Positions 1 through 64,000 of a stretch of DNA of 64,000 nucleotides are shown piece by piece. The notes beneath the pieces were generated by a model. It was not told where the DNA came from and searched no databases. It was given only the letters and a program-made list of their open reading frames with translations. Both the position numbers and the translations under genes were made by a program. Each line of letters opens with the position of its first letter. The first letter of the stretch is position 1. The DNA is from Hyaloraphidium curvatum SAG 235-1 (taxonomy: Eukaryota; Fungi; Monoblepharomycota): contig JAIVFI010000028.1 in assembly GCA_025558095.1 (NCBI GenBank), forward strand, positions 1-64,000, in the 5' to 3' direction.

Positions 1-54
1 GAGGTCGCGGACGACGAGGACGACTTGGTCCAGCGCCGCGATGAGGGAAGGCAT
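1..54 (-). CDS. N-terminus of a VOC/glyoxalase-like paralog, running off the left edge
   Basis: Reverse complement of 1-54 translates MPSLIAALDQVVLVVRDL, matching MPPLITALDHIVVVVRDL of the gene at 6135-7037. The conserved His is replaced by Gln, so it may be degenerate. Confidence 0.7.
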   Translation of the reverse strand, partial: MPSLIAALDQVVLVVRDL

Positions 55-249
55 GTAAGCGCCGGAGGAACCGCAACGGGGCCTGCGGGGGCAGGAGACC
101 GGCCGATGGCAAGGCAGGCGCGGCCGCCGCCTGCGGGCACAGCTTGGTCTTGAATCCGTCCGGCAGCGTTGGGGTGTGATGGGTGGTCCGTGTGGATTCT
201 TGGAGCCACGTCTTTGCGCGCTATTGTCAGCCTGTGCCGGACGCAGCAC

Positions 250-915
250 GCGTCACGGCCGACGGTCTGCGTCGTTTTTGGAAGGGGCGACCGGGACGCG
301 CACCGCAGCCGGGTGATGGGACGGGGTTCGTGCGATCGCCCGGGTGGCGATTTGCTGACAGCGAGCGGCAGGTGGGGTGATTCACCCCCGCCCGCGGGAC
401 TGGATCGGACTGGCGACCTGACCGGGGACGGAACAAAGACCATCGCGGATGGACCGCAGCCTTGGATACGAGGCCGATTGACCGGCAGCCGGATGGATTC
501 GCTGCTCGCGCCCACATGGGGTGGCTTCTCCCGGATGGCGCTCCGAGCACAGTCACCAGTTGCGTCAGCGGGATCGGCGTATTCCGGTCCTTGCCGAAAT
601 ACTCGCGGCGCGCGTTCCGCCATGCGATGCGATCGCTGCCTAGAAACCGCGGCCGGCGGCGCGTCGGGGCCCCCGGTCGCACGAGTCCGTGTTGCCCATC
701 CGCTCCAGGCCCGAGCCCCGCGCCGCCCCGCCGCACGGCAAGCAACGGTCGTTGTGACTCGCTCACCATGGCCTCACGGGCCCCCGATCGCGCGACTGCC
801 GAGGAGTGGGTCGCGGGGGCGCTCGCGGCGTCCGGGATCGGGCGATCGCCCGCGGCGGCCGCATTCCCCCCTCCGCAGAGGATGGCCGACCGCCGATCGC
901 CCCCCACGCTCTCGT
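250..915 (+). pseudogene. Truncated duplicate of the upstream region and first ~49 codons of the C2H2 zinc-finger gene
   Basis: Clear nucleotide similarity to ~8240-8890. ATG at 768 gives MASRAPDRATAEEWVAGALAASGIGRSPAAAAF versus MASRAPDGPTAEEWVAWALAASGIGRSPAAAAF at 8741. Similarity stops after ...RSPPTLS. Confidence 0.85.
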
Positions 916-1453
916 ACCCCGGGGTACTGTCCAGCTGCTGCTATGCGCCCGGGTGAGCTTGGCCAGGGAGGTAGGGCCAATTGGCAGGCGAACCCAGTGT
1001 CTCGGCCTGACTAAAGGGTCAAGGTTTCCAACGCTTGCCGGGGAGAGGTTCGATGTTCCCGCACTACGCAGATTGGCAGGATTGCCGATAGGGGAAAGGG
1101 GAAGGGGAAGTCCTCCAGGAATCGTGGTCGCCGAATCACGAGAGTGTGGAAGGGCAGCGCCAAGTGAGATAGGGACTGCCCTGTAGCCGCCCGGATAAGA
1201 AAATCCCACCTGCGCCCGGGGCGCCATGCAGAGCACGGGGCATGTGAGAGCAACAATCCACAAAAAGTCACTGTGCGGAGTTGCACCATCCCCGAAACAT
1301 CTCCAGCTCGCGATGGGCGTGCCGAGTGCTGCGGGCGGCTGCGGGCGGTGCTGCGGGCGGGTATCCCCTTGATGACGGCACGGCGAGGTCCCTAACGCGC
1401 CCCGAACCAGGCCGAGGGGTCCCCAAACGCCCGGCCAGGGTACCCTCATCGCT

Positions 1454-2094
1454 ATGCGCCTCGCTATGGGCGCTCCACTGCTCATGCTCCTGCACGCCTG
1501 CGCCGTCGCGGCATCCCCGCTCTCCCGCGCGTCGTCCGGCGCAGTCTTTGCTCGGTCCTGCGGGGAGTGCCCAGATACGCACTTCTGGTGAGCCCGCGCC
1601 GACAACCGAGCGTCCAACCGGCCGACATGGGCCCTCCCAACAGCGAGTACGGCTACGACGGCACCCCGACCGACTCCGTGGCGTGCGTGCCCGCCACGGC
1701 CCGCCACGACCTCTACCGCCGTTACGCGGCCACAGAGTCGGCCTGCACCGACGCCCAAGCTCTCGCTGCCGGCGCCACTGTGGTGTGCGCCACTGGGGCC
1801 TTTTTTTTCCGCGGCTGCGACGTTGCCACTGGCGCCAACGCGGCGGTGGACGCAACGTCTTCCACAGGCCTATGTGCCACGAGCCAGCTGTGCTGCATTC
1901 CCCCCGCGGCTTTCCAGGCTGCCTTCTGTGCGGGCAAGAAGATGTGCGTGGACGGGACCGCGATCGCCCTGGCTGTGACGGAGGGCGTCCGGCGGACGTG
2001 CGACCCCTCGACGGGCCAGGTGGATAACGGGACAGGAAGTTGCTCTGGCTCGACAAAGGGTGTCTTTGCCGGCTGCTGCGAGGCGGTGACCTGA
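1454..2094 (+). CDS. Secreted Cys-rich precursor, LYRRY family copy A (2 exons, ~194 aa)
   Basis: Exon 1 is 1454-1587 (MRLAMGAPLLMLLHACAVAA...AVFARSCGECPDTHF). Phase-2 intron 1588-1643 (GTGAGC...CAG). Exon 2 reads CEYGYDGTPTDSVACVP...DLYRRY followed by a 12-Cys domain. Confidence 0.85.
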
Positions 2095-2432
2095 TCCGCG
2101 TGTCCGTGGTGAGATCCCTAGCCTGTGCGTCGGGCTCCGAGCGCGTTGTCGTGCCCAGACTTTCCCCCATCCAAGGGCCCATTGCTTGAGATACCGAAGA
2201 ACTTGCTAGCAGGCCAAGCAGCTTTGCAGGAGTAGGGTGATAGTTTTCTCCACGAACATGTTTTGGGCGACGGTTGGGAAGTTTGATAAGTCATCTTCGA
2301 TATCGGATGTGCCTCCTTTCCGGCCCGGCTCCGCTGCCGCAGTAGTCCCGGACCCCACCCATGCGACAGTAGCCCCGTCCGCCCCACGGACTCTGCCCGT
2401 GGCACCGACTTTGAGAGGGGGGAGGGGGCCCC

Positions 2433-2460
2433 GGGGGGGGGGGGGGGGGGGGGGGGGGGG
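2433..2460 (+). repeat. Poly-G homopolymer (~28 nt)
   Basis: Uninterrupted G run seen directly in the sequence. Confidence 0.9.
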
Positions 2461-2519
2461 TGGCAACGCTCGGCGCGGAGCCTTCCAGCTCGACCTGGGT
2501 CCCTACTCCCTCCCGGCCC

Positions 2520-2627
2520 TGCCGAGGAGCTGCATTGCCAGCGCCCCGCCAAGCTGGTCTGCGGGCACCGTCGCCGTCCTCGTCCCCGGAAGCACCCCGT
2601 CTGCTGCGTCCGACACCGTGAACCCCC
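2520..2627 (-). pseudogene. Remnant of the 3' end of the VOC/glyoxalase gene
   Basis: ccgaggagctgcat...gtgaacccc aligns with 6163-6267, which encodes GFTLPDAAEGVLPGTRTATLPADQLGGALSMQLLG. Confidence 0.8.
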
Positions 2628-2853
2628 ATCATCGAGGGACGCTCGCCAGGGATGCACGCGACGCGGAACCAGTGCAGAGCGGCCTTCAACCGCGCTTACC
2701 GGCTTCAAAATAGACCTTTGTCTCCACCGAATAGGGCCTAAATGTGCGTGGCGACGATGCGGAAGTGGTCCCTCGCAGCGTCCCTCAAGTGTTTTCCCTG
2801 GCCGGCGGCCCCCGGACCGTTGCCACACACCGCCCGCAACCCCCAACGGCGAG

Positions 2854-3508
2854 ATGCGCCCCGCTTTCGCCGCCTTATATCTGGCGCTCCTTTGTGCCTG
2901 CGCCGCCGTCGCGGCCCCGGTCGACCCGCCGCCCGCCGGCGCCATCTTCGCGCGCTCGTGCTCCGATTGCCCGAGCACACACTTCTGGTTAGCACCGCAG
3001 TCCCATTCTCCCCGTTTCCGCTCACCAGGTCCCCCGCGCTAGCGAGTACGGCTTCGAGGGCGCCCCCGAAGACTCGGTGTCGTGCGTGCCGGTCGCCTCG
3101 GCCCGCCACGACCTCTATCGCCGCTACGCCAACGCCCCCTGCACCGACGGGTCCCTGGTCGGTGCCGGCGCTTCGATGCAGTGCGCGCCGGGGGCGAAGA
3201 TTTTCGAGGGCTGCGACTCGTCCACGGGAGCCCTCGCCCCCGCTGGCGCCACCTCCGCGGCCGGGGGTTGCTGGCCCGGCGACGAGATCTGCTGCGTCCC
3301 GGGGGCGGCCTACGCCGCCCTGTGCCAGGACGGCGCGCCCCAGTGTAAGGAAGGGAGCTTGTTCGCCCTTTTCATCACCGACGGGGTCCATCGGCCGTGC
3401 AACGTGACGAGCGGGGAGGCGGGCAACGGCGGCACGGGAACGTGCACCATATCCGGGCCGTATGCGCCCCCCGGGGTGCTCGCCGGCTGCTGCTACCCGC
3501 CAACTTGA
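2854..3508 (+). CDS. Secreted Cys-rich precursor, LYRRY family copy B (2 exons)
   Basis: Signal peptide MRPAFAALYLALLCACAAVA, then AIFARSCSDCPSTHF. Intron 2988-3042 (GTTAGC...TAG) at the family-conserved position. Exon 2 contains HDLYRRY and a 12-Cys domain ending GCCYPPT. Confidence 0.85.
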
Positions 3509-4076
3509 GTCTGGGTACGGAGGTGGGATCAACCAGGGATGCGAATGCCGCATCGTGGCCTGACTGCCGCCGGCGCTCCCGATTTCGGACGAATTGCCGA
3601 GGAGAGGGTCGACGCAGCCGCAGTTCGCGAGTTCGTGGGTTAGAAGCAAGAGGGAGCACCTCCAAGAGTGCGGTCGATCGTGGAATCACGACATTGGTCT
3701 CTTGCCGAGCCGTCGTCCGCTGACCACCTCGTTCTTTCCAGCTTCGAGGATAAGCCCCGGCCTCCGTTCTCGCCCACCCTTTCCCGACTGTCCGGCCGCC
3801 GGCCGAGCTCACGCGTCGACAGTTGTAGGGACGTCCGCTAGCCGCCCGGATCCCCCGCAATTGGGCGTCCCCTCTCGAGCGACCGACCTGCGCCCGGTCC
3901 ACGTCAGAGCAGCACTCCCAAGTGCTGTTAATCGTGCAAAAGTGTGCACGACCCAGAGCATCGCCAGCTCCCGATGGTCTCACCAAGTGCGGCGGGGCGG
4001 CGGGTCCGGGCGGGTAGTCCCTCGACGGCGAACGGGCCAAAGGGGCTACTATCCCGCTGCCCGCCTTCGAATCACA

Positions 4077-4351
4077 ATGCGCCCCGCCGTCGCCGCTCCT
4101 CTGCTGGCGCTGCTCTGCGCCTCGCCCCGTCCGCCACGGGCCTGTGCGCCTCGAGCCAGCTTTGCTGCGTGCCCCCGGCGGCATTCCAGGCCTTCTGCCC
4201 GGGCAAGAAAATGTGCGTGGACGGGACCTCGGTCGCCCTGACCGTGACGGAGGGCGTCAAGCGTACGTGCGACGTCTCGACGGGCCAGGTGGACAGCGGG
4301 ACGGGAAGGTGCGCAAAGGGCATCTTCGCCCTCTGTTGCGAGGCGACCTGA
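4077..4351 (+). pseudogene. LYRRY family copy C, internally deleted and frameshifted close paralog of copy A
   Basis: Signal-peptide codons MRPAVAAPLLALLCAS are joined out of frame to SATGLCASSQLCCVPPAAFQAFCPGKKMCVDG...CCEAT, near-identical to the C-half of copy A. The 5' and 3' flanks also resemble those of copy A. Confidence 0.8.
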
Positions 4352-4956
4352 TCTGCGTTTCCGTGGTGATATGACCTGGATGTCAGGCTACGGCGGCGCC
4401 GACACATGGTTGACTTATTTCCCCGAACTTGCCGGCGCGTCGTTTCAGAGTCGAAAAGCTCGCTAGCAGGGACAATGCGCTTTGTAGTAGTAGGATGATG
4501 GGCGTTTTCCAGGAAGATGCTTACATCGTACTTGATCACGCCTTGAATCGAACTCGCGGGCGGCGCCGTGAAGCCGGAAGGGCATTCAGTCGGTCCTTCG
4601 ACCCACGACCGGAGCAGCAAGGGGCAGGCCGGACCGTCGGAACGGGTTCTGTTCGCCAACATCTCGGTGCCCGGCAAGTCGGCCGCCGGCCACTGTCGTC
4701 GTTCCTGCACCGCCCTGCAGCACGTCAGCCAGGAAGGAAACCCGGCGGGATCGCACGCCCCGCGGAACCCGTGCACGGCATTTACCTACTTGGCAACCAG
4801 AGGCGAAATCTGGCCTCGGCGGTGCGGCACGGGGCAACAGAACCGCGCGGGGCGGTGGCGAACTTGATCCCCCAAAGTGACGGCCCGCTTCCGATCGGGG
4901 TGTTGCGCGCAAAGAAGGACACCGCACTCGTCCCCCAACCTGTGCGCGGGAGCGCC

Positions 4957-5608
4957 ATGCCGCTCGGTCTCGCTGCCACGCTGCTCGCGCTCCTGTGCGC
5001 TTCGGGCGCCCTCGCGGCCCCACTCGAGGCCCCGGCCGCCGGCGCCATCTTCGCCCGTTCCTGTGGGGACTGCCCCACCTCGCACTTCTGGTGGGCAGCG
5101 CGAGCGCCGCTCCGCCTCCGACTCCGGCTAACGGATCCCGTACAGCGAGTACGGCTACGAGGGCACCCCGCGCGACTCCGTGGCCTGCGTGCCCGCAGCG
5201 GCCCGCCACGAACTATACAGGCGGTACGACGACCCCACCGCCTGCACCGACGCCACCTCGACGGGCCAGGGCGCCACCAAGATCTGCGAGGGCGGGAACG
5301 ACTTCACCGACTACGGCTGCTACCCATCAACAGGCGCCATCGTCCCGTCGGGTTCCTCGTCGGCCCCGGGCGCGTGCCGCGGCGCCCAGAACTGCTGCGT
5401 GCCCGCGTCCGCCGTCATCGCCGAGCTCGCAGTGCTCTGCGGCACGAGCAAGCCCTGCGTGGACGGGGCCAACGTCGCGCTTACCATCCAGGACTTGCAG
5501 TACAGGTCGTGCGACCCGACGACGGGTGCGCTCGGAGGCTCGTACGAGTGCTCGAGGTATGATCAGAGTATGATCGCGGCCTGCTGTTCCCGGGCGCCCG
5601 ATGGCTAA
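4957..5608 (+). CDS. Secreted Cys-rich precursor, LYRRY family copy D (2 exons)
   Basis: MPLGLAATLLALLCASGALAAPLEAPAAGAIFARSCGDCPTSHF. Intron 5091-5145 (GTGGGC...GCTAAC...CAG). Then HELYRRY and a 12-Cys domain. Confidence 0.85.
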
Positions 5609-6134
5609 GGGGCTGGGTGGGTTGCCCAGTCGTCGACTCGCGCGGCCCGCGGCCTGACCCGCGTTCCTCTCCATAGAACGAACGATTGCCGTTCGTCGGG
5701 GGGTCTCAGGTCAGGTTTTGAGTTGTCGTCAGTTGAATTCCCATCATAATAGCCATGTTTGATCCGGTCTTCCATATCGGATGTGCCCCCTTTTGTGCTT
5801 CTGCTTCCACCGCATTCCTCGCCTCGCCCCCGGACCCTGCCCTGGCAGATGCATCGCAAGCGCCTCTGAGCAAAGAGGTCCAGGCGTCGAGGCGCTCTGA
5901 ACCATCAGCTTTCGGCCACTTGGCCTCGCTGCCCCCGGCCGTTCCTTTCGCGCCCCACACGCACCAGCCAGGAAGGATACCCAGCGGGGTTGCATGTTCG
6001 CCGGGGCCGCTGCAAGGCAGGTACCGGTGTGATCCGCTGCCACAAAATATGGCCTCGGCGAGGCCAGAGACGGGGCATGAAGCGCGTGTGAAGACGGTGG
6101 GGCAGCGGATCCGCTTCAGTGGCTGCCCCCGTCA

Positions 6135-7037
6135 CTAGGCCTGCCCCTCGCCGCCAACCCTCCCGAGGAGCTGCATCGACAGCGCCCCGCCCAGCTGGTC
6201 CGCCGGCAGCGTCGCCGTCCTCGTCCCCGGCAGCACCCCCTCGGCGGCATCCGGCAGCGTGAACCCCTTTCCTCTGGCGGCGGCCACCGCGGCGTCGACG
6301 TCGGGCACCTCGAACGAGGCCATGGGCAGAAGCCCCTCGGGCCTGGCCGCGATCGGCGACGCGGGGTTGGCGGCGGAGATGACCTCCAGCACGGCGTCGC
6401 CGATGCGCAGCTGCTGGATCCGCATCCCCCTCGCGACCACCTCCCCCGCGACGGGCACCCCGAACGCGTCCTCCCAGAACCTGCAGGCCGCCGCGGGCCC
6501 GTGCGACACCAACGCCAGGTGGTCCAGCCTCTTTAGCGGGAACCCGTGCTCGAACAGCCCCCTTGCCCTCCTGGAAGCCGTCCTCCCCCCCCTGGGCAGC
6601 GCGTACTGTATAAGGCCGAACTCGCACCCCGCCGGCGTCGGCCCGAGCGCGTTGGCCACGTCGCAGATCTTGCCGCCTCCCTCCCGCGACACGGGCGTCA
6701 CCGCGCACGGGTGTCCCATGGCTTCGAGGCGCGCAACGGCGGCCGCCAGGTCGTCCACTTCGAGCATCAGCCGCGCGACGCCGCCGCCCTTGGCCGCCAG
6801 CGCGACGTACGCGTCCCGCCCCGCAAGCAGCGCGCTCGCGTCGTCATGAACGGCCAGGAGCTCCACGTAAAAATGGTGTTCGTCCCCGACGAAAAAAACC
6901 CGGTTCGAGGTCCCCGCGCCGGCGTGGCGCGTGACGGGGGACAGGTTGAGCCCGAGCCCCTCGAAGGGCGCGGCCGCCGCGTCGAGGTCGCGCACGACGA
7001 CGACGATGTGGTCCAGGGCCGTGATGAGGGGCGGCAT
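6135..7037 (-). CDS. VOC/glyoxalase-like protein with two VOC domains, intronless
   Basis: LDHIVVVVRDLDAA...HAGAGTSNRVFF...YVELL (Glyoxalase_3-like). Second domain RLDHLALV...AVLEVI...FEVPDVDAAVAAARGKG (methylmalonyl-CoA epimerase-like). Confidence 0.85.
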   Translation of the reverse strand: MPPLITALDHIVVVVRDLDAAAAPFEGLGLNLSPVTRHAGAGTSNRVFFVGDEHHFYVELLAVHDDASALLAGRDAYVALAAKGGGVARLMLEVDDLAAAVARLEAMGHPCAVTPVSREGGGKICDVANALGPTPAGCEFGLIQYALPRGGRTASRRARGLFEHGFPLKRLDHLALVSHGPAAACRFWEDAFGVPVAGEVVARGMRIQQLRIGDAVLEVISAANPASPIAARPEGLLPMASFEVPDVDAAVAAARGKGFTLPDAAEGVLPGTRTATLPADQLGGALSMQLLGRVGGEGQA

Positions 7038-7529
7038 CGCGTGAAAGGGGAGGGGGAGCCGCGAGGTTGGAATGGGAGGCAAAGCGCCCGCTCACGGACG
7101 CCCGACCATGCGTCTTCTTCCCTGCTCCGAGCACCCGCACGGGAGCCAGTATTGTTTCGAATCTACTCGCGGGAAGCACCATCCAGCTCAATGCCGGGCA
7201 TGCAATGTCCGGCACCAACAGCCACCCCCGCCCCCCTGAGCACGCACAGCCCGAGCCCCAGTGTGAACAGCGAACGTCCTCGCGGTCCCGAACGTCACCA
7301 CGAACCCCGTGGACGGCACCCGTTCACGGCCGCGAGGGATTTAGGTCCGCCTCCTCCTCCTTCCCCGGACGGAGCCCAACCCTTCCGCGGGCGCTCTGCG
7401 CTCCGTCAACGCAATCCGAGGATCCGACCCCCTACTTATGCGCCCGAATTTACCTCCCAATACACATCCCCCGCCTCCCGATACTAGCTCCTTGGCTTCT
7501 TAACTCCCGTGGCGACCCCCGTCCGGCTA

Positions 7530-7920
7530 CCCATCTGTGCTCGTTCTGCGCCCTGTGCCTCCACAGCGCGTCGGCAGCGCCGCAGCACATGGATGTGCAC
7601 GGGAAGCCGGGTTCCGTCGAGCGGAGCCTGCGGGTGTCCAATGTTGTCACAATTCGTCAGCCGGAGCCGGGCAGACGAGGAGGGGACCGGAGCACCCACG
7701 CGTGAAATACCGCCCGCGCTGCCTCCGGAAGGCCTTGTCGTCCTCGTGCGAGTTTCCGCCGTGGTACCCTGTGGGTTCGCATCCACTGGTGCGTCAGCGC
7801 CGCATGCAGCGTGCGCCGACGCCGGGCCGGCTCTCCAGAGTCCTCCCCCGAATGCGGCGTTCTGTGGGTCCCGGCACACACAGTGTCCTGCCAGCGCCGA
7901 AAGCCACCGACCGGCGCCGG
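7530..7920 (-). pseudogene. Degenerate inverted copy of the zinc-finger 3' region
   Basis: 7538-7575 reverse complement gccgacgcgctgtggaggcacagggcgcagaacgagca matches 10568-10605. ~7700-7800 matches ~10297-10405, including intron sequence and aactcgcacgaggacgacaag. Confidence 0.75.
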
Positions 7921-8740
7921 CCGCGACCCACGGTGCGGGGCGGCAGTCGAACCCATCCTCGCGGGCTGCATCGCGCACCAGAGTACCGCCTGATTGCCCG
8001 ATTCACATCTCGTTCGGCGTCCCGCGGGCGTCGGTTGCGGTGCCGCACCCGCCCCGCCCCGCTCCCGTTCCGTCCCGTCCGCGACCGAGCCGGAATCGCG
8101 GACCGGCAGTGCACCGCCGCCAGACCGCTCCGTACACCCTGATGGCCGTCCCGGGAGGGCAACGCGGGAGGGGGACCCGCGCCGGACGAGGGACGTCCCG
8201 GCCTCTGCGCGCGCGAGGGGGCCCGCGCCGGCGGGAAGCCGGCCAAGGGTGTCGGTCGGTTCGGAATAAGGTGGCCGAGACGAGCACCGCGACCCGGTGG
8301 GAGGATGGGGAGCGCGGATCGCCCGGGAAGCAATTTGCCGAGCTTGGGAGCGGCAGGGTGATTCACCCGCCCGCTGGTCTCGAACGGACTGGCGACCGGT
8401 GAACAAACGATGACCGTCGCCAGTAAATCGTAGCCTCAGATACGCGGCCGCTCGGTTCCCGGGAGCCGGATGGATTCGCCGTTCGCCGCCGTGCGGGGGG
8501 GCTTTTCCCGGATGCCGCTCCGAGCACCGTCACCCCGTCCGTCCGCGGGATCGGCGTCCCCCGGCGCTCGCCCCAATGCTCCCGGCACGCGTTCCGCCAT
8601 GCGATGCGATCGCGGCCTCGAAATCCTGCCGGCGGCGCGTCGGGGCGCCCGGTCGCACGAGTCCGTGTTGCCCATCCGCTCCAGGCCGAGCCCCGCTCCG
8701 CCCCGCCGCACGGCACGCCACAGGTCGTCACTCGCTCGCC

Positions 8741-10609
8741 ATGGCTTCCCGTGCCCCCGATGGCCCGACCGCCGAGGAGTGGGTCGCGTGGGCGCTCGCG
8801 GCGTCGGGGATCGGGCGATCGCCCGCCGCCGCCGCATTTCTCCCCCAGCAGAGGATGGCCGACCGCCGATCGCCCCCCACGCTCTCCGCGTCCGAGGCCC
8901 TGCAGGGGCTGTCTGGCGTGTCGATCCCGCAGGGCTTCACGTTCCGCCCGTCGCCGGCGGTGCTCGCTGCCGCGGGGCGGGCGGCCGCGGCGAGTCAGCC
9001 CCCCGCGGGGTTGCCGGTGCCCCCCGCGGCCGCGGGGATGCCGACCCCCATGCTGCTCTCGCGGGGCGCGCCGGGTGACGTGGCGATGCTGTTCGGCGGG
9101 CCGCCGTCGTTCCCGGGGCAGCCCATCGGGTTGGGGCTGCTCGCGCCCCCGCGGCCGCCGTCGCCCGACTGGGCCGCGCTGCTGCGCGACCCGCCCTCGC
9201 AGCCGCGCTCCCCGCAGCACTCCTCCGACGACGACGCCGACGCCCGCCGCCCCGCCCTGCCCGCCGCCCGCCCCGCCCGCATCACCGTGGCTTCCTCGCC
9301 CTTCGCCACCGACCCGGCCTCCCCGCTCCGCTCCGCCCCGCCCTCCGCCACCCCCGCCGTCACCTCCGAGAACGACGCGCCCTTCATCGACCACTTCCTC
9401 GCCGCTCCCTCGTCCGACGGCGGCGCCGACCTCGACCCGCTCGGCGGCCTGCTCGAGCCGTTCGCGGGCATGCACGCCGACGGGGGGGACTTTCCCGTGA
9501 TCGACGACGCGGAGATGCAGCTGTGGCACGGGATCGTCGGCCGGGAATCGTCCGAGGACCGGGAGAGGTACGGCGAGGCGATTGGGGGGGAGGAAGCCGA
9601 TGATGAGTCGGCGGCCGACGTCATCCGGCGGTGGCTCTACCCCCCTGGCGGCCAGCACCCCATCCGCTCCCCCCTCCCCGCGGACCCCATGCAGCTCGAC
9701 GCCCTCCCCGGCCCCGACTTCGACGTCGATGCCGCGCATCAGGAGCGGGAACCCGACGTCGACGCCACCGACCACGAGCAACCCGCCCCCGACGCCGACG
9801 CCTCGGACCACGGCGGCACCGACGCGGACGACGAATCCCGCCCCGGCGGCGCCCCGTCCTCCCCCTCGGGGTACTCCCCCTCCCCGTCCCCGCCGCGCAC
9901 GCGCCGCCGGCGCAACCCCCCGCGCCGCGCGGCCACATCCCCGTCGCCGGCGCCGGAGATCCTCACCACCCCGATCCTCAAGGTCGAGCCGCGCAAAGGT
10001 CGGCCGATCTACTACACCGGCCGCCTCGCGCTCGAACGCCCCTCGTCGCCTCCCCCCGAGTCGGATTCGGACACCGACGGCACGGGCGAGTTCGCGGCGC
10101 CCGACGACGGCACGGGCGGGGGGAGGCGGAGGCGGGCGCGGCTGCCGGCACCGAGCAGGGTCAACGTCAAGGACGAGGAGGGAGGCAAGACCAAGAAGCG
10201 CGGGTTCAGGTGCGAGGTGGAGGGGTGCGGGGAGGATTTCGGGACGTGGAACGCGTACCGTGGGCCCCCCCCGCCCGGCTCCGTCGTCGCACTCTTGGCG
10301 CTGACGTACAGCGGTATTCGCGGACCCGCAGAATACCACATCCGCAACTCGCACGACGAGCACAAGCCCTTCCGGTGCCGCGAGTGCGGGCGGGGCTTCA
10401 CGCGCGCGCACGACATGCGCCGCCACGGGACGTGGGTGCTCGGCGCCTCCGCCAACGGCTTCCCGCCGCTGACGGATTCCCCCCGGCTGCATGGCACCCA
10501 CAGGCTGCACTCGAAGGAACGCCGCTTCCCCTGCCCGGCGAAGGGCTGCGGCGCCGCGTTCTTCCGCGCCGACGCGCTGCGGCGGCACAGGGCGCAGAAG
10601 GAGCACTAG
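8741..10609 (+). CDS. C2H2 zinc-finger transcription factor (3 fingers, long Pro/acidic N-terminus)
   Basis: Fingers CEVEGC...HIRNSH, KPFRCRECGRGFTRAHDMRRH and FPCPAKGCGAAFFRADALRRH. Two inferred 72-nt introns (10260-10331, 10432-10503) have GTGGG donors and GCTGAC branch sites; their removal restores finger spacing. Confidence 0.85.
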   Translation: MASRAPDGPTAEEWVAWALAASGIGRSPAAAAFLPQQRMADRRSPPTLSASEALQGLSGVSIPQGFTFRPSPAVLAAAGRAAAASQPPAGLPVPPAAAGMPTPMLLSRGAPGDVAMLFGGPPSFPGQPIGLGLLAPPRPPSPDWAALLRDPPSQPRSPQHSSDDDADARRPALPAARPARITVASSPFATDPASPLRSAPPSATPAVTSENDAPFIDHFLAAPSSDGGADLDPLGGLLEPFAGMHADGGDFPVIDDAEMQLWHGIVGRESSEDRERYGEAIGGEEADDESAADVIRRWLYPPGGQHPIRSPLPADPMQLDALPGPDFDVDAAHQEREPDVDATDHEQPAPDADASDHGGTDADDESRPGGAPSSPSGYSPSPSPPRTRRRRNPPRRAATSPSPAPEILTTPILKVEPRKGRPIYYTGRLALERPSSPPPESDSDTDGTGEFAAPDDGTGGGRRRRARLPAPSRVNVKDEEGGKTKKRGFRCEVEGCGEDFGTWNAYRGPPPPGSVVALLALTYSGIRGPAEYHIRNSHDEHKPFRCRECGRGFTRAHDMRRHGTWVLGASANGFPPLTDSPRLHGTHRLHSKERRFPCPAKGCGAAFFRADALRRHRAQKEH

Positions 10610-10689
10610 ATCGGGGGCCCCGCCGTCGGAGGAGCATGGGTGGGACGGGGGAACATGTATGCGGAGGCAAATTCGGGCTCATATAGAAG

Positions 10690-10795
10690 GACGCCGTCGG
10701 TGCAGGCCGGCATGGCGGCGGGCTCGTAGCGCCGGTAGAGGTCGGCGCGAGAAGAGATGCCGACGCAGGTGACCGAGTCGGCGGGGGCGCCTCGT
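10690..10795 (-). pseudogene. LYRRY family copy E, short remnant
   Basis: Translates GAPADSVTCVGISSRADLYRRYEPAAMPACTDG. No signal-peptide exon and no C-terminal domain are visible. Confidence 0.7.
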
Positions 10796-11022
10796 AGACG
10801 AACCGACGGAGATCGACGTAGGTGTACTAGGCCGCGCGCTCGGAACGTTGCAAGCGCTCGCGACGTCGGAAAGCGATCCAATCTACCGCACGCGAAGTTT
10901 ACAACAGTCCTAGACCACGCCATACCGACCGAAACTGAACCCCTGGAGCCGTGGGTGATGGTCAGCGGATGGGCCCGGCCCTGCGGCCTGCCGGAATTCC
11001 ACTTTTCCGTTCCCGCGGCGCG

Positions 11023-11623
11023 CTACGGGGCGAGGCAGCAGCCGGCCGGGCCGCCGGCATAGATCCCGGAGCACAGTCCGGCCCCACTGCCCACCTGGCC
11101 CGTCGCGCGGTCGCATGCCAGCCGGACGCCGTCCGCCGCGGTCAGGGCCAGTTCGGCGCCGTCCACGCAGACCTTGTTCGACAGGCAGTTGGTGAGCAGG
11201 GCCCACGGCACGCAGCACAGCTCCGTGTCCACCGAGGCGCAGACCCCGGAGACCGAGGCGGCGCCAGGCGGCGGGGATGCCCCGGTGGCGACGGTGCAGA
11301 TGTCCCCGTCGGTTATCCCGGCGGAGCACTGCTTCTGCGCACCGAAGCCGAGCAGGGTCGTGTCGGTGCAGGTCGGCAGCCCGTCGTAGCGGCGGTAGAG
11401 TTGGCGGAGCCCGGCGGCGGCGGAAACACAGGCCACGGAATCGGCCGGGGCGCCCGGGTAGGCGAACTCGCTGCCGGATGGTGGCGGTCAGCCGGGGAAC
11501 GAACGCCCCTGCGCTTCCGGAGCGGGCGAAGATGGCTCCGGCGGCCGGGGCCTCGAGCGGGGCCCCCAGGGCGACGAAGGCCGAGAGAAGAGCGAGCAGC
11601 GCGGCGGCGGCGGCGTGGCGCAT
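11023..11623 (-). pseudogene. LYRRY family copy F; end of exon 1 and the splice donor are deleted, exon 2 is intact
   Basis: MRHAAAAALLALLSAFVALGAPLEAPAAGAIFARS runs straight into intron-like sequence (GCTGAC...CAG) without CxxCPxxHF or the canonical donor. Exon 2 reads EFAYPGAPADSVACV...QLYRRY plus 12 Cys. Confidence 0.7.
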
Positions 11624-11884
11624 GGCGGCTTCGGGGCGCGGCAGCGCGGACTGTCTCTCGCGTCGCGCAGATGGCGGCGGGTGGGCAGTGATGATTCTCA
11701 GGGCTCGGCGGGAGACCGGGGCGGCGCGATTCTTGGCGAGAGTCTGGACACTCGTGCGGCTCGATGCGGGAAGCGGCCCAACGCCGCCCACGAAATGCCC
11801 CGACACACCCGACTGCGCGTCCATTTGCCTCGCCCCGCTATATCCGTACTCCCGGCAACTGGTTTCTTTTTGATCGAGGCCAAG

Positions 11885-12003
11885 GATGGGAGCCGCCGAA
11901 GGGGCTGATGCCGGGGACGAGGACGGCGATGGTGCCGGTAGACCAGCTGGGAGTGCTCCGGCGATGCAGCTCCTCGCCGGCCATGGAAGACGGGCGGGCC
12001 TAG
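11885..12003 (+). pseudogene. Second remnant of the VOC gene 3' end
   Basis: Translates in pieces as AAEG / MPGTRTAMVPVDQLG / MQLL, matching DAAEGVLPGTRTATLPADQLGGALSMQLL. It lies tail-to-tail with copy G, as VOC does with copy D. Confidence 0.7.
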
Positions 12004-12217
12004 GTCGAGCGGGAAAGGTGCAAATCACAGGGGCGGGCTTAGGTCGAGCGAGGAGGCTGCAAGTCCAGGTGTTCTTTCCTGGGTGTACAGCAATTGCCGA
12101 TGACTGCTACTTCTGCGGGAGATCCTTTCGAACTGCGAGATGCTTTGTCGGACGGACTGGCCGGCATTCAGTCCCGCCATCCGCACGCACGGCTCTCTGG
12201 CCCACCTGGAACACGGC

Positions 12218-12851
12218 TCACGAAGCGAAGCAACAGCCCGCGGCCCTGCCCGCAATCATTTGCTGGCAGTTCCCCGTGCCGGTGTTGCCCGTCTCGCCCG
12301 TCGCGACGATGCAGGTCCGCGGGGAGAAGTCGGTGATGGTGAGCGCGATCTCGTCCCCCACGACGCAGTACTTGTCGCCCCCGCACATGCCCACGATGCC
12401 CGACGCGGGGACGCAGCACAGGTTCGTGCCGGTGCCGCTGGTGCACGCGCCCTTAGCCGAGCCGGCGCCCGCGGGGGAGATGGCGCCGCTGGAAGCGTCG
12501 CAGCCCTGCCACTCCTGGGCCCCGGAGGGGCATTTTACCGTGGCGCCCTTGCCGAGGGCGTCGGTGTCGGTGCAGGCGGGGCTGTCGTAGCGGCGGTACA
12601 GCTCGTGGCGGCGCGCGGTCGGCACGCACGCGATCGAGTCGGCGGGCGCGCCCGGGTAGGCGAATTCGCTGGGGGAGGGCGCGGTCAGCCGGCAAAGGAG
12701 GCACTGCGGTTTGAGATGCGGCCCACCAGAAGTGGTAAGCGGGGCATTCGGAACAAGAGCGGGCGAAGACGGCGCCGCGTTCGGCCGGGGCCGCGAGCGC
12801 CGTTCCGGCGGACAGGAGCAGGAGCAGCGCGGCCGCGAATGAGCAGCGCAT
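12218..12851 (-). CDS. Secreted Cys-rich precursor, LYRRY family copy G (2 exons)
   Basis: MRCSFAAALLLLLSAGTALAAPAERGAVFARSCSECPAYHF. Intron 12669-12726 (GTGGGC...GCTGAC...CAG). Then CEFAYPGAPADSIACVP...HELYRRY and a 12-Cys domain. Confidence 0.85.
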
Positions 12852-13461
12852 CGTCGCAGAGAGGCGGATGGGTGGTCGGATTGGATGAACCCCTTTTGGG
12901 GATCCGTTCAAGCACCGTCCCCGCGCGCGCTTCCCGCCCGCCCCCGCAGAGCCGGTGGCGGATGCGGAAACACTTGGCCAGGACGCTGTCCCCTGCGCAT
13001 TGGCTCCCCGGCGCGTGCGACCCCGCTGGGTGTCCTTCCTGGCTGGTCCGGTCGGCTTTTGGAAGCCATGTGCGGACTACAAACGGCGAGAACGCTCCAT
13101 GTCCCGCGGCTTCGTTTCGTTGTCAGTTTACTATGCTGGCCTCACAATAGTGCCCATTCACTTCAGGAATCGAGTGAAAATTGGCTGGACAAGCACTAGG
13201 TCGCGGGACCGGGCCGGTGCCATCAATGGTTGATTTGGGAGGAAGGGCGGACGATATTGGACAACAGTGGTGCTATACAAAATGCGGAAACAAGTGTCGG
13301 TGTCATGTATGGGGGATACGGCAACGAATCGCGGTCCTGTCCGTAGAAAGCGGGCCGGGCGTCGCCAAGTTTGCCACCGGGCCCCGTCGACGCGTCGCTG
13401 CCATCTGCCTTCCGAGCAGACGGCGCTCCTCTACTGTCTTGCCGACCATAGGGACCCAGCC

Positions 13462-15136
13462 ATGGGAATCCCTCAGGAAATCGCGCCCGGGATCGCAACG
13501 GGCCCGGCTCCGGACGGAAACGCGGACGCGTCGCCCGATGCGTCCCCCGCCTCCTCCACTTCTCTTCCCGCCACGCCGTTTTTCACAGCATCAGAGCTGC
13601 TCACCATGTTCCCCGCCGCTCTGCCGCCCCCCGACGACCTGATCCCCGGCGCCATCCCGCCCGACCCTGCCGCCGAGCTCCGCGAAGCCGACCCTCTCAA
13701 CGAAACCGCCCTCCTCCGTGCCCTCGCGCCCTACCCTGCCCTTCGCGCCCTGGCGCGCTTGCAGCTGGGTTTTGTGCCCCTCTGGAGCACATTCACCGCG
13801 CCCCTCCTCGTCGCAAACACAATCGCTGCCTCGGGGACGCTCGCGGCCTCCTTCGTCTTCGGCGTCGACACCTTCGGAAAGCGTAACCTGGCCATCACCG
13901 GGGGGCTGTGGGTGCTGCTCATGCTCTTGATCACCGTCCTTGCGCTGTCGAGGGTCTCGTCGCGGAAACGGAGCTTCGCGGCCGAGGGCGGCGACCTGGG
14001 CTCCGTCCCGTTCGCGCCCTTCGCGCGGTGGCACCAGCTGGCGGGCAGTTTCCCCGCAAAAGACACAGAAGACGGCCGCTCATCTTCGGGCGGAAACATC
14101 TCGCCCCTGGTGCGCCACCGGGACGGCGACCCCCTCTGCCCGTGCCACCGCTCGACGTGCGGCGGCTCGCTCGTCGGTCCGGCTGTCTTCTTGCGCTGCT
14201 TGGACATCATTGCGCGTTACCTCATCCTTGTGGGGGGCTATTTTTTCGCGGGTTACACCGCGCTGGTCACCTTCGGCCGGCAAACGTGGACCACTCCATG
14301 GTCGGCCTTTTTCGCCGCGCTCCTAGGTGGGTAGGTAGAGGGTCCGCCTCGGCCATGCTGAACCGTCTTCCCAGTCTTCATAACGGTCGTGCTGCCGCTT
14401 CTGCCGGCCATCGCCATCGGGGGGAGCAACATCTACTCGCTGCGCCTCGGCCAGAGACTGCACTGCCGCGGGCTCCGGCGCGTGCTGGCCGCCTTCCTCT
14501 CTCGATACGAGTCTGCCCTCCTCGGCGGCAAGACGCCGTCGGTGCGGACGCGGAACCCTACGAGGACATCTGCGAGCGACTGGCGGTGCTGTGGCGCAAC
14601 CGGTTCCCGAGCAGATCCGCAACGCCCGTCGTCATGACCAACTACCTGCTGGTTCCTGTTATCGTCGCCATTGCCACCATTGTGAGTCATTCCGTCTTGA
14701 CGCCGCACCCCCGTTCACGCCCCCGCCCGAACAGATCTCGGGCTCCTGCATCCCCGCGTGGCCCTTCTTCACCTTTGCCTACGGCCTCCTCCTCGTCTTC
14801 ACCGACCTCGTCAACCACGCCTCGTCCAACTCCCAGGTTTCCGCCGCCTCTTCCCTCCTCCGCCAGGCCGCCAAGGAATCCACGCGGCTCCTCGCACGCG
14901 CGTCCGCCCAGGGCCTCGCTGCCAGCCCCGCCGCCGCCGCCCTGGCCCGGCACGCGGAGCTGCTTTCAGCCTACGCGGCCGCGGACGGATGCAAGGCACG
15001 GTTCGCGGGGTTCGTGGTGACGTACGGGACTGCGAGGACGTTCGCGGTCACGCTGTTCACCCTGGGGGTCGGGCTGTGGAGCGTGCTCAGGGGGGCGGGG
15101 GTGTACGTGGTGCCCGACATTGCGTGCCCGGCGTAG
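13462..15136 (+). CDS. 7-TM membrane protein, DPLCPC family paralog 1 (2 introns; apparent frameshift near 14540)
   Basis: Shares DPAAELR..DPL, DPLCPC..TCGG, TWTTPWS and the C-terminal GFVVTYGTARTFAVTLFTLGVGLWSVLRG motif with 38927-40324 and 47828-49444. Introns 14327-14374 and 14682-14734. The frame changes between GGKTPSV and DAEPYEDI. Confidence 0.75.
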
Positions 15137-15256
15137 GAACCAGAAGATCCCAGTACAAGGGCTTGGGATTCACAGCCGGATTCGTGAATGAATTGAACCT
15201 TCCCTAACCCCTGTCTCCTAGCCGTTCCCGGGGAATCCTAACCGCCGCGCGCGGAT

Positions 15257-16328
15257 TCACGAAAGGCCCCCGCCAAACACCTCGACCCCCTCCTCCTCGG
15301 CGCGCTGCATGAGCTCGTCGTCCGCCATCTCCCCCTCCTCCTCCACGACCTCCTCCTCACCCGGCGCCCCAATGGCCCCCGGCACCCCGCCAAACAGCTC
15401 CCCCCACGCCTCCCTCAACCCCCACACGCTATCCACCGTCCAACCCCTCCCCTCCAACCCCGGCCTGCACCGCGGCCACGCGAGGTGGTTCCTCTCCCTT
15501 TTGGCCCGCGACTTGGCGACCATCTCCGCCGGCATGGACGTGAGCAGGTGCTCGGCGTCGGGCCCGGCGGCGTGGTGCGCGCGCGGGTGGCCGGGCTCGT
15601 CGAGGTGCGCGGCGTGCCAGCCAAAGTGTGTCCGCGCGACGTCTGGAAACAACGTCAGCGGCCGAAATCGCACGCCAGCAGCGGGAGAACCCACCGCAGT
15701 TCTCCCAGTTGTCGTCGATGAAGTAGATCTGCAGCCTCGGCCCCCCTTCGTGCCGCGCCTCGGGCCCGTACTCGGCCAGCCACCGCTCCCACACCCCCGC
15801 GTCCTTCATCGCCTTCACGTAGGCCCCCGCCTCGGGCTTGGCGACGAAGAACTTGTCGCGGTAGTCGCACGCCGTGATCCCGTCGAAGTGGTGGCGCACC
15901 TTCAGGGCCCCGAGGATCCTTTCCGCGTGCCGCATCTGGCCGTTGGTGAACACGTGCTTCCTGTACCCCTTGAGTGAGGACAAGAACGAGTCCAGAATCC
16001 CCGGCAGCTCCGGCGGCAGCAGCTCCAGCGGCACGCCGCCGTCGACGTGCCTGTCGAACGCGTCCACGTCCACGTCGAACTCGTCCACGAGGCCGTGCAG
16101 CGACATGCCGTAGGCGTTGAACCACTGGAAACACCGCCGGCGGCTCTCGTCGTCGGTGAAGCCGATGGTGCGGCAGAAGGAGTAGAGGTTTTCGGTCATG
16201 TGCGCGCCGATGCCGCACGAGCGCGGGTACAGGCAGTTGTCGAGGTCGAACACGAGCAGCGTGTGCGCCGGGTCCGGCAGAGTGGGCGGCGGGCCGTCGG
16301 CTGCAGCCGCCGAGGCGCCTGACGGCAT
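15257..16328 (-). CDS. HAD-superfamily pyrimidine 5'-nucleotidase (SDT1/PHM8-like)
   Basis: Motif I VFDLDNCLYP, then YGMSLHGL, FTNG, HFDGITACDY, AKPE and YFIDDN. Intron 15643-15694. Confidence 0.9.
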
Positions 16329-16947
16329 TGCGGCGGTGACGAGGCGGGCCGGCGGGCGGTGTTGTCTTGGGCGAAGCGGGGCCGAGGCGGCCGCCAATCG
16401 CGGCCCGACGGTACGAGCGAGACTGGCGAAAAGGCGATGTGGCGAAATTTCGGTCAATGGAGCCGGCGGAACGGAACAGGAGCTGTGGAGCGGGTCGGGT
16501 ACACGTGGAAGCGGGTCCGCGATCTTCTGCGGACTCCCGGACCACAGACCTGCGATCGTGCGTTTCCGACTTGCGAGCCAAAGGCATCGAAAGACGAAGC
16601 TTGACCTCCTAAAACTGTCCTCGATGGCCACTTTCCGTTGGTAGACTGTCCCCAGCTTCTCTCTATCCCGCCCGGTGGAGGCTGCCCGGTGGGCTGTGGC
16701 GACTGTTGCCCCGATGGCGCCTGCCGCCGCGTCTACGCAATCCAGCGTGTCACAGCGTCGCAGCGCTGCTGCACCCTTCTTTCGACCAGCCCTCGACCTT
16801 GTATCTGGATCATGCGGGAAGCGCGCGCATATCAATATATCTCGTCGGCGGATGTTTACACGGGACTTTGGATGTTCCTGAAAGCACGTCAGTCTGCGGC
16901 AGCAGCGAGAGGCAACGCAACACGTGCCTCCGGGATCCGCTGCCGTC

Positions 16948-17568
16948 CTATGTCGGGCATGTCGCCGACAGCGTGGGGCACGTCAGGCCATACTTGACGT
17001 ACCAGTTGAACAGCGTCCCTCCCGTCGTACGTCCGGTAGTGCCGACGGTGTTTAGCTGATACATATCAGTGCCCACGACGGCGTATGCGGCGCACGACGA
17101 CCCCATGCTGGTGCACATGGCAGCGGCCTCCGCGTCGGAGGATACTGGCGTCACATACGCGGGAGCACCGCTGCAGGGGGCAAACGTGCCGCAGTCGATG
17201 TACTCGGGGGCGTAGCGCCGATATAGCGAATGGTAATCGGTGTCCTTCTGGCCGATGCAGGCGACTTGGTCCTCCGACGCACCGGGGTGCCCGAACTCGC
17301 TGCGGGGCGGAGCGCGGCGTGATATGAGCCGTCCGACGTCGCCGCGGTGCCGCGGGATATTCGTTACCAGAACGTGTCCTGCCCGCACTCGGAACACGAC
17401 CGGGCAAAGAGGATGTGTGAAGGGCCTCCGTCCCCGCCGCGGACAGGCCTGGCGGTGCAGGGTCAGGAAGTGCGGCCCGGCGGAACCACTCGCGCGGTCT
17501 TACGTGGCCCCCGCGAGCGCAAGGAGAGCGGCGAAGGTGACAAGCAAAAGCAGCAACGGGCGTGACAT
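16948..17568 (-). CDS. Secreted precursor, LYRRY family copy H with a different mature domain (3 exons)
   Basis: MSRPLLLLLVTFAALLALAGAT | intron 17449-17503 | PVRGGDGGPSHILFARSCSECGQDTF | intron 17300-17367 | CEFGHPGASEDQVACIGQKDTDYHSLYRRY, then a 6-Cys domain unrelated to those of copies A-G. Confidence 0.8.
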
Positions 17569-17739
17569 GGTGGACATTGGATTGGTGTTTGAGGTGAGTT
17601 TTCCGCAAACCCTGCGGCGGGGGGGGGGGGTGTTCGGTGAGGGATGCTGCACACCTTGCATGGAAGGTCACCGACAAGGCGCTCCATTGATAGAGCGAGC
17701 TGGTTCCGTAATGTTTCACCCGCTCTGGCTTGGAATTAG

Positions 17740-17778
17740 TCTTCCGTGTGCACGCCACCATCTTCCGTGTGCACGCCA
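17740..17778. repeat. Tandem direct repeat with an 18-nt identical core (TCTTCCGTGTGCACGCCA x2, 21-nt period)
   Basis: Seen directly, about 170-210 bp upstream of the copy H start codon. Confidence 0.85.
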
Positions 17779-18103
17779 GCTGCTTGCGATGATTTCGCAT
17801 AGGGACAAATGACCTCACACGCCCGTTTTGCGATCAATTACTGCCCGGATTTCTACACCGTGGTCGGGGCGGTCAGCGGCCCATGAATGGTCTAACAACA
17901 GGGCGGGATGTCCCGTATGGGCGGCCGCACTCCTGAAGCCTGATCGAGGGCCACTTGCAGCACCTGACTCATGTCGGCTGTGTTTGTGCCTCCAACCCCC
18001 GACCCCGAGATGTTCACCGCTGGTCAAAAACACACGGTACGTCCTTGAGCGAACCAGCTTACAACGACCATGAATCCACCATGATATCCGGGATCCCGAT
18101 CCC

Positions 18104-20177
18104 CTAGGGTCCCCCGCCCGCCATCTCCCCCGGCTCCTGCACCATCCCCACCCCCGCCAGCCCCGCCGCGACCTCGTCCACCCTCCTCTCCAGCTCCGGA
18201 TCCTTGTCCCCCCCCTCGTTCGCATACCGCTCCCCGAGCTCCTCCCCCTCGAGCACGTGCGGCAGCACGGGGGACGCGCCGAGCCCGTACGCGCGGAAGT
18301 AGTCGTGCCCGTCCGTCGACCTCCCCCTCGTGCTCCTCAGCAGCTTGAGCGCGGCGTGCTGCTCGTGCGCGGGGTTGCCGGCCAGCTGCGCCTGGAACGC
18401 CGCGGACATGTCGGCCAGCAGCGTCGGCAGGCCCTCGAGGAACCACCGCTTGTCGTCGGCGAGGTGCGGCGTGGGGGTATCGGCGGTCTGCGGGGAGAGC
18501 GCCGAGGCGGGTGTGCGGGGGGGGGTGAGGTTCTCCGAGGTGGGGGCGATGTCGAGGGAGAGGGACCGCTCGACGGCGCTGCTGCGGCGGCGCTGGATCG
18601 GGAGGGTGCCCGGGTTCTCGCTGGCGCCACGCACGCGGACGGCGGGCGCGGCGCGCTGCGAAAGGTCGTCGGAGGGGGTCTCGGGGGCGTCGGCGGGGGA
18701 GACGGGGGTCGCGGCGCGGAGGGTGAAGCTGTCGGTCGAGACGGCGGCCGTCGAGGGGTTTGAGATGGTGGAGGCAGGCTCGGAGGTGTTGGCGACGACG
18801 GTCGCGGGGGAGGGGGAGGGGGGAGAAAGCTTGTCCGTGTCCGATCCCGCTGCGGAGGCCTCCTTGGTCACGATTTTCTGTCCGACCCAAAGTCAGCGAC
18901 AACGAATACCCCACAGAGCACGGTCGACGTACCCGAATGTAGTTCCTGACCACGTGGTTCTTGCGGATGTTTGCCAGCCACTTCTTCTGGTCTGGCAGCA
19001 CCGGCGTGGTCGGATTCCCCGGCGGCGAGTCGTGCATGGAGAACCAGGGGTGCTTCAGCGCCTCCTCGGGCTTCAACCGCTCCCTGCACGGCCCGAGGTC
19101 AGCTCTCCCGCGACCCGCACGCGCCCCGCAACGACCCACTCGGGATCCACGACCATCAGCTTCCCCAGCAGATCCAGCGCCTCGGGGCTGACCCATTCCG
19201 GCTCGGGAAACTCCCACTTGCCGCGCTTGATGTTGTTCATGATGGTGGGGGCGTCGTCGGCGTCGAAGGGGTAGGAGCCCGAGAGGAGGATGAAGAGGAT
19301 GACGCCGACGGACCACATGTCGACGGCGGAGCCGTAGGTGCGGCCGCGGATGATTTCCTGTGGGTAATCGTCGTCAACAACCATTCCCTGGCGGACGCAA
19401 GAGACGCCAGCCGCCACGGAAACCCACCGGCGGCATGTAGTGGAACGTCCCGCACCGCGTCTTGAGCAGGTTCCTGTTGTCCGAGTCGGCAAAATTGGCC
19501 AGCCCAAAGTCCGCAATCCGCAGCTGCCGCGCCCAGTCGTCCGGCCCGCGCGGCTCGTCGGCCAGCAGCACGTTCTCGAGCTTCAGGTCGCGGTGCACGA
19601 TGTGCCGCTCGTGCAGGTACACGATGGCCGACAGCAGCGCGCGCAGGATGTGCCGCGCATTGTCCTCGGGGAACGACGGCATGGCCGCCAGCCGCGCCAG
19701 CAGCTCGCCGCCGCGGCAGTCCTCCTGCACCATGATGAACAGGTCCCGCGTCTCGAGCAGCTCGTACAGCCGCACGATGTTGGGGTGCGACACGGAGCCG
19801 AGGATGCCGATCTCGCGGAGCAGCTGCTGCACGTTGCGCATGGTGCCAAAGTCGTGCTTGCGCAGGATCTTGATCGCGTAGCTGTGGCCGGTCGAGAAGA
19901 CGTGCACGCGGTAGACTGCGCCGAACGAGCCCACGCCCAGCTCGGCGTCGATGCGCCAGAAGCGGTCAAACTCGATGACCTGGTCCGCGCGCCGCGTCTC
20001 GAGCGTGCGCACGGCGTACTTCGGGTACGGCCGGCGGATGCGCTTCTGCGCCTCGGCGCCGTTCTGCACGGCGCGCACGAGAAAGTGCTGCTCGCAGTCC
20101 GAGTACGCCGTCTCCCCCGGCGGCGGCGGCGGCAACAGGTTCGTCCGCAGCTGCAGCGGCGACTCGGGGAACGACAT
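18104..20177 (-). CDS. CAMK-group Ser/Thr protein kinase with a Ser/Pro-rich C-terminal tail (3 introns inferred)
   Basis: LGVGSFGAV, YAIKIL, HPNIVRLYE, HRDLKLENVL, IADFGLA, CGTFHYMPPE, DMWSVGVILF and EALKHPWF. Confidence 0.92.
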
Positions 20178-20439
20178 CGCGGCGGGTTGGCCCGCTAGAG
20201 CGGAGTCCGACCGGCCCCGTCCGCCGCACTCCCTCGTCCGCGCCTGCCGGCTATCGCCTAGCGCCGGACTCCAAAGAAATCATGCCCCGGTCGGGCGCAC
20301 GGCGGGAATGGGGTGGGGAAAGGTGGGGCGAAAGAGGCCAAACGGCTGACGACCGTGCGGAAGATGGGACTCGGCGGAGCCGGCGATCGAGCAGATTCAT
20401 CGCACTATCCGATACGCACACCGCCAAATCAGACCTCCG

Positions 20440-22021
20440 CTAGCGCTTTCCGACCCCACCCTTCTCGATGCCCTCGCCGAGCAGCCCGTCGCCGAGTAGC
20501 CCGCACTTTTCGAGGTCCAGCGGCGGGTACCTCGAGCTCGGCACGAAGCGGTCGTCCCTGACCGGCCCCGCCGAGGAGTGCAGCGCCACGATCCTGCGGC
20601 ACCTCTCCCCCCCGAGCGCCTCCCTGATCTCCTTGTATGCGAACGACGACCTGCTCCCTGTCGGCTGGCCGACCAGGGGCAGCTGCATCCCCATCAGCGC
20701 CACCCTGATCCTCCTGAACATCAGCTCCCCCGCCTCTTGGTTCCAACCGTCCCCGTACGCCGCCCTCCCGGCCATCATCAGCTGGTCCACCGCGTGCTCG
20801 ATGAACCCCCCCGGCCCGGCGCTCGCCAGCGAGTGCCTCTTGCGCATCGCCCTCTCGCGCTCCCACCACCCCCCGCGCTCGTAGCAGTCGAGCAGCTGCG
20901 GCGCGACGTTGGGGCGCAGGTTGCCGTCGGGGGCGATCCACCTCCGCGCGAGGGCGAGGGCGGTGATGGCGTGGTGGAACGCGCGCTCCGTGAGGAAGTT
21001 TGCGAACCCGTCGCCGGCCGCGCCGCCGGGGAAGGCCGGGGCAAGGAGCGAGTAGAAGACCCCCAGCGCGGTGCGGGAGGGGACGAAGCCGTGCGCGGGT
21101 GCGAGGCTGGCTCCGATCTTGGCGACGGGCTCGTCCAGGGAGACGCGGTTGCAGTTGGCGACGAGAAAGTCCGCGAGGCGGTCCAGGTCGAGGTAGGGCT
21201 TGCGGTCGAGGAAGTAGCCCTGGAGGAAGTGCAGCCAGTTTGCGGACCAGCCGATGCGGACGAGGGCGAGGAAGCCGTCCGAGTCGACGGGGCCGGCGAT
21301 CGCCTCGTAGCGGAGGAGGTTGGCCGCGAGCTTGGTCGTGCTGTGCGTCACCGGCAGGAAAGGCGGCGAAGTGAGAATCGAATCGCCGCGCGCTCAACCG
21401 CGAAATAACCCACTCTCCGGCGCCTGCGCCGTTCAGCACCGCCCGCACCCTCTCCTTGGCCGGCCGATCCCACGCCCTGCACACCAGCCTCGCCGACGTC
21501 TCGAGCCACACCCAATCCCGGGAGCGCAGCACGAAACGGAGCACCCGCTGCAGCACCTCGGGGGGCATCCTGCGCTCGGGGTTGCGGAGCATCCTGTTCC
21601 CCACGCAGGCCGGGCATTCGGAGCGCCCCTCGCCGTACGCCTCCTCGGGGAAGAACCCGCCGCATCCCGCGCACGACCACTCGGTCTCGTCGCGGCCCTT
21701 GCTCTCGACGACCACGAATCCGCGGCGGAAGCTCTCGATGCTGTCCAGCGCCTCCCTTGCTTTCGCCTCCCGCGCCTCCCCCGCCACCCCGATCCGCCCA
21801 GCCAGCGGCGGCGCCAGCAGCTCCCTCAGCGCTTCCCGCGGCAGGGGGCACGTGCGCTCCGGCGTGGGCGCGGTGAACGGCGCGCCGACGTGGCGCTGCG
21901 CGACCGCGGCCTGCCACGCGAGCCCGTCGGGCTCGTCGAGGAAGCGGGCAAAGCGCGAGGGGACCGTGCCGCAGACGAAGCCCAGCGCGGCGAAGGCGTC
22001 GTACGCGGGGACGGAGGCCAT
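20440..22021 (-). CDS. Hypothetical protein with a CxxC..CxxC zinc ribbon and F-box-like motif (1 intron)
   Basis: WSCAGC...ECPAC, then RRMPPEVLQRVLRFV...ARLVCRAW. An intron at ~21340-21412 (GTGGGT...CAG) joins it to the 20440-21351 frame. Confidence 0.65.
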
Positions 22022-22481
22022 TTGCAGGGCTCGTTGAGGGCGACGAGGAAGCAAAGTGCAATCCAGTCCCGCTGGAGCACGAGCCGGGGCGCTCGCGTCG
22101 CACCAACTTCCGATTCCCTCGAAGGTCGATTAACCCACATCGGGCAACCTTTTAAGCATTTGGTGAGTGAGCAGCGAAGCCACCTGCCAGGCACAGACTA
22201 TCCCTTTTTCGCTCATGAGCGTTCTGTGGAGTACGTCCCGAAACTGATCTAACCACTGAACCTCCATTTGACTATCTGAAGGCCAACGAGTAATTCACTC
22301 GGAGCAATAGCTTCTCGGGATAGCGTACGAACTCCATCTTCGGTTAGCCATCGCCTTCAGGACAAGTGTTGGCGCGACCCCCGCCCGGTTTCGACGGGCT
22401 TCGGAAGATCCGCTTGCCGAACTTGCCGCCATCGCACCATCTCCCACGAAACCGCCCCTCACCCCGCAGCATCGCGCCGCC

Positions 22482-23794
22482 ATGACGACCCTCGCCGTCG
22501 TGCTGACCAAGGAGAAGGGCGCCACGCTGCAGCCCAACCCGCAGCTGCCCGCGTTCCCCCCGAAGCCCGGGAAGGGCGAGGTGCTGATCCGCAACGTCGC
22601 GGTCGCGTCGAACCCCAAGGACTGGAAGCTGAGCAAGGTCGGGATTTGTGGGTACCCTCCGTGATCTGCGCATTCAGTTGCAGCTCACGCCTCCGTTCCT
22701 TCGACGCGACTGGCGGCTGTTGATTTGAACCCGGATCCTCGCCTGCCACCGTCCCGGTGTCGCCCCCGCCCCCAGTCGAGGGCATCGAGGGCAACGACGT
22801 CGCCGGCTTCGTCGAGGCCGTCGGCGAGGGCGTCACGTCCTACAAGAAGGGCGACAAGGTCGGCGCCTTCACGCGCATGTCGACCAACAACAGCTACGGC
22901 GCGTACCAGTCCTTCTCGGTCTCGCCCGCCAACACTGTGTTCCCGCTCGGGCCCAAGACGTCGTTCGAGGAGGCGTCGACGCTGCCGCTGGCGGCCATGA
23001 CCGCGGCCATCGGGCTGTTTGCCCGCCTGGCGGTCCCAGAGCCGTCGGCCGACGGCGCGCCCAACAAGGCCAACGAGGGCAAGGGGATCCTGGTGTGGGG
23101 CGCGAGCAGCTCCGTCGGCGCGTTCGCGGTGCAGCTCGCCAAGAAGGCCGGGCTGTGGGTGTCGCGTCACCGCCCCCTCGTCGGTTCGGCTCACCTTCGG
23201 TTCCCCAGCTACGTGATCGGCGTCGCCGGTGCGGCGCAGGACCTCGCCAAGGAGCTCGGCTGCGACGCCGTGGTCGACTACCGTTCCTCCCGCCCCGTCT
23301 CTGAGCTCCTCAAGGAGGCCATCGCCAAGTCGGGCAAGCAGTTCTCGGTCGCCTACGACGCCCACTCGGCCCTGTCGGGCAAGACCACCTCGTACTACGA
23401 GCTCGCCGCCGCGCTGCAGCCCGCGGGGGGCAAGGTCACCGTGGTCCTCGGCGTGCCCAAGAAGGAATCCGCCAAGCTGCCCCCGAACGTGCAGGTGATC
23501 CCGACGCAGGTCGGCACGGCGCACAGCAAGGACGGCGCGCTGGCGGAGAAGTGGTTCCACACCATGGCGCGGTGGCTCGAGGAGGGCAAGTTCAGGGCGA
23601 ACAGGGTCAGGGTGATCCCCGGGGGCCTGGCGGGGGTCAAGGAGGGACTGAAGCTGATGGAGGAGGGCAAGGTCAGCGGGGAGAAGCTCGTCTGTGGGTG
23701 GACGCGGTCCTGCTCGGCACCTGGGATCTTTTGGCTGACCGTGCCGCCTGCTCCAGACCGGATCGCGGAGACGCCGGATGCTTCGAAGCTCTAG
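22482..23794 (+). CDS. MDR-family (zeta-crystallin / trans-enoyl reductase-like) NADPH oxidoreductase (3 introns)
   Basis: GEVLIRNVAVASNPKDWK, GNDVAGFVEAVGEGV..GDKV, SFEEASTLPLAAMTAAIGLF, ILVWGASSSVG and GKVSGEKLV. Confidence 0.9.
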
Positions 23795-23925
23795 GTCTGC
23801 CTTCGTGTTGTTGGTGTCCATGCATGTCTTCGCTGGCCCCACCTTTTGTGGTCCGAAACATTTCAATTCAGATTCCCCGACGATTCCATTAAGGCGCACT
23901 ACACAGACTGACTTCGTTTCACTGC

Positions 23926-24732
23926 TCATCGCAACCCCGTGCGCGAGTCTTCACCGTCTATATCACCCGCCATTCCCGCTAGCCTTATCCTCCCGTCCTG
24001 CACGACAATCTCGTTCATACGAATCGTTCTTTCGGGGTCCCAATCGTCGTCCGCCGGCTTCGGCGAGTCCGCCCCGCGCGGCCCGTAGAGGCTCATGAGC
24101 TGCTTCACCAGCACCGCGCATTTGGCTCCGTCGGTCATCCCCCGCGGCCTGCCCTTGCCGGGCTTCCCGCGCAGGGCGTCGTCGGGTGTACCGGCCATTT
24201 CCACCCAGGTGTCGAACTCTGTCGACTCTGTCCGCGGGGTGTTGTCGTCGTCCGACGCCCGCTCCGAGTGGCAGGCCCAGCAGAACCCTTCGCCCTGGGT
24301 AAAGTGCGGGCAGGCGGCCGACCACGAGGAGGAGGAGCCCGAGAGGGAGGTGGTGTCCGAGGCGAGGGTGGACGAGCCGGCGGTGATGGAGGTGCTGCCG
24401 GCCTCGGAGCCGAAAGGGCCCGGGAACACCACGGGGGAGGCAGGGTTGCCCGAGGGGCGGGAGCTCGAGGCGGGGGGCGGCGCCGCGCGGGAGGGGCGTA
24501 GGGACGCCGACGCCGCGAGAAGCAGTTCCTCCCCCTGCGGCGGGCGGGCCCCGGCCGGCAGTGAGGCCGACCCCGCGCGGTTTAGGCCGGCGCCGTCAAC
24601 GCTGCCTATCCGGAACATGTCCTGGAGGGCGTCGCTTCTGGCCGCTGCAGCAGCCGAAGCGGAAAGGCTGTAGGGGAAGCTGCTTTTGCGCTTGACCGGG
24701 AGCGGCGCAGAGAGCCGAGTCTCGGAGGCCAT
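23926..24732 (-). CDS. Hypothetical Ser-rich protein with a CPH...CWACH motif
   Basis: Open frame from MASETRLS with genome-like codon usage. No recognised domain. Confidence 0.45.
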   Translation of the reverse strand: MASETRLSAPLPVKRKSSFPYSLSASAAAAARSDALQDMFRIGSVDGAGLNRAGSASLPAGARPPQGEELLLAASASLRPSRAAPPPASSSRPSGNPASPVVFPGPFGSEAGSTSITAGSSTLASDTTSLSGSSSSWSAACPHFTQGEGFCWACHSERASDDDNTPRTESTEFDTWVEMAGTPDDALRGKPGKGRPRGMTDGAKCAVLVKQLMSLYGPRGADSPKPADDDWDPERTIRMNEIVVQDGRIRLAGMAGDIDGEDSRTGLR

Positions 24733-25177
24733 CGTTAACGCAGCTGGCACCGGAGCTCCTTGCACGAGAAGACACAAGATTCCGCTTGCTTGGTGTTGGG
24801 AGGGGCGCCGCGCCTAAACGGAGGGCCTCGAACGGCCCGTTCGGCCACCAATAGTCATTCCCGCCTCATCCGGTCCCAACCGCGTAGCACCGCCCTTGAA
24901 ATCCTAAACCGGCCACGGCGACCGGCGCACGAGGAAGAAAGGCGGAAACGGCAAACTTGCAGAACACGAGGGAAAGTGCTTGGAGCACCGAAGGAGTGGC
25001 GGCTCGCCAGCCGGCATGCGAGCGTTTGTTGGCCGGAGGCGGCAGAGCGGCTGTCGGGCGGGCGGGGTCCCGAAAGCGTCCCTTCGACCCCGCTCCAGGT
25101 CCCAACTCTATCCCAGAGGCAAGAACCACATGAGACGCATCCCAAGCGTCAAAAAAGAAGACGGCAGCATTCATGCG

Positions 25178-26867
25178 CTACTTGGCCCTGTTCCTCCCGT
25201 ACTCGTCGTGGCTTGACACCCACTCGTCGCTCACCACCGCGCTACCCAGGCTGAGCTCGCCGCAAAGCGCCACGGCCGCCGCTATCTCCGCCAGCTGCAC
25301 GGCCTTGCCGGAGCCGGCGCAGCCCAAAACGGAGAGGGATTCGCGCTGCGTGGGGAGGAGGGTGCCTCCCCCGTGGGTGGCGACGATCAGCGCGGGGATG
25401 GTGACCTAGGGCGGGCGGGCCGGGCGGTCAGGGTCGGAACAGCTGGTGCGCGGGGGGCGGGTGGTACCGAGAAGTAGTACGAGCCGTCCTCCATGATCTC
25501 GGAGTAGGTGTGCCCGGCGTGGCTCTCGGCCACGTTGGCCACGTCCTGCCCGCACGCGATGAAGAGCGCCGTGATGCCGTTGGCGATGTGGGTGCCGTTC
25601 GCGGTCGCGGCCGAGTAGAGGGTGCCCATGTTGGAGAGCTGGCGCTGGCGGAACATGGTGGCGGGGTCGGTGTGCATGATCTTGCGGAAGAGGTCGGCGG
25701 GGATGGTGCACTCGGCGATCACCCTGTGGGTTCATCGGGTTTTGCAGATCGTGAGTCGAAAAGTTGTTCGCTCCCACTTGACCGCCGGAACCCACTTCTT
25801 CCCCCGCGGGGAGAGCACGTTGAGGTGCGAGTGCTTCTTGTCCGTGTCCATATTGGCCGCCAGCGTGAAGTGCTCGAGGCCCTCGGGCCCCTGCTCCAGG
25901 ACCCACATGCACGCGTGGTGGGTCGCCTGTGGGAACAAGGTGGAGGGAGAGCCGTCAACTCGAGCTGACGGCGAGTGGCCCCGACGGACCCACCTTGGAC
26001 ACCATGTTCTGCCCCGCCGCGTCGCCCGTCGAGAAGCAGAACCGCAACCACCTCAGCTTCCCCGCCGCGTACTGCTCCACCTTCTTGAGCTTCCCGCTCC
26101 TCGTTGTTTCCTCCGCCTTGGCCTTGATCCGGTCGAAGTTGCTTTCCACCCACGCGCCGAACGCCTTGCCCTCGCGCGCGGACTTGAAAAGGAAGCACGG
26201 CGTGCGCTGCATCTGGTCCTCGAGCAGGGTGGTGGTGATGCCGCCGGCTTCGCGGGTGAGGCGCATGCCGCGGTTGAAGGAGGCGACGAGGGTGCCTTCG
26301 GTCGCTGGTGGGAGGCGTGATCAGCAGAGATCGGCGAGGAGGGAGGTCGAACGTACTGGCCATGGGGACGTACACCATCTCGCCGCCTTCTGCCATCGAT
26401 TCCCCCTTTACCCACATGGGGCCCGCGAGGCCGAGTGGGACCTGTGGGGGCCAAAGACGCGTGCTGTTTCCGAACCTGTTTCGGCAACACCAGTGGCCGC
26501 GACCCACCTGCGCGCAACCGGCAAACATCTCCACGTTGCCCTGCGTCAGTTTCGGGTCGACCGAGTAGGATCCGATGTGTTTCTGCAGGGAACCGCGTGA
26601 GCTACCGCCGCCAACGACCACGGCCGCCACGAGGGCACCCGCCAGCTCCACCCCGCACGCCTTCTCCACCGCCCTCCTCCTCTCGTCCGCCGCCTCCTTC
26701 GTGTAGTCCTCGGTCCCTTCCCTGCGCGGCAGCTTGTCCAGCGCCCTCGCGGGCTTTGCCCCCTCGAGCTTGGTCGAGGCCGGACGGGACGCGTCGTCCT
26801 CGACGGGGTGGTCGTGCATGGCGTCGGAGGTCAGGCGGGGGTCGGTTTTGGTGGCCTGGGAGAGCAT
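25178..26867 (-). CDS. Soluble class I-type HMG-CoA reductase-like protein of prokaryotic type (multiple introns)
   Basis: GNVEMFAG..QVPLGLAGP, VPMATTEGTLVASFNRG (across a splice), TGDAAGQNM, DTDKK, ANGITALFIACGQDVANVAES, VATHGGGT, GELSL and C-terminal SSH. No N-terminal membrane or sterol-sensing domain. Confidence 0.85.
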
Positions 26868-27228
26868 GGCGGCGGGCGATGGAAGGGGGGAAGTGGGTTG
26901 GTGGTGGTGACGGGGCGGTGGTGATTCATTCGGGGCGCTTCGTCACGCGATGGGCTTGCAGTGAACTGTACATCACCGCACCGAGATTCGGCACGAAAAG
27001 GCTACGAACCTCGTGGGCCGGATTCCAAAGTAGACCAACGAAGGCCTGCTCTTCAAAGGGCCCGCACCCGGCACTCACTCCCCGCGTCTTTTCGTCGCTC
27101 CGAACCGCAGAAGATTCCAGATCCCCTGTGCTACAGATTGCTCGCTATGCACCTTGGACTTTTATCCAACGGCCCCTCAATCCGACGGGAGACGGAATGC
27201 TGATGACCGTGGCCCTAGCGTTCGCCTG

Positions 27229-27272
27229 GACCCTGAGCGCGGGCCGTCACGACCCTGAGCGCGGGCCGTCAC
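27229..27272. repeat. Perfect 22-nt tandem duplication GACCCTGAGCGCGGGCCGTCAC x2
   Basis: Seen directly in the sequence. Confidence 0.9.
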
Positions 27273-27320
27273 CGCAGGAATTGCGCCGCATCTCCCGCCG
27301 CCTCCCCCACACACACCGAG

Positions 27321-27830
27321 ATGCCCGTGAGCACCCCGTGCCGCGCACCGTGCTTGTCGTGTCGCTCACCGACCGCTCGCGGGGCCGCGCTGCCCCCGGA
27401 CGTCGCCTACACTGCCTTTCGCGACCCGCACCTTCGCGTCTCCCGCTCCGTCCACCAGACCAAGAAGGCGAAGGAGCTGAAGGCCGGCGACCGAATCATC
27501 GCCTACGGGGCAGCGTATGTCCTCCACGCTCCCTTCCCTTCCCCGCCATTCGGTTCTGACGCCCCCCCTCCTCCGTGCCGCCCCGGGACAGCGTCGCCGC
27601 CAGCATGGTCCGGGACATGGGCCACAGCATCGTGGTGTACTACAACGACCCGACGTACGACGAGGAGACGACGATTTCGTACGGGCACGACCAGGACGTC
27701 GAGCGTGGGTGGCCGGCGGGGCGCCCGGGTGGGGGCGTGCAGCACACTGATCCCGCGCCGCCGTTCCGCAGTCGCCTGAGATGGGTTCCGAGGTTGATGT
27801 CGGGGTTCGGGCGCCGTTATGGCGGGCTGA
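27321..27830 (+). CDS. Small hypothetical protein, probably spliced; 3' end uncertain
   Basis: Coding-like blocks (HQTKKAKELKAGDRIIAYG; MVRDMGHSIVVYYNDPTYDEETTISYGHDQDVE) are separated by a GTATGT...CTGAC...CAG intron. Confidence 0.45.
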
Positions 27831-28355
27831 TTAGGACGATTCGGGTTCGCGGGCCTGCAGGCGGGTCTTTCCGACTTTCTAGGCTGTATCTCTTCTTAGG
27901 CGCCGTCGTAGCGCATTCTTTGTCACGATCGACCGCGATGCTTGTGGTTATCTGCGAATCTGGGTGATTCCCGGCCGGAAGTAGGAGACCAGAGACCAGA
28001 GGGCAAGTCCGGGGCTGGACTGCCAAGGAAGACGTGTGTCCTCCGTTTTTCGCGTGATTATCCAGCGGGTTCGGGCTTGTTCCGTCTCGTTTTTTTTTCT
28101 TCCTTGGCCTTCCACGCTGTTCCAATCACTCGGCCTCGAGAGCGGACCGTGCTGGCCAAGCTCTGTTTAACGGGAGGGAGCCATCCGCCTCGGCAGTTCC
28201 CGCAGAGAGAATCCAGGAGGGTCCCGACCATTTTCTCGTTGTTCTTCGGGGAATCGAACCTTCTCAATCAGTTCCCGGCCAGACCAATCGGGGACCTGCG
28301 TCACCTGCGCAGAAAAACGGCCTTGCGCTCCCGTTCCACCTCAAACACACCCGCC

Positions 28356-29798
28356 ATGCTCCGCCGCGCCTCCTTCTACGCGCCGTCCGGCGAGCTGCAG
28401 AGCGCGGCGCTGCTGATCCGCAACCTCGGCGCGGTCGCGGCGGAGGCCGACGGCGCGCCAAAGGCGGGCGAGCACGCGGCGCGGTGGCTCGCGGCCGTCG
28501 ACGCGGGCGCGCCGGAGAGGGCCGCCGCGTGGGTGCCGCCGGGGCCGCCTGACCCGGCAACGGTGGAGGACGAAGCGGAGAGCGAGGAGGACTTCTCAGA
28601 AGAGGATTCGGATGAGGAGGACTCGGACGAGGACAGCGAGGAGGACGAGTCGGGCTCGGAGTCGGACGCCTCCGAGTCGAGCAAGGCCTCGTCAAAATCG
28701 AGCAGCAGCAGCTCCAGCAAATCCGGCAAGTCCAGCGAGTCCAGCAGCTCCAGCAAGAAGGAGCAGGACGCCGAGGAGCAGGCCGCCGCCGCCGCCGCCG
28801 GCGCCGACTCGGGCTCCTTCTCGCCCGACGACCCGCTCGCCCGCATCCACCTGCGCGACGCCGAGCGCACCTTTGCCCACCCCGCCAACCGCGCCCGCCT
28901 CATCCGGCTGCTGCAGGTGCTGGCCGTCGAGATGGACCGCGAGTACCACCAGGCCCTGGCCGCCATCGTCGGCTTCCTCATGCTCTCCATCGACTCGGAC
29001 GCCGACGTCCTCCGCGCCGCGCGCCACCTCCTCAGCCCCTACTACGGCCTGCGCCCGGCTTTGCGCGCCGAATCCGTGCTGATGGCCGCCGACGGCTACG
29101 TCGCGCACTCCCTCCTCCCCGCGCGCTTCCCAGGCGTCGCGCAGCAGCTCGACCGCCACGGCGTGCTGCCCGAGACGTACTACCAGCGCCTCCGCATCGC
29201 CGCCGGCGTGGGGATGCTCCCCTTCCGGGCGCTGTTCCCGGCCATCGACGGGCTGTTTGCCCACGGGGAGCGGTGGCTGTTTGCCCTCACCCTGGCGGGG
29301 TTCGCCCACCTCAGGGGCAGGATCGAGGCCGCGCGGACGGCGAGCGAGGTGTTCACCGTGCTGCACTTGGACCCGGAGGTGTGGGGCGCCGACAAGGACG
29401 AGAAGAAGCGGGAGGGGTACCTGGAGATGTGCGCGGCGATGGTCGCCAACGCGCGCGCGCTGTGCGACGGCACCGAAGGCGAGCTGGAGGGGCTGCCCGC
29501 CGAGGACGCGGCGGCGCTGCGCGCCGCGTGGTCCGACCTCCTCGCGCTCGACCTGGACGCCGAGCGCGCGCGGCTGTACGATGCCAAGCTCAAGGCCAGG
29601 CTGGAGCGCAAGTGGCGGGACCAGATCCTGGACGCGCGGAGGGCGGCGCGGGAGGAGGAGAAGAAGAGGGCGCGGAAGGAGGCCAAGAAAGAGGCCAAGA
29701 AGGCGGCCAAGAAGGCGGCCGAGGGGGGGAAGAAGGATGGGGATGGGGACGACGGGGCGGACGAGCTGGGGGACAAGATGGCGGGGCTCAAGGTGTGA
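28356..29798 (+). CDS. Rab-GAP TBC-domain protein with an acidic/Ser low-complexity insert and Lys/Ala tail
   Basis: IHLRDAERTF (DxxR Arg finger) and EYHQALAAIVGFL (YxQ Gln finger). Intronless. Confidence 0.75.
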   Translation: MLRRASFYAPSGELQSAALLIRNLGAVAAEADGAPKAGEHAARWLAAVDAGAPERAAAWVPPGPPDPATVEDEAESEEDFSEEDSDEEDSDEDSEEDESGSESDASESSKASSKSSSSSSSKSGKSSESSSSSKKEQDAEEQAAAAAAGADSGSFSPDDPLARIHLRDAERTFAHPANRARLIRLLQVLAVEMDREYHQALAAIVGFLMLSIDSDADVLRAARHLLSPYYGLRPALRAESVLMAADGYVAHSLLPARFPGVAQQLDRHGVLPETYYQRLRIAAGVGMLPFRALFPAIDGLFAHGERWLFALTLAGFAHLRGRIEAARTASEVFTVLHLDPEVWGADKDEKKREGYLEMCAAMVANARALCDGTEGELEGLPAEDAAALRAAWSDLLALDLDAERARLYDAKLKARLERKWRDQILDARRAAREEEKKRARKEAKKEAKKAAKKAAEGGKKDGDGDDGADELGDKMAGLKV

Positions 29799-30521
29799 GG
29801 CTCCACGGGGGGCAACGGGCAACGTTGGGTCGAGGAGGACGCAGGGGGACACGCGAGTGATGACACCTATTCTGTAGATTAGCGGTAATGGGGAGCCGAT
29901 ATAGACCGGTTTGCAAACTGCTGGAGTCAAGAGCAACGGCTCGGGGTCCACTTCGACGACATACCGGGACGGCCAGGCCAAGCAGCGAAGGACCGGTTGG
30001 AAATCTGGGCATTCGTTGGATGCTGGCGGGCTAGCTGCGGTGCGCGGCCGCGACAGGTCGAGGGCGGCGTGCGCTTGGAGGGCCAGGCGCAGATACCACA
30101 ACCAGGGGCACAATCAGGCGGCTTTCCAACCCTTTGCAGAATACCCGACAGGGCTTCGCGGCCGAGGAGCTCGGGATAAGAGCTTCTGCACGGAGCTGTA
30201 GGTCTGCCTGCCGCATGGCGCGACATGGCGCCTGGATGGAGAGGGTCAGTTTGTGCCCAGGTCTGCGGCGGCTTGGGCAGCAACGGAAGAACTGCCATCC
30301 TGGCCGAGGTCAGTTAGAGGTAGGTGCCTATACAGGCGCCCAATGTCAGGCCCCTGTATCCCAGGCGGCATGCGATCGGCCAGTTGAGTCACCGGAGTTC
30401 GTTCGTCAGAGTGGCAAAGAGGCCCAGGCGGGCTGAAGCGGCGTCCCTTTTGCGTCCCAACCGCACCACACTCACAAAGCAACCAACTCGAACCCGAAGA
30501 CAACGCACCAAAGCCAGGACA

Positions 30522-31082
30522 ATGCCCGGAGCATCACCCGCGCACTCCGCCTTCGTGGTGCCGGACGGCTCGCCGGCGCAGGCGGGCGGCCGCACGCTCC
30601 TGTCGATGCTCTTCGCGGACCGCGCGCCGCCCCCTCCCCTGCCCTCCTCCGACCCCTCCGGCTCCCAGAACAGTATGATGATCGACCCCTCGGCGTGCGG
30701 GGACGACCCGACGCTCAGCCTGGCGTCGACCGCCGTCTCCAGCACCAGCACCGTGTCGCTCTCCACTCCCCAGCGGACGGCGTTCGGCCCGCTGGGGGAG
30801 TACGGCATGCGCAGTTTGCCGCGCGGGGCAAAGGCGCCGATGGTGCGCCGCCCGCCCGCCGAGGGCCCGGGGCCGACGAGGCGGCGCAGGGGCGCGGGGG
30901 TCGGGTTCGCCGTGGCGGTCGCCGGCGGCGGACCGTTTCCGGACCTGAAGACGTACTGGACTGCTGAGGGAGGGGACAGCAGGGATGGCAGAGCAATGGG
31001 GCAGATGGCGGACCGCGCGACGGGCGGGCAGAGAAAGGACGGGCGGCCGGCGTGGGAGGCCGTGGCCAAGGTGTACCTCTGA
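30522..31082 (+). CDS. Small hypothetical protein, PDLxxxW family member 1
   Basis: ORF from MPGASPAH containing FPDLKTYW and a C-terminal AWEAVAK. Confidence 0.5.
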   Translation: MPGASPAHSAFVVPDGSPAQAGGRTLLSMLFADRAPPPPLPSSDPSGSQNSMMIDPSACGDDPTLSLASTAVSSTSTVSLSTPQRTAFGPLGEYGMRSLPRGAKAPMVRRPPAEGPGPTRRRRGAGVGFAVAVAGGGPFPDLKTYWTAEGGDSRDGRAMGQMADRATGGQRKDGRPAWEAVAKVYL

Positions 31083-31698
31083 AGCGGGCCGGCGGACCTA
31101 GACGTTAGTCGATGTGTCGCTGTACATAGCTAGGCAGACATCAAGCTCATAGGGCTCTGTTTGGGCCTTTTTCCAGCTCGTGGCCTTGTTCATGGGAGCC
31201 CGAAGGCGGTTCACAGGAAGCAGAGGAGGAACGGCCGGACTCCCTACCCGTCGTCCTATCCATCTGCAATCCAGCCGGACGGCAGCTCCCCTCTTCCCGC
31301 ATCCTTCCCCTGCCCGGAAGTTCCCGCCGCGGCGATTAGCCTCGGCAGGCCTGGCTAGCGGGCGGGCGGAGGCGGCAGCGGCGGTGACTCATTGCCGAGC
31401 CGCCCTGCCGACCTCCGACGCCGGCTCGCGCACAATCAGGAGCTCCGGCCCAAAACCAGCAACAAAAACCGCTTTTGGGGGGATTGGTGAGCGCTTTCCG
31501 TGCCGTGGGGGCATCCTATCGTGCATGGACGCCAATCGAGGACGCTTGGGATCGGCCGCCAATGGCCGGCGGCCTTGCATTATTTGGCTCGGGAAAACGG
31601 GTGGGGCAAAGCAGCGTCCCGGTTCCCCGGCGCATCCGTCACCAACCAACACTCCCTCCGCCCCACCGAGCAAAGCGAACGCCGTTCTGCCCGTTTAC

Positions 31699-32034
31699 AT
31701 GCCGCTTGGAGACTCTGGACAGACAGCCGACCCGCGCTCCGCCTCCGCCCCGGCGCAGCTCCCCTCCGGCGCCATCCGCCGCCCCCATGCGGACTCCCAG
31801 CCTCCGCCACCGCAACCCACCGCCCCATGGGAGCGCTGGAAACCTGCGCACGACCCTTTGCCCGGCGTGCGCAAGGACACCGCTGCTGCGGGGCCCGTCG
31901 TCGGAAGGTCTGGCAGCGGGTCGCTCGAGGAGCGCATGTGCGGGGAGTGCTTCACCTCCGGCGGGGCAATGCCGGACCTCAGAGCATTCTGGGGCCCGCA
32001 AGCGGGGTCCGCATGGAGGAGGGCGGTCAAGTGA
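31699..32034 (+). CDS. Small hypothetical protein, PDLxxxW family member 2
   Basis: GSGSLEERMCGECFTSGGAMPDLRAFW...AWRRAVK. Confidence 0.55.
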   Translation: MPLGDSGQTADPRSASAPAQLPSGAIRRPHADSQPPPPQPTAPWERWKPAHDPLPGVRKDTAAAGPVVGRSGSGSLEERMCGECFTSGGAMPDLRAFWGPQAGSAWRRAVK

Positions 32035-32797
32035 ACCGGGCCGGGATCCGCGGTGACCTGTCGCCGGGATTCCGACGGACCCGCGGCGCTTCGCGCCACC
32101 TGTACACTGAACGAGGACAACGCGTCGGTCGCCATGTAGAAGAGCATCTCCCCTTGCGGTTGGGGGAATGCTTGGCGAAGCCCCTGTCAGCCCTCTTTGC
32201 GGACATGCACCGGGCAGGCGCTGGTGTTGGAGACGAAGGACTTGGCTCTCGAGATGCGGCAGGTCGGACCGGAGTCTGGTCCTACACCCGTCTTGGATCA
32301 CGGCCTTGCTGGAGATGGGCAGCCGCGCGAAGGGGCGCCAGACGGCGAACGGACCGTTTACAGAGCTGCTAGAGGCGGCTCTCCATGGAGAAGGACGCCC
32401 GATGTATAGAGTTACCGACGATATCAATGCATTCCGAGGCCCAGAGCTTGATCGTGTGTTCGGGCCCCACACCTGAAGGACTCGGATGGGCCAGTGGCAA
32501 AGCAGTGATCCGAGCTTGGCAGTGGGTGCTGCGATGAGTCAACGCCGCCTCGCCCGCCACCGGAGCAGGTTCAGCCCCGCCGCAGTCCGTGCGAAGTCCC
32601 GGCTGCCCACCACATCCTTTGAACGAATGGTCAGCCCATATATTCCGGCTGTGCATGGGGCCGCGCTGAGCCCCAGGATGGCCGCGCTGGGCTGCGGGAT
32701 CGGCCATCTATTTCGGAGCGGCTGGACGCTGCTCGGTCAGCGTCGGGCTCGGCGCCCGCCCGGAACCCAGGTTCCGAAACCACACGAAACACAGGAC

Positions 32798-33163
32798 ATG
32801 ACCCACAGTAACGACAAGAAAGCCGTCGCAGCCCTGGGCGCGCCGAACCGCGGAGACCGCACGTTCCAGCGCCCCACGCCGGGCCGCTCCCGTCCCGAAC
32901 CGCCGCGCGGGGCCGGTGGAACCGGGTTCCGGGACCTCCCGGAGCAATTCATGCAACTGGCACAGGGCCGGGAACCCGCGGCTCAGGCAGTGGAGAGCCA
33001 GGACGGCGGTCCTGGCCAGGCACCGGCCGGACTGCAGGCGCGGGCGGGCTCGGGCTCGCTCGAGGAGCGCATGTGCCAGTACTGCTTCACCAGAGCAACC
33101 GAGATGCCTGATTTGAGAAGACACTGGCCTGCAGATGCCACGAAGGGGACGTCGGTGGCCTGA
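32798..33163 (+). CDS. Small hypothetical protein, PDLxxxW family member 3
   Basis: GSGSLEERMCQYCFTRATEMPDLRRHW, a motif shared with 31699-32034. Confidence 0.55.
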   Translation: MTHSNDKKAVAALGAPNRGDRTFQRPTPGRSRPEPPRGAGGTGFRDLPEQFMQLAQGREPAAQAVESQDGGPGQAPAGLQARAGSGSLEERMCQYCFTRATEMPDLRRHWPADATKGTSVA

Positions 33164-33730
33164 AGCGCCGGGACTACTGCAGCTGGCCGGGAAGAACTCC
33201 GGAGGACGGCGCCGTGGACTCCATGCCGGTTTGCCGCCCGCGGCGCCATCAGCCTAATGGGCGGGATGCTCATACAAAATCATCCTGATTCTGAAGCGCG
33301 AAGTCGATGGGGATGAGACGGACTCGCACCGCCGATCCTGGACGGCGCCCTCAACGGGGCCTCTACATAGTACTACTTTCGAGGATTGCGTTCCGCGCTG
33401 CGGAGCAACGTCGCTGGGAGAACACCAACAAAGAACGGTGCAAAGAAGATGCCGAAGAACAGATATAGCCGGGGCAAGACCTGGTGTATTTGGTCTCTGA
33501 AGCGTAGTACAACAGACGCTCGAGACCCTGCGCTCTGACCCGCTCTCTGTTCATCACCTGGCCCCAACATGCAATCCACCGCCTGTGACCGATTTCCGAC
33601 TCTATCGGAGATGACCATCGCACGTAGCATCCCGCAAACCAACTCCATTCCTGCTACCCCATCAAAAGCCACGCCGCATCGGGATCCAAGCTCGCCACCG
33701 CCCGGTCAAATCACTATCACACCCGCCCGG

Positions 33731-35800
33731 TCACCACTCGATCGGCTGGCATTCCAAAATGAGCAGCCCGTACCCCGCCACCGCCACCGGAAACAGGCAT
33801 ATGAACAGCGCCGCCGCCCACTCGACCGCCGCATCTAGCGTCCGCACCGGCAGGGTCCGCCGCTCGCCCCTCCTCCAGGCCGCCGCAAGCTCCTGCGCCG
33901 CCGAGCGCAGCGAGAGGATCTCCCACATGGCGGACAGCAGGCGCTCGGCGGGGGACCACGCCCGCCGCGGGCGGAAGTTGAGCGGGCGCTCCGCCGTGTC
34001 GTCGCCGTCCTTGCGCGCGTCGTTGCGCACCGAGGCTAGCCCGCGGAACGCCGAGCGGGAGCCTATCTCGGGCACCCGCGCGGAGAAGAGCACGGCTTCC
34101 CACCGCGACCACACGTGGCAGTCGTCGAAGCGACGCAAGACGCCCCCGCGAAGGATCCCGAGTAGCTGCGCGAGGGCCTCGGCGAGACCGAACGAGACTG
34201 GCGGCTCGGCAAATTCCTCCTCGGCGCGCAAATTGCCCGCCTCGGCCGCGTAAGCCGCGACCGCCCTCCTCGCCGCCGTGTCCGCATCCATGTACCGCGG
34301 GTCGGCGTCGTCCAGCTCGGCCTGCCTGCGGTCATGCAACGGCCCGGCGGCCAGGGATTCCCGGGGCACGTCGTACGTCGCGCAGAACCTCCCCGCATCA
34401 GACAATGCCGGACCGTCCAGCGCCGCGCGCACGAGCAGCTCCACTGCCCCCCCGCGCAGGAACCTCCTCCCGGGGTCGTACCACCCCTCCCCCGCGATCT
34501 CCTCGTCCAGGTGGTGCAGAAACTCGATGGCCAGGGCGTTGAGGACGAGCTCGATGGCCGACTGGGTGAGGAAGAGGACGAAGAGCATGGCGAGGAAGAG
34601 CGCGCACGGGTAGGCCGAGTTGAAGTAGCGGTCGAACTTGTAGCCCAGCCGCATGCCGGGCCCGTCGGCGCCGCGGGACCAGACGGTGCGGCGGAGGCTG
34701 TTGAGCCGGCTCTTTGCCGACGGCTCGTCGCCCAGGGTCTCGTAGACGGCGCCAAAGACGCTCGGGACCACTCGGGAGGCGTAGACGATCCACACCACGG
34801 CGTTCATGAATGCCACGTCCCAGGAGGTGGGGAGGCTGCAGAAGGTGTCCCAGGGTGTGCTGCCCTCGGCGGGCGGGGCGAAGCGGGGAGAGGACCGCGC
34901 GGCGAAGGAGACGAGGAGTACGGGGGCGCAGAGCTGCACGGCGGCCATCACGAGTGCGGTTGTCCAGCCCGTGCCGAGCACGCTGAGGTACTGGTAGCAC
35001 GAGAACTTGGTGTCGGAGAGGTCGATCGCGATGCCGAGGCGGCCGACGGTGTCCATGGAGGCAAAGGTGGTCAGGAGGTGCTCCTTGAGCGCACGCTGGG
35101 CCTGTTCGGGGCGCGAATCGTGCAGGGCTTTGAAGGCGGCGTTGCGCGGGTCGTCGAGCCACGAGTCGTACAGCTGCCCGGCAAAGCCGACGAAATCGAA
35201 CCGCTCGAAATCCAGCTCGTGGTCCTCCTTGAACCTGACCTTGGCTTCCGTCCGCAGCAGGGCGTACTGTTTCCAGACCCACGGCGCCATCCCGAACGCG
35301 CGCTTCAGCCCCTCCTCCGGCGCCCTGAGAAACGACTCCACGGCCACGAAGCCCGACGCGGTGCGGTAGCGCTGCTCCTGCTCCCATTCCGCCCGCGGGA
35401 GCACGTGCGCGATCGGTTCGAGATGCCACCTGCGAACAGTGCCAGCGTGGTGATCAATGGACCGTCCGCATGGCGCAGCGAACTGCACACACCGCATGTC
35501 GTCGTGCAGGCACTCGACCCAGCGTCCGGCGTCGTACTTTGGCGAGCCCGGGGGCCCGAGGGGCGCGTCGACGGACGCGTCGAGCAGCCCCGAATCAGGA
35601 CGGGCGGCGGGCGGCGGGAATTCCACGTCGACGAAGGCCTTGAGGATGTGATCGGGCACGTTGCCGGACGCGTCGACGGCGGCGAGGAGCTCCGACCAGC
35701 GCAGGGCGCGCGCCCCGCCCGTGGTCTCGCGCCGGGGAAGCAGCGGGTCGCGCTCGGCATCGCGGCTCGCGGAGGTCGTGCGTCTGAACAGCGATGGCAT
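33731..35800 (-). CDS. Large intronless multi-pass membrane protein of unknown function (~689 aa)
   Basis: Long ORF with several hydrophobic helices, the motif ELVLNALAIEFLHHLDE and an N-terminal dileucine-like ERDPLL. Confidence 0.7.
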   Translation of the reverse strand: MPSLFRRTTSASRDAERDPLLPRRETTGGARALRWSELLAAVDASGNVPDHILKAFVDVEFPPPAARPDSGLLDASVDAPLGPPGSPKYDAGRWVECLHDDMRCVQFAAPCGRSIDHHAGTVRRWHLEPIAHVLPRAEWEQEQRYRTASGFVAVESFLRAPEEGLKRAFGMAPWVWKQYALLRTEAKVRFKEDHELDFERFDFVGFAGQLYDSWLDDPRNAAFKALHDSRPEQAQRALKEHLLTTFASMDTVGRLGIAIDLSDTKFSCYQYLSVLGTGWTTALVMAAVQLCAPVLLVSFAARSSPRFAPPAEGSTPWDTFCSLPTSWDVAFMNAVVWIVYASRVVPSVFGAVYETLGDEPSAKSRLNSLRRTVWSRGADGPGMRLGYKFDRYFNSAYPCALFLAMLFVLFLTQSAIELVLNALAIEFLHHLDEEIAGEGWYDPGRRFLRGGAVELLVRAALDGPALSDAGRFCATYDVPRESLAAGPLHDRRQAELDDADPRYMDADTAARRAVAAYAAEAGNLRAEEEFAEPPVSFGLAEALAQLLGILRGGVLRRFDDCHVWSRWEAVLFSARVPEIGSRSAFRGLASVRNDARKDGDDTAERPLNFRPRRAWSPAERLLSAMWEILSLRSAAQELAAAWRRGERRTLPVRTLDAAVEWAAALFICLFPVAVAGYGLLILECQPIEW

Positions 35801-35898
35801 GTCTCCGGAGACAATCGGCGCCCTTCGCGGAGGAAGGCGGGCGGTGATCCAGGTCCAAACAACCCAAACAAACGAGACTCGATCTGCACTTGATCGAG

Positions 35899-36792
35899 AT
35901 GTCCGACGAGTCACAGGCGTCTCCCGCGTCCGACTCAAATTCTCCACCTCCGATGCACGTGCACCTTCCGCCGCCGGACCGTCTGCCCGCCGTCCTGCGC
36001 GGGACCGACCCCGACGCGTTCCTCCTAGAAGTGCGCACCGACACCGCCAAACTGAACGAAGCGGGCTCGCTGTGGCCCGTTACCTTGCTCGTTGCCGAAC
36101 ATTTTGCGCGCTGGGCCGCGTCGCTGGAGCCCGGGAAATCTGAAATGGTGTCGGTGCTGGAGCTCGGCGCGGGCACGGGCGCACTCGGTATCGCCGCCAC
36201 GCGCATCCTCTCTTCTCTAGGCCAATCCCCGCACGTGGTGATCACGGACCTGCCGCCCGTGCTGCCCCTCATCCACGGGAACATCGCCGCAAACCGTTCC
36301 CCAGCAACCTCCCTGCCCCTGCCCTGGGGCTCCGAACCGCACCTCGCCGACGCCCTCGCAGCCCTCCCGGCAGGCAAGACGACTTTCGACGCGTTGCTGT
36401 GCTGCGAGTGCCTGTACTGGGGCGGGTGGTCACTCCTCGCCGAGGACACGCGGGGACTTTTGCGGAGCACTCTCGACGCGGCGACGGCTGGGAGCGGCGG
36501 ACGGGGACGGCTGTTCCTGGGGTTCACTGTGAGGGATAGGGGGAGGGAGGTTGGATTTCTGTCGGATCTTGTGGGCCCGGCCGCCGCGCAGGCGCAGAAA
36601 GGGTACGGGATTGAGAGCTACCTTGACACGGAAACGCACGAAGTTATCGCTTTCGAAGGGGACGGCGAGGCAGCGCGGAGGTTCGTGGAGGGCAAGATGG
36701 AAGGAGACGTTGTTGTTCTGTGCCTGGTGCCGAAATGGCATTCTCAACGGGACGCCCAGACGAGTTCTTCGCCGGACGATCAACACAGCTGA
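35899..36792 (+). CDS. Protein lysine methyltransferase, METTL21 / Methyltransf_16 family
   Basis: AGSLWP, VLELGAGTGALGI, VVITDLP, LPWG and FDALLCCECLY. Confidence 0.85.
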   Translation: MSDESQASPASDSNSPPPMHVHLPPPDRLPAVLRGTDPDAFLLEVRTDTAKLNEAGSLWPVTLLVAEHFARWAASLEPGKSEMVSVLELGAGTGALGIAATRILSSLGQSPHVVITDLPPVLPLIHGNIAANRSPATSLPLPWGSEPHLADALAALPAGKTTFDALLCCECLYWGGWSLLAEDTRGLLRSTLDAATAGSGGRGRLFLGFTVRDRGREVGFLSDLVGPAAAQAQKGYGIESYLDTETHEVIAFEGDGEAARRFVEGKMEGDVVVLCLVPKWHSQRDAQTSSSPDDQHS

Positions 36793-36810
36793 TACCCCAG
36801 CTCACTCAGC

Positions 36811-38660
36811 TCACTGCCGAGCGCCCTTCCCCAGCTCCTCCTCTGCAAAGTCCGTGAAGGTTCTCGTGTACGGTTTCTCGAAAACCGCGGCCACGGGCGG
36901 CAGCAGCGCATACGCCAACGCCAGGAGCATACCAGCTGCCGCGGCCCCCTCGAAGGTGCCCAGCCGTCCGGCGGCCAGAGCCCACGCCACGACGGCGGCG
37001 GATGCCACCATGTACGAGACGTGCCAGATGATGTGCGGGAGGTTGGTGCTGAGGGGAGATGCGACGCCGTCCTTGCGCGTGACCGCGAATTCGAGCTGGA
37101 TCGGAGGGGCCGTCAGCTCCGCGGGCGCCGGACGGCGCACGCGGCCTGCCCACCTTGATGCCCAGCAGGGCAGTCGCCGCGGCCTTGAAGTGGCATGCCA
37201 GCATGTACCGCTCGTGCCGCCACTGCGAGACCGCAAGCGCCAGGCCCTCCGTGACAGAGCCAAGCGCCTGCGCCGCGGCGGCCCAGTAGGCGAGGAGGTA
37301 GAATAATGTACTGGCAAGGCAGAGACAGACGAAGATGGCTGGTTTGCCCGTGCCGGCGACGATGGCGGGGTCGATCAGGAGGGCGAAAGGGACAAAAGCT
37401 TGGTAGAGGTTTGCGATCACGGCGACGATGGGACCCGCGGCGTGCCTGCGTGGCGGATACCTTCAGTTGCATGCATGTCCACGGTGGTTGCATGCACGAG
37501 ACCCACATTCCGTAGATGATGCGGTGCGAGAACCTCAGGCCCGGGTTGAAGAACGGCGGCTCGGCCAGAAGCACCTGGATCGACCCGGCGCTCCACCTCC
37601 CCCGCTGCTTCATGTACCCGTCCAGATCCGGCGGCACCAACCCGTACGCGAGGTGCTCCGACACGTACGCGGAGCGGTAGCCCGCGGCGAGGATCCGCAC
37701 CGAGGTGAAGAAGTCCTCCGTCACAGAGCCCGTGGCGAAGCCGCCGGCCCGTTGGAGGGCGGCGCGGGAATAGGCGACGTTGGTGCCGAAGCCGGGGCAG
37801 CAGCCGTGGCCGTCCCAGGAAGGGAGGACCACGTCGTACTGGAAGGTCTCGCGCTGCGATCTGCGGCGGTGAGTATGGATGCCATGAGCGTCGCGGAAAG
37901 ATGTTGCTCGTGGAGAGCAAGGACCCACAAGGTATCGCCAGGCCGCACGGCGTAGAAATCCTGCGGGCTGCTGACCATCCCGATCCCCTCGTCCCGCACG
38001 CCGCCAGGGTAGAAGGGCGCAAGCAGGTTATCCAGCATGCCCGGCACACAGATCATGTCCGCGTCGAGCACCGCGATGAAGTCCCCGTCGGTTTTGCCGC
38101 AGAAGATGGCGTGGTTCAGATTGCCCGCCTTGGCGTGGTGCGGAACGCCCGGCATCTTGGTGCGGGCGATGTACGCGAGATCGGGTCGCTTGAGGTCTTA
38201 CGAACGGCGGGAGAGGCTGGTGACCATTGCCACTACGGCGGGACTGTTTCCGTCGTCCAAGACCAAAACGCGGAGCCTGTCGACGGGGTAGGCGAGGTCG
38301 AGTGCGGCCTGGACCGTCTCCTCGATCACCTGGTGGTGGTGGCGGGGACACGGGATGGGGCAACTTAGCAAAGCACCATGGAGGGCCATGGCGGAGCTGA
38401 AATACCTCGACGGGCTCGGAGTAGCATGGGATCATGAGGTCCACGGTCGGAAATTCAAACGGGGGTGTCGCGGGGTTGAATGAATGCGGAGCAGGCCGCG
38501 AGGGTCGGAAAGAAATAATCGATCAGGAGGAAATTCGGGACGCATCGCCCAGGGGCCTCCCACCAGCAGACCCTTCGTCCACGACCCAAACGAGTGCACG
38601 TCGCGCATCGCAGAGACAGGAATATGTTCCAAAAACCAGGTCTACCGGCAACCCGGGGAG
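36811..38660 (-). pseudogene. Cellulose synthase (BcsA/CesA)-like GT2, multi-intron, with an in-frame TAA and no clear 5' end
   Basis: VDLMIPCYSEP, VLDDG, HAKAGNLN, VLDADM, SPQDFY, GTN, SVTEDF, QRGRW (QxxRW) and FAVTRK (FxVTxK). In-frame TAA at 38198-38200 between SRRS and DLKRPDLAYIAR. Confidence 0.75.
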
Positions 38661-38926
38661 AGAGCGGGCTCCTGGCCACGGATTGGTTGGTGGGGCGTTC
38701 GAAAGGGGGTCGGCGGGGCCGGCGGGCGGCAGCGGTCCAGACCGGTGCGGCGTCCGCATCCACCGCGTCCGCACCCTGATTCTGTCTTTTCGGCCCGGCA
38801 GGAAAGTCACTAAGTACAGCTGGTCTTGAATGTACAGCTGATCCTATGGTGGTCGGCGCACCTCATACAGGTCCAGATTAGGCGGAAGTACTTTGCGCCG
38901 CGGTGTACTCTCGCACGACGAGCCCC

Positions 38927-40324
38927 TCACACCGCAACACCGCCGCACACCGTGTCGAGGACCACGGCGACACCTGCGCCCCTCGCCAAAGTCCACACGC
39001 CGACCGCCACGGTGAAGCCCGTCACCGCGGCGGTCCGCACCGTCGACGCATCCACCGAGCCCCCAAGCCACCGTCCCCTCACATCGTCCGCGGCGAGCAG
39101 ACGCAGCACTTCGGCGTGGTGCACCGCCGCCTCGGTCCCCATCGCGCGGAGGTGCAGAGCGGCGGCGGCGCAGAGTTCGCGTACAGAGGAGATGCCCGAG
39201 TTAAAGTAGGCGACGAGGGTCAAGTCGCGCAGGATGAAGAGGGAGTTAAAGAGGAGGGCGACGGGGAGGAACGCCGGAAGGCAGCTCGAAGAGGCGGCAA
39301 AGATGACGGCGGCGAGAAAGTAGAGTACGGAGATGGTGCTCATATAGCGGCGGACGGTCGAGGCATCGGCTAGGAACGACGCCCATATGCGAGCGAGCGA
39401 AGCATGCAGGGCAAAATAGGGCTCGGCGAGGGCCGAGGTGGGTACCTCGCCGCGGCCGGACCGGGCCACCAGATCGCGCAAGAGAACGCGCATCGCACGG
39501 CCGCGGAGCCTTGTGGAGAGTGCCAAGGGTGGGTGGTGCTGGACGGTCAGCGAAATTGAGCTAAAGCATTCGAAGGCGATTATCGAAGCCAGGAAAAGGA
39601 AGGCGAAAACGGCGCTCCAGGGCGTCGTCCACGTGCTGCTGCCAAAGGTGACGAGCGGTGTCCAGCTTGTGGCAAACAGGACGAAAGTTTCAAGCAGAAA
39701 ATGGGCCCCCACAACAAATGCCATGTCCGAGGCTGCAGCCCTGTCTGGGATCGTGCCCGCACACGTCTTCCTGGGGCACGGGCACAGCGGGTCCGAGTCC
39801 TCATGCTTGATGAGCACAGACCCGTCGTCCACCTTTGCCAGCTGGATCCATCGTGCGGTGCCGGCGTACGAGAGCGTGGAGGCGTCCGAGGGAACGCCTT
39901 GACGGACCCGGCGGTGGGCCCTGAGCAACACGCCGATTGTGAGCGCGGACGAAGGCACCCAGATGACCAATATGCCAACTGCCGAAACGGTGAGCGAGCT
40001 CTGCGGGAACAACGTGCCCCGCCCGTTAAACACGAAGATAGGAGCAAGGTTCACCATGAGCAGCAGCTGGACGCACAGGAGCAAAACGAATACGAGCGGC
40101 TGACCGGGCGTAATCGTGGCCTGAAAGCTCGAAAGGAGTGCCGCCGCAGGGTGTTTTCGCAGCGCCGCGCGGAGGGCGTCGCGTGTCAGCGGTTCCGACT
40201 TCCGGAGCTCAGCGGCAGGGTCCGAGTCGCCGGCGGCGGGCACCAGAGGCGCCCGGAGAGAGGGCGATGCGGGCTGCGGGAAGAGCGCCAGCCATTCTCG
40301 AGCGCTCAGTTGGAGCGGGGCCAT
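38927..40324 (-). CDS. 7-TM membrane protein, DPLCPC family paralog 2 (intronless)
   Basis: LSAREWLALFP, DPAAELRKSEPL, DPLCPCPRKTCAG, TWTTPWS and GRWLGGSVDASTVRTAAVTGFTVAVGVWTLARG. Seven hydrophobic segments. Confidence 0.85.
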   Translation of the reverse strand: MAPLQLSAREWLALFPQPASPSLRAPLVPAAGDSDPAAELRKSEPLTRDALRAALRKHPAAALLSSFQATITPGQPLVFVLLLCVQLLLMVNLAPIFVFNGRGTLFPQSSLTVSAVGILVIWVPSSALTIGVLLRAHRRVRQGVPSDASTLSYAGTARWIQLAKVDDGSVLIKHEDSDPLCPCPRKTCAGTIPDRAAASDMAFVVGAHFLLETFVLFATSWTPLVTFGSSTWTTPWSAVFAFLFLASIIAFECFSSISLTVQHHPPLALSTRLRGRAMRVLLRDLVARSGRGEVPTSALAEPYFALHASLARIWASFLADASTVRRYMSTISVLYFLAAVIFAASSSCLPAFLPVALLFNSLFILRDLTLVAYFNSGISSVRELCAAAALHLRAMGTEAAVHHAEVLRLLAADDVRGRWLGGSVDASTVRTAAVTGFTVAVGVWTLARGAGVAVVLDTVCGGVAV

Positions 40325-40639
40325 ATCGGTTGCTGGGCGGGCGGAAGGAAGGAAGGAAGCGTGGAAACCTCGAAACGTCCCCCGGCCGCATCCGAACGTC
40401 CAACCGTTGAGCGCGGGCAACGAAGAGCGACATTCAGTTCGCGCACATTCCCAACGTTCTTCTCAAATAATATATTCATATTAGTGGTTCCCATTGTCTG
40501 TACACGTGTGTGGCGTCGGCCGACCGGCGGGCCTCAACATCCGGCCGCGGCGGATAGTGTCCGGCGTCTATGTTAATCCCAATAGTGATGATGGAGCCCG
40601 CCCGGCGGGCCCCGAGAGCGTGCGGAGAGTGGTATCCCA

Positions 40640-43586
40640 TTAGGGCATAGCCTGGAAGCCTTGCATGGAAACGGAGCGGCGAATGACCTCGACGTTGCCG
40701 CACCGGTCGCGCACCGTGAGCTGCACGGAGTAGTAGTAGTACTGCTGGTCTGTGTCACTGGTGGGAACTTGCGTTAAACGAAGCAGCGCGCACTCCGTCG
40801 AACTGGCCCTTACGCGTGCGATGCTGCGTTGAAGGTCCCAGATAGCACCCCCTTGAACTGGTACGGGCTGTGTTGGTGGCAGAGGAACCCCTGGCAGTGC
40901 ACCAAGTTGACGTCCCAGGTGAACATGGACGCCGGCACCGCGGTGCGGCGGTCCCAGTACGTCGCCGTGGCGGCGAACTGCACGTTCGTGTCCGGCGGGG
41001 CGATAAGGCCCTCGGGGGGTTGGGTCATGGTGACGATCGGGGCGTACGGCGAGCTCGGGCCGCAGTACGCCTTGACCTCGGCCCAGTTGAAGTGCGAGGG
41101 CTGCCACACTTCGCCGCGACGGGGGTCCAGGTGCGGCGCGACGGCCGCCTGCAGGCTCACGCGGTTGAACCGGTGCAGCCCGCGGATGTCGAAGGACAGG
41201 GGGTTCGACCCCAGGTCCATCCGCCGCACCAGGCTCGAGTTCCACACCACTCGGCTGTCGTCCACGGTGCGAACGGTCCAAGAGCCCGAAACGTTCAGTT
41301 GCGGGCCCGTGTTGTTCAGGCCGTAGTGCGGGTAGAACCGCCGCACTTCCTCGTCGACGCCGACGACGCCCGTGATTCGGTAGCAGCAGCGGTTGAGAAG
41401 GACGTCGATTTGGCTGGAGAGGCGGTCGAGCCGAGTCAGCACTCGAGCTCGCAGCCCCCCAAACCCGCCCAATACCCACCTAAGCGCGTGCGTCCCCCAT
41501 CCGGTGATGTACCAGCGGTTGTTGATGTTGAGCGTCCTGCCCGTGTTGGCCTGCCCGCTCAGACCGACAGAGGCGTCCAGGCCCACGGGGCCCCAGTTGC
41601 CGTTTCTCGCGAACCGGAGCCTGCTCCTCGGCCAGCCTTCCCTCGACAGGAAGGTGAGGTCGCCGATGGGCTGCTGCCCGGTCGCCGCGGCGCAGGTCGG
41701 CACGACGATGCGCGCGGCGCCCGTGGGGTCGCAAAGCGGATCCGGAGGGCGCTTGGAGGTGGTGGGCACCGGCCGTGCGGTAGTCAGCCGCGGCACGGTC
41801 GGGTTGGGCGGCGGGGTGAAGCCCGAGATGCGGAACCGGATGACGGAACCCTGCTGCGCCTGGCTCAGGTAGTAGAGCCATCCGTCCGTGCCGACGCGGA
41901 AGGTGCACGGCCCGTCCCCGCCGTAGAAGAACGTGACGGTGCCGCCGCCCGGGCTGACGGCCCAAACGCGGCCCGAGGTGTAGTCCGCGACGATCCACCG
42001 ACCTCCGACGCCGGGGTAGTAGGAGGGGATCTGCACGCCGCCAATGGCGGCGGACGAAGCACCGTCGTGGTTCCACTGGAACAGCACGCCCTTGTTGCCC
42101 GGAATGCCGGCGTACGGGTTGTCCCCGTTGAGGATGCGCTGGCAGATGGGCGTGCCAGGGACCAGGCCGGGAGAGACGTTGGTGCCTTCCCAGCTGAAGA
42201 ACAGAAACGCGGCGTCAGCAGAGCGGTGCCGTCCAGCCTGCCTCCACCACCCACCAAGGCCAGCCCATGTTCTGCCCCCTGTAGATGACCTTGAGACTTT
42301 CCCACGTGTACCACCCCACCTCGCCGCAGTACACCGCGTTCGGCCCTCCGGAGCAGCGGAACGGCTGCCGCAGCCCCACGGCCCACACCTTGCACCTCGC
42401 GGACCAGACGGAGCCCCCGTTGCAGAACGGGTTGTCCCTCCGTCCCGCTCCCGTGTCGGGATCGATGCGGAGGATCTTGCCGCCGAGGAAGTTGGGGTCC
42501 ATGGACAGGGCGCGGTCGACGAGGCCCTGGCCGTTCGAGTACCAGAAGGTGCCGTCGTGGATCTGGCCCTCGCCGACCGAGACCCAGAGAGAGCCGTCGC
42601 CGGCGAACCACAGGGAGCCGATGGAGTGGGTGGTGCCGATCATGGGCTGCGTGGGGGACGGTGGGTGAGCCAAGGAGGCAGCAGCAGGCGACAGAGGGAC
42701 GTACCGAGCAGTTGTCGTTGTAGTTCCACTGGATCGAAAGAAGGGGCCGAAAAGCAGGGTCAGCATCACGTAAACGATCCCGGCGACCGCGCGAAACAGG
42801 GGCCGGATGACCGTCGGGGCTGCGGCTGGTTGCGGGCGGTGTCAAGCCCGAACTGTGTGCCGCAGCCGGCGCAAGGGCAGCATCCCCATCCCCCGCGACG
42901 GAGAATCGGCGCCTCCCATCCCGTAAGGCGGGGTCAAAATCGCCGGTTGCGCCCGCCCCCGACTGAATCCGACGGCCGATGCCCCGTCCACGCGGTCCCC
43001 GCCGTCGGCCACCCGTGTGACTCACGCTCCCGTCCAGCCTGCACGTGCTGCCGAAGATCACCCTCTCGTCCTGCAGGGCATCGTTGCGGTACGTGAACCG
43101 CGAGATCATGTTGTAGTTGCCACCTGCGGCGGCGGGGGGGATCAGGGGCTTTCGCGGCGGCCGGTGCTGTGGTACGCACCTCCGTTGTGGTTCGGGTCGA
43201 CGGTGTACCCGATGTAGATGTATGGACGTCCTCGGTAGAAGTCCCGATCGATGGCGAAGCCCATCAGGCCCCGGTCTGGTCGAAACGAGCGGTTAGCGCG
43301 TCCGGGGGCGGCATTTCCCCGAGGACGGTGGCCCACCTCCCTGCGACGGCGCCACGCGGCCCGTAATGTCCACGAGCACGCGGGACCATCGCCCGTTGCG
43401 GAAGAGCACGAGGCGGCCCCGGCGGCCCGCGATGATCAGGCGCTCCTCGTCGAGCCACTGGAAGTCGGACACCGAATCTCCGAACGTCGCCACGCGTTCG
43501 GCAATGACGCCCCCGGGGAGTCCGCTCGGCCACGCAAGCGCCCGCCCACATAGGGCGAGGAGCGCGAGGAGGAGGAGCGGGATCAT
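40640..43586 (-). CDS. Secreted PQQ-dependent glucose/sorbosone dehydrogenase-like protein with NPCBM/NEW2 and C-terminal Ig/PKD-like domains (multiple introns)
   Basis: Signal peptide MIPLLLLALLALCGRALA. GSDH motifs DRGLMGFAID, THSIGSLWFAGDGSLWVSVGEG, GKILRID..DNPF, GLRQPFR and GEVGWYTWE. Pro/Thr linker. NPCBM-like WGPVGLD..GRTLNIN..GWGTHA..GVVGVDEE. Confidence 0.8.
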
Positions 43587-44301
43587 GGCTCCTGGCGCGT
43601 GGGGAGGGGTCGGGGGGAGTGCCTGTGGCTGCGGCACAGGAAAATCCTCTCCAAGCCCTTCGGTACCAGCCCGCCTGACTTTCACACAAACGTGTCCCTC
43701 ATTTTTCGCGGATGGAGCGTCCGGAGGCCGACTACCGGCTGGATCAGCTCTTCCTGATCTTAGTCGATGAGAGACCGGCCCCGAAGCTGAACCCACGTGG
43801 CCGAATTCCGGTTTCGGCTTCCCACACGGAAGATAAGGCACCAGGACTGGCCAATCGTCGCAACAGTCGCACAGAGCGTGAAGAAATTGCCATATTTTAA
43901 ACCTGGGATTTTCCTCGTCGCGCATCATGGGGAGCAAGGCCGGTTGGGAGGACCGTGTCGCGAGGGACAGCTGGCGGGACGGGTTCACTTATCGAGGTCC
44001 GATCCACGCCATCAGCGGATGCTCGTACATGATTGCAATTGATCGGTGCCTTTATCGTGGACACCTTGTTAAATGGGATGGTTGCGTGCATGGCCTGGTC
44101 GAAAGAAGACTGCCACTGGCGCGGAGACGCGTCGCAACAACGCGGCACAGGCACCGTGCCCCGCCGCATCCGCCGCTCCGCCCGCCCGCCCACCGCGGCG
44201 CCGGCATTTTTGGCATTGTTCCATCCGGGCCCCGTGGGACCGAGGCGTTCCACCGGCGCGCCGCCGGGAAGGCGGGTCCAAACAAGGGCACGCTACTCGG
44301 G

Positions 44302-45879
44302 ATGGAAGTTCGCGAACCGATGGGGATGGCCATGCAGCCGGCCGTTCTCCTGGCAGCGAACACGATGGACAACGAGGGAATCGCCTCGGATGGACGGGAA
44401 GTGAAGGCGGATGCCGGGTTGGCGCCCGTCGCGGGTTCCCCGGCTCCCCCGGAGGTGCACCCCGCTCCCGCCCCGACCGCGGCGCCGCTGTGGCTGCCCG
44501 CGCTGCCCGGCCCCGCACAGCACCTCGTGCTCGCGTCGCTGTCGGCCGCCGATCTGTGGTCGCTGTGCCGCACGTCGACCGCCGCCCGCAGCGCCGTCGC
44601 GCACGGCTTCCACGCGTGGCTCAAGGACGCGCCGCTGCACCACTGCAACCCCGCGCACGCCGGAAACACCGCGCCCGCCAACCTGCCGCTCGCCTTCCTC
44701 GCCTTCGTGCTCGGCCTCGGCAACCCGTCGCCCGGCTCGGAGCAGTGGCGCTCCTTCCGCAAACTGTACCGCCGCTACGGCTCGCAGGCCGCGGTCCCCG
44801 CGCCCCTCACGCCCGCCGACGTGGCCGACGCCCGGCGCTGCCCGCTCGGCTGGGACCCCGCCGACTGGAACTCGCCCGCCTACGACCACCTCATGAACGA
44901 CCCGCCTGAGTACCTCGTCTCGCGGCCGCTGCCGCTGCGCATGCGCGAGGCGCTGGGCCAGCTGGTCTGGAGCATGGTCTACTGGATGTGCGACTCGGGC
45001 GGCGACCCGTACCACATCCGGCGCTGGCCCCTGCGCGTGCAGCCGCCGCCCGACGAGGACCCGGTCAACGGCAGGCTGGTCGAACAGGGCCACTTCAGGC
45101 GGCAGCCGCCCGTTCGCCGCATCCCGCGCGAGTGGGCCGACGACGCCGCCGAGCCGGACGACCCGGAGGAGAAGCCCGGTCCGCACGGCGAGGAGTCGCC
45201 CGTGCTGCGCGCCCTGCGCGTGCGGCGCTACCTCGACCGCTGCTGGACCCTCATCTGGCGCTTCGCCGGCCCCGTCCCCAGCGAGATCCTCGCCGCCTCC
45301 AAGGGCCTCGCGCAGCACCGCGACAAGCGCCGCCGCGGCCCCGCCCGCGCCGACGCCGAGTTGCACGCCGACGCGCTCGAAACCTTCCCGCACCCGGCCA
45401 GTGTGTGCTCCAAGAACCTGTACCCGCGCATGCTGCTCAACCTGGTCAAGAGGGGGGACTACCGCACCCTGGAGCTGCTCCTGCTGTGCTTCGGCGCGCC
45501 CGAGAAGGAGTGGCGCACGGACCTGCGCCGCCCGCCGCCGCTGCCGCCCACCAACAACGGGGAGAACGGCACGCAGCCGCAGCAGCAGCAGCAGCAGGAG
45601 CAGAAGGAAAGCTGCTGCGACGGGTGCCTGCGCTTCGACCCGCCCGCCGGCGTGCCGCCGCCCCCAGGCGGGAGGAGGTGGCTCGTTTGGTTCACGCAGA
45701 AGGGGTCCGGTGGGCCGCACCTCGCGCTGGACGGGGACTGGGACACCTCGGCGCCGCTGTACGGGAAGGTGAGGGCGGTGGTGGATGCGCACGGAGGCAT
45801 TCTGGGGAGGGCGCCGGTACCCGAGGCTGCCGATGATGGTGGGGTGCTGGGCGGCATCTTTGGGCTGCTGCCGATCTGA
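44302..45879 (+). CDS. Hypothetical protein with an N-terminal F-box-like motif (start codon uncertain)
   Basis: WLPALPGPAQHLVLASLSAADLWSLCRTSTAAR. Long GC3-rich ORF with a short CAG/polyQ tract near 45580. Confidence 0.65.
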   Translation: MEVREPMGMAMQPAVLLAANTMDNEGIASDGREVKADAGLAPVAGSPAPPEVHPAPAPTAAPLWLPALPGPAQHLVLASLSAADLWSLCRTSTAARSAVAHGFHAWLKDAPLHHCNPAHAGNTAPANLPLAFLAFVLGLGNPSPGSEQWRSFRKLYRRYGSQAAVPAPLTPADVADARRCPLGWDPADWNSPAYDHLMNDPPEYLVSRPLPLRMREALGQLVWSMVYWMCDSGGDPYHIRRWPLRVQPPPDEDPVNGRLVEQGHFRRQPPVRRIPREWADDAAEPDDPEEKPGPHGEESPVLRALRVRRYLDRCWTLIWRFAGPVPSEILAASKGLAQHRDKRRRGPARADAELHADALETFPHPASVCSKNLYPRMLLNLVKRGDYRTLELLLLCFGAPEKEWRTDLRRPPPLPPTNNGENGTQPQQQQQQEQKESCCDGCLRFDPPAGVPPPPGGRRWLVWFTQKGSGGPHLALDGDWDTSAPLYGKVRAVVDAHGGILGRAPVPEAADDGGVLGGIFGLLPI

Positions 45880-46059
45880 TGGGACGTGAGAAGTTGGAGG
45901 CACGAGGTGGATGGCAGGAGATGCTTGGAGGATCGATACGGATATTGGTTTTGCTTCCTTGGGAGAGACGTGCGAACAACCGGTATTGTAACATATGTCG
46001 ACGTCTGCGGATACACCGTCCAACTGCACGCTGCTCACTTTCCAACCGCCGCCTTGCCA

Positions 46060-47616
46060 TCACAACCTGGCCGGCTTTGCCCCCCACAGGTTCGCCGCCC
46101 CCACCCTCTCCGCCTCCTCCGGCGGCGCCGCCCCCACCCGCATCAGCAGCTCCCCGATCAGCCTCCCCGCCCACGCCGGCACCCCTGCCGCCCGCGAGAG
46201 CGCGAGCCCGCACAGCCCGCGGACGTACCTGTCCCCGTCCCCCGCGGCGACGGGGACCAGCTCCGCCGCGTCGTCCGGGGACAGCGACCCCGCGCAGGCG
46301 GCCTGCACCAGCGCCAAGGCAGCGCACTGCCGCACCGTCGACCGGGACATCCCCGCGTTCGCGACGGTGTCCTGCTCGGCGCCCGGTGCCAGACGGTCAA
46401 GCAGCGCTCTGACGGCCTCGCCTGGGATCCCGTGGGCGCGGGCGAGGGTGCCCAGCGCGTGCGCGGCGTTGCTGCGGGCCAGGTGGTCGGGATCGGTCGC
46501 GAGGACGCGGGAGAGGGCGGCGGGGAGGGAGGGGTGGGGGAGCCGGAGCTCCCCGAGGGCGAAGGAGGCCATGCGGCGGACTTCGGGGGCGGGGGAGTCG
46601 AGCGCAGAGACGAGGGCGGGGAGGGCGGAGGCGCCATGCAGGGGGAGGAGGCGGCCTGCGAGGCGGCGGGCGGGTTCAGAGGGGTTGTTGAGTTGGGAGG
46701 CGAGGGAAGCAATGTCCTCGCCGGGAGCCGCGACGGGCTGGCCGAGGAGCCAGGACCACGTGCGCCGCGCGGCGGCGGCAAACGGTGCCGGCATGCCGGA
46801 AAAATCGGGCTCGAAGCCGTCCGAGTGCGCCCAGCTCGGGGCGCACGGCTCCGAGGTGCGCAGGAAGGTGAACTTGGCCATGAACCTCAGCTTGTCGCAC
46901 CCCGGCGCCTGCCTCGTGCCGCGGTGCACGATGTCGTGGTGCACAATCACAAAGGCGCCGGCTTCGGGCAGGGTGAGCCTCTTTGCGGCGGCCGGCGCGG
47001 GCATCGTCGCCAATGCCTGCGCCAGCCTCCTGTCCCTTCCCGCGAGGTCCGGGTCGGACCCCGCCTCGGGCGTGAAGCCCCTGTCCAGCCTATCGTCCCC
47101 GTGCACCTCCTCGCCGTCCTCGAACGAGTTGTCAAAGTACTGCGAGCCGGGGACCACCTCCGTCGGGCCCATGTCATCGCCGACGGGTTGAGGGTAATAG
47201 AAAACCAGCACGGCGGTGGGGAAGTGGCTGCGCACGTGGCCGCGAGCGTTCCAGGGCAGGTTGCCGTCCTGGTGCCAGCCCTGGTCGTTTGGCGTGGCCT
47301 TGTGGAGGAAATGGTGCGGGTGCAGCGCGGCATCGTCGCCCAGGACGCCCTTTAGGGTCGTGCGGAGGGTCGGGCAGGCGAGCACTTCGCGTAAGGCGGG
47401 AATGCGGGCGAGCAGGTTGTCGCCGAGGTGCGAGAGGTGCGGCGTGGGCGCTTGGCGCGCCTCTTCGGACAGGGCGGCGAACGATTCGAACAGCTTGGCG
47501 TGCACCGCCGGGGGCACCTCCGAGGGGGGCGGGCGGACGACGAGGAAGCCATCGCGCACGAAGGCGGCGACGGAGGCGTCGTCCATCGGGGGCAGAGGGG
47601 TGTCCTTGTTTGCCAT
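46060..47616 (-). CDS. Phytanoyl-CoA dioxygenase (PhyH)-family Fe/2OG enzyme fused to HEAT repeats, intronless
   Basis: FVRDGFLVV, QGWHQDG (HxD), MGPTEVVPGS, IVHHDIVHRG and RFMAKF. HEAT-like LPALVSAL..EVRRMASFALG. Confidence 0.85.
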   Translation of the reverse strand: MANKDTPLPPMDDASVAAFVRDGFLVVRPPPSEVPPAVHAKLFESFAALSEEARQAPTPHLSHLGDNLLARIPALREVLACPTLRTTLKGVLGDDAALHPHHFLHKATPNDQGWHQDGNLPWNARGHVRSHFPTAVLVFYYPQPVGDDMGPTEVVPGSQYFDNSFEDGEEVHGDDRLDRGFTPEAGSDPDLAGRDRRLAQALATMPAPAAAKRLTLPEAGAFVIVHHDIVHRGTRQAPGCDKLRFMAKFTFLRTSEPCAPSWAHSDGFEPDFSGMPAPFAAAARRTWSWLLGQPVAAPGEDIASLASQLNNPSEPARRLAGRLLPLHGASALPALVSALDSPAPEVRRMASFALGELRLPHPSLPAALSRVLATDPDHLARSNAAHALGTLARAHGIPGEAVRALLDRLAPGAEQDTVANAGMSRSTVRQCAALALVQAACAGSLSPDDAAELVPVAAGDGDRYVRGLCGLALSRAAGVPAWAGRLIGELLMRVGAAPPEEAERVGAANLWGAKPARL

Positions 47617-47827
47617 GTTGGGAGACGCTCCTCCCTACAGTTGGCACCGACAATTGTCACCGTAGACTCAAGGCACTGTAGGTGATGCGCGATCCTGCAG
47701 CAGCCGCTACCGTCTGCATCTAGCGATTTTCGTCGATCAGTATGCTGACATGATGGATCTGATGGCAGATGGACAGGCATGGGCTGCTGCGGGACAAGCC
47801 CCCACAGCATCCCTCTCCCCATCCCCG

Positions 47828-49444
47828 CTACCTCGTCGGGCACACCGTCTCCATCGTCAGGAACACGCCCAACCCCCTCAGCATGGACCAAACCGCCACC
47901 GTCAGCGTGACCAGCGTCACCGCGAGCGTCCTCAGGATGCCGTAGTCCACAGGGAATCCCAGCAGCTTTGCGCGGTAGCGGTCCGTGTCAGCGTAGCTCG
48001 CCAGCAAGTCCGCGTCGGCGTCCATCTCCATCAGAAGGCGCAAGTCGGGATCGCCCGGGCCGGCGACGAGGCGGCGGCGCAGCTCGCGGAGGGAGCGGCC
48101 GGCGGAGAGGTAGAGGTCACGGATGTCCGAGATCTGCGCGTTGGCGGCGGCCACGTTGACAAGGTCGAAGAGGAAGTTGCTCGCGGTGACGTACAGTAGG
48201 TAGATCGGGTACTGGGCACGCAGGCAGGAGCACCCGACCACGTTAGCGAGGCCGAATACGACGGCCGCCGAGGCGGGGAGGAAGAGCGCGGCGGAGGAGT
48301 TGTACTGTCCGACCGCCTTGCTCCAACTGCAGGCGAGGACGTCGTGGAGCTGCATGTATCCTGCGTGCGCGGCGCGGGGCGGTTCGGGGCCGCGCTGTCC
48401 CTGAGATGCGGCGGCCATCCGGTATCGGTCCATCAGCGCGCCCAGGGCGAGCCGCATGGCGCGCCTGTTGATGCGGCGCTTAAGCCGGAGCAGGGGCAGG
48501 TTGGGAGCCGAAAACTTGTTGATGATCACGGGGGCAAAAAAAGCGGCGAAGGAGGCGAGGAGAAAAGTCACCGCGGAGGTGGACCATGCCGTCGTCCACG
48601 TGCGGGGCGCGAGGCTCGGGGATATGGCGACCGTCCAGATCGCGGCCAAGGTCAAAGCCACGCTAAGCGCGACTCTGACCAGCACCTCGGCGATGCGGGA
48701 CAGGGCGACCAGGCGGGGAAGGTTCCCGCAGCACTGAGGCGCGCTGCAAGGGCAAAAGGGGTCCGCGGGATCGTGCGCCAGAATGACGGGTTCTGCAGGC
48801 GCCGGCAGGGAGCCGGACGACAGTTGAATCCAGCGGGCGAGCCCGGCCAGGCCGTGCGAGGAAAAGTCGCGCGCCGGCCGCACAGCGGTCTTGCTCTGCT
48901 TGCCCACGCCCAGCGGGTGCACGGCGCCGAAAATATTTCTGTAGGAGGCCAGCAGCGCGGTACCGATAGTCGTGCAAGTGTAGAAGGCCATCGAAGTGGC
49001 GGTGCCCACGGCCAGCTGCGTCGTGCCGAACGCGCCGTCGGCGAGGAGCCACGGAATTGGCTGGACGAACGCGCAAGCTACCCAGAGCTGCGCGTGTCGG
49101 AGCAGCAGGCGCCGCGTCCACGGCTCCATGACGATCTGCGGTCGCACTGTCGACGCCAGGAAGACCGAGCGTGTCCTTAGAGCGTCGATAAAGTCGTCCA
49201 GCACCAACGGGTGCTCCCTGCGGGCCGCGGCGGCGGGATCCTCCACGGGCGGCTCGTTCGGCAGCTGAGGAACCCACGGCACGCCTGCTGGGAGAACGAC
49301 CAGCCACTCCGCCTCGCTGAGCGCAAAGGGCGCCGGCGGCACGTCGACCTCCTCCTGGACCTTCGCATCCGTTGTGGCCCTGTCAGTCATGTCGGCCAGG
49401 GACCCGCTGGACCGTTCGTCTCCCGTTCGCCCGGGACTGTCCAT
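47828..49444 (-). CDS. 7-TM membrane protein, DPLCPC family paralog 3 (intronless)
   Basis: LSEAEWLVVLP, DPAAAARREHPL, DPFCPCSAPQCCG, TWTTAWS and LLASYADTDRYRAKLLGFPVDYGILRTLAVTLVTLTVAVWSMLRG. Confidence 0.85.
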   Translation of the reverse strand: MDSPGRTGDERSSGSLADMTDRATTDAKVQEEVDVPPAPFALSEAEWLVVLPAGVPWVPQLPNEPPVEDPAAAARREHPLVLDDFIDALRTRSVFLASTVRPQIVMEPWTRRLLLRHAQLWVACAFVQPIPWLLADGAFGTTQLAVGTATSMAFYTCTTIGTALLASYRNIFGAVHPLGVGKQSKTAVRPARDFSSHGLAGLARWIQLSSGSLPAPAEPVILAHDPADPFCPCSAPQCCGNLPRLVALSRIAEVLVRVALSVALTLAAIWTVAISPSLAPRTWTTAWSTSAVTFLLASFAAFFAPVIINKFSAPNLPLLRLKRRINRRAMRLALGALMDRYRMAAASQGQRGPEPPRAAHAGYMQLHDVLACSWSKAVGQYNSSAALFLPASAAVVFGLANVVGCSCLRAQYPIYLLYVTASNFLFDLVNVAAANAQISDIRDLYLSAGRSLRELRRRLVAGPGDPDLRLLMEMDADADLLASYADTDRYRAKLLGFPVDYGILRTLAVTLVTLTVAVWSMLRGLGVFLTMETVCPTR

Positions 49445-49573
49445 GAGTCCAAAAAACAGAGTGCTCTGGATCCGGCTATTAAATCGGCGCGGCGGACGGG
49501 ATAGCTGCGCCTGCGGAGTGCCTCTGGCTCCCGGCAAGGGACTTGCCGTCTTCCACCTCCCTCGCCCGCCAAG

Positions 49574-50180
49574 ATGATGGCCACCGACGCCGGCGCCGGC
49601 CCCGCGCCGCGCATCAACTCGTCGCTCATGAACGACCACCGCGGCCGCACCGTGCGGCTCGTCGGCCGCCGCCTGCCGGTGGGCGTTCCCGCGCGGGACC
49701 CGCGTCCCCGTCCGGGCACTCACGCCCGTCCGTGTGGGCATTTTGGGGAGCAGCACCCGTCGCAGGACATGCTCCTGCTCGAGGCGTCGGACAGGGGGCA
49801 GGTCGAGGTCCGGATCAACCAGCACGTGGGCCTCCCCTTCCTTCCCCCGTTTCTGGAAAGTTGCTCATTTGGACGCGTCCCCCCGTGCCTCGGACGGCAG
49901 GAGCACTACTGCAACACGCAGTACGTCGAGGTCGTGGGACAGGTCGAGTCGAACGGCAAGGGGATCCTGGCGTACGCGGTGACAGAGTTCGGGGACAACT
50001 TTGGTGGGAGCCCTCTTCCGCCCGGCACGGCGCACGATGGGCGCGCTCTGACCCTTTCCTCGCCATTCGTTGATCGCTGTCGCCGTCGTTTACGCGTCGC
50101 GGTGCGGTCGGACGGCAGATCTGGTGACCTACGACAAGCTCGTGAACCTCCGTCTGCAGCACGCCGAGATCTTCGGCTGA
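49574..50180 (+). CDS. RFA3: Replication protein A 14 kDa subunit (3 introns)
   Basis: Spliced product PRINSSLMNDHRGRTVRLVGR...LEASDRGQVEV...YVEVVGQV...EFGDNFDLVTYDKLV...EIFG*, a typical RPA14 OB fold. Confidence 0.85.
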
Positions 50181-51162
50181 ACCCCACAGGGCACGCTTCG
50201 GAACACGCAGATACTGAGCCGGCCAATTGTAAGATACCCAAGACCTTCCTTTCTCTTCCCCTTTCCCGCATTGGCTTCACTTCCCCGCCCGTCCCTCTAC
50301 GTTCACTTTCCCCCGACCTCCCCCTTCCACTTTCCCCTCATCTCTTCTTTGTCCTCCTCCCCCATCTCCTCGCAGCTCTAGCTCCGGTCCGGGTCCACGG
50401 CCAGCGTCCCCAGGTTGTGCGAGACCTCCGAGCCGGCCACGTCAGCCTTCGTTCCCAGCTTGGACGAGGAAACGACCAACCTCGTGTCCGTGCTGGTCCG
50501 TGAAGGTCGCCTTGCCGCCCGCGAGGGAGGTCACGATGCCCTGGCGGGTGCCCCCGCGGTACTTGGTGCCGACGCTACGTTAGGGGTGCGGTGAGCCGCG
50601 GTCGTGGGCGGGGAGGAAGGCGGGAGTACTAATCGCCGACTTGGATTTCGTGGCCGGTGGAGGACTTTGACATTGTGGCGGAAGTCAGGGGCGAGAGGTG
50701 GGCGGTGGCGTTCGTGTGAATCCGCGAGGTGACTCAGTGCGACGCCTATTAGGTTCCGTGACCTGCGCTCGATGCCTTTGGCCTCCCCGGACCACCCCTG
50801 GGCTCGGCCTCGGTCCATGGCAACCAGCCACGTTCCCTTCCGGTCCACATTGGACCGAAAGGCGTGCAGCGATGGCTCCGGGGGGGCCACCGCCGGAACG
50901 GTACGGCCGTTTGCGGCGCGGGACGCACATGATGCGACGGTTCTCGGCACGGGATAGCGCGGGAAACGGTAATTCCTGCCGATCCCGATGGATTCTCATG
51001 GAGCCTTGGTCTCGGTGTGCGCCAGCTGTGGTCTGGCGCCAACAACGGTGCGTCCCTGCGTCCCTGGTCCCTAAACGACCCGGCCAGCGACGCCTGCGGC
51101 GCGCCGACACCGAAACCCCCCTTCCATATCCGAACCGCGCTTTAACGGTGTCGGAAGCCCAA

Positions 51163-51442
51163 ATGGCCGAAGAGGTGAGGCGCACTCGCTCGTTCCTCCT
51201 CCCTTCGACCTCGGCTGACGCCGCGCTCCCTGACCAAGCTCGCGCTGGAACCACCCCTCACCACCGCCGACGCGCTGGCAATCCTCGAGCAGGCCGGCGC
51301 TGTGCCGCCCTCGGAGCTCGCCCGCGTCGCGGCGTTCGCCAAGGAGTCCCCCGAGAACCGGGCCGCCGTGGCGGCGTGGGCGAAGGCAAACGGGGAGAAA
51401 TCGAGGGCCATCGCCGCGCTTCTTGGTGCCGAAGGTGGGTGA
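51163..51442 (+). other. Possible small gene or gene fragment
   Basis: ATG GCC GAA GAG, then a GTGAGG...GCTGAC...AAG intron (51175-51238), then a coding-like helix LALEPPLTTADALAILEQAG...AALLGAEG. The continuation is not visible. Confidence 0.3.
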
Positions 51443-51828
51443 AGGGCGGTACGTATCGGGGATTGGGCCTGAATAACAGCTGATGGCACATGCCTTCACC
51501 GAGCTCAGGCGCCGAAATGGGGACAAAGGGGACGAAAGAGCGCGAGTTCATGTACCTTTTCTTCGAAGAGGGAAGGGAGGAGGAGTGATGAATGCCCTGC
51601 TGCTTTTCCTATGAGACCATGCACTCTAGGATCGCCGTGGGCAGGTGTCCGCGGCCGACCTGTCATCTATCGACTCTGCCAATCCAAGATTCGAAGAATC
51701 CGGGAAAGAGGCTCACTTTTAGCCTGTCATCCCTGGGAATGATGATCGTGCACGAACATGTGCGTGTCGAAATCCGGCGAACTCATTGCTTACCGACGTA
51801 CAATGTAGCAAGATTCCAGCTGCCCAAC

Positions 51829-52644
51829 TCAAGAAGATTCCTGCCCGGGGACGGCCTTCCCTCCATTCTTGTCCGCCTTTGCCTTGCCCTCCGCCCCAAA
51901 CTTCTCCCTCCATACCCCCTCGTACCACCACACCCCTGCCAGCGAACCCCCCAGTGCGATCCACAGCCCCGACGGCACGTTCTGCGCCATCATCGCCGCC
52001 ACGTCGGCCCCCTTGTTCCCGGCCATCCCCCGCGACAGCCTCCATGTCAACCCCGACGAGAACCGCGACGCGGGGATGCAGACCATCAGGATGGACAGCT
52101 GCGTCGCGCGGAGCTGGTGCTCCTTGTAGTCCTTTGCGCGGGCGGCCGCCCACGCGGCCCGGATGTAGTGCAGCGAGACGGCGCCCAAAGCCAGACCGGG
52201 GAGGAAAGCGTGCATGCCGTAGGAGCTGTGGAAGCCGAGCCACATGCCTGTAACGGAGGAGGCGGCCAGGGAGCCGAGCAGCGCGGTGCCGAGGAAGGTG
52301 TGGAGGCGCGGGTACCGCCGGCGGAGGGGGCCGACGAACTGCAGCGGGAAGAGCAGCCATGGGAGCGAGAGCACGGTGTGCGAGAGGTACGGGGCGATGT
52401 GGTCGCGGTAATTTTCAAAGAGGCGGCGCACGGCGTCGACCGACTGTTCGCGGTCTTCCTGGAAGAGCTGCACAAACGGCTCCGAGAACGCGACCGCCAC
52501 GTCCTCCACGCCCGTAGTGTGCAGCTTGGGCGCAAACGTCCACAGGATGTCGCCAAGCATGTGCGGAGCCATCACGAGCCAGTACGAAAGGCCGGCGCCG
52601 GCAAGGGACGCGCTGGCCCCGAGCGTCGACAGGACGCTCGGCAT
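51829..52644 (-). CDS. DUF2306-like membrane protein
   Basis: SHTVLSLPWLLFPLQFVGPLRRRYPRLHTFLG and AARAKDYKEHQ, with several TM helices. Confidence 0.65.
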   Translation of the reverse strand: MPSVLSTLGASASLAGAGLSYWLVMAPHMLGDILWTFAPKLHTTGVEDVAVAFSEPFVQLFQEDREQSVDAVRRLFENYRDHIAPYLSHTVLSLPWLLFPLQFVGPLRRRYPRLHTFLGTALLGSLAASSVTGMWLGFHSSYGMHAFLPGLALGAVSLHYIRAAWAAARAKDYKEHQLRATQLSILMVCIPASRFSSGLTWRLSRGMAGNKGADVAAMMAQNVPSGLWIALGGSLAGVWWYEGVWREKFGAEGKAKADKNGGKAVPGQESS

Positions 52645-53000
52645 CACGGTATACGGAGTCCCCAGAGCAGCAGACGACGTCGCTGGTAAAGTGCGCCGGT
52701 GGAGGCGCTGCGCGCTGCGGCCGGCAGCGGACTTCAAAATAGCAGAGCGGGAGTTGTCGGGAGACGACGCCGCCAGGCGGAATAAACAGACGCCACCAGG
52801 GGCCGACTCCGATCGCCCCGAAGATGAAGATCTTCCGACCCCAGTAGCTCGGACCGAGAAAGAGAAAACTACGGAGGGTGCGATTTCTTGCATCTGAGGA
52901 GAATAAGCGGAAACGGCTGGCACTCGTTTGAAACGAAAGCGAAAGATCTAGTATCTCTACATTCTGCGAATCTCGGAGTCTCCCCGCCGCATCCAACTAT

Positions 53001-54529
53001 CTAGGCCTCGACCGATCCCAGTGGCCCGAAGAACTCGTAGTGCACCCTCGCCTCGGGCACCCCCGCCTTGCGGAATCCCGACACCTGCTCGGCCATGAAC
53101 GCCTGCGGCCCGCACACGTACACGTCCACCTCCGCGGCATCCATCCCCGCCATCCGCAGCAAGTCCGCCGGCACGAACCTCCCCCTCACGTCCGGCTGGT
53201 CCGAGGGGAGCGCCTCGTCGTAGGCGGTGAACCGCACGACGTTGGCCGAGGACTTGGCCACCGCGGCGGCCTCGAGCTCCACGGCGGCGTGCTGCGCGGA
53301 GGAGGGGCAGGCGTAGGCCCAGGCCAGGCGCTGCGAGGGGTGGGACGCGGCGGCGGATTTGAGCATGGGGAGGAGGGGGGTGAGGCCGATGCCGCCCGAG
53401 ACGAAGATGCTGCGAACGCGGTGAAACGGGTCAGATCGGGGCGCGGTTGTCGCAGAGGGAGAAACCCACGCAGGGCGGTTGGCGACGGCCTCGTTGTCCA
53501 GGAAGAACTGCCCCACGGGCGGCCCCAGCTCCACGCGGTCGCCGACCTGCAGCACGTCGTGGATCCAGTTGCTGTACAGCCCGTCGGGCTTGCCCTCGGC
53601 GCGCTCGCGCTTGACGGTGATGCGCAGGCCGTCGGCGCCGGGGGTGCTCGAGATGGAGTAGTTGCGCGGGGCGAGCGGGCGGGGGGTCGAGGGGGAGAGC
53701 GTGTCGGTCGGGTAGAGGGTGAGGTACTGGCCGGGCTTGTGGAGCGGGAGCTCGCCCTCGACGGGCTGGGCAACCACGAGTGAGCCAGCAGGTTGGACGA
53801 TGAGCACGGCGTGATCCCACCTTAAAGGTGACGCTGGCGTGCTGCCCCGCGACCTCCTTGGCCGCGACCACGAACTCGCGCCTGCCGTTCCAGCCCCCGG
53901 GCTGCGCCGCGAGCTCGTCGTAGATGGCCTGCTCGCGCTTGATCAGGACGTCGGCGAGGAATCCTACGAGAGAGGGGCGGATCAGGACGGGTCCGACGCG
54001 TCGTTCGCTGGGGGTGCCCACCGTATGCCTCGGCCCAGGCCGCGATGACCTCCGGGGTCGCCGTCTCCTCCCCCAGCACGTCGACCATCGCTCCGAGCAG
54101 GTTCCTCCCGACGATCTCGTAGTCGGGCGCCTTGATGTCGAGCGCGACGTGCTTCTGCGCGATGATCTCGACTGCCTCGCCGAGGTTGCCGAGCGAGCGC
54201 AGGTTCTTTGCGTAGGCGAGCACCGAGTTGGCGAGCGCGCGGGGCTGCTGGCCCGAGACCTGGTGCGCCTGGTTGAAGAAGTTCTTGACGACGGGGTCGT
54301 TGGCGTGCATGCGCTTGTAGAACGCGCTGCGGGGGGGGGGGGGGGCCTGTCAGCAGCCGCCCGCTCTCGCGCCGCGCGGGGCCTACCGGGTGAGCGTCTC
54401 GCCCCCCGTCTCGAGGATCGGCACGGTGCTCTCGACGATCTCCACGCTCTGCCTGCTGAACGGGCACGCGGCGGCGCCCTTGGGCACCGGCGGGTGGTCG
54501 GCGGGGAGGTCGGAGGGCACGGGGGCCAT
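53001..54529 (-). CDS. YHB1: Flavohemoglobin (nitric oxide dioxygenase), 4 introns inferred
   Basis: Globin FFNQAHQVSGQQPRALANSVLAYA..IAQKHVAL..YEIVG..AWAEAYG. FAD domain KPGQYL..RNYSIS..ITVKRE..GLYSNW. NAD domain SGGIGLTP, YVCGP and HYEFFGP. Confidence 0.93.
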
Positions 54530-54616
54530 GTCTGTCGTTTGCTGTCGCGGAAGGAGAGGAGGAAAGGTGTGCAGTGCTTCGGTGTGCGATGGGGAGCATC
54601 GGCTCCGCGGGGGGAG

Positions 54617-54625
54617 CTTTTTATA
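54617..54625 (-). promoter_or_regulatory. TATA box of the flavohemoglobin gene
   Basis: TATAAAAAG on the minus strand ~90 bp upstream of the ATG, in an otherwise GC-rich context. Confidence 0.6.
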
Positions 54626-55476
54626 CCCCAGGGACCGTTTACTCAGGCCCGGAATGACGTTTCCCGCGGACCGCCGGACCGAAGGGGCTGTGCTCCCGCT
54701 CCCGCCAGCGCTGCCGCGGTGGCGAGGTGCTGTGGGTCATCCGCTTGCCCCCGCTCCCAAAGTGTCGGATCCGCGCGCCAATCCCCGCACGAACCTCGTA
54801 CGGACTTTCCGGAGTCTCTTTTTGGGTACATGAAGAGCAGTTTGGCTCGGTTTGTGCCGGTTTCCATCGGAGGTTTCGCGCCGGGACCTCTGTTTCTTTT
54901 TCCGCCGGGGAACCGGGACCGCCCGGGTGCGGCCGGCCGGTCGTTGACGCATCGTCCCCCGTCGGCCCGGCGGCCGTACCGTTCGATCCCTCGGAAGTAG
55001 TGGAGGCCGCGGGTGGCCGTCGCGGTCCCCTTTGCGCGTCCGGGGCGCGCCTGCCGCGGAGGTGTTTGCTTGTGGGCGGGAGATCCCCTCGACCGCCGAA
55101 GCGCCGATCCCGCACCGACACAGCTGCGCGCCCAGACGTCATTGCTGGAATCGTACAGCTGATCCGGCTTCACGTCGCACGCAGGGGATCGCGGAACGTG
55201 AAACTCGCTGAAGCGAGGGTGGGCACGGCGGGGATGGAGGGGGCGGCCGCCATCGAGTGGAACGCTTGAGCCAATACATACAACGAACTCCAACAGCGTA
55301 CAGGGGAACTCATCTCTGCTTCGTCTACCCGGCCGGGGATCGTTCCCGTCCCCTGCTTCCATCCAACCTTCCGGCCCCACCGCGGGTCCTTCCTCGAGCT
55401 GCAACGCAAACGAACCGATTAACACGCGCACGAGCGCTGTACGAAAGCCAACTTGTCCGCATCCCCGACGGCGGGA

Positions 55477-56022
55477 TCACTTCCTCCCCCTTGCGGCTAC
55501 CTCGGGGCTCCACCGCAAAAAGAACCACTCCCTCGTCTGCCCCGTCGCCCCCGCGTACACCCTCGCGAGCAGCACCGCGGCCCAGATGGCCACCACCGCC
55601 GCCTCGCACTTCTTCGCCGTCTCGAGCGCCTCGGCCTGCGCGCCCGACAGCTTGCCCGAAAGGGAAGCCAGCCGCCCGTGCGCCCACAGCCCCGCCGCGA
55701 TGACGAGCAAAAGGTGCGCGTTGCACGCCTTGACCATGGCGTAGAAGCTCCCCGGCGAGAGCAACTTCCCCAGCGCGGGCGGCGTGCTGGGGGTGACCTC
55801 GTGTGTGCGGTAGTACATGAGCAACCCCAGGTGGATGGGCAGCTGGCCGTATGCGAGCACGGTGCGGAAGGCGAACCAGGCCGAGGGCCAGGCGGCGCCG
55901 AGCGCGGCGGGGAGGCCGGCGGCGGAGGCGGCGTGGAGCTGGTACAGCGTGACGGCGGAGGCGGCGCTGGCGGCGCACCAGTAGAGGAGGCGCAGCGGGG
56001 ACGGGCCGGCGGAGGATGCCAT
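55477..56022 (-). CDS. Small hypothetical membrane protein
   Basis: ORF MASSAGPSPLRLLYWC... with about 4 hydrophobic segments. The true start may lie further upstream. Confidence 0.55.
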   Translation of the reverse strand: MASSAGPSPLRLLYWCAASAASAVTLYQLHAASAAGLPAALGAAWPSAWFAFRTVLAYGQLPIHLGLLMYYRTHEVTPSTPPALGKLLSPGSFYAMVKACNAHLLLVIAAGLWAHGRLASLSGKLSGAQAEALETAKKCEAAVVAIWAAVLLARVYAGATGQTREWFFLRWSPEVAARGRK

Positions 56023-56807
56023 GTTGCGGCGGGGTTGGGCGCGGGTCGGGGCGCAGAACGAGCGGCGGCAAAAGGCAGCGTGCGGCGCAGCAGGGAGGCG
56101 GGACAAGACGGTCCGGGAGGCGCGGACGGCGCGGGGGCAGAGCCTGAGGGAATGTAAGGGGGACACTCACTCCTTTGCTCACTCCTCCAGCCGGGCGGCG
56201 TGGCGAACAATCAGCGAACCATCAGCTGTCTCCCATCCAAAGCCATCTCGAAACGCCTTGCCTCGCTATGGAGGTAATGCCGCCATGCTCCCACCGAAGC
56301 ATCTGCACGGCCCGCGGCCGGGCTGCGGCACCCGTCCCGGGGTCGTGAGTCAACACCGGCCACCATGCGCCGTCCCTCGCAGCCCTGGACCCCCGGCGCC
56401 CGCTGCCGACCGCCGTCCACAGACTGATTCCCAAGCCGCAGCTCGGACGTCCGGCAAGCAGGCCGCGTTCGCCCGTCCTGACTCGACCACCCTGGCGGGG
56501 CGGCCGGCGTGTCCAGGCCTGGATGGCCGCCAGAATCCCAGGCGGGAGAAACGGGGCGGTGCGGGCGCGGGAGGGAAACCGGGCGCGCGGGAGCCACCGC
56601 AGAGCACATACACGCATGGAGAGGGGCGAATGAGCGACGGACGGCCCGCCGACGCGCGACGGATAGGCTCGCTGGTCGTGGGGCGGTGCTGGCAAATCCT
56701 ATCCCATTGACGTGAGCGGTGGCGCGTGACTCACTACACTCCAACAGCAATTCCAACTCACAACGACAGAACAGCCAACGACGGCCGCCCGCATATCCGA
56801 CAACCGC

Positions 56808-57778
56808 ATGGCCGCGCTCGCCGCCGCGCCCCGCGGCCCGCCCGCGTCGCCCGCCGAGGCCGAGGCGTGGGTCGCCGGCTGGGTGCGCTTCGTGCGGTCC
56901 AACCCGCAGACCGCGTGGGCCGCCGCCTCGCGGCCGGAGCAGGCCACGCCGCCGCTCTCCGCGTCGCGCCACGCCGCGCAGCCGACGGCGCTGTCGAGCG
57001 ACCCGCCGCGGAGGCCGCCGTCGAGACCGCCCGGCCCGCCCGGCCCGGCAGGCGCCCTCCGCCGCGAGCCGCTCCCGAGCCCCGCCGTGTCGGAGGTCGC
57101 CTCCTCCTTCGGCGAGGCGCCCTCGTTCGACTCGAACTTCGACGCCGCGGACGCCGACGCCGCCCTCGCGTTCGCCGAGGACCCGGAAAGGACAATCACA
57201 AGGCAGCTGCTCGGGCTGCAGCTCCCGCAGGCCTCGCACGCCTCGGACCCTTCCCCCTTCTTCCCGCACATCGCCGCGTCCGCCGTCGCCCCCCTCGTCG
57301 CAGCGGACACCGCCGCCCCCCGCCGCACCGCCTCCGAGGGCGCCCGCAACCTCAACCCCAGGACTTTGGAGGCGGCGTACCTCCTGGACCTGCGGCACCG
57401 TGCGCAGCGCATCGCGTCGGCGGCGCTGGTGCTGGCCCCCGCGAGCAGGGCGGCGGCGCTGGCGGCCGAGGCGGCGGAGATCAGGAGCGCCTTTGGGAAA
57501 AAGGCGGCGGAGCTCGAGAAGGGGGGGTTCAGGGCGACGAGGCTGAGGGAGGCAACGGAGACGGTGGCAAAAGAATGCTTGCTGGCGGCGGAGGCGTGCA
57601 TGCGCACGGCGGAGGTGGGTTGCCCGGACGGCGCGACCAGTTTCCGTTGCTGATCAGCAAGTTGGGCTTGGGGGACCCACAGACCGCACCGGAACCCGAC
57701 CTCTCCTCCGCCTACGTCTGCCCCTCGTGCCACCAGCTCGTCGCGGGCTACGGCGAGGCCCACGCCTGCGGGTGGTAG
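56808..57778 (+). CDS. Hypothetical protein with a C-terminal CxxC..H.C motif (1 intron inferred)
   Basis: GC3-rich ORF 56808-~57614, then a GTGGGT...GCTGAT..AAG intron, then DPQTAPEPDLSSAYVCPSCHQLVAGYGEAHACGW*. Confidence 0.5.
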
Positions 57779-58351
57779 CCCCGACTCTGGGCTGCTCCCC
57801 CAACCGACTCGACATCCTTCCCCCATTCTTGACCTCTTTCGCCCGCGGATCCGGGCCCGATCATTGCTCGTTACCCTCTGGCCGCATAGGCCGTGTACAT
57901 AGCACATTAGATGGACGTGGATGCGCGATCTTGACCCCTTCCGTGGACCCACCCTTCCTCGGAGCCCCCCTCACGCCACTAGAGGACGGGAAGCCTGCAC
58001 CGTGATCCCCACCCCCAGCCCCCCTGAACACGGACCATGCACGGCGCGACGGTCAGCGTCGCGAGGGTGGTCTCCATCCCAGCAATGGTGAACAGACGTC
58101 CCCGATCCTTGGTCATTCGACGCACGGAAAGCGGTCCGAGGACGGTTCTATTGATCGGGTGTACGGCAATCCATGCGCGATGGCTCCAATCAATAACAGA
58201 TGACTAACCTCCTAGTTCAGCATTTAGAGTTTGGGCCGACGCCTTCTTCCGATATCGGGCCCCGGGCTGGCGGCTGGTGCCCGGCTGCGACGGGGACGCT
58301 CAGGCGCTGACTCCGTCGAGGGACCACAACTTCGTCTTCCTCAGCAACAGT

Positions 58352-59206
58352 ATGCGGCTCTGCTGCTCTTAGCAACCCTGCTCTTTTGGTTCGCGGCGCT
58401 CGCGCACGGATCCACCGAGGCCGCTGCGCCCTCCGAATGACGTCCACCGCCGCGTCTTGGAGATCATCGCGCACCCGTCGACGCACCTGCCCACCCCCGA
58501 GGAGCTTGTGAAGCTCCCGCAAGACCGCCTCATGGTGGAAAAGGCCATGGACACCGCCGACCCCGCAGTCGCCGAAGCCGCGCGCGCCCGGGGCTTCGTC
58601 GGCGCCGACGGCGTCGCCCGCTTCTCCTTCGCCCTCGAGCCCACCCGCCCGCACAACACTTCCGAGACACTGCACCTTCCTGATCCCGTGGCACCGACGG
58701 GCAACAAGACCTAGGACACTGCTGTGGGTCAGGTGTTTACCTTTCCGTACCTCCCCGGCGGCCAGGGCAGCTGTCTCCAGTTCAAGAAGGTCGACCAGCT
58801 GAGGTATCAGAACGCTTACGTTTCTTTCTACATTTCGGAAGGCAATGATGATGCAATCGCGTTCATTGCTTTTCGGGGTAGCGATGACAACGACGACTGG
58901 TACAACAGGAACCTCAAGCAATGCTATACGGCGGGCTACAGCTGCGGCTTCGTGCACGGCGGCCTCTTGGATCATTACGAGATAGGGAACTACGCCGTGT
59001 CCAGCTTCGTGATGACCTGGATCAACAGCGCATCTCCGGGTCGCAGGCTGTTCCTGACCGGACATTCCTTGGGATCCGTCATGAGCGCTTTCGCAGCCCA
59101 CGAAGCCGGCCTGTGGGCGTCCAGGCCGTCGTCACAATCGTCTAATGAGTTGAGAAGAATGGTGAGAGCCTTTGAATCCAATCCAAGTCTGGGAGAGAGG
59201 GACTAG
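58352..59206 (+). pseudogene. Secreted class 3 lipase pseudogene
   Basis: IAFRGS, FVHGG and LFLTGHSLG (GxSxG). The signal peptide is frameshifted, there is an in-frame TAG at 58712-58714, and the catalytic Asp/His half is missing. Confidence 0.75.
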
Positions 59207-59300
59207 AAAAAGGCGACAAAGCAAACAGACTCATGTCTCTAGAGAGAAAAGGTCAATCAATCCGCGTACATGCTTGGGGTATCGCACTCGGGTATCGAAT

Positions 59301-60753
59301 CTACTTCTTGACAATCTGGCGGGAAGGCGGTTTCAGGCCGCGGCTCGCCCCTCCCGACACGCGCCACCAACCTGCACCACGTCCTCGTTGTCCAGCACGT
59401 GCTTCAGCCCCACCCTCTGCGGCTGGTGCTTGGTGCTCGTCCCCCACACCAGGGCGTACTTGAAGTCGCTCGCCAGGCTGCGGTGTATGCGGTGGCAAAA
59501 GTCCTCGACCGTCGCCCCCCTGCGGACGACCAGCCCTCCCTGCAGGTCCGGGAACTCGCCACGCTTCTTGGTGTACACCCGCGTGAGCTGCAAATTGCGC
59601 CAGATGGCGTCGACCAGCCCGTCCAGGTTGATCCTCCCCGTCGTCGAGATGACGACCGAGTGCGGCTGGCGCGCGAGCCGGTCCACCTCCTCCAGGCTGA
59701 TGGCGTCGATCTTGTTGTACACGTACAGCGCGCGGATGTACTTGCGGTTGCCCAGCACGACGTCGATGAAGTCGTCCACGGTGCAGTCCTCGCGCACCAG
59801 GACCTCGGCGTTGTGGACCTTGTAGTCCCGCAGGATCTGCGAGACGAGCTTCTCGGAGAGGTGGGTGAGCTTGCAGGTGGCGGTGAAGGAGATGCCGCCG
59901 CCCTTCTTGACCTTGAAGTAGACTGTGGGGCAGAAAGCCTGGTTGGTCTGGGGTCGTTGACCTGACCTCGGCATCGGCACCCACGGTTCGGCCGGGCCTT
60001 GTTGATCCTGATTCCGATGCTCTCCAGCTCCCGCTCCAGGATCGCCTTGTGGTCCCCGAACTTGGTCGCGTCCAGCATCACCAGGATCAAATCCGCCGTC
60101 TTTGCCACGGCCACGACCTGCCTCCCCCTGCCCTTGCCCTGTGCGGCGCCCTCGATGATCCCCGGCAGGTCGAGGAGCTGGATCGTCGCGCCGTCGTACT
60201 GGATCTTGCCGGGGATCGCGGTCAGGGTGGTGAACTCGTAGGCCGCGGCCTCGGAGTGCGTGTCCGTGACCGTGTTGAGGAGCGTCGACTTGCCGACTGG
60301 CGGGCGGGGTCAGCTCCATCTGCTCCGCCGGCGGACGTGCAGCGCGACAGACGAACCGGACGGGAACCCGATCATGACCACGCGCGCGTCGCCGCTCTTC
60401 ATGACGTCGAAACCTTCCCCGGGCTTGCCGCCCTTGCCCTGCGGCTCGAGGAGCATGGCGCGGAACTTGGCGAGCTTGGCTTTGAGCATGCCGACATGGT
60501 GTTCCGTCGCCTGGGGCGCGCAAAGGAGGGGGGCATAGTCGCGTGGAAGGGGCGAGAGGACGGGAAGGGCAGCGGTAGAGTCCGTTGAGGGCGCGATTCA
60601 AGGTCGGCCGCCGCCAACCGTCAACACACCTTGTTCTTCTGCGTCCGGCTGAGCTCCAGCTTCATTCGCGGGCCACAGTCAGCCATCGAGTCCTCCGCGG
60701 GCCGCCGGCAATGGACGCACCTCAATGTCCTTGATCTTCTCCGTGATCCCCAT
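59301..60753 (-). CDS. RBG2: Developmentally regulated GTP-binding protein 2 (Rbg2/DRG2), 5 introns inferred
   Basis: [70 protein letters not shown] and a TGS domain ending DVVQIVKK. Confidence 0.93.
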
Positions 60754-60914
60754 CGTGACCCGCCGCCCTCGTTACTCAACTCCAGATTCGCGTCACGAGC
60801 GCCCGACGGGTCGATGGCTGCCACCTCCGCTCGGGAAGGGGCGCCGCGTGGGGGTTGTTTACGCCGGGAGTTCCCTTGGCGTCCATCGCACTCCGCCTCG
60901 ATCGCGACTGCAGG

Positions 60915-61523
60915 ATGGACGAGCCCTCGAGCCCGATCCTGCGCTCCCTCGCGCGGCTCTCGCGGCCGTCGCCCTCGCCGCTCCCCGCGCTGAACCTGCG
61001 CGCCGCCCTGCGCCGCCCGCTGCTGCTCCCGACCGCGCTCTTCGCGGCCGTCATGCTCTTCCTCGGCCTCGTCCCGCGCAGCGCAACCCCCGCGTGGCTG
61101 GCACGGATCAACGACAAGTTGCTGCACTTTTCGTGCTTCGGCCTGCTGTCGGTGCTGTGCGTGCTGGCGTGGGAGCTCGAGGACCTCGCCCCCGTGGACG
61201 CGGATTTGGACACGCGGCACTGGGGCGTGCTGCTGGCCGCGAAGCGCGCGATGAGGACAAAGGCGGGGCTGACCGCAGCAGGAATGGTGGCGATGGGCGT
61301 GGGAAGCGAGTTTGCGCAGGGGATCCTGTCGCCGGTTCGTCTCCCTGCGCGCTGTCGTGCTTCTCGGCTGATCCGGTGCTTGTTTGCGATTCAGTCCCGC
61401 ACCTTTGACGTGGACGACATTGCGTTCAACCTGCTGGGCATCGCGGTCGGAATCCCGCTCGGCGCCCTGGCGGACAAGTGGTATACGTCAAGGCTCACAG
61501 GAACCGACTACGCGCCGGTGTAG
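60915..61523 (+). CDS. VanZ-like family membrane protein (1 in-frame intron likely)
   Basis: INDKLLHFSCFGLL, GSEFAQG and RTFDVDDIAFNLLG. Confidence 0.8.
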   Translation: MDEPSSPILRSLARLSRPSPSPLPALNLRAALRRPLLLPTALFAAVMLFLGLVPRSATPAWLARINDKLLHFSCFGLLSVLCVLAWELEDLAPVDADLDTRHWGVLLAAKRAMRTKAGLTAAGMVAMGVGSEFAQGILSPVRLPARCRASRLIRCLFAIQSRTFDVDDIAFNLLGIAVGIPLGALADKWYTSRLTGTDYAPV

Positions 61524-61685
61524 GGCACGCCTCACAGCTCGATGGTTCAGGTCGTCTACTGTGCGAGGTGGGAGATGGACATTGTGCCCAAGTTCCCCGT
61601 GTTCTAACTCTATGCGATCTTTTCTCCTACGACCAAACAGGACTTGACTTCCAGATCTGGCCTCGCCCGCGCACCCTTGCCTCAC

Positions 61686-62902
61686 TCACGGCATGTTGGG
61701 CACGCCGGCCTCGAACCCCCTCTCCTCGTACACGCCCATCTTCCTCTGGATCGGCTCCTCGTCGGCGACAAACACGAACGCCGGCTCGGTGGCGCTGGCG
61801 TTGCTTAGGGTGATGTCGGCGTACCCGGGCGCGCACGCCGTGTCGGCCGTCGCGAGCGCAAAGTCCCTGCCGTCGACCCGCACCGCCGCTGCCCCCTCGA
61901 TGGCGTGGAACACCTGCGCGGCGCTCCGCACGGGCAGCCTGAGCTGCTGCCCCGGGCGGAGCATCATCGCCCCGAAGCCGAGGTTGTTCTCGCACGGCGC
62001 GCCGGTCTCGGGGTTGACGTACGACACCTGCACGCGCTCCTCGCCGGCCTCGGCCAGCGCCAGCAGCGCCGCCTTGGCCTCGGCCCAGGGGTAGCGCAGC
62101 ATGGGGTAGGGATCGGCGGCGCGGCGGAAGGCCGGGGTCGGGAGCACCCCGCCGCGGGCGTAGAGCTTGTCGCCGCGCTTGGCCGTGTGCCCCTGCCTCG
62201 AGCCCTCGATGACGTACGACGCCTCGGCGTAGTACACGAGGGGCAGGTCGAGCACGTCCAGCCAGACCACGGGCTCCGAGCCGGCGTGCTCGTGCTCGTG
62301 CCACTGCCCCGTCGGGGTGAGGATCAGGTCGCCGCGCTCCATCGGACACTTCTCGCCCGCCACGACGGTGTAGGCGCCCTTGCCCTCGACCACCATGCGC
62401 ACGGCGTTGGGGGTGTGCCGGTGGGCGGGTGCGAACTCGCCGGGCAGCAAAAGCTGCATGCCTAGGTAGATCGACGGCGACGCCTGCATGTTCTCGAGGC
62501 CGCGGCCGGGGTTGGCGAGGACGAGCACGCGGCGCTCGGCCTTTTCCATGGGGGTGAGCTCGCCGGCCTTGAGGAGCAGGGGGCGGATGTCCTTGTAGGC
62601 CCACGCGGTGGCCTGCGTGCGTCGCGAGGGCACGCCGGGGGGGAGGACGGCGCGGAGGGATGGCCACAGGGGGACCAGGTTGAGCTTGGTCAGGTCGTCG
62701 CGGTAGTCCTGCAATGGGACGAAAGAGTCAGCACGATTCTCAGCTTCAAGGGCAGTCGGCCGCGCACCTGCGGCAGATCTTCGAGCCGCCCGAGGGCCGG
62801 CAGGTCCGTGATGGTCTCCTGCATCTTGCCGGCCGCCTTGGCGGCGGCCTGCGGGGCGACAGCGTGCACGCCGTTGGCGACTTCCTGGGTGACGGGGGAC
62901 AT
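61686..62902 (-). CDS. Gentisate 1,2-dioxygenase (bicupin), 1 intron
   Basis: KAERRVLVLANPG, QLLLPGEFAPAHRHTPNAVR, GDLILTP..WHEH, WLDVLDLP, RYPW and YVNPETG. A GTGCGC...TGCAG intron lies between LPQ and DYRDD. Confidence 0.9.
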
Positions 62903-63283
62903 GCTGGTGTGCGTCGGGTACTCCGGGTGGTGAGATGCCGTTCCTTCGGGCGAATCGCTTCGGGCACGGGCGGCGTTGACTGCCTCCCGCTGCTTTAATG
63001 ACTCAAGCGTTGCCCCCCGACGGCTGCATGCGGGAGTGGCGAGGGGGGCGAAGCTCCGTACGGGGGGCAAATCGAGAGGGACCTTTAACCCCCGGTTCGG
63101 ACGGACGGCAAACCTCGTATCCTCCAGCTCACATCTCCACTCGTTGCACTCGGCACTCATTCGCCCGAAGCCATGTCGAGCCTGAACGTGCAGAAGCCGG
63201 ACGTCGACGTCGGTGCGTCCCTTTCTCGCCGCGTCTGTATGTAATGAGGAGCTAGCAATCCCACCGTACACTTAGAAATCCCC

Positions 63284-64000
63284 CTACGCCCCAAGAATCA
63301 GCTCCTCATCTACATTCAAACCAAATGCGACCGGCGCGGGGGCCGGAGCGTTGACAGCGGCGGCTTCGGTGCACAGCTGAAGCCAGTGTTGGAGTTGGGC
63401 CGCGACGCCAAGAGCCCAGGCCACCGCGATCCGTTCGCGGAAGCGCCGCACAAAACGAGAGTAAAGGCCATCGAGGTCCACGGGCTGCCCATCGCGGCCG
63501 ACGATCCCGGGATACTGGATGCGCCCCATCTCCGAGGAGAAGCGCGAGAAAGTGGCAGAGACAGCGCTGTACGAATCAAAAGCAAGCACGATCAGAGGGT
63601 AGAAGTTGGCGTTGAAGACGAAACGGGAGTAGTCCTTCCTGGCGGCCTCGACCCGCCGTTCGACTGCGTGGCCCGGGACCGAGAAGACCAGGCCCGTGTG
63701 CAAATGGGCCATAGAGGTGAGGGTCTTGATCTCGAGCAACCACCGTTTCCGGGTTTCGCGGTGCGTGATGAGAACGTCGCCAAGGCGGCCAGCATCCGCA
63801 GGCGTGGGCGGGGTGACAGTCTCGTAGCCATGTGCAAGGAGGTTTGGCGGCATGGGGTGCACGCGGAGGAGCGGGATGGAGCGAAGCGCCGCGCGGATGG
63901 CCGCGCAAATGTCGTCGTGACCAGGACTGAAGAGATCCCGGCCATAGCAGCCCGAGAACGCGTGCTCCCCCGTCAGCGACATGGCCGATCGCTTGCAGCC
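63284..64000 (-). mobile_element. 3' end of a non-LTR retrotransposon with a restriction-like endonuclease (CRE/R2/NeSL-type)
   Basis: Zinc-knuckle remnant GEHAFSGC, an RHD-like GHDDI, PD-(D/E)xK-like RLGDVLIT...LLEIK, RKDY and FYPLIVLAFDSY. The ORF runs off the right edge. Confidence 0.7.

Follow-up and report, generated by a model that had tools for sequence, protein, structure and literature searches.

In yeast, the prepro leader of alpha-factor escorts its cargo along the ER and Golgi until Kex2 cuts it off behind a dibasic site that has Leu at P4 (LDKR); it serves a single gene family, is glycosylated and lacks disulfides. In the C-terminal domain of bacterial type IX secretion and in the crTP of Paulinella, one conserved folded domain marks at least 100 unrelated cargos and comes off once they have been transported. 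The pro-domains of the K2PP effectors of plant-pathogenic fungi (SnTox3, ToxA and the SIX proteins) are described as without secondary structure and as unlike between families (PMC8528282), while in the conotoxin and mussel MgCRP-I superfamilies the mature parts are homologous, with one Cys framework each (PMC11860864, PMC4558851).

The locus considered here belongs to Hyaloraphidium curvatum, a monoblepharid and aquatic fungus, and the window that was analysed is the first 64,000 nucleotides of its contig 28. Six-frame scans find the motif LYRRY seven times within 1.4-17.3 kb, in copies A, B and D on the + strand and in copies E, F, G and H on the - strand, in each case with the pattern E[YF]xxxGxPxD[SQ][VI][AST]C[VI] upstream. 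The part of the module that lies in exon 2 is recognized in the cluster copies with profile E-values from 1e-9 to 1e-19, far beyond chance. Five genes (A, B, D, G and H) are intact and three (C, E and F) are broken, and the cluster is the largest tandem cluster of the family with the LYRRY module. The eight copies with a common layout, which a preliminary description of this DNA had reported, are confirmed; NCBI models agree with A, G and H. The features are as follows.

1454..1587, + strand: copy A exon 1, with signal peptide, spacer, VFARSCGECPDTHF and the first 2 bases (TG) of the third Cys codon; identical to residues 1-44 of P0001.
1588..1643, + strand: copy A phase-2 intron, 56 nt, GTGAGC..CAG, implied by the NCBI model P0001.
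1644..2094, + strand: copy A exon 2, with the second half of the module, LYRR-Y, a 122-aa 12-Cys cargo and the stop.
2854..3508, + strand: copy B, intact, 12-Cys cargo (exon 1 2854-2987, intron 2988-3042, exon 2 3043-3508), with a spliced contig.
4077..4351, + strand: copy C, broken.
4957..5608, + strand: copy D, intact, 12-Cys cargo (exon 1 4957-5090, intron 5091-5145, exon 2 5146-5608), with a spliced 1559-nt contig.
10606..10794, - strand: copy E, a fragment with only GAPADSVTCV..LYRRY (second half of the module) and about 20 cargo residues.
11023..11623, - strand: copy F, broken at the 5' end, with the exon-2 ORF 11023-11470 still open.
12218..12851, - strand: copy G, intact, 12-Cys cargo (exon 1 12727-12851, intron 12669-12726, exon 2 12218-12668); NCBI protein P0002.
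16948..17577, - strand: copy H, intact; part of NCBI model P0053.

In all five intact copies, the upstream exon encodes the signal peptide followed by [VIL]FARSCx[ED]Cx5 and ends in TG, directly before the GT of the donor, and the acceptor AG is followed by C, so that the third Cys codon is rebuilt across a phase-2 intron of 55-68 nt. For copy A, the spliced model (44 + 1 + 149 = 194 aa) is equal to the NCBI protein DFJ74DRAFT_645557 (P0001), and the sole RNA-like piece in its intron region is a 151-nt unspliced contig. For copies B and D, transcript contigs, all taken from one public run, skip 2988-3042 and 5091-5145, each 55 nt long with GT..AG ends. The intron that had been proposed to split a Cys codon is accordingly borne out by spliced contigs for B and D, and by models for A, G and H. 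The layout proposed for copy H is correct as regards the module and the phase-2 intron (17300-17367), but an additional intron (17448-17502) separates its signal-peptide exon (17503-17577) from its FARSC exon (17368-17447), and the last exon (16948-17299) encodes an unrelated cargo of 87 aa with 6 Cys.

The broken copies have lost different parts. In copy C, the codons of the signal peptide (4077-4124) join almost directly, and out of frame, the final 70 cargo residues (4139-4351), so that module, intron and first cargo half are deleted with a frameshift, and no contig of the public run covers the locus. Copy F retains the signal peptide and IFARS, but its splice donor is gone, and so are the codons for the first two Cys. 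What is missing from copy E has been replaced by unrelated sequence.

Proteins of the family consist of a signal peptide, a short spacer, the module, LYRR-Y and the cargo, in this order. The module has about 45 residues with four invariant Cys, [VIL]F-x-R-S-C-x2-C-x5-C-E[FY]xYPG[AT]Pxx-x-VAC[VI]-x7-12-LYRR-Y. Its C-x-[ED]-C motif does not vary, conservation exceeds 90% for F and for R in the FxR stretch, and an exact LYRRY is found in 53 of 58 modules, LYKR in a few others. In the annotated proteins the module is single and always stands right after the signal peptide; its first Cys is at median residue 40, and a signal-like hydrophobic core (a 10-aa window with mean Kyte-Doolittle of at least 2.0) lies upstream in 68 of 71.

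In the predictions the module forms a small beta-sheet domain in its own right: its AlphaFold2 model has three strands with pLDDT above 90, V-F-A being placed within the first strand and ..DLYRR in a helix. In the model of copy A the pLDDT is 94-98 for the cargo and about 70 for the LYRRY stretch, which is the least confident stretch and lies at the domain boundary, and the pTM is 0.69 for the whole protein versus 0.84 for the cargo alone. When the whole protein and the cargo alone are modelled, much as the preliminary description had suggested, module and 12-Cys cargo both fold confidently, with LYRRY in a weaker linker between them. A fold search with the module gives big defensin and helianthamide as best matches (Z 3.1, rmsd 2.6 A over 40 residues), which is within noise and not diagnostic; the beta-defensin fold is a three-stranded sheet with three disulfides, whereas the module carries just four Cys.

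The eight-copy view of the system is too narrow, although the cluster family itself is real. A profile search of the genome places the module at the head of at least 139 genes on 44 contigs. Intron structure was inspected in 68 of the 139 matches: the same phase-2 intron is present in 57, and three have none. An exhaustive search of 1.84 billion annotated proteins gave 77 matches, and the 27 whose source was checked all come from H. curvatum. A word-indexed protein search, whether with exon 2, the module part of P0001 or the module alignment, brought up H. curvatum proteins only; the method is too insensitive for counting paralogs. Judged by these annotated proteins, the family is specific to Hyaloraphidium. 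The literature on Hyaloraphidium yielded papers on its mitochondrial genome and on chitin, and nothing on this family.

The cargos are diverse. The 94 unique ones form 35 groups that are not linked by BLAST, their types being 12-Cys, PAN-like, Kelch/NHL, EGF and Cys-free, and Pfam matches among them are to PAN, Kelch, NHL, EGF, WSC, Stig1 and ALK_LTK_GRD. The PAN matches in other family members are sub-threshold, and the copy H cargo matches no PAN profile, neither as exon nor as P0053. Most cargos are rich in Cys (6-24 residues), and several have 0-2 (P0017, P0024, P0028 and P0035). An origin of this diversity by exon shuffling at the boundary between module and cargo was considered and rejected as a general explanation, because an intron lies at or near LYRRY in just 2-3 of 31 mapped genes.

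In copies A, B, D, F and G, the cargo is a 120-aa domain with 12 Cys in two 6-Cys halves, where the order C-C-C-C-CC is repeated twice. No PDB chain resembles it at Z of at least 2, Foldseek against the PDB gives nothing at E <=1e-3 for the whole model or the cargo alone, and profile searches against PDB sequences are blank for module and cargo. Pfam likewise gives no match for it at E up to 10. From the ESM Atlas, feature searches gave nothing usable, and neither did the fold search (TM about 0.3 to trypsin-like barrels). Pfam, PDB sequence and fold searches thus connect the cluster family with no characterised one, in line with the undescribed family that the preliminary description had inferred, and the cargo is a confidently predicted domain without structural match in the PDB. 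Sequence hints of CIN1 (2lht, E 0.08) and HFBI (E 0.35) were dismissed as noise. Hydrophobins (PF01185 / PF06766) likewise are small, are secreted by fungi and have two CC pairs, but their 8 Cys follow C-CC-C-C-CC-C, which differs from the cargo in number and order; with neither a Pfam nor a fold match, this identity was rejected. So was a KP6-type killer toxin (alpha/beta-sandwich), from the same PDB and Foldseek results. Because PAN, WSC, EGF and Kelch/NHL domains occur as cargos elsewhere in the family, the best guess for the role of the 12-Cys cargo is extracellular binding or association with the wall.

Since the same module stands on at least 139 genes and at least 35 cargo types, it points to a general leader or pro-domain rather than to one chain of a specific toxin. 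On balance we favour, as somewhat the more probable reading, that the module is a shared, structured pro-domain, or leader, which is clipped at LYRR↓Y. LYRR matches both the dibasic RR and the expanded LxxR Kex2 motif (KR/RR and LxxR as defined in PMC8528282). The genome has genes for at least three convertases of kexin type, with Peptidase_S8 plus P-domain at three loci and 11 P-domain matches in total; one convertase lies on contig 21. The earlier designation of LYRR as a Kex2-type motif is in keeping with both observations. By this mechanism, the module would enter the ER attached to its cargo and form two disulfides, and a convertase of kexin/furin type in the late secretory pathway would cut after LYRR and release a cargo that starts with Tyr. 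While attached, the module would probably help the cargo to fold or to be sorted.

Such a leader would share with K2PP proteins the signal peptide, the N-terminal pro-region that ends in KR/RR or LxxR, the Cys-rich mature protein and kexin as the presumed protease. The signal peptide is found, by the hydrophobic core, and LYRR ends the pro-region in the first half of the protein. The pro-region, however, is a folded 4-Cys domain and not unstructured, its motif is nearly identical over at least 139 paralogs with unrelated cargos, and the fungus is free-living and aquatic. That the module is folded and disulfide-bonded, when known Kex2-processed pro-domains are described without secondary structure, speaks against clipping. 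To the alpha-factor leader the module has no similarity in sequence or fold. We know of no folded, disulfide-bonded leader in fungi that is common to at least 139 genes with unrelated cargos.

The near-invariant L, Y and P1' Y exceed the needs of a simple dibasic site. Together with the predicted ..DLYRR helix, this near-invariance means that LYRRY could be a structural or binding site on a retained module. The module would then be a permanent N-terminal domain, for instance an anchor or adaptor whose partner is a polymer of the cell wall, a receptor or a second module, and LYRRY an amphipathic helix packed on it with both Arg exposed at the surface. L, Y and Y, at i, i+1 and i+4, suit one face of that helix, the conserved F and R of FxR lie in a predicted strand, and binding domains of the sort common in surface proteins make up many of the cargos. 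Binding modules, though, usually occur also C-terminally or repeated, while this one is always single behind the signal peptide; the invariant RR falls exactly where the two domains meet, and there the model is least confident; and the site fits the Kex2 motif in a genome with convertases. Retention appears to us rather unlikely for these reasons.

The preliminary description had instead seen a dedicated two-chain toxin or antimicrobial system, KP6-like, where each gene yields a 4-Cys peptide of 35 aa, released by cuts at FAR and LYRR, and a 12-Cys protein. Across the genome, the residues immediately before S-C are KR or RR in 33 of 58 modules, and Arg stands there in 52 of 58, which would give two flanking basic sites; the weak beta-defensin-like fold matches, the fast evolution of the cargos and the gene turnover in tandem arrays near the contig end also agree with it. 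Yet in the cluster copies Arg is preceded by Ala, which makes a poor Kex2 site, and Ala at P2 together with V-F-A in the first beta-strand makes release of a free 35-aa peptide doubtful, so that FAR does not hold up as a cleavage site. The defensin-like matches are at noise level for such fold searches, neither part resembles KP6, KP4, hydrophobins or any toxin in fold or sequence searches, and the unrelated cargos that carry the same module include beta-propellers and Cys-free ones. We regard a two-chain toxin as very improbable. The module might also be a redox-active pro-domain, whose CxxC serves as intramolecular disulfide isomerase for a Cys-rich cargo before clipping, a role reportedly proposed for the CGLC motifs in the furin-cleaved propeptide of von Willebrand factor. 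The invariant C-x-[ED]-C and the many Cys-rich cargos suit this idea, but the cargos with 0-2 Cys do not, and four invariant Cys in a confidently predicted compact domain are more in keeping with two disulfides of structural role than with a free redox pair; it seems to us about as improbable as the toxin.

More speculatively, and in our judgement unlikely though worth stating, the LYRRY cassette would be a folded N-terminal domain for export or sorting, specific to this lineage. It would carry more than 100 unrelated cargos to a single place, for instance the cell wall or a specialised secretory compartment, and kexin-like convertases, expanded in number, would then clip it off. Eukaryotes would thereby have, in logic, an equivalent of the type IX CTD and other sorting domains that are cleaved off, and the invariant Tyr at each new N-terminus could serve a common later step, for instance cross-linking in the wall. 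The likeness to the type IX domain and crTP is one of logic only; organisms, protein ends and pathways are different, and there is no homology. Fungal secreted proteins are usually classed by their mature domains, and the module offers a sequence handle on a large share of what this early-diverging fungus secretes. What a structured pro-domain does, in folding, sorting or anchoring, becomes a testable question and, if the cleavage is true, the module provides a candidate secretion leader for expression systems.

Module and cargo were also compared by dN/dS, as had been proposed at the outset, in a codon analysis of the intact A, B, D and G after their exons had been joined. The ratio is 0.13-0.50 for the module versus 0.45-1.10 for the cargo, which places the module under the stronger purifying selection. 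Since dS is 0.5-1.1 in both parts alike, the conservation of the module does not come from recent gene conversion. Within the 12-Cys subfamily this is the same pattern as in the conotoxins and MgCRP-I; the difference is that the module's cargos have unrelated folds (propellers, PAN, EGF and Cys-free), which makes the family as a whole combinatorial.

In the window, bases 1-64000 of contig 28 with a G+C content of about 68%, a six-frame scan finds seven LYRRY motifs from 1.4 to 17.3 kb, each behind E[YF]xxxGxPxD[SQ][VI][AST]C[VI]. The intact copies A, B, D, G and H have an upstream exon that opens with a hydrophobic, signal-like stretch, continues with [VIL]FARSCx[ED]C and five further residues, and closes with TG|GT. 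As the acceptor is AG|C, splicing rebuilds the third Cys codon of the module, the four-Cys domain between signal peptide and LYRRY. The spliced model of copy A equals P0001 in both length and sequence, its exon-2 translation being 100% identical to the NCBI entry [quoted passage not shown] (P0001, 194 aa), and the NCBI models P0002 and P0053 correspond to copies G and H. For copies B and D, contigs from one public run skip 55 nt, with GT..AG ends, exactly at the predicted introns, and from these joined forms follows that spliced transcripts of B and D exist. This single run, guessed to be RNA and with adapter ends present, is unsuited to ranking expression; it contains one short unspliced piece of copy A and no contigs of copy C.

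The layout with a split Cys codon proposed in the preliminary description is thus borne out by the scans, by the NCBI models for A, G and H, and by the spliced contigs for B and D. Its tally of five intact genes and three damaged ones is correct: in copy C the module, the intron and half of the cargo (the part after LYRRY) are gone and the remainder is out of frame, copy E is a short remnant, and copy F lacks the splice donor as well as Cys codons one and two. The phase-2 intron of the proposed gene structure stands, but copy H has one further intron. The contig over copy D skips two further stretches, one of 75 nt ahead of the start codon (4713-4789; CT..AC ends, the reverse of GT..AG) and one of 60 nt just past the stop codon (5615-5676; GT..AG ends). 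These skips may reflect introns in the UTRs, antisense transcription or a chimeric contig.

When an exon-2 profile is run against the assembly (31.9 Mb, 55 contigs; 150 candidates scored), at least 139 matches are found on 44 contigs. Among the matches listed, about 26 are full length, while more than 100 cover just the first 30-100 profile positions, i.e., the module. From 70 fetched loci, 68 unique hits were inspected; the phase-2 intron lies inside the third Cys codon in 57 of these, and three have no intron. The module consensus is [VIL]F-[RKA]-R-S-C-x-[ED]-C-x5-C-E-[FY]-x-Y-P-G-[AT]-P-x-[GD]-x-V-A-C-[VI]-x7-12-L-Y-R-R-Y. Of 58 modules, 53 carry an exact LYRRY, and the residues just before S-C are RR in 20, AR in 15 and KR in 13 of the 58.

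The fungus, H. curvatum, is a free-living monoblepharid, and nothing points to pathogenicity towards humans, animals or crop plants. The module-plus-cargo profile A4, searched exhaustively with HMMER against 1.84 billion representative proteins, in which other monoblepharid genomes are covered via their annotated proteins, returns 77 proteins at an E value of 1e-3 or better, and all 27 hits looked up, the weakest included, come from H. curvatum. As far as the data reach, the module would therefore be restricted to this species.

A hydrophobic core precedes the module in 68 of 71 annotated proteins, with the first module Cys at median residue 40, and no protein has the module repeated. In P0051, P0062, P0019 and P0043 the module lies deep inside the NCBI model, e.g., at residue 794 in a 1318-residue protein, or after a domain of the VIT family. 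Since these internal modules are still directly preceded by a signal-like hydrophobic stretch of their own, each of the models probably joins two neighbouring genes. The 94 unique cargos sort into 35 groups without any BLAST link between them. Among these groups, a 12-Cys type and a PAN-like type (8-10 Cys) have 22 members each, a 6-Cys type has seven and an Ig-like type free of Cys has five, while 25 cargos, that of copy H included, are singletons. Most cargos have no Pfam match; the matches found are to PAN, Kelch, NHL, EGF, WSC, Stig1 and ALK_LTK_GRD. In 21 of 31 mapped genes a single exon holds the entire cargo together with the second module half, and an intron at or adjoining LYRRY occurs in just two to three of the 31.

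The module is kept by purifying selection, and the evolution of the cargo is relaxed or diversifying. In the joined exons of copies A, B, D and G, dN/dS is 0.13-0.50 for the module, 0.45-1.10 for the cargo and 0.6-0.9 for signal and spacer, ratios that are rough because dS is near saturation. Since the low values for the module occur at a dS of 0.5-1.1 in all regions, its conservation is not due to recent gene conversion.

All structures are predictions built on 20-72 paralogous sequences. For residues 21-194 of P0001 (72 alignment rows), AlphaFold2 gives a mean pLDDT of 90.4, with three module strands (VFA, HFCE and SVACV) above 90, about 70 for the helix PATARHDLYRR and the residues after it, and 94-98 for the cargo, which reaches 95.1 when modelled alone. 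Modelled whole, the protein has a pTM of 0.69, against 0.84 for the cargo by itself, which fits a picture of module and cargo as independent domains with a flexible stretch containing R-R|Y between them. The module fold has weak, beta-defensin-like matches (Z 3.1). Among 48,161 PDB representatives no chain matches the 12-Cys cargo alone at a Z of at least 2, and Foldseek gives no hit for it. When the two cargo halves are aligned, the six Cys of each fall in register and a C-D-x-x-T-G…C…CC signature is common to both (hhalign local P 0.0016), modest support for an origin by internal duplication.

The N-terminus has secretory character in sequence, followed by a conserved module that is predicted to fold and by a dibasic motif of LxxR type where module and cargo meet. 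Kex2 cuts after KR or RR, with Arg at P1, and an extended LxxR motif also applies (PMC8528282). The genome has 11 P-domain matches in all, and at least three candidate convertase genes of kexin/furin type (L071-L073).

Candidate convertase loci in the genome assembly (G000)
G000:C21:106766-107026, Peptidase_S8 plus P-domain
G000:C33:286159-286437, Peptidase_S8 plus P-domain
G000:C17:596445-596612, Peptidase_S8 plus P-domain

This candidate set looks larger than that of yeast, which has a single Kex2. We lean towards the module being a common pro or leader domain that would be removed by a cut at LYRR↓Y. The same boundary motif could instead be structural or a binding site in a domain that is retained; this main rival we hold to be rather unlikely. 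In addition to a cut at LYRR, the preliminary description had FAR as a possible cleavage site, with a four-Cys peptide that could be released between the two. In the window copies, FAR makes a poor Kex2 site and is located in a predicted strand, so that release of such a free peptide is doubted. The two-chain toxin that it envisaged is a misfit with a module common to 35 cargo types.

A further in-frame LYRRY in the window (44764-44778, forward strand; ..FRKLYRRYGSQ..) has no Cys module and no family-profile match, and is probably due to chance in an Arg-rich translation. Between the family copies lie a 315-aa ORF (6135-7082, reverse strand) and a 677-aa ORF (8576-10609, forward strand), the latter with C2H2-type zinc-finger-like Cys/His motifs at its C-terminal end. 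Family matches less than 25 kb from a contig start number 27 of 139, against 4.3% expected (p about 5e-11), an excess that is weak once tandem clusters are collapsed (14 of 107 at 50 kb or less, where 8.6% would be expected; p 0.08). Counted from the start of contig 28, the window cluster occupies 1.4-17.5 kb.

Follow-up and report, generated by a model that had tools for sequence, protein, structure and literature searches.

The 7TMIC superfamily comprises insect odorant and gustatory receptors, Orco, the GRLs and the plant DUF3537 proteins, and its fold is the one that the proteins studied here are predicted to take. PHTF, which belongs to the Class-B eukaryotic 7TMICs, is a deeply conserved, low-copy family. 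In the literature searched, 7TMICs outside animals are single genes or small families without known function, the fungal ones being single genes; reported counts are 1 in two Spizellomyces species, 6 in Thecamonas and Vitrella, and 4-12 in plants (PMC7746228). The chytrid GRL1 proteins of Spizellomyces punctatus and S. palustris have been put forward as candidate 7TMICs, with one gene per species (Benton et al. 2020, PMC7746228). The TM7 motif of gustatory receptors (GR) is regarded in published work as diagnostic, not definitive, and in plant DUF3537 it is mostly beyond recognition.

Here we analyze a 64-kb window, the whole stretch of DNA under study (64,000 nucleotides), from Hyaloraphidium curvatum, a host that an earlier sequence-only reading had correctly placed among the basal fungi. 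A profile built from 20 paralogs and run over all six frames identifies three members of a single 7-TM family in this window, and no others: A (13462-15136, plus strand), B (38927-40324, minus strand) and C (47828-49444, minus strand). B and C are intact single-exon open reading frames of 465 aa and 538 aa, respectively, with the stop codon included in the coordinates. The earlier description of three paralogs stands as regards these loci, but its number is too low, since the family has hundreds of members genome-wide; the two peptides quoted in it are both present, as the C-terminal ends of C and A, respectively. Our preferred explanation, held with moderate confidence, is that A, B and C represent dispersed copies from a very large H. 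curvatum family with the 7TMIC fold, making up a repertoire of chemoreceptor-like, ligand-gated channels. No paper treating Hyaloraphidium together with GRLs or 7TMICs was found in the literature searched.

Both hydropathy and the secondary structure of AlphaFold (AF2) models delineate seven TM helices in B and C, with seven hydropathy peaks in B, and no hydrophobic signal-like segment is present at the N-terminus. Averaged over the family, the outer loops measure 15, 16 and 5 residues and the inner loops 68, 74 and 66. Lysine and arginine are distributed accordingly, with family means of 5.7 at the N-terminus and 6.9, 9.0 and 8.6 in inner loops 1-3, against 0.5, 0.5 and 0.1 in outer loops 1-3 and 1.0 at the C-terminus, so that the summed means amount to 30 for the proposed inner segments versus 2 for the outer ones. 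Because this positive-inside bias is strong, the N-terminus is predicted to be cytoplasmic and the C-terminus extracellular. Hydropathy, AF2, loop means and charge all agree with the topology first proposed, namely seven helices, N-in, without signal peptide, with short TM1-2, TM3-4 and TM5-6 loops and long TM2-3, TM4-5 and TM6-7 loops.

Comparison with known families by sequence gave no support for membership in any described 7TMIC family. Searches of Pfam at E<=10 returned no family match for the pieces of A, for B or for C, and across 94 members yielded no 7tm_7, 7tm_6, Trehalose_recp or DUF3537 match, only scattered noise (FCD, GP41, Claudin), each in 1-3 members. A sequence-profile search of the PDB produced no match at E<=10, and the PF12056 and PF08395 models found no match over the whole genome, a result that carries no information because the control genomes were silent as well. 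The GR TM7 motif, (T/S)Yhhhhh(Q/K/E)(F/L/M), occurs in 0 of 150 members; when TM7 is read in a fixed register, the only agreement with it is at an invariant Thr, T438 in B, and in some cases at the final hydrophobic position.

The predicted structures point elsewhere. Models of B and C were built with AF2 on paralog-only alignments and reached a pLDDT of 90.2 and a pTM of 0.87 for B, and 89.8 and 0.88 for C. They were examined following the criteria that Benton & Himmel 2023 (PMC9998090) set out for 7TMIC structure, with anchor geometry judged by helix lengths and full-length superpositions. The helices assigned to TM4-TM6 span residues 235-262 plus 267-290, 302-346 and 352-395 in B, and 286-346, 362-405 and 411-461 in C; in both models TM4, TM5 and TM6 are predicted to be long and to extend under the bundle in the manner of an 'anchor domain'. 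TM7 is modelled in two parts, TM7a in the cytoplasm and TM7b in the membrane (398-412 and 426-449 in B, 468-484 and 501-524 in C), with a structured loop between them.

Insect Or/Gr/Orco channels are the best and sole full-length structural matches of B and C, the comparison structures being MhOR5 (7LIC), AaegOR10 (8V02), BmGr9 (8VC1), DmGr43a (8JM9) and Orco in 8Z9A. Nearly all PDB cluster representatives of this insect channel family rank at the top for both models, their similarity is well over that to unrelated 7-TM proteins, and Foldseek places the same insect channels in its top rows (probability 0.99-1.00, E 0.013 and 0.026), at 6-12% sequence identity in the structural alignments. A shape search of the ESM Atlas gave TM scores of 0.58-0.66 to unnamed cnidarian and echinoderm clusters. 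Protein-language-model neighbours include DUF3537 (7 matches), 7tm_7 (9 matches), GUR-5 and SRR; DUF3537 is among the nearest named clusters with a feature score of 0.92-0.93, which constitutes a lead and not a test. The proposed resemblance to gustatory-receptor-like and DUF3537 proteins is therefore upheld by predicted fold and language-model neighbours, but not by Pfam or by the TM7 motif, and the C-terminal motif proposed as a parallel to DUF3537 lacks statistical support.

These results bear on whether the family might be a lineage-specific group of membrane proteins that arrived at a seven-helix likeness by convergence, not by homology to 7TMICs. We regard such an origin as improbable: Or/Gr/Orco representatives rank first for two paralogs with just 29% identity to each other and are the only matches spanning at least 300 residues in order, the unusual split of TM7 and the long TM4-6 are reproduced in both models, and DUF3537, 7tm_7, GUR and SRR were found independently by sequence embedding. 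A GPCR or transporter identity was rejected on the N-in prediction together with the structural matches, the 50 best structural rows for B and for C containing no natural GPCR; an outward N-terminus, a different helix count or best matches to GPCRs or transporters, any of which would have spoken against the original proposal, were not what we observed.

Conservation within the family is concentrated in the helix that lines the pore in insect receptors. Across 118 members, column entropy is 1.70 bits in TM7b and 1.38 in its outer half, compared with 2.45-2.84 in the anchor helices and 3.07-3.19 in TM1-4, in keeping with the C-terminal peak of conservation noted at the outset. By translation, TM7b, the putative pore-lining helix, maps to 38978..39049 on the minus strand in B, following a separate helix at residues 398-412, and to 47873..47944 on the minus strand in C, following one at 468-484. 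The second conserved feature is the cysteine cluster of the first inner loop, anticipated by the sequence-only reading as specific to the family and present as H-x3-D-x2-C-P-C-x(2-4)-C. In B it takes the form H-x3-D-x2-C-P-C-x4-C (residues 174-188, 39761..39805, minus strand) with H174, C181, C183 and C188 each 100% conserved in the 118 members, and the coil that carries it has a pLDDT of 88-96; in C it lies at residues 224-238 (48731..48775, minus strand), with H224, C231, C233 and C238 invariant in a 94-sequence alignment. This cytoplasmic motif is probably zinc-binding and would stiffen the loop. On the outside, an invariant cysteine pair, C348 and C460, one in the TM5-6 turn and one in the extracellular tail, probably forms a disulfide. 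An N-terminal E-W-L-A-L-F-P segment is likewise conserved in the family.

As presumed distant 7TMIC homologs, the proteins would assemble into tetramers via their anchor helices, around a central cation pore lined by the highly conserved TM7b, and the variable TM1-TM4 bundle would confer ligand specificity on each paralog. With paralog-specific ligands bound in this way, the family would therefore form a chemoreceptor-like repertoire of ligand-gated channels, in which B and C would act as working subunits. Channel function is the step that we infer here, and proteins with this 7TMIC fold might instead work as receptors that do not conduct, as scaffolds or in internal membranes, a possibility they would share with PHTF and most non-insect 7TMICs. 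The literature notes that for the majority of 7TMICs it is not known whether they act as channels (PMC9998090); moreover, the invariant H/C/C/C residues and the N-terminal segment suggest family-specific intracellular partners, and variability is not focused in the outer helix halves, the comparison of inner and outer halves of the TM helices showing no clean 'variable outer pocket' pattern. Yet the most conserved element is the Or/Gr pore helix, chiefly in its outer half, which corresponds to the position of the Orco gate, and several hundred divergent paralogs are typical of ligand-recognising receptor families. We thus consider a non-channel role unlikely, though a serious contender, and retain the chemoreceptor-like channel repertoire as the preferred explanation.

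The third locus departs from the intact paralog that had been proposed for it. Gene A lies on the plus strand and is divided by two introns, one placed in TM4 and the other just before the TM5-6 turn, whereas B and C are intronless. Exon 1 (13462..14326), which matches profile positions 7-256 at E 5.6e-55, encodes the N-terminus and TM1-TM3 and runs into TM4; it includes the H/C/C/C motif (14116-14160, by translation) and falls in a region spanned by an RNA contig at 13377-14324. Intron 1 (14327..14374; 48 nt, GT..AG) contains two in-frame stops and is skipped by the RNA contig, as is intron 2 (14682..14734; 53 nt, GT..AG), which lies immediately upstream of the conserved turn, G-S-C-I-P, linking TM5 to TM6. 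A split at the position of this second intron is also seen in the paralog nearest to A, which lies on contig C29. Exon 2 (14375..14681) completes TM4 and continues through inner loop 2 into TM5, but its profile matches change frame (positions 254-312 in frame 1, 317-365 in frame 3), and tblastn with paralogs agrees on the change. The shift falls at approximately 14524-14536, so the N-terminal frame ends at a stop at 14635-14637. Exon 3 (14735..15136) supplies the end of TM5, TM6, TM7a, TM7b (15023-15094) and the C-terminus with its stop (profile positions 364-489, E 5.7e-43), with 79-81% identity to paralog P0130. Since the frame break is common to the assembly and the one RNA contig on which it is based, where no indel is seen, A is a transcribed pseudogene or a truncated copy; it may have been disabled recently, or it may code for a four-helix stump only. 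A separate RNA contig carries the C-terminus of another paralog.

Beyond the window, a first look at the genome yielded 676-759 candidate segments of the family, some containing stops. The count of representatives is 457 with a threshold of E<=1e-3, of which 409 also pass E<=1e-10 and roughly 50 are weaker matches. The family comprises approximately 400-450 genes and is so far known only from H. curvatum, a non-flagellated monoblepharid fungus: the ten members sampled are all H. curvatum "hypothetical proteins" without annotation. The lineage-specific expansion suggested earlier is supported by these counts. Word-index protein searches started from B, from a profile of 20 sequences and from the C-terminal part of C recovered only the window's own proteins, and they are uninformative on relatives because low-complexity words swamped the candidate lists. 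A metagenome scan using a C-terminal alignment of three sequences produced 297 pattern matches, of which not one was confirmed, and is a weak negative.

The copies are scattered by the hundreds over a genome of 32 Mb and some are broken (A and the stop-containing matches), which might also be accounted for if the genes were cargo of a mobile element or of another selfish, fast-copying unit. This we judge very improbable. DNA similarity links the three window loci to 29 other loci within coding sequence only, and because the flanks share no DNA the transposon-cargo idea was rejected. The copies also appear old, being only 25-55% identical in protein; their neighbours are ordinary genes, and A, B and C fall in different clades.

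In its strongest form, the reading of the family as a channel repertoire would have a unicellular fungus without a known swimming stage run some 450 ligand-gated 7TMIC channels, expanded independently of insect Or/Gr and equipped with their own cytoplasmic zinc-binding module and extracellular disulfide, a proposition that we advance tentatively and would not yet bet on. If true, this would be the largest 7TMIC repertoire outside animals in the literature searched, and one ancient fold would have given rise to large ionotropic 'smell and taste' repertoires on two or more occasions, one of them in a microbe. Several hundred divergent, expressed copies would provide a microbial system for addressing the role of non-animal 7TMICs and a natural alignment deep enough to map where pore, anchor and pocket lie in the fold. 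They would also make it possible to ask whether large chemoreceptor-like repertoires can evolve in the absence of a nervous system.

Set against known systems, the H. curvatum family occupies a distinctive position. The nearest language-model neighbours are Class-A 7TMICs instead of PHTF and the other Class-B eukaryotic 7TMICs; PHTF could not surface in the PDB searches because the PDB has no PHTF structure. With plant DUF3537 (PF12056) the family shares the status of a non-animal group with the 7TMIC fold, the lack of a clear TM7 motif and language-model proximity, but it has no PF12056 HMM match, its Cys motifs are not known there, and it numbers about 450 genes against the plants' 4-12. Judging from published descriptions, it resembles the chytrid GRLs in its fungal host, in secondary-structure features and in keeping roughly one of four TM7 motif positions, and differs from them in having hundreds of genes in one species in place of a single gene per species. 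Insect Or/Gr/Orco proteins are set apart by the 6-12% identity, by the absence from the H. curvatum family of 7tm_6/7tm_7 matches and of the TM7 motif, by the fungal host, by a first inner loop of 50-70 residues with invariant H/C/C/C, and by further invariant cysteines located in the TM5-6 turn and the extracellular tail. The same insect channels are nevertheless the closest in architecture, sharing with the H. curvatum proteins seven helices, an N-in orientation (predicted here), short outer and long inner loops, a TM4-6 anchor, the TM7a/TM7b split, a C-terminal helix that is the most conserved, and a large and divergent repertoire.

A six-frame search of the whole window with a profile built from 20 paralogs recovers exactly three copies of an unannotated 7-TM protein family of Hyaloraphidium curvatum, designated A, B and C. 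Gene B (38927-40324, minus strand) and gene C (47828-49444, minus strand) are uninterrupted ORFs of 465 and 538 aa, identical to library proteins P0001 and P0003, respectively, and gene A (13462-15136, plus strand) comprises four collinear profile matches spread over three frames. The two peptides cited in the sequence-only reading, which had proposed gustatory-receptor-like or DUF3537 channels, were located as the C-termini of C and A. The genes adjoining the copies are ordinary ones, encoding a C2H2 zinc finger, a HAD hydrolase, a RabGAP-TBC protein and a PhyH plus HEAT protein, and the copies are therefore dispersed rather than tandem. The last of these neighbours (46060-47616, minus strand), adjoining copy C, unusually fuses a phytanoyl-CoA dioxygenase (PhyH) domain to HEAT repeats at the C-terminus. 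The GC-richest stretch of the window (8363-10609, 76%) contains long ORFs overlapping on both strands; a C2H2 zinc finger lies towards the end of the plus-strand one, and the minus-strand one (747 aa), without a Pfam match, probably represents a shadow ORF.

Searching 1.84 billion representatives exhaustively by HMMER with a 20-sequence profile yielded 457 family representatives at E ≤ 1e-3, 409 at E ≤ 1e-10 and 288 at E ≤ 1e-30. Ten proteins, sampled from top to bottom of the best 150 of the 457 matches, all belong to H. curvatum, constituting single-member clusters annotated as 'hypothetical protein'; the weaker matches may include members from other species. No family members turned up when JGI metagenomes were scanned by pattern. 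Six-frame searches of the 31.9-Mb assembly returned at least 66-100 matches each, from 676-759 first-look candidates, these counts being lower bounds. B and C are 29% identical to each other, and their best paralogs among the matches listed, both on other contigs, are 44% (B) and 54% (C) identical. In a 118-member tree, B, C and P0130 (the closest paralog of gene A, used as its proxy) occupy separate clades, with 3.4-3.8 substitutions per site between them. DNA similarity between loci is restricted to coding sequence, which argues against transposon carriage; we regard the copies as highly unlikely to be cargo of a mobile element.

AlphaFold2 models were generated from alignments of 20 paralogs for B and 94 for C, with pLDDT of 90.2 and 89.8 and pTM of 0.87 and 0.88, respectively. 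Provided that the training set behind the AlphaFold2 weights predates the first Orco structure, the predicted fold is not a memorised template. Literature criteria for the 7TMIC superfamily, which spans insect Or/Gr/Orco channels, GRLs and plant DUF3537 proteins, are seven TMs, long TM4-6 helices forming an anchor domain, and a TM7 split into TM7a and TM7b (PMC9998090). All three are present in the predicted models of B and C, which share the same helix layout (in B: 59-91, 108-141, 192-218, 235-262 continuing as 267-290, 302-346, 352-395, 398-412 and 426-449), bearing out the seven TM helices of the sequence-only reading. Its N-in topology and its pattern of short TM1-2, TM3-4 and TM5-6 loops and long remaining ones also hold across 118 members: Lys plus Arg average 30 on the proposed inner segments versus 2 on the outer ones, and mean loop lengths are 15, 16 and 5 residues outside versus 68, 74 and 66 inside, predicting an N-in, C-out protein.

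Both models were aligned to one representative per 40% cluster of the PDB (48,161 chains). Insect Or/Gr/Orco channels rank first with Foldseek for both, at probability 0.99-1.00, with weak E-values (0.013 and 0.026) and TM of 0.31-0.44. Searching the ESM Atlas by shape gave matches at TM of 0.58-0.66 to unnamed clusters from cnidarians and echinoderms. Language-model feature searches, which start from sequence rather than structure, place B nearest to unnamed arthropod and echinoderm clusters and DUF3537; the nearest named clusters to C are DUF3537 (7 hits), 7tm_7 (9 hits), GUR-5 and SRR. A GPCR-type reading is ruled out by the topology and the structural matches. Searching A, B and C against Pfam gave no family at E ≤ 10, none of 94 members matches 7tm_7, 7tm_6, Trehalose_recp or DUF3537, PDB sequences searched with the family profile gave nothing, and the GR TM7 motif is without a match in all 150 members examined. 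The parallel that the sequence-only reading drew with the DUF3537 C-terminus is statistically unsupported. We consider it improbable that the fold was reached by convergence.

Column entropy over 118 members is 3.07-3.19 bits in TM1-TM4, 2.45-2.84 in the cytoplasmic anchor helices, 1.55 in the TM5-6 turn and 1.70 in TM7b, falling to 1.38 in its outer half. Invariant or nearly invariant residues (B numbering) lie in inner loop 1 (H174, D178, C181, C183, C188), at the start of the TM4 extension (R272, R276, A277), in the TM5-6 turn (C348), in TM6 (N375), before TM7b (G421), in TM7b (R430, T438, W444, R448) and in the extracellular tail (G451, C460), and the turn and tail form a small beta bridge in both models. 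Comparing inner and outer helix halves gave no clean picture of a variable outer pocket. A fold shared with 7TMICs and serving a different function is possible, if rather unlikely, and we favour B and C as probable subunits of 7TMIC-type channels. Such subunits would assemble through the anchor helices around a pore lined by TM7b, with ligand specificity set by the variable TM1-4 bundle; the His and three Cys of inner loop 1 may constitute a cytoplasmic zinc site, and C348 and C460 are candidates for an outer disulfide.

Contigs of one public run, containing 79% of sampled words, were compared with the window; the run is RNA-derived, because its contigs leave out short stretches bounded by GT..AG or CT..AC in gene A and both neighbours. 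The contig over gene A begins at 13377 and lacks two plus-strand introns, 14327-14374 (48 nt, frame kept) and 14682-14734 (53 nt). Exon 2 matches the family in frame 1 up to the R-L-x-x-R-A...L-L segment and in frame 3, which joins exon 3 correctly across intron 2, from E-P-Y on. The switch (~14524-14536) lies within the poorly conserved inner-loop-2 linker, where no intron fits and the RNA contig has no insertion or deletion. Translation from the start codon ends at 14635-14637, beyond TM4, so that gene A, though transcribed and spliced, yields no full-length protein; we interpret it as either a recent pseudogene or a stump of four helices. Introns are present in both gene A and P0130, its closest relative (66-79% identical), whose first exon is open and whose split coincides with the position of gene A intron 2. 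The P0130 locus (C29:500068-501788, minus strand) is annotated as a 552-aa protein, its first exon running uninterrupted across a GT…AG stretch aligned to gene A intron 1, and the public model may retain an intron there. Within 14925-15103, an RNA contig matching the last exon of gene A passes into unlike sequence encoding a paralog-type C-terminus (…S-F-T-I-E-S-V-C-P-G), so that one or more further family members must be transcribed; paralogs were merged during assembly by way of the conserved TM7b region. Splicing is likewise seen in RNA contigs over the two genes flanking gene A (12000-12885 and 15074-17368), which lack short minus-strand introns of 49-68 nt (12157-12205, 12669-12726, 15643-15694, 16877-16926, 17300-17367), most with CT..AC ends and one with CC..TG and a 3-base ambiguity that may be merely shifted; the HAD-hydrolase gene (15429-16835) is thus expressed.

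No literature linking Hyaloraphidium with GRL/7TMIC receptors was found in the papers searchable, and chytrid members were unrecovered by published structural screens. H. curvatum is described as a fungus of the Monoblepharidomycota that is atypical and lacks flagella (PMC8371127). According to PMC7746228, each of two Spizellomyces species has a single candidate GRL, whole sets in protists reach six at most and those in plants number 4-12. In Orco, the gate sits at the outer end of TM7b, and the outer region of TM7b is the best-conserved part of the H. curvatum family.

Follow-up and report, generated by a model that had tools for sequence, protein, structure and literature searches.

Copy H, a gene in the 64,000-nucleotide stretch of the Hyaloraphidium curvatum SAG 235-1 genome analysed here (the window), is probably one member of a large secreted superfamily of this fungus in which a lineage-specific prepro leader is cut by a kexin-type convertase at LYRR/Y (the slash marks the boundary) and in which the combinations of leader and cargo are old. 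As judged from the sequences, the superfamily is defined by its N terminus and not by a functional domain, and what is new in it is a leader, four-cysteine and predicted to be folded, that is common to whole unrelated domains in one free-living fungus. We propose that the signal peptide would take each leader–cargo protein into the endoplasmic reticulum, where the leader would fold as a generic, cargo-independent tag, and that a kexin-type convertase would then cut after LYRR (aliphatic P4, basic P2 and P1) in the late secretory pathway, freeing a cargo that always begins with tyrosine. The combinations, kept by purifying selection on the leader, would have multiplied through gene duplication, more often close to contig ends.

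All elements of the earlier description of copy H are present in the sequence, on the minus strand from 17568 to 16948, and the gene reads as a signal peptide, a four-cysteine leader and an 88-residue 6-Cys cargo (Table 1). The N terminus appears by eye to be a signal peptide, with an arginine in the n-region, a 15-residue Leu/Ala core and an ALAGA end. An in-frame ATG at 17577, 9 nt upstream of the ATG at 17568, offers an alternative start. The public model of the gene (P0012, KAI9011566.1; 208 aa) is spliced identically to our prediction and opens at an ATG at 17661, with the predicted signal peptide then buried; the RNA contig over copy H stops near 17633. Both introns have been removed at exactly the predicted joints in RNA contigs of run X1 and, since these contigs are spliced, they derive from RNA. 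The first intron separates the signal-peptide exon from the leader exon, and the second is the conserved intron of the leader family. The first base of exon 3, the C at 17299, finishes the interrupted cysteine codon, and the exon continues with EFGHPGASEDQVACIGQKDTDYHSLYRRY and then the cargo. An RNA contig with 16878..16927 removed runs on from copy H into the next gene.

Table 1. Features of copy H and of related copies in the window (positions are those of the window).
Feature	Position	Strand	Details and evidence
Signal peptide of copy H, MSRPLLLLLVTFAALLALAGA	17506..17568	-	opens at ATG 17568
Exon 1 of copy H	ends 17504	-	sequence
Intron 1 of copy H, 55 nt, GT..AG	17449..17503	-	RNA joint 17447>17503, cut shifted one place
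Exon 2 of copy H, ..PSHILFARSCSECGQDTF + TG	17448-17368	-	sequence
Leader N-terminal half, copy H, ..PSHILFARSCSECGQDTF + TG (third Cys codon, bases 1-2)	17368..17426	-	
Intron 2 of copy H, 68 nt, GTAACG..CAG, phase 2 in Cys codon	17300..17367	-	RNA joint 17299>17368
Leader C-terminal half, copy H, (C)EFGHPGASEDQVACIGQKDTDYHSLYRR, dibasic end	17215..17299	-	profile A1, E = 4.2e-15
Cargo of copy H, 88 residues, 6 Cys, first residue the invariant Tyr	16951..17214	-	
Stop codon TAG of copy H	16948..16950	-	sequence
Intron of 50 nt, GC..AG, 20 nt past the copy H stop	16878..16927	-	joint 16876>16927, 3 ambiguous letters
Copy A, 12-Cys A-type cargo, public P0040	1529..2094, last exon in frame 1645-2091	+	
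Copy B, A-type cargo	2929..3508, last exon 3044-3505	+	
Copy C, A-type cargo	5032..5608, last exon 5147-5605	+	
Copy D, A-type cargo, public P0045	12218..12785, last exon 12667-12221	-	
Further A-type copy, last exon intact	11023..11469	-	
Truncated copy	10609..10791	-	matches only profile positions 6-28 of the leader C-terminal half

These data bear out the original prediction that copy H retains the leader of its neighbours. The pattern FARSCSEC..F/CEFG..VAC..LYRR/Y is kept, its C-terminal half scoring far above chance against the family profile (E = 4.2e-15), and the intron inside the third cysteine codon matches that of copies A, C and D in both place and phase. The extra intron noted after the signal peptide is real, as the RNA joint demonstrates, but is no peculiarity of H: in 32 of the 76 sampled copies (∼40%) the frame of the FxRSC exon does not take in the signal peptide, and the public model of another copy, L028, has the same three-piece leader.

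We searched the whole 32-Mb assembly with a profile (A1) of the 28-residue C-terminal half of the leader. All 150 candidates that were scored, of 181 in total and spread over most contigs, matched it, which puts the putative leader-bearing loci of the H. curvatum genome at a minimum of 150. The leader spans 47 residues with four nearly invariant cysteines, the consensus of 77 full leaders being v.F.RsC..C....fCEf.yPgaP.g.VACV(8-11 residues)LYRR/Y. In the public proteins it starts at a median residue of 31, just past the predicted signal peptide, a short variable spacer lying between the two. The motif F[ARK]RSCx[ED]Cx4-5[FY], followed by a TG/GT donor in the third cysteine codon, occurs in 64 distinct sampled copies, and the splice is confirmed by six intronless copies that read through as ..[FY]CE[FY].. 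without interruption. Nearly all profile-matched proteins carry a single leader, and copy H has no leader repeats. About half of the profile-matching loci were sampled; cargo statistics below refer to 83 sampled copies and 85 public representatives.

The leader is predicted to be a small folded unit in its own right. We modelled an intronless paralog consisting of the leader and a PAN cargo (L010; pLDDT 84.6), in which the leader forms three strands (residues 3-6, 16-20 and 30-34) with a pLDDT of about 90 over residues 1-30. Across residues 31-50, which include LYRRY (43-47), confidence falls to 68-72, and all PAN/apple matches align from residue 49 onward. This confidence profile suggests a separate folded leader joined to the cargo by a less ordered link that bears the dibasic pair. 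The only structural neighbour covering the leader was helianthamide, a disulfide-rich peptide of 44 residues, with a Z of 2.6 that is not significant.

H. curvatum belongs to the Monoblepharomycota, chytrid-like fungi, and to our knowledge is a free-living freshwater organism that is not a known pathogen and has no host on record. A 47-position profile of the leader, searched against 1.84 billion representative proteins, matched 85 proteins at E ≤ 1e-3, 59 of them at E ≤ 1e-10. The 30 of these that were checked are all single-member clusters from H. curvatum named 'hypothetical protein', and about 35 remaining ones show high identity to sampled loci of the same genome. Pfam yielded no family for the exon pieces of H, for parts of the leader or for the 85 public proteins, PDB sequences no match, and the ESM Atlas, searched by features, no match; 68 pattern matches came from one metagenome scan, none of them confirmed. 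Among the databases searched the leader is found in H. curvatum alone, and by sequence comparison it is lineage-specific. Literature mentioning H. curvatum, among the matches listed, does not address the family.

What follows the leader is diverse. The original prediction took copy H as a sign that the leader is a portable cassette, a constant part with exchangeable cargo, and held that clustering the domains after LYRR across the genome should reveal many unrelated types. Clustering after RRY gave 24 clusters for the sampled copies (83) and 26 for the public proteins (85), that is, at least 24-26 classes; with a constant leader at no fewer than 150 loci and at least 25 unrelated classes behind it, the cassette reading is upheld. 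PAN/apple, the class of H, is the largest (about 30 sampled copies on many contigs and 22-25 public proteins), followed by the A-type 12-Cys cargo (15 sampled, 12 public). Cargoes that Pfam can name are PAN, EGF, Stig1, NHL, Kelch and ALK_LTK_GRD; they include NHL propellers, one Kelch propeller and an ALK/LTK glycine-rich domain. Others comprise a further 6-Cys class, Ig-like beta domains, Stig1-like Cys-rich repeats, a DUF11-like domain and many singletons, and lengths range from 33 to more than 380 residues. Extracellular binding modules (PAN, EGF, Ig-like, NHL, Kelch) make up most of the cargoes, which suggests a surface or matrix repertoire.

The domain behind LYRRY in copy H had been called unrelated to that of its neighbours and, by impression, PAN/apple-like, and both descriptions proved sound. 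The 88-residue, 6-Cys cargo is distinct from the 12-Cys cargo of copies A–E, scoring 1.1 bits against the A-type profile. Against a profile of PAN-type paralogs built without copy H it scored 24.2 bits (E = 1.9e-9), the maximum over 1000 shuffles being 12.4 bits. No match to the Pfam PAN models (PF00024, PF14295, PF08276, PF08277) was obtained with the H cargo even at E ≤ 10. Of 22 aligned members of its class, 15 match Pfam PAN_1 at E < 1 (best 4.6e-5) and 14 match PAN_4, and the two-domain cargo of copy L043 reaches 28.6 bits against PAN_1, where the Pfam cut-off is 21.4. In an alignment of the class (A2), the copy H cargo is without cysteine at two nearly invariant positions, 30 and 51, and keeps Cys 34, Cys 41 and the rest. 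If the pairing is 30-51 and 34-41, which we assume from the HGF N domain, then copy H has lost one whole disulfide and is a derived PAN member; the paired loss suggests a coordinated event and not decay. The two core PAN disulfides, which link the helix CxxxC to the central strands, are not both kept in copy H.

The fold of this class was read from the L010 model as a stand-in for H. It has the alpha-helix packed on an antiparallel beta-sheet that characterizes PAN domains (strands 51-55, 59-69, 88-92, 96-107 and 115-120; helix 73-81), and residues 49-124 superpose on the plasminogen PAN domain with a Z of 9.4 and an rmsd of 2.1 Å over 72 residues. The HGF N domain (Z 8.1), MANEC (Z 8.0) and Wsc1 (Z 7.5) follow; the top 27 VIA matches are all PAN, apple, MANEC or WSC, and the top Foldseek matches are all PAN modules. 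On the profile scores and the fold modelled in the paralog, the cargo of copy H is best read as a PAN/apple-type domain without one cysteine pair.

The window, which is itself the start of contig C28, has 67.7% G+C and short spliceosomal introns. In copy D the intron at 12669-12726 was confirmed by RNA. No FxRSCxxC motif was found upstream of the further A-type copy, and the truncated copy has a 40-residue open frame after RRY. A word-index protein search with P0045 returned only P0045 itself. With the last exon of H the search found nothing, an effect of its length window, since the 208-aa public protein is 1.79 times as long as that 116-aa query. The A-type cargo was modelled confidently (pLDDT 91.8, pTM 0.83), and its model found nothing below E = 3.5 in the PDB with Foldseek, a best Z of 2.1 with VIA, and no neighbour in the ESM Atlas (TM ≤ 0.34); as modelled, this 12-Cys cargo has no known fold among the structures searched. 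The idea of exchangeable cargo stands or falls with the H domain differing in fold from those of copies A–G and with the existence of other cargo types. Both were found, since hhalign detects no relation between the H-type and A-type profiles (probability 0.3%), the structural neighbours of the H-class (L010) and A-type models are entirely different, and many further cargo classes exist.

We infer kexin-type cleavage at LYRR/Y from the form of the boundary and from the convertases that the genome encodes. The leucine at P4 agrees with the preference of kexins for an aliphatic residue at that position. The boundary carries a [KR]R pair in 76 of the 85 public proteins; among 77 aligned leaders, 70 have it (91%), as LYRRY in 55 and as LYKRY in 7; copy H has LYRR, and 7-9 copies carry RS, RA, RC, RD or GR instead. 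[KR]R is the accepted KEX2 site (PMC5293756), and a dibasic convertase site can take either lysine or arginine at P2. Above the cut-off, 11 loci of the genome match the proprotein-convertase P domain (PF01483, P_proprotein), the best at 85 bits. Within the cargoes, in which K and R make up only 4.4% of residues, 15 dibasic pairs were observed against 8.8 expected; such pairs are not depleted, so the cargoes do not independently suggest that they meet a dibasic protease.

The alternative that survives best, although we consider it unlikely, is that the leader is retained as an N-terminal domain, a common anchoring, wall-binding or oligomerising module in which LYRRY is structural. The lack of dibasic depletion in the cargoes would suit this, as would a model that is compact and confident (pLDDT about 90 over residues 1-30) where a propeptide might be disordered, the four nearly invariant cysteines, and the fact that most cargoes are binding modules with no anchor of their own visible. 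The leucine, the tyrosine and the invariant following tyrosine around the dibasic pair are also conserved beyond what a kexin site needs and may have a structural or other role. Yet the basic pair allows K/R exchange and little else (91% [KR]R), it falls in the L010 model in the lowest-confidence stretch, exactly at the boundary between two folded units, and P-domain convertases are encoded in the genome; nor did Pfam, wall-binding families included, contain a sequence match to the leader. We retain cleavage at LYRR/Y as the preferred reading.

Given cleavage, the leader may do more than be removed. At its N-terminal edge lies a second motif, [VL]F[RK]R/SC, with RR or KR in 39 of 77 leaders, so that release of the leader as a product fits as well as its simple removal. 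One possibility, which we offer tentatively and rate somewhat below retention, is that the leader is a new lineage-specific sorting and processing tag that sends a whole repertoire of extracellular binding domains along one dedicated pathway, and that roughly half of the genes encode a leader cut at both ends to give a ∼42-residue 4-Cys peptide with a function of its own. The destination would be, for example, the cell wall or regulated secretory vesicles, and the invariant N-terminal tyrosine of the cargoes might serve for attachment or cross-linking. A related rival, in which cuts at [VL]F[RK]R/SC and LYRR/Y make this ∼42-residue peptide a product proper and the cargo a second one, seems to us improbable. 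It would account for the [aliphatic][aromatic][basic]R form shared by the two sites in the 39 leaders, for the leader being the most conserved part of every gene, and for public models that are nearly leader only (P0043, 73 aa; P0054, 83 aa; P0069, 72 aa), and the sole structural neighbour, helianthamide, is a peptide of similar size (44 residues; Z 2.6, non-significant). However, 20 of the 77 leaders, those of copy H and copies A-D included, have Ala-Arg at this motif, and such a pair makes a poor dibasic site; the short models may reflect incomplete annotation, as introns lie 0-4 codons past RRY in several copies; and more than 150 genes for nearly one peptide are hard to explain.

The original prediction likened the leader to the RXLR and Crinkler leaders of polymorphic effectors. 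We find this delivery role very improbable, despite a large expanded family with a conserved N terminus past the signal peptide and modular C termini, an about two-fold enrichment of leader copies near contig ends, and Crinkler-like genes reported from another chytrid (PMC3161006). Neither RxLR-dEER nor LxLFLAK/HVLVxxP occurs in the leader consensus. The motifs of RXLR and Crinkler proteins lie in unstructured regions, whereas the leader is predicted to be a disulfide-bonded fold; as a folded disulfide module with a dibasic end it looks like a prepro region and not like a host-translocation motif. The cargoes are extracellular binding modules and not the intracellular enzymes typical of Crinkler C termini. 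We know of no host on record for H. curvatum, and among the matches listed there was no pathogen literature on it.

How the combinations arose can be approached from the leaders themselves. Leader identity is about 50% even across cargo classes, cargo identity within a class is 32-37%, and in 319 of 324 same-class pairs the leader is more conserved than the cargo. On a leader tree the cargo classes require 48 label changes against 51.8 for shuffled labels and so are barely clustered. A conserved leader that clusters only weakly by cargo fits a generic constrained tag and not a chaperone tailored to one cargo. Among 82 copies we found no pair of leaders with ≥80% nucleotide identity over ≥120 nt and different cargoes. 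The view that the combinations are old, with no swaps, draws mainly on this nucleotide test, because the leader tree, built on 46 columns and with no well-supported branch, is unresolved. Introns were considered as an exon-shuffling joint: at least six copies have an intron 0-4 codons past RRY, yet its place and phase vary, so no single joint is visible. At least 52 of the 150 leader loci fall in the outermost 50 kb of a contig, roughly double the number expected.

A swap exactly at LYRRY had been proposed for copy H, and of this the boundary holds, in that homology with the neighbours ends right after LYRRY, and the recent event does not. The nearest leader to that of H is the leader of the PAN-class protein P0014 (65% identity) and not that of any neighbour in the window, so copy H is not a recent local swap. 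That a neighbouring A-G-type copy lost its cargo at LYRRY by recent recombination is hardly credible: H does have the A-type tandem array 4-5 kb away and shares its strand with copy D, and its homology with the neighbours does stop where such an event would place it, but the C-terminal half of its leader shares 48-52% identity with those of A-E but 55-62% with copies elsewhere, it pairs with P0014 on the leader tree (SH-aLRT 85; tree poorly resolved) while A and D group with the A-type P0037 and one PAN/WSC-like protein (P0055), it has three exons against two in A-D, its PAN class is the largest, with about 30 sampled members on many contigs, and a recently shared leader with different cargo was found nowhere among the 82 copies.

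The best-known examples of conserved leaders on modular secreted proteins come from pathogens (RXLR, Crinkler) and from the venom and defence peptides of animals. H. curvatum is an early-diverging, free-living fungus, and in its genome one leader, predicted to be folded, precedes 25 or more classes of domain in 150 or more genes. Should the leader serve as a processing or sorting tag, the superfamily would be a natural experiment on the origin and spread of a secretory address label, and also a ready-made catalogue of the surface and secreted proteins of the fungus. Two candidate new domain families, annotated at present only as hypothetical proteins, emerge: the leader and the 12-Cys A-type cargo.

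The combination of a conserved prepro part with variable products has precedents in Kex2 substrates, in conotoxin-like precursors and, loosely, in RXLR and Crinkler proteins (PMC6339444, PMC4558851, PMC11860864, PMC5289972). With the RXLR and Crinkler families (PMC5289972) the H. curvatum proteins share a conserved leader after the signal peptide, diverse modular C termini, and expansion with enrichment in dynamic genome regions; they differ in a leader that is predicted to be folded, is cysteine-rich, ends in a dibasic pair and has no motif similarity to either. The likeness to Kex2 propeptides (PMC6339444, PMC7329392, PMC5293756) lies in a signal peptide followed by a pro-region that ends in [KR]R, for which late-Golgi cleavage would be expected, in a genome with P-domain convertases. 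Known fungal Kex2 propeptides are, however, short, unstructured and protein-specific, whereas in H. curvatum one module of 47 residues and four cysteines, folded according to the model, serves 150 genes or more. Kex2-processed repeat proteins (KEPs) consist of repeats of the released peptide; the leader is not repeated within a protein, and the leader proteins do not show the tandem [KR]R-ended repeats by which KEPs are recognized.

The cargo class of H, for its part, shares its modelled fold with PAN/apple domains (PF00024, PF14295; Z 9.4-7.1 over 68-79 residues, with weak Pfam matches), a set that takes in the plasminogen and HGF N domains, coccidian microneme PAN modules and the related WSC fold. 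Copy H itself differs in matching no Pfam PAN model and in being without both cysteines of one conserved pair, and the PAN domain of the leader family stands alone, at about 85 residues, and not within a multidomain adhesin or protease. The leader family as a whole is also like conotoxin-like precursor superfamilies, in which conservation is higher in the pre-pro part than in the product, a basic site marks the boundary and large families are lineage-specific. Those precursors yield short mature peptides, usually built on a common cysteine framework, whereas the cargoes described here are whole unrelated domains, and the conserved part in H. curvatum is not the signal peptide but a pro-module that is predicted to be disulfide-bonded.

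Leader loci, defined by the 47-residue four-cysteine module that follows the signal peptide and ends in LYRR|Y, are not spread evenly over the assembly. Across the whole genome, at least 52 of the 150 lie less than 50 kb from a contig end, where ∼26 would be expected, an approximately twofold enrichment that is also evident at left contig ends alone (28 loci versus 12.9 expected; P = 8e-5). The loci are often grouped in small clusters, and no telomere repeat was seen at positions 1-600 of the window. Identical family copies occur in two pairs, L007 (contig C17) with L008 (C47), and C30:62504 with C48:18053, and one public protein (P0035) carries two accessions on two contigs. C47 and C48 are small contigs, the identical partners lying on larger ones, and they may be alternative haplotype pieces, in which case the count of 150 leader loci would be slightly inflated. 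Judged by their sequences, some family copies also look decayed, with an in-frame stop, a shortened sequence or no upstream motif (see table).

A second motif resembling LYRR|Y, [VL]F[RK]R|SC, stands ahead of the first cysteine in about half of the leaders. Among 77 public leaders the residues at this N-terminal edge are RR in 26, KR in 13 and AR in 20; copy H, which carries the PAN/apple-type cargo, and copies A-D, which carry the 12-cysteine A-type cargo, all have Ala-Arg.

P0012, the 208-aa public model of H, takes ATG 17661 as its start codon, ∼30 residues ahead of the signal peptide (region 17568-17661, minus strand), a start that would bury the signal peptide. The spliced RNA contig of H ends near 17633, which favours ATG 17577 or 17568 as the more likely start codon. 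At the other end of the gene, RNA contigs place a short 3′ UTR intron just past the stop codon in both family genes with RNA support, beginning 20 nt downstream of the stop in H and 12 nt downstream in D. Both contigs run on along the same strand, that of H into the next gene, a HAD-like hydrolase (15074-16876), and that of D over an additional stretch of more than 1 kb in the direction of the following family copy. This continuation may stem from UTRs that overlap, from read-through transcription or from chimeras made in assembly.

Other public gene models are unusual in their extent. P0043, P0054 and P0069 consist almost entirely of the leader (72-83 aa) and may be either annotations cut short because an intron directly behind RRY, such as is present in L030, L031, L033, L056 and L067, was overlooked, or real stand-alone leaders. 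In P0041, P0048 and P0031 the leader lies deep inside long models (at residues 789, 394 and 195, respectively), and these seem more likely to be merged neighbouring genes than proteins with true internal leaders. The public protein set taken as a whole includes Pfam matches such as those to VIT1, thioredoxin and short-chain dehydrogenase.

Coordinates of family features in the window and at sampled leader loci
Feature	Position	Strand	Detail
3′ UTR intron of H	16878-16927	minus	50 nt, apparently GC..AG; RNA contig
3′ UTR intron of D	12157-12205	minus	49 nt, GT..AG; RNA contig
A-type cargo	1723-2091	+	
A-type cargo	3125-3505	+	
A-type cargo	5225-5605	+	
A-type cargo	12221-12589	minus	
A-type cargo	11026-11388	minus	
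[VL]F[RK]R|SC motif, example	L057:2257-2397		
Leader with in-frame stop	L059:7660-7716		FRRSC*DC
Shortened window copy	10609-10791		part of leader, 40-residue frame behind
Window copy with intact last exon	11386-11700		FxRSCxxC motif missing upstream

The structure of the A-type 12-cysteine cargo was predicted with high confidence (pLDDT 91.8, pTM 0.83). Searches with this model found no structural neighbours in the PDB (best VIA Z 2.1; nothing by Foldseek) or in the ESM Atlas (TM ≤ 0.34), and the predicted structure makes the A-type cargo a candidate for a new disulfide-rich fold.
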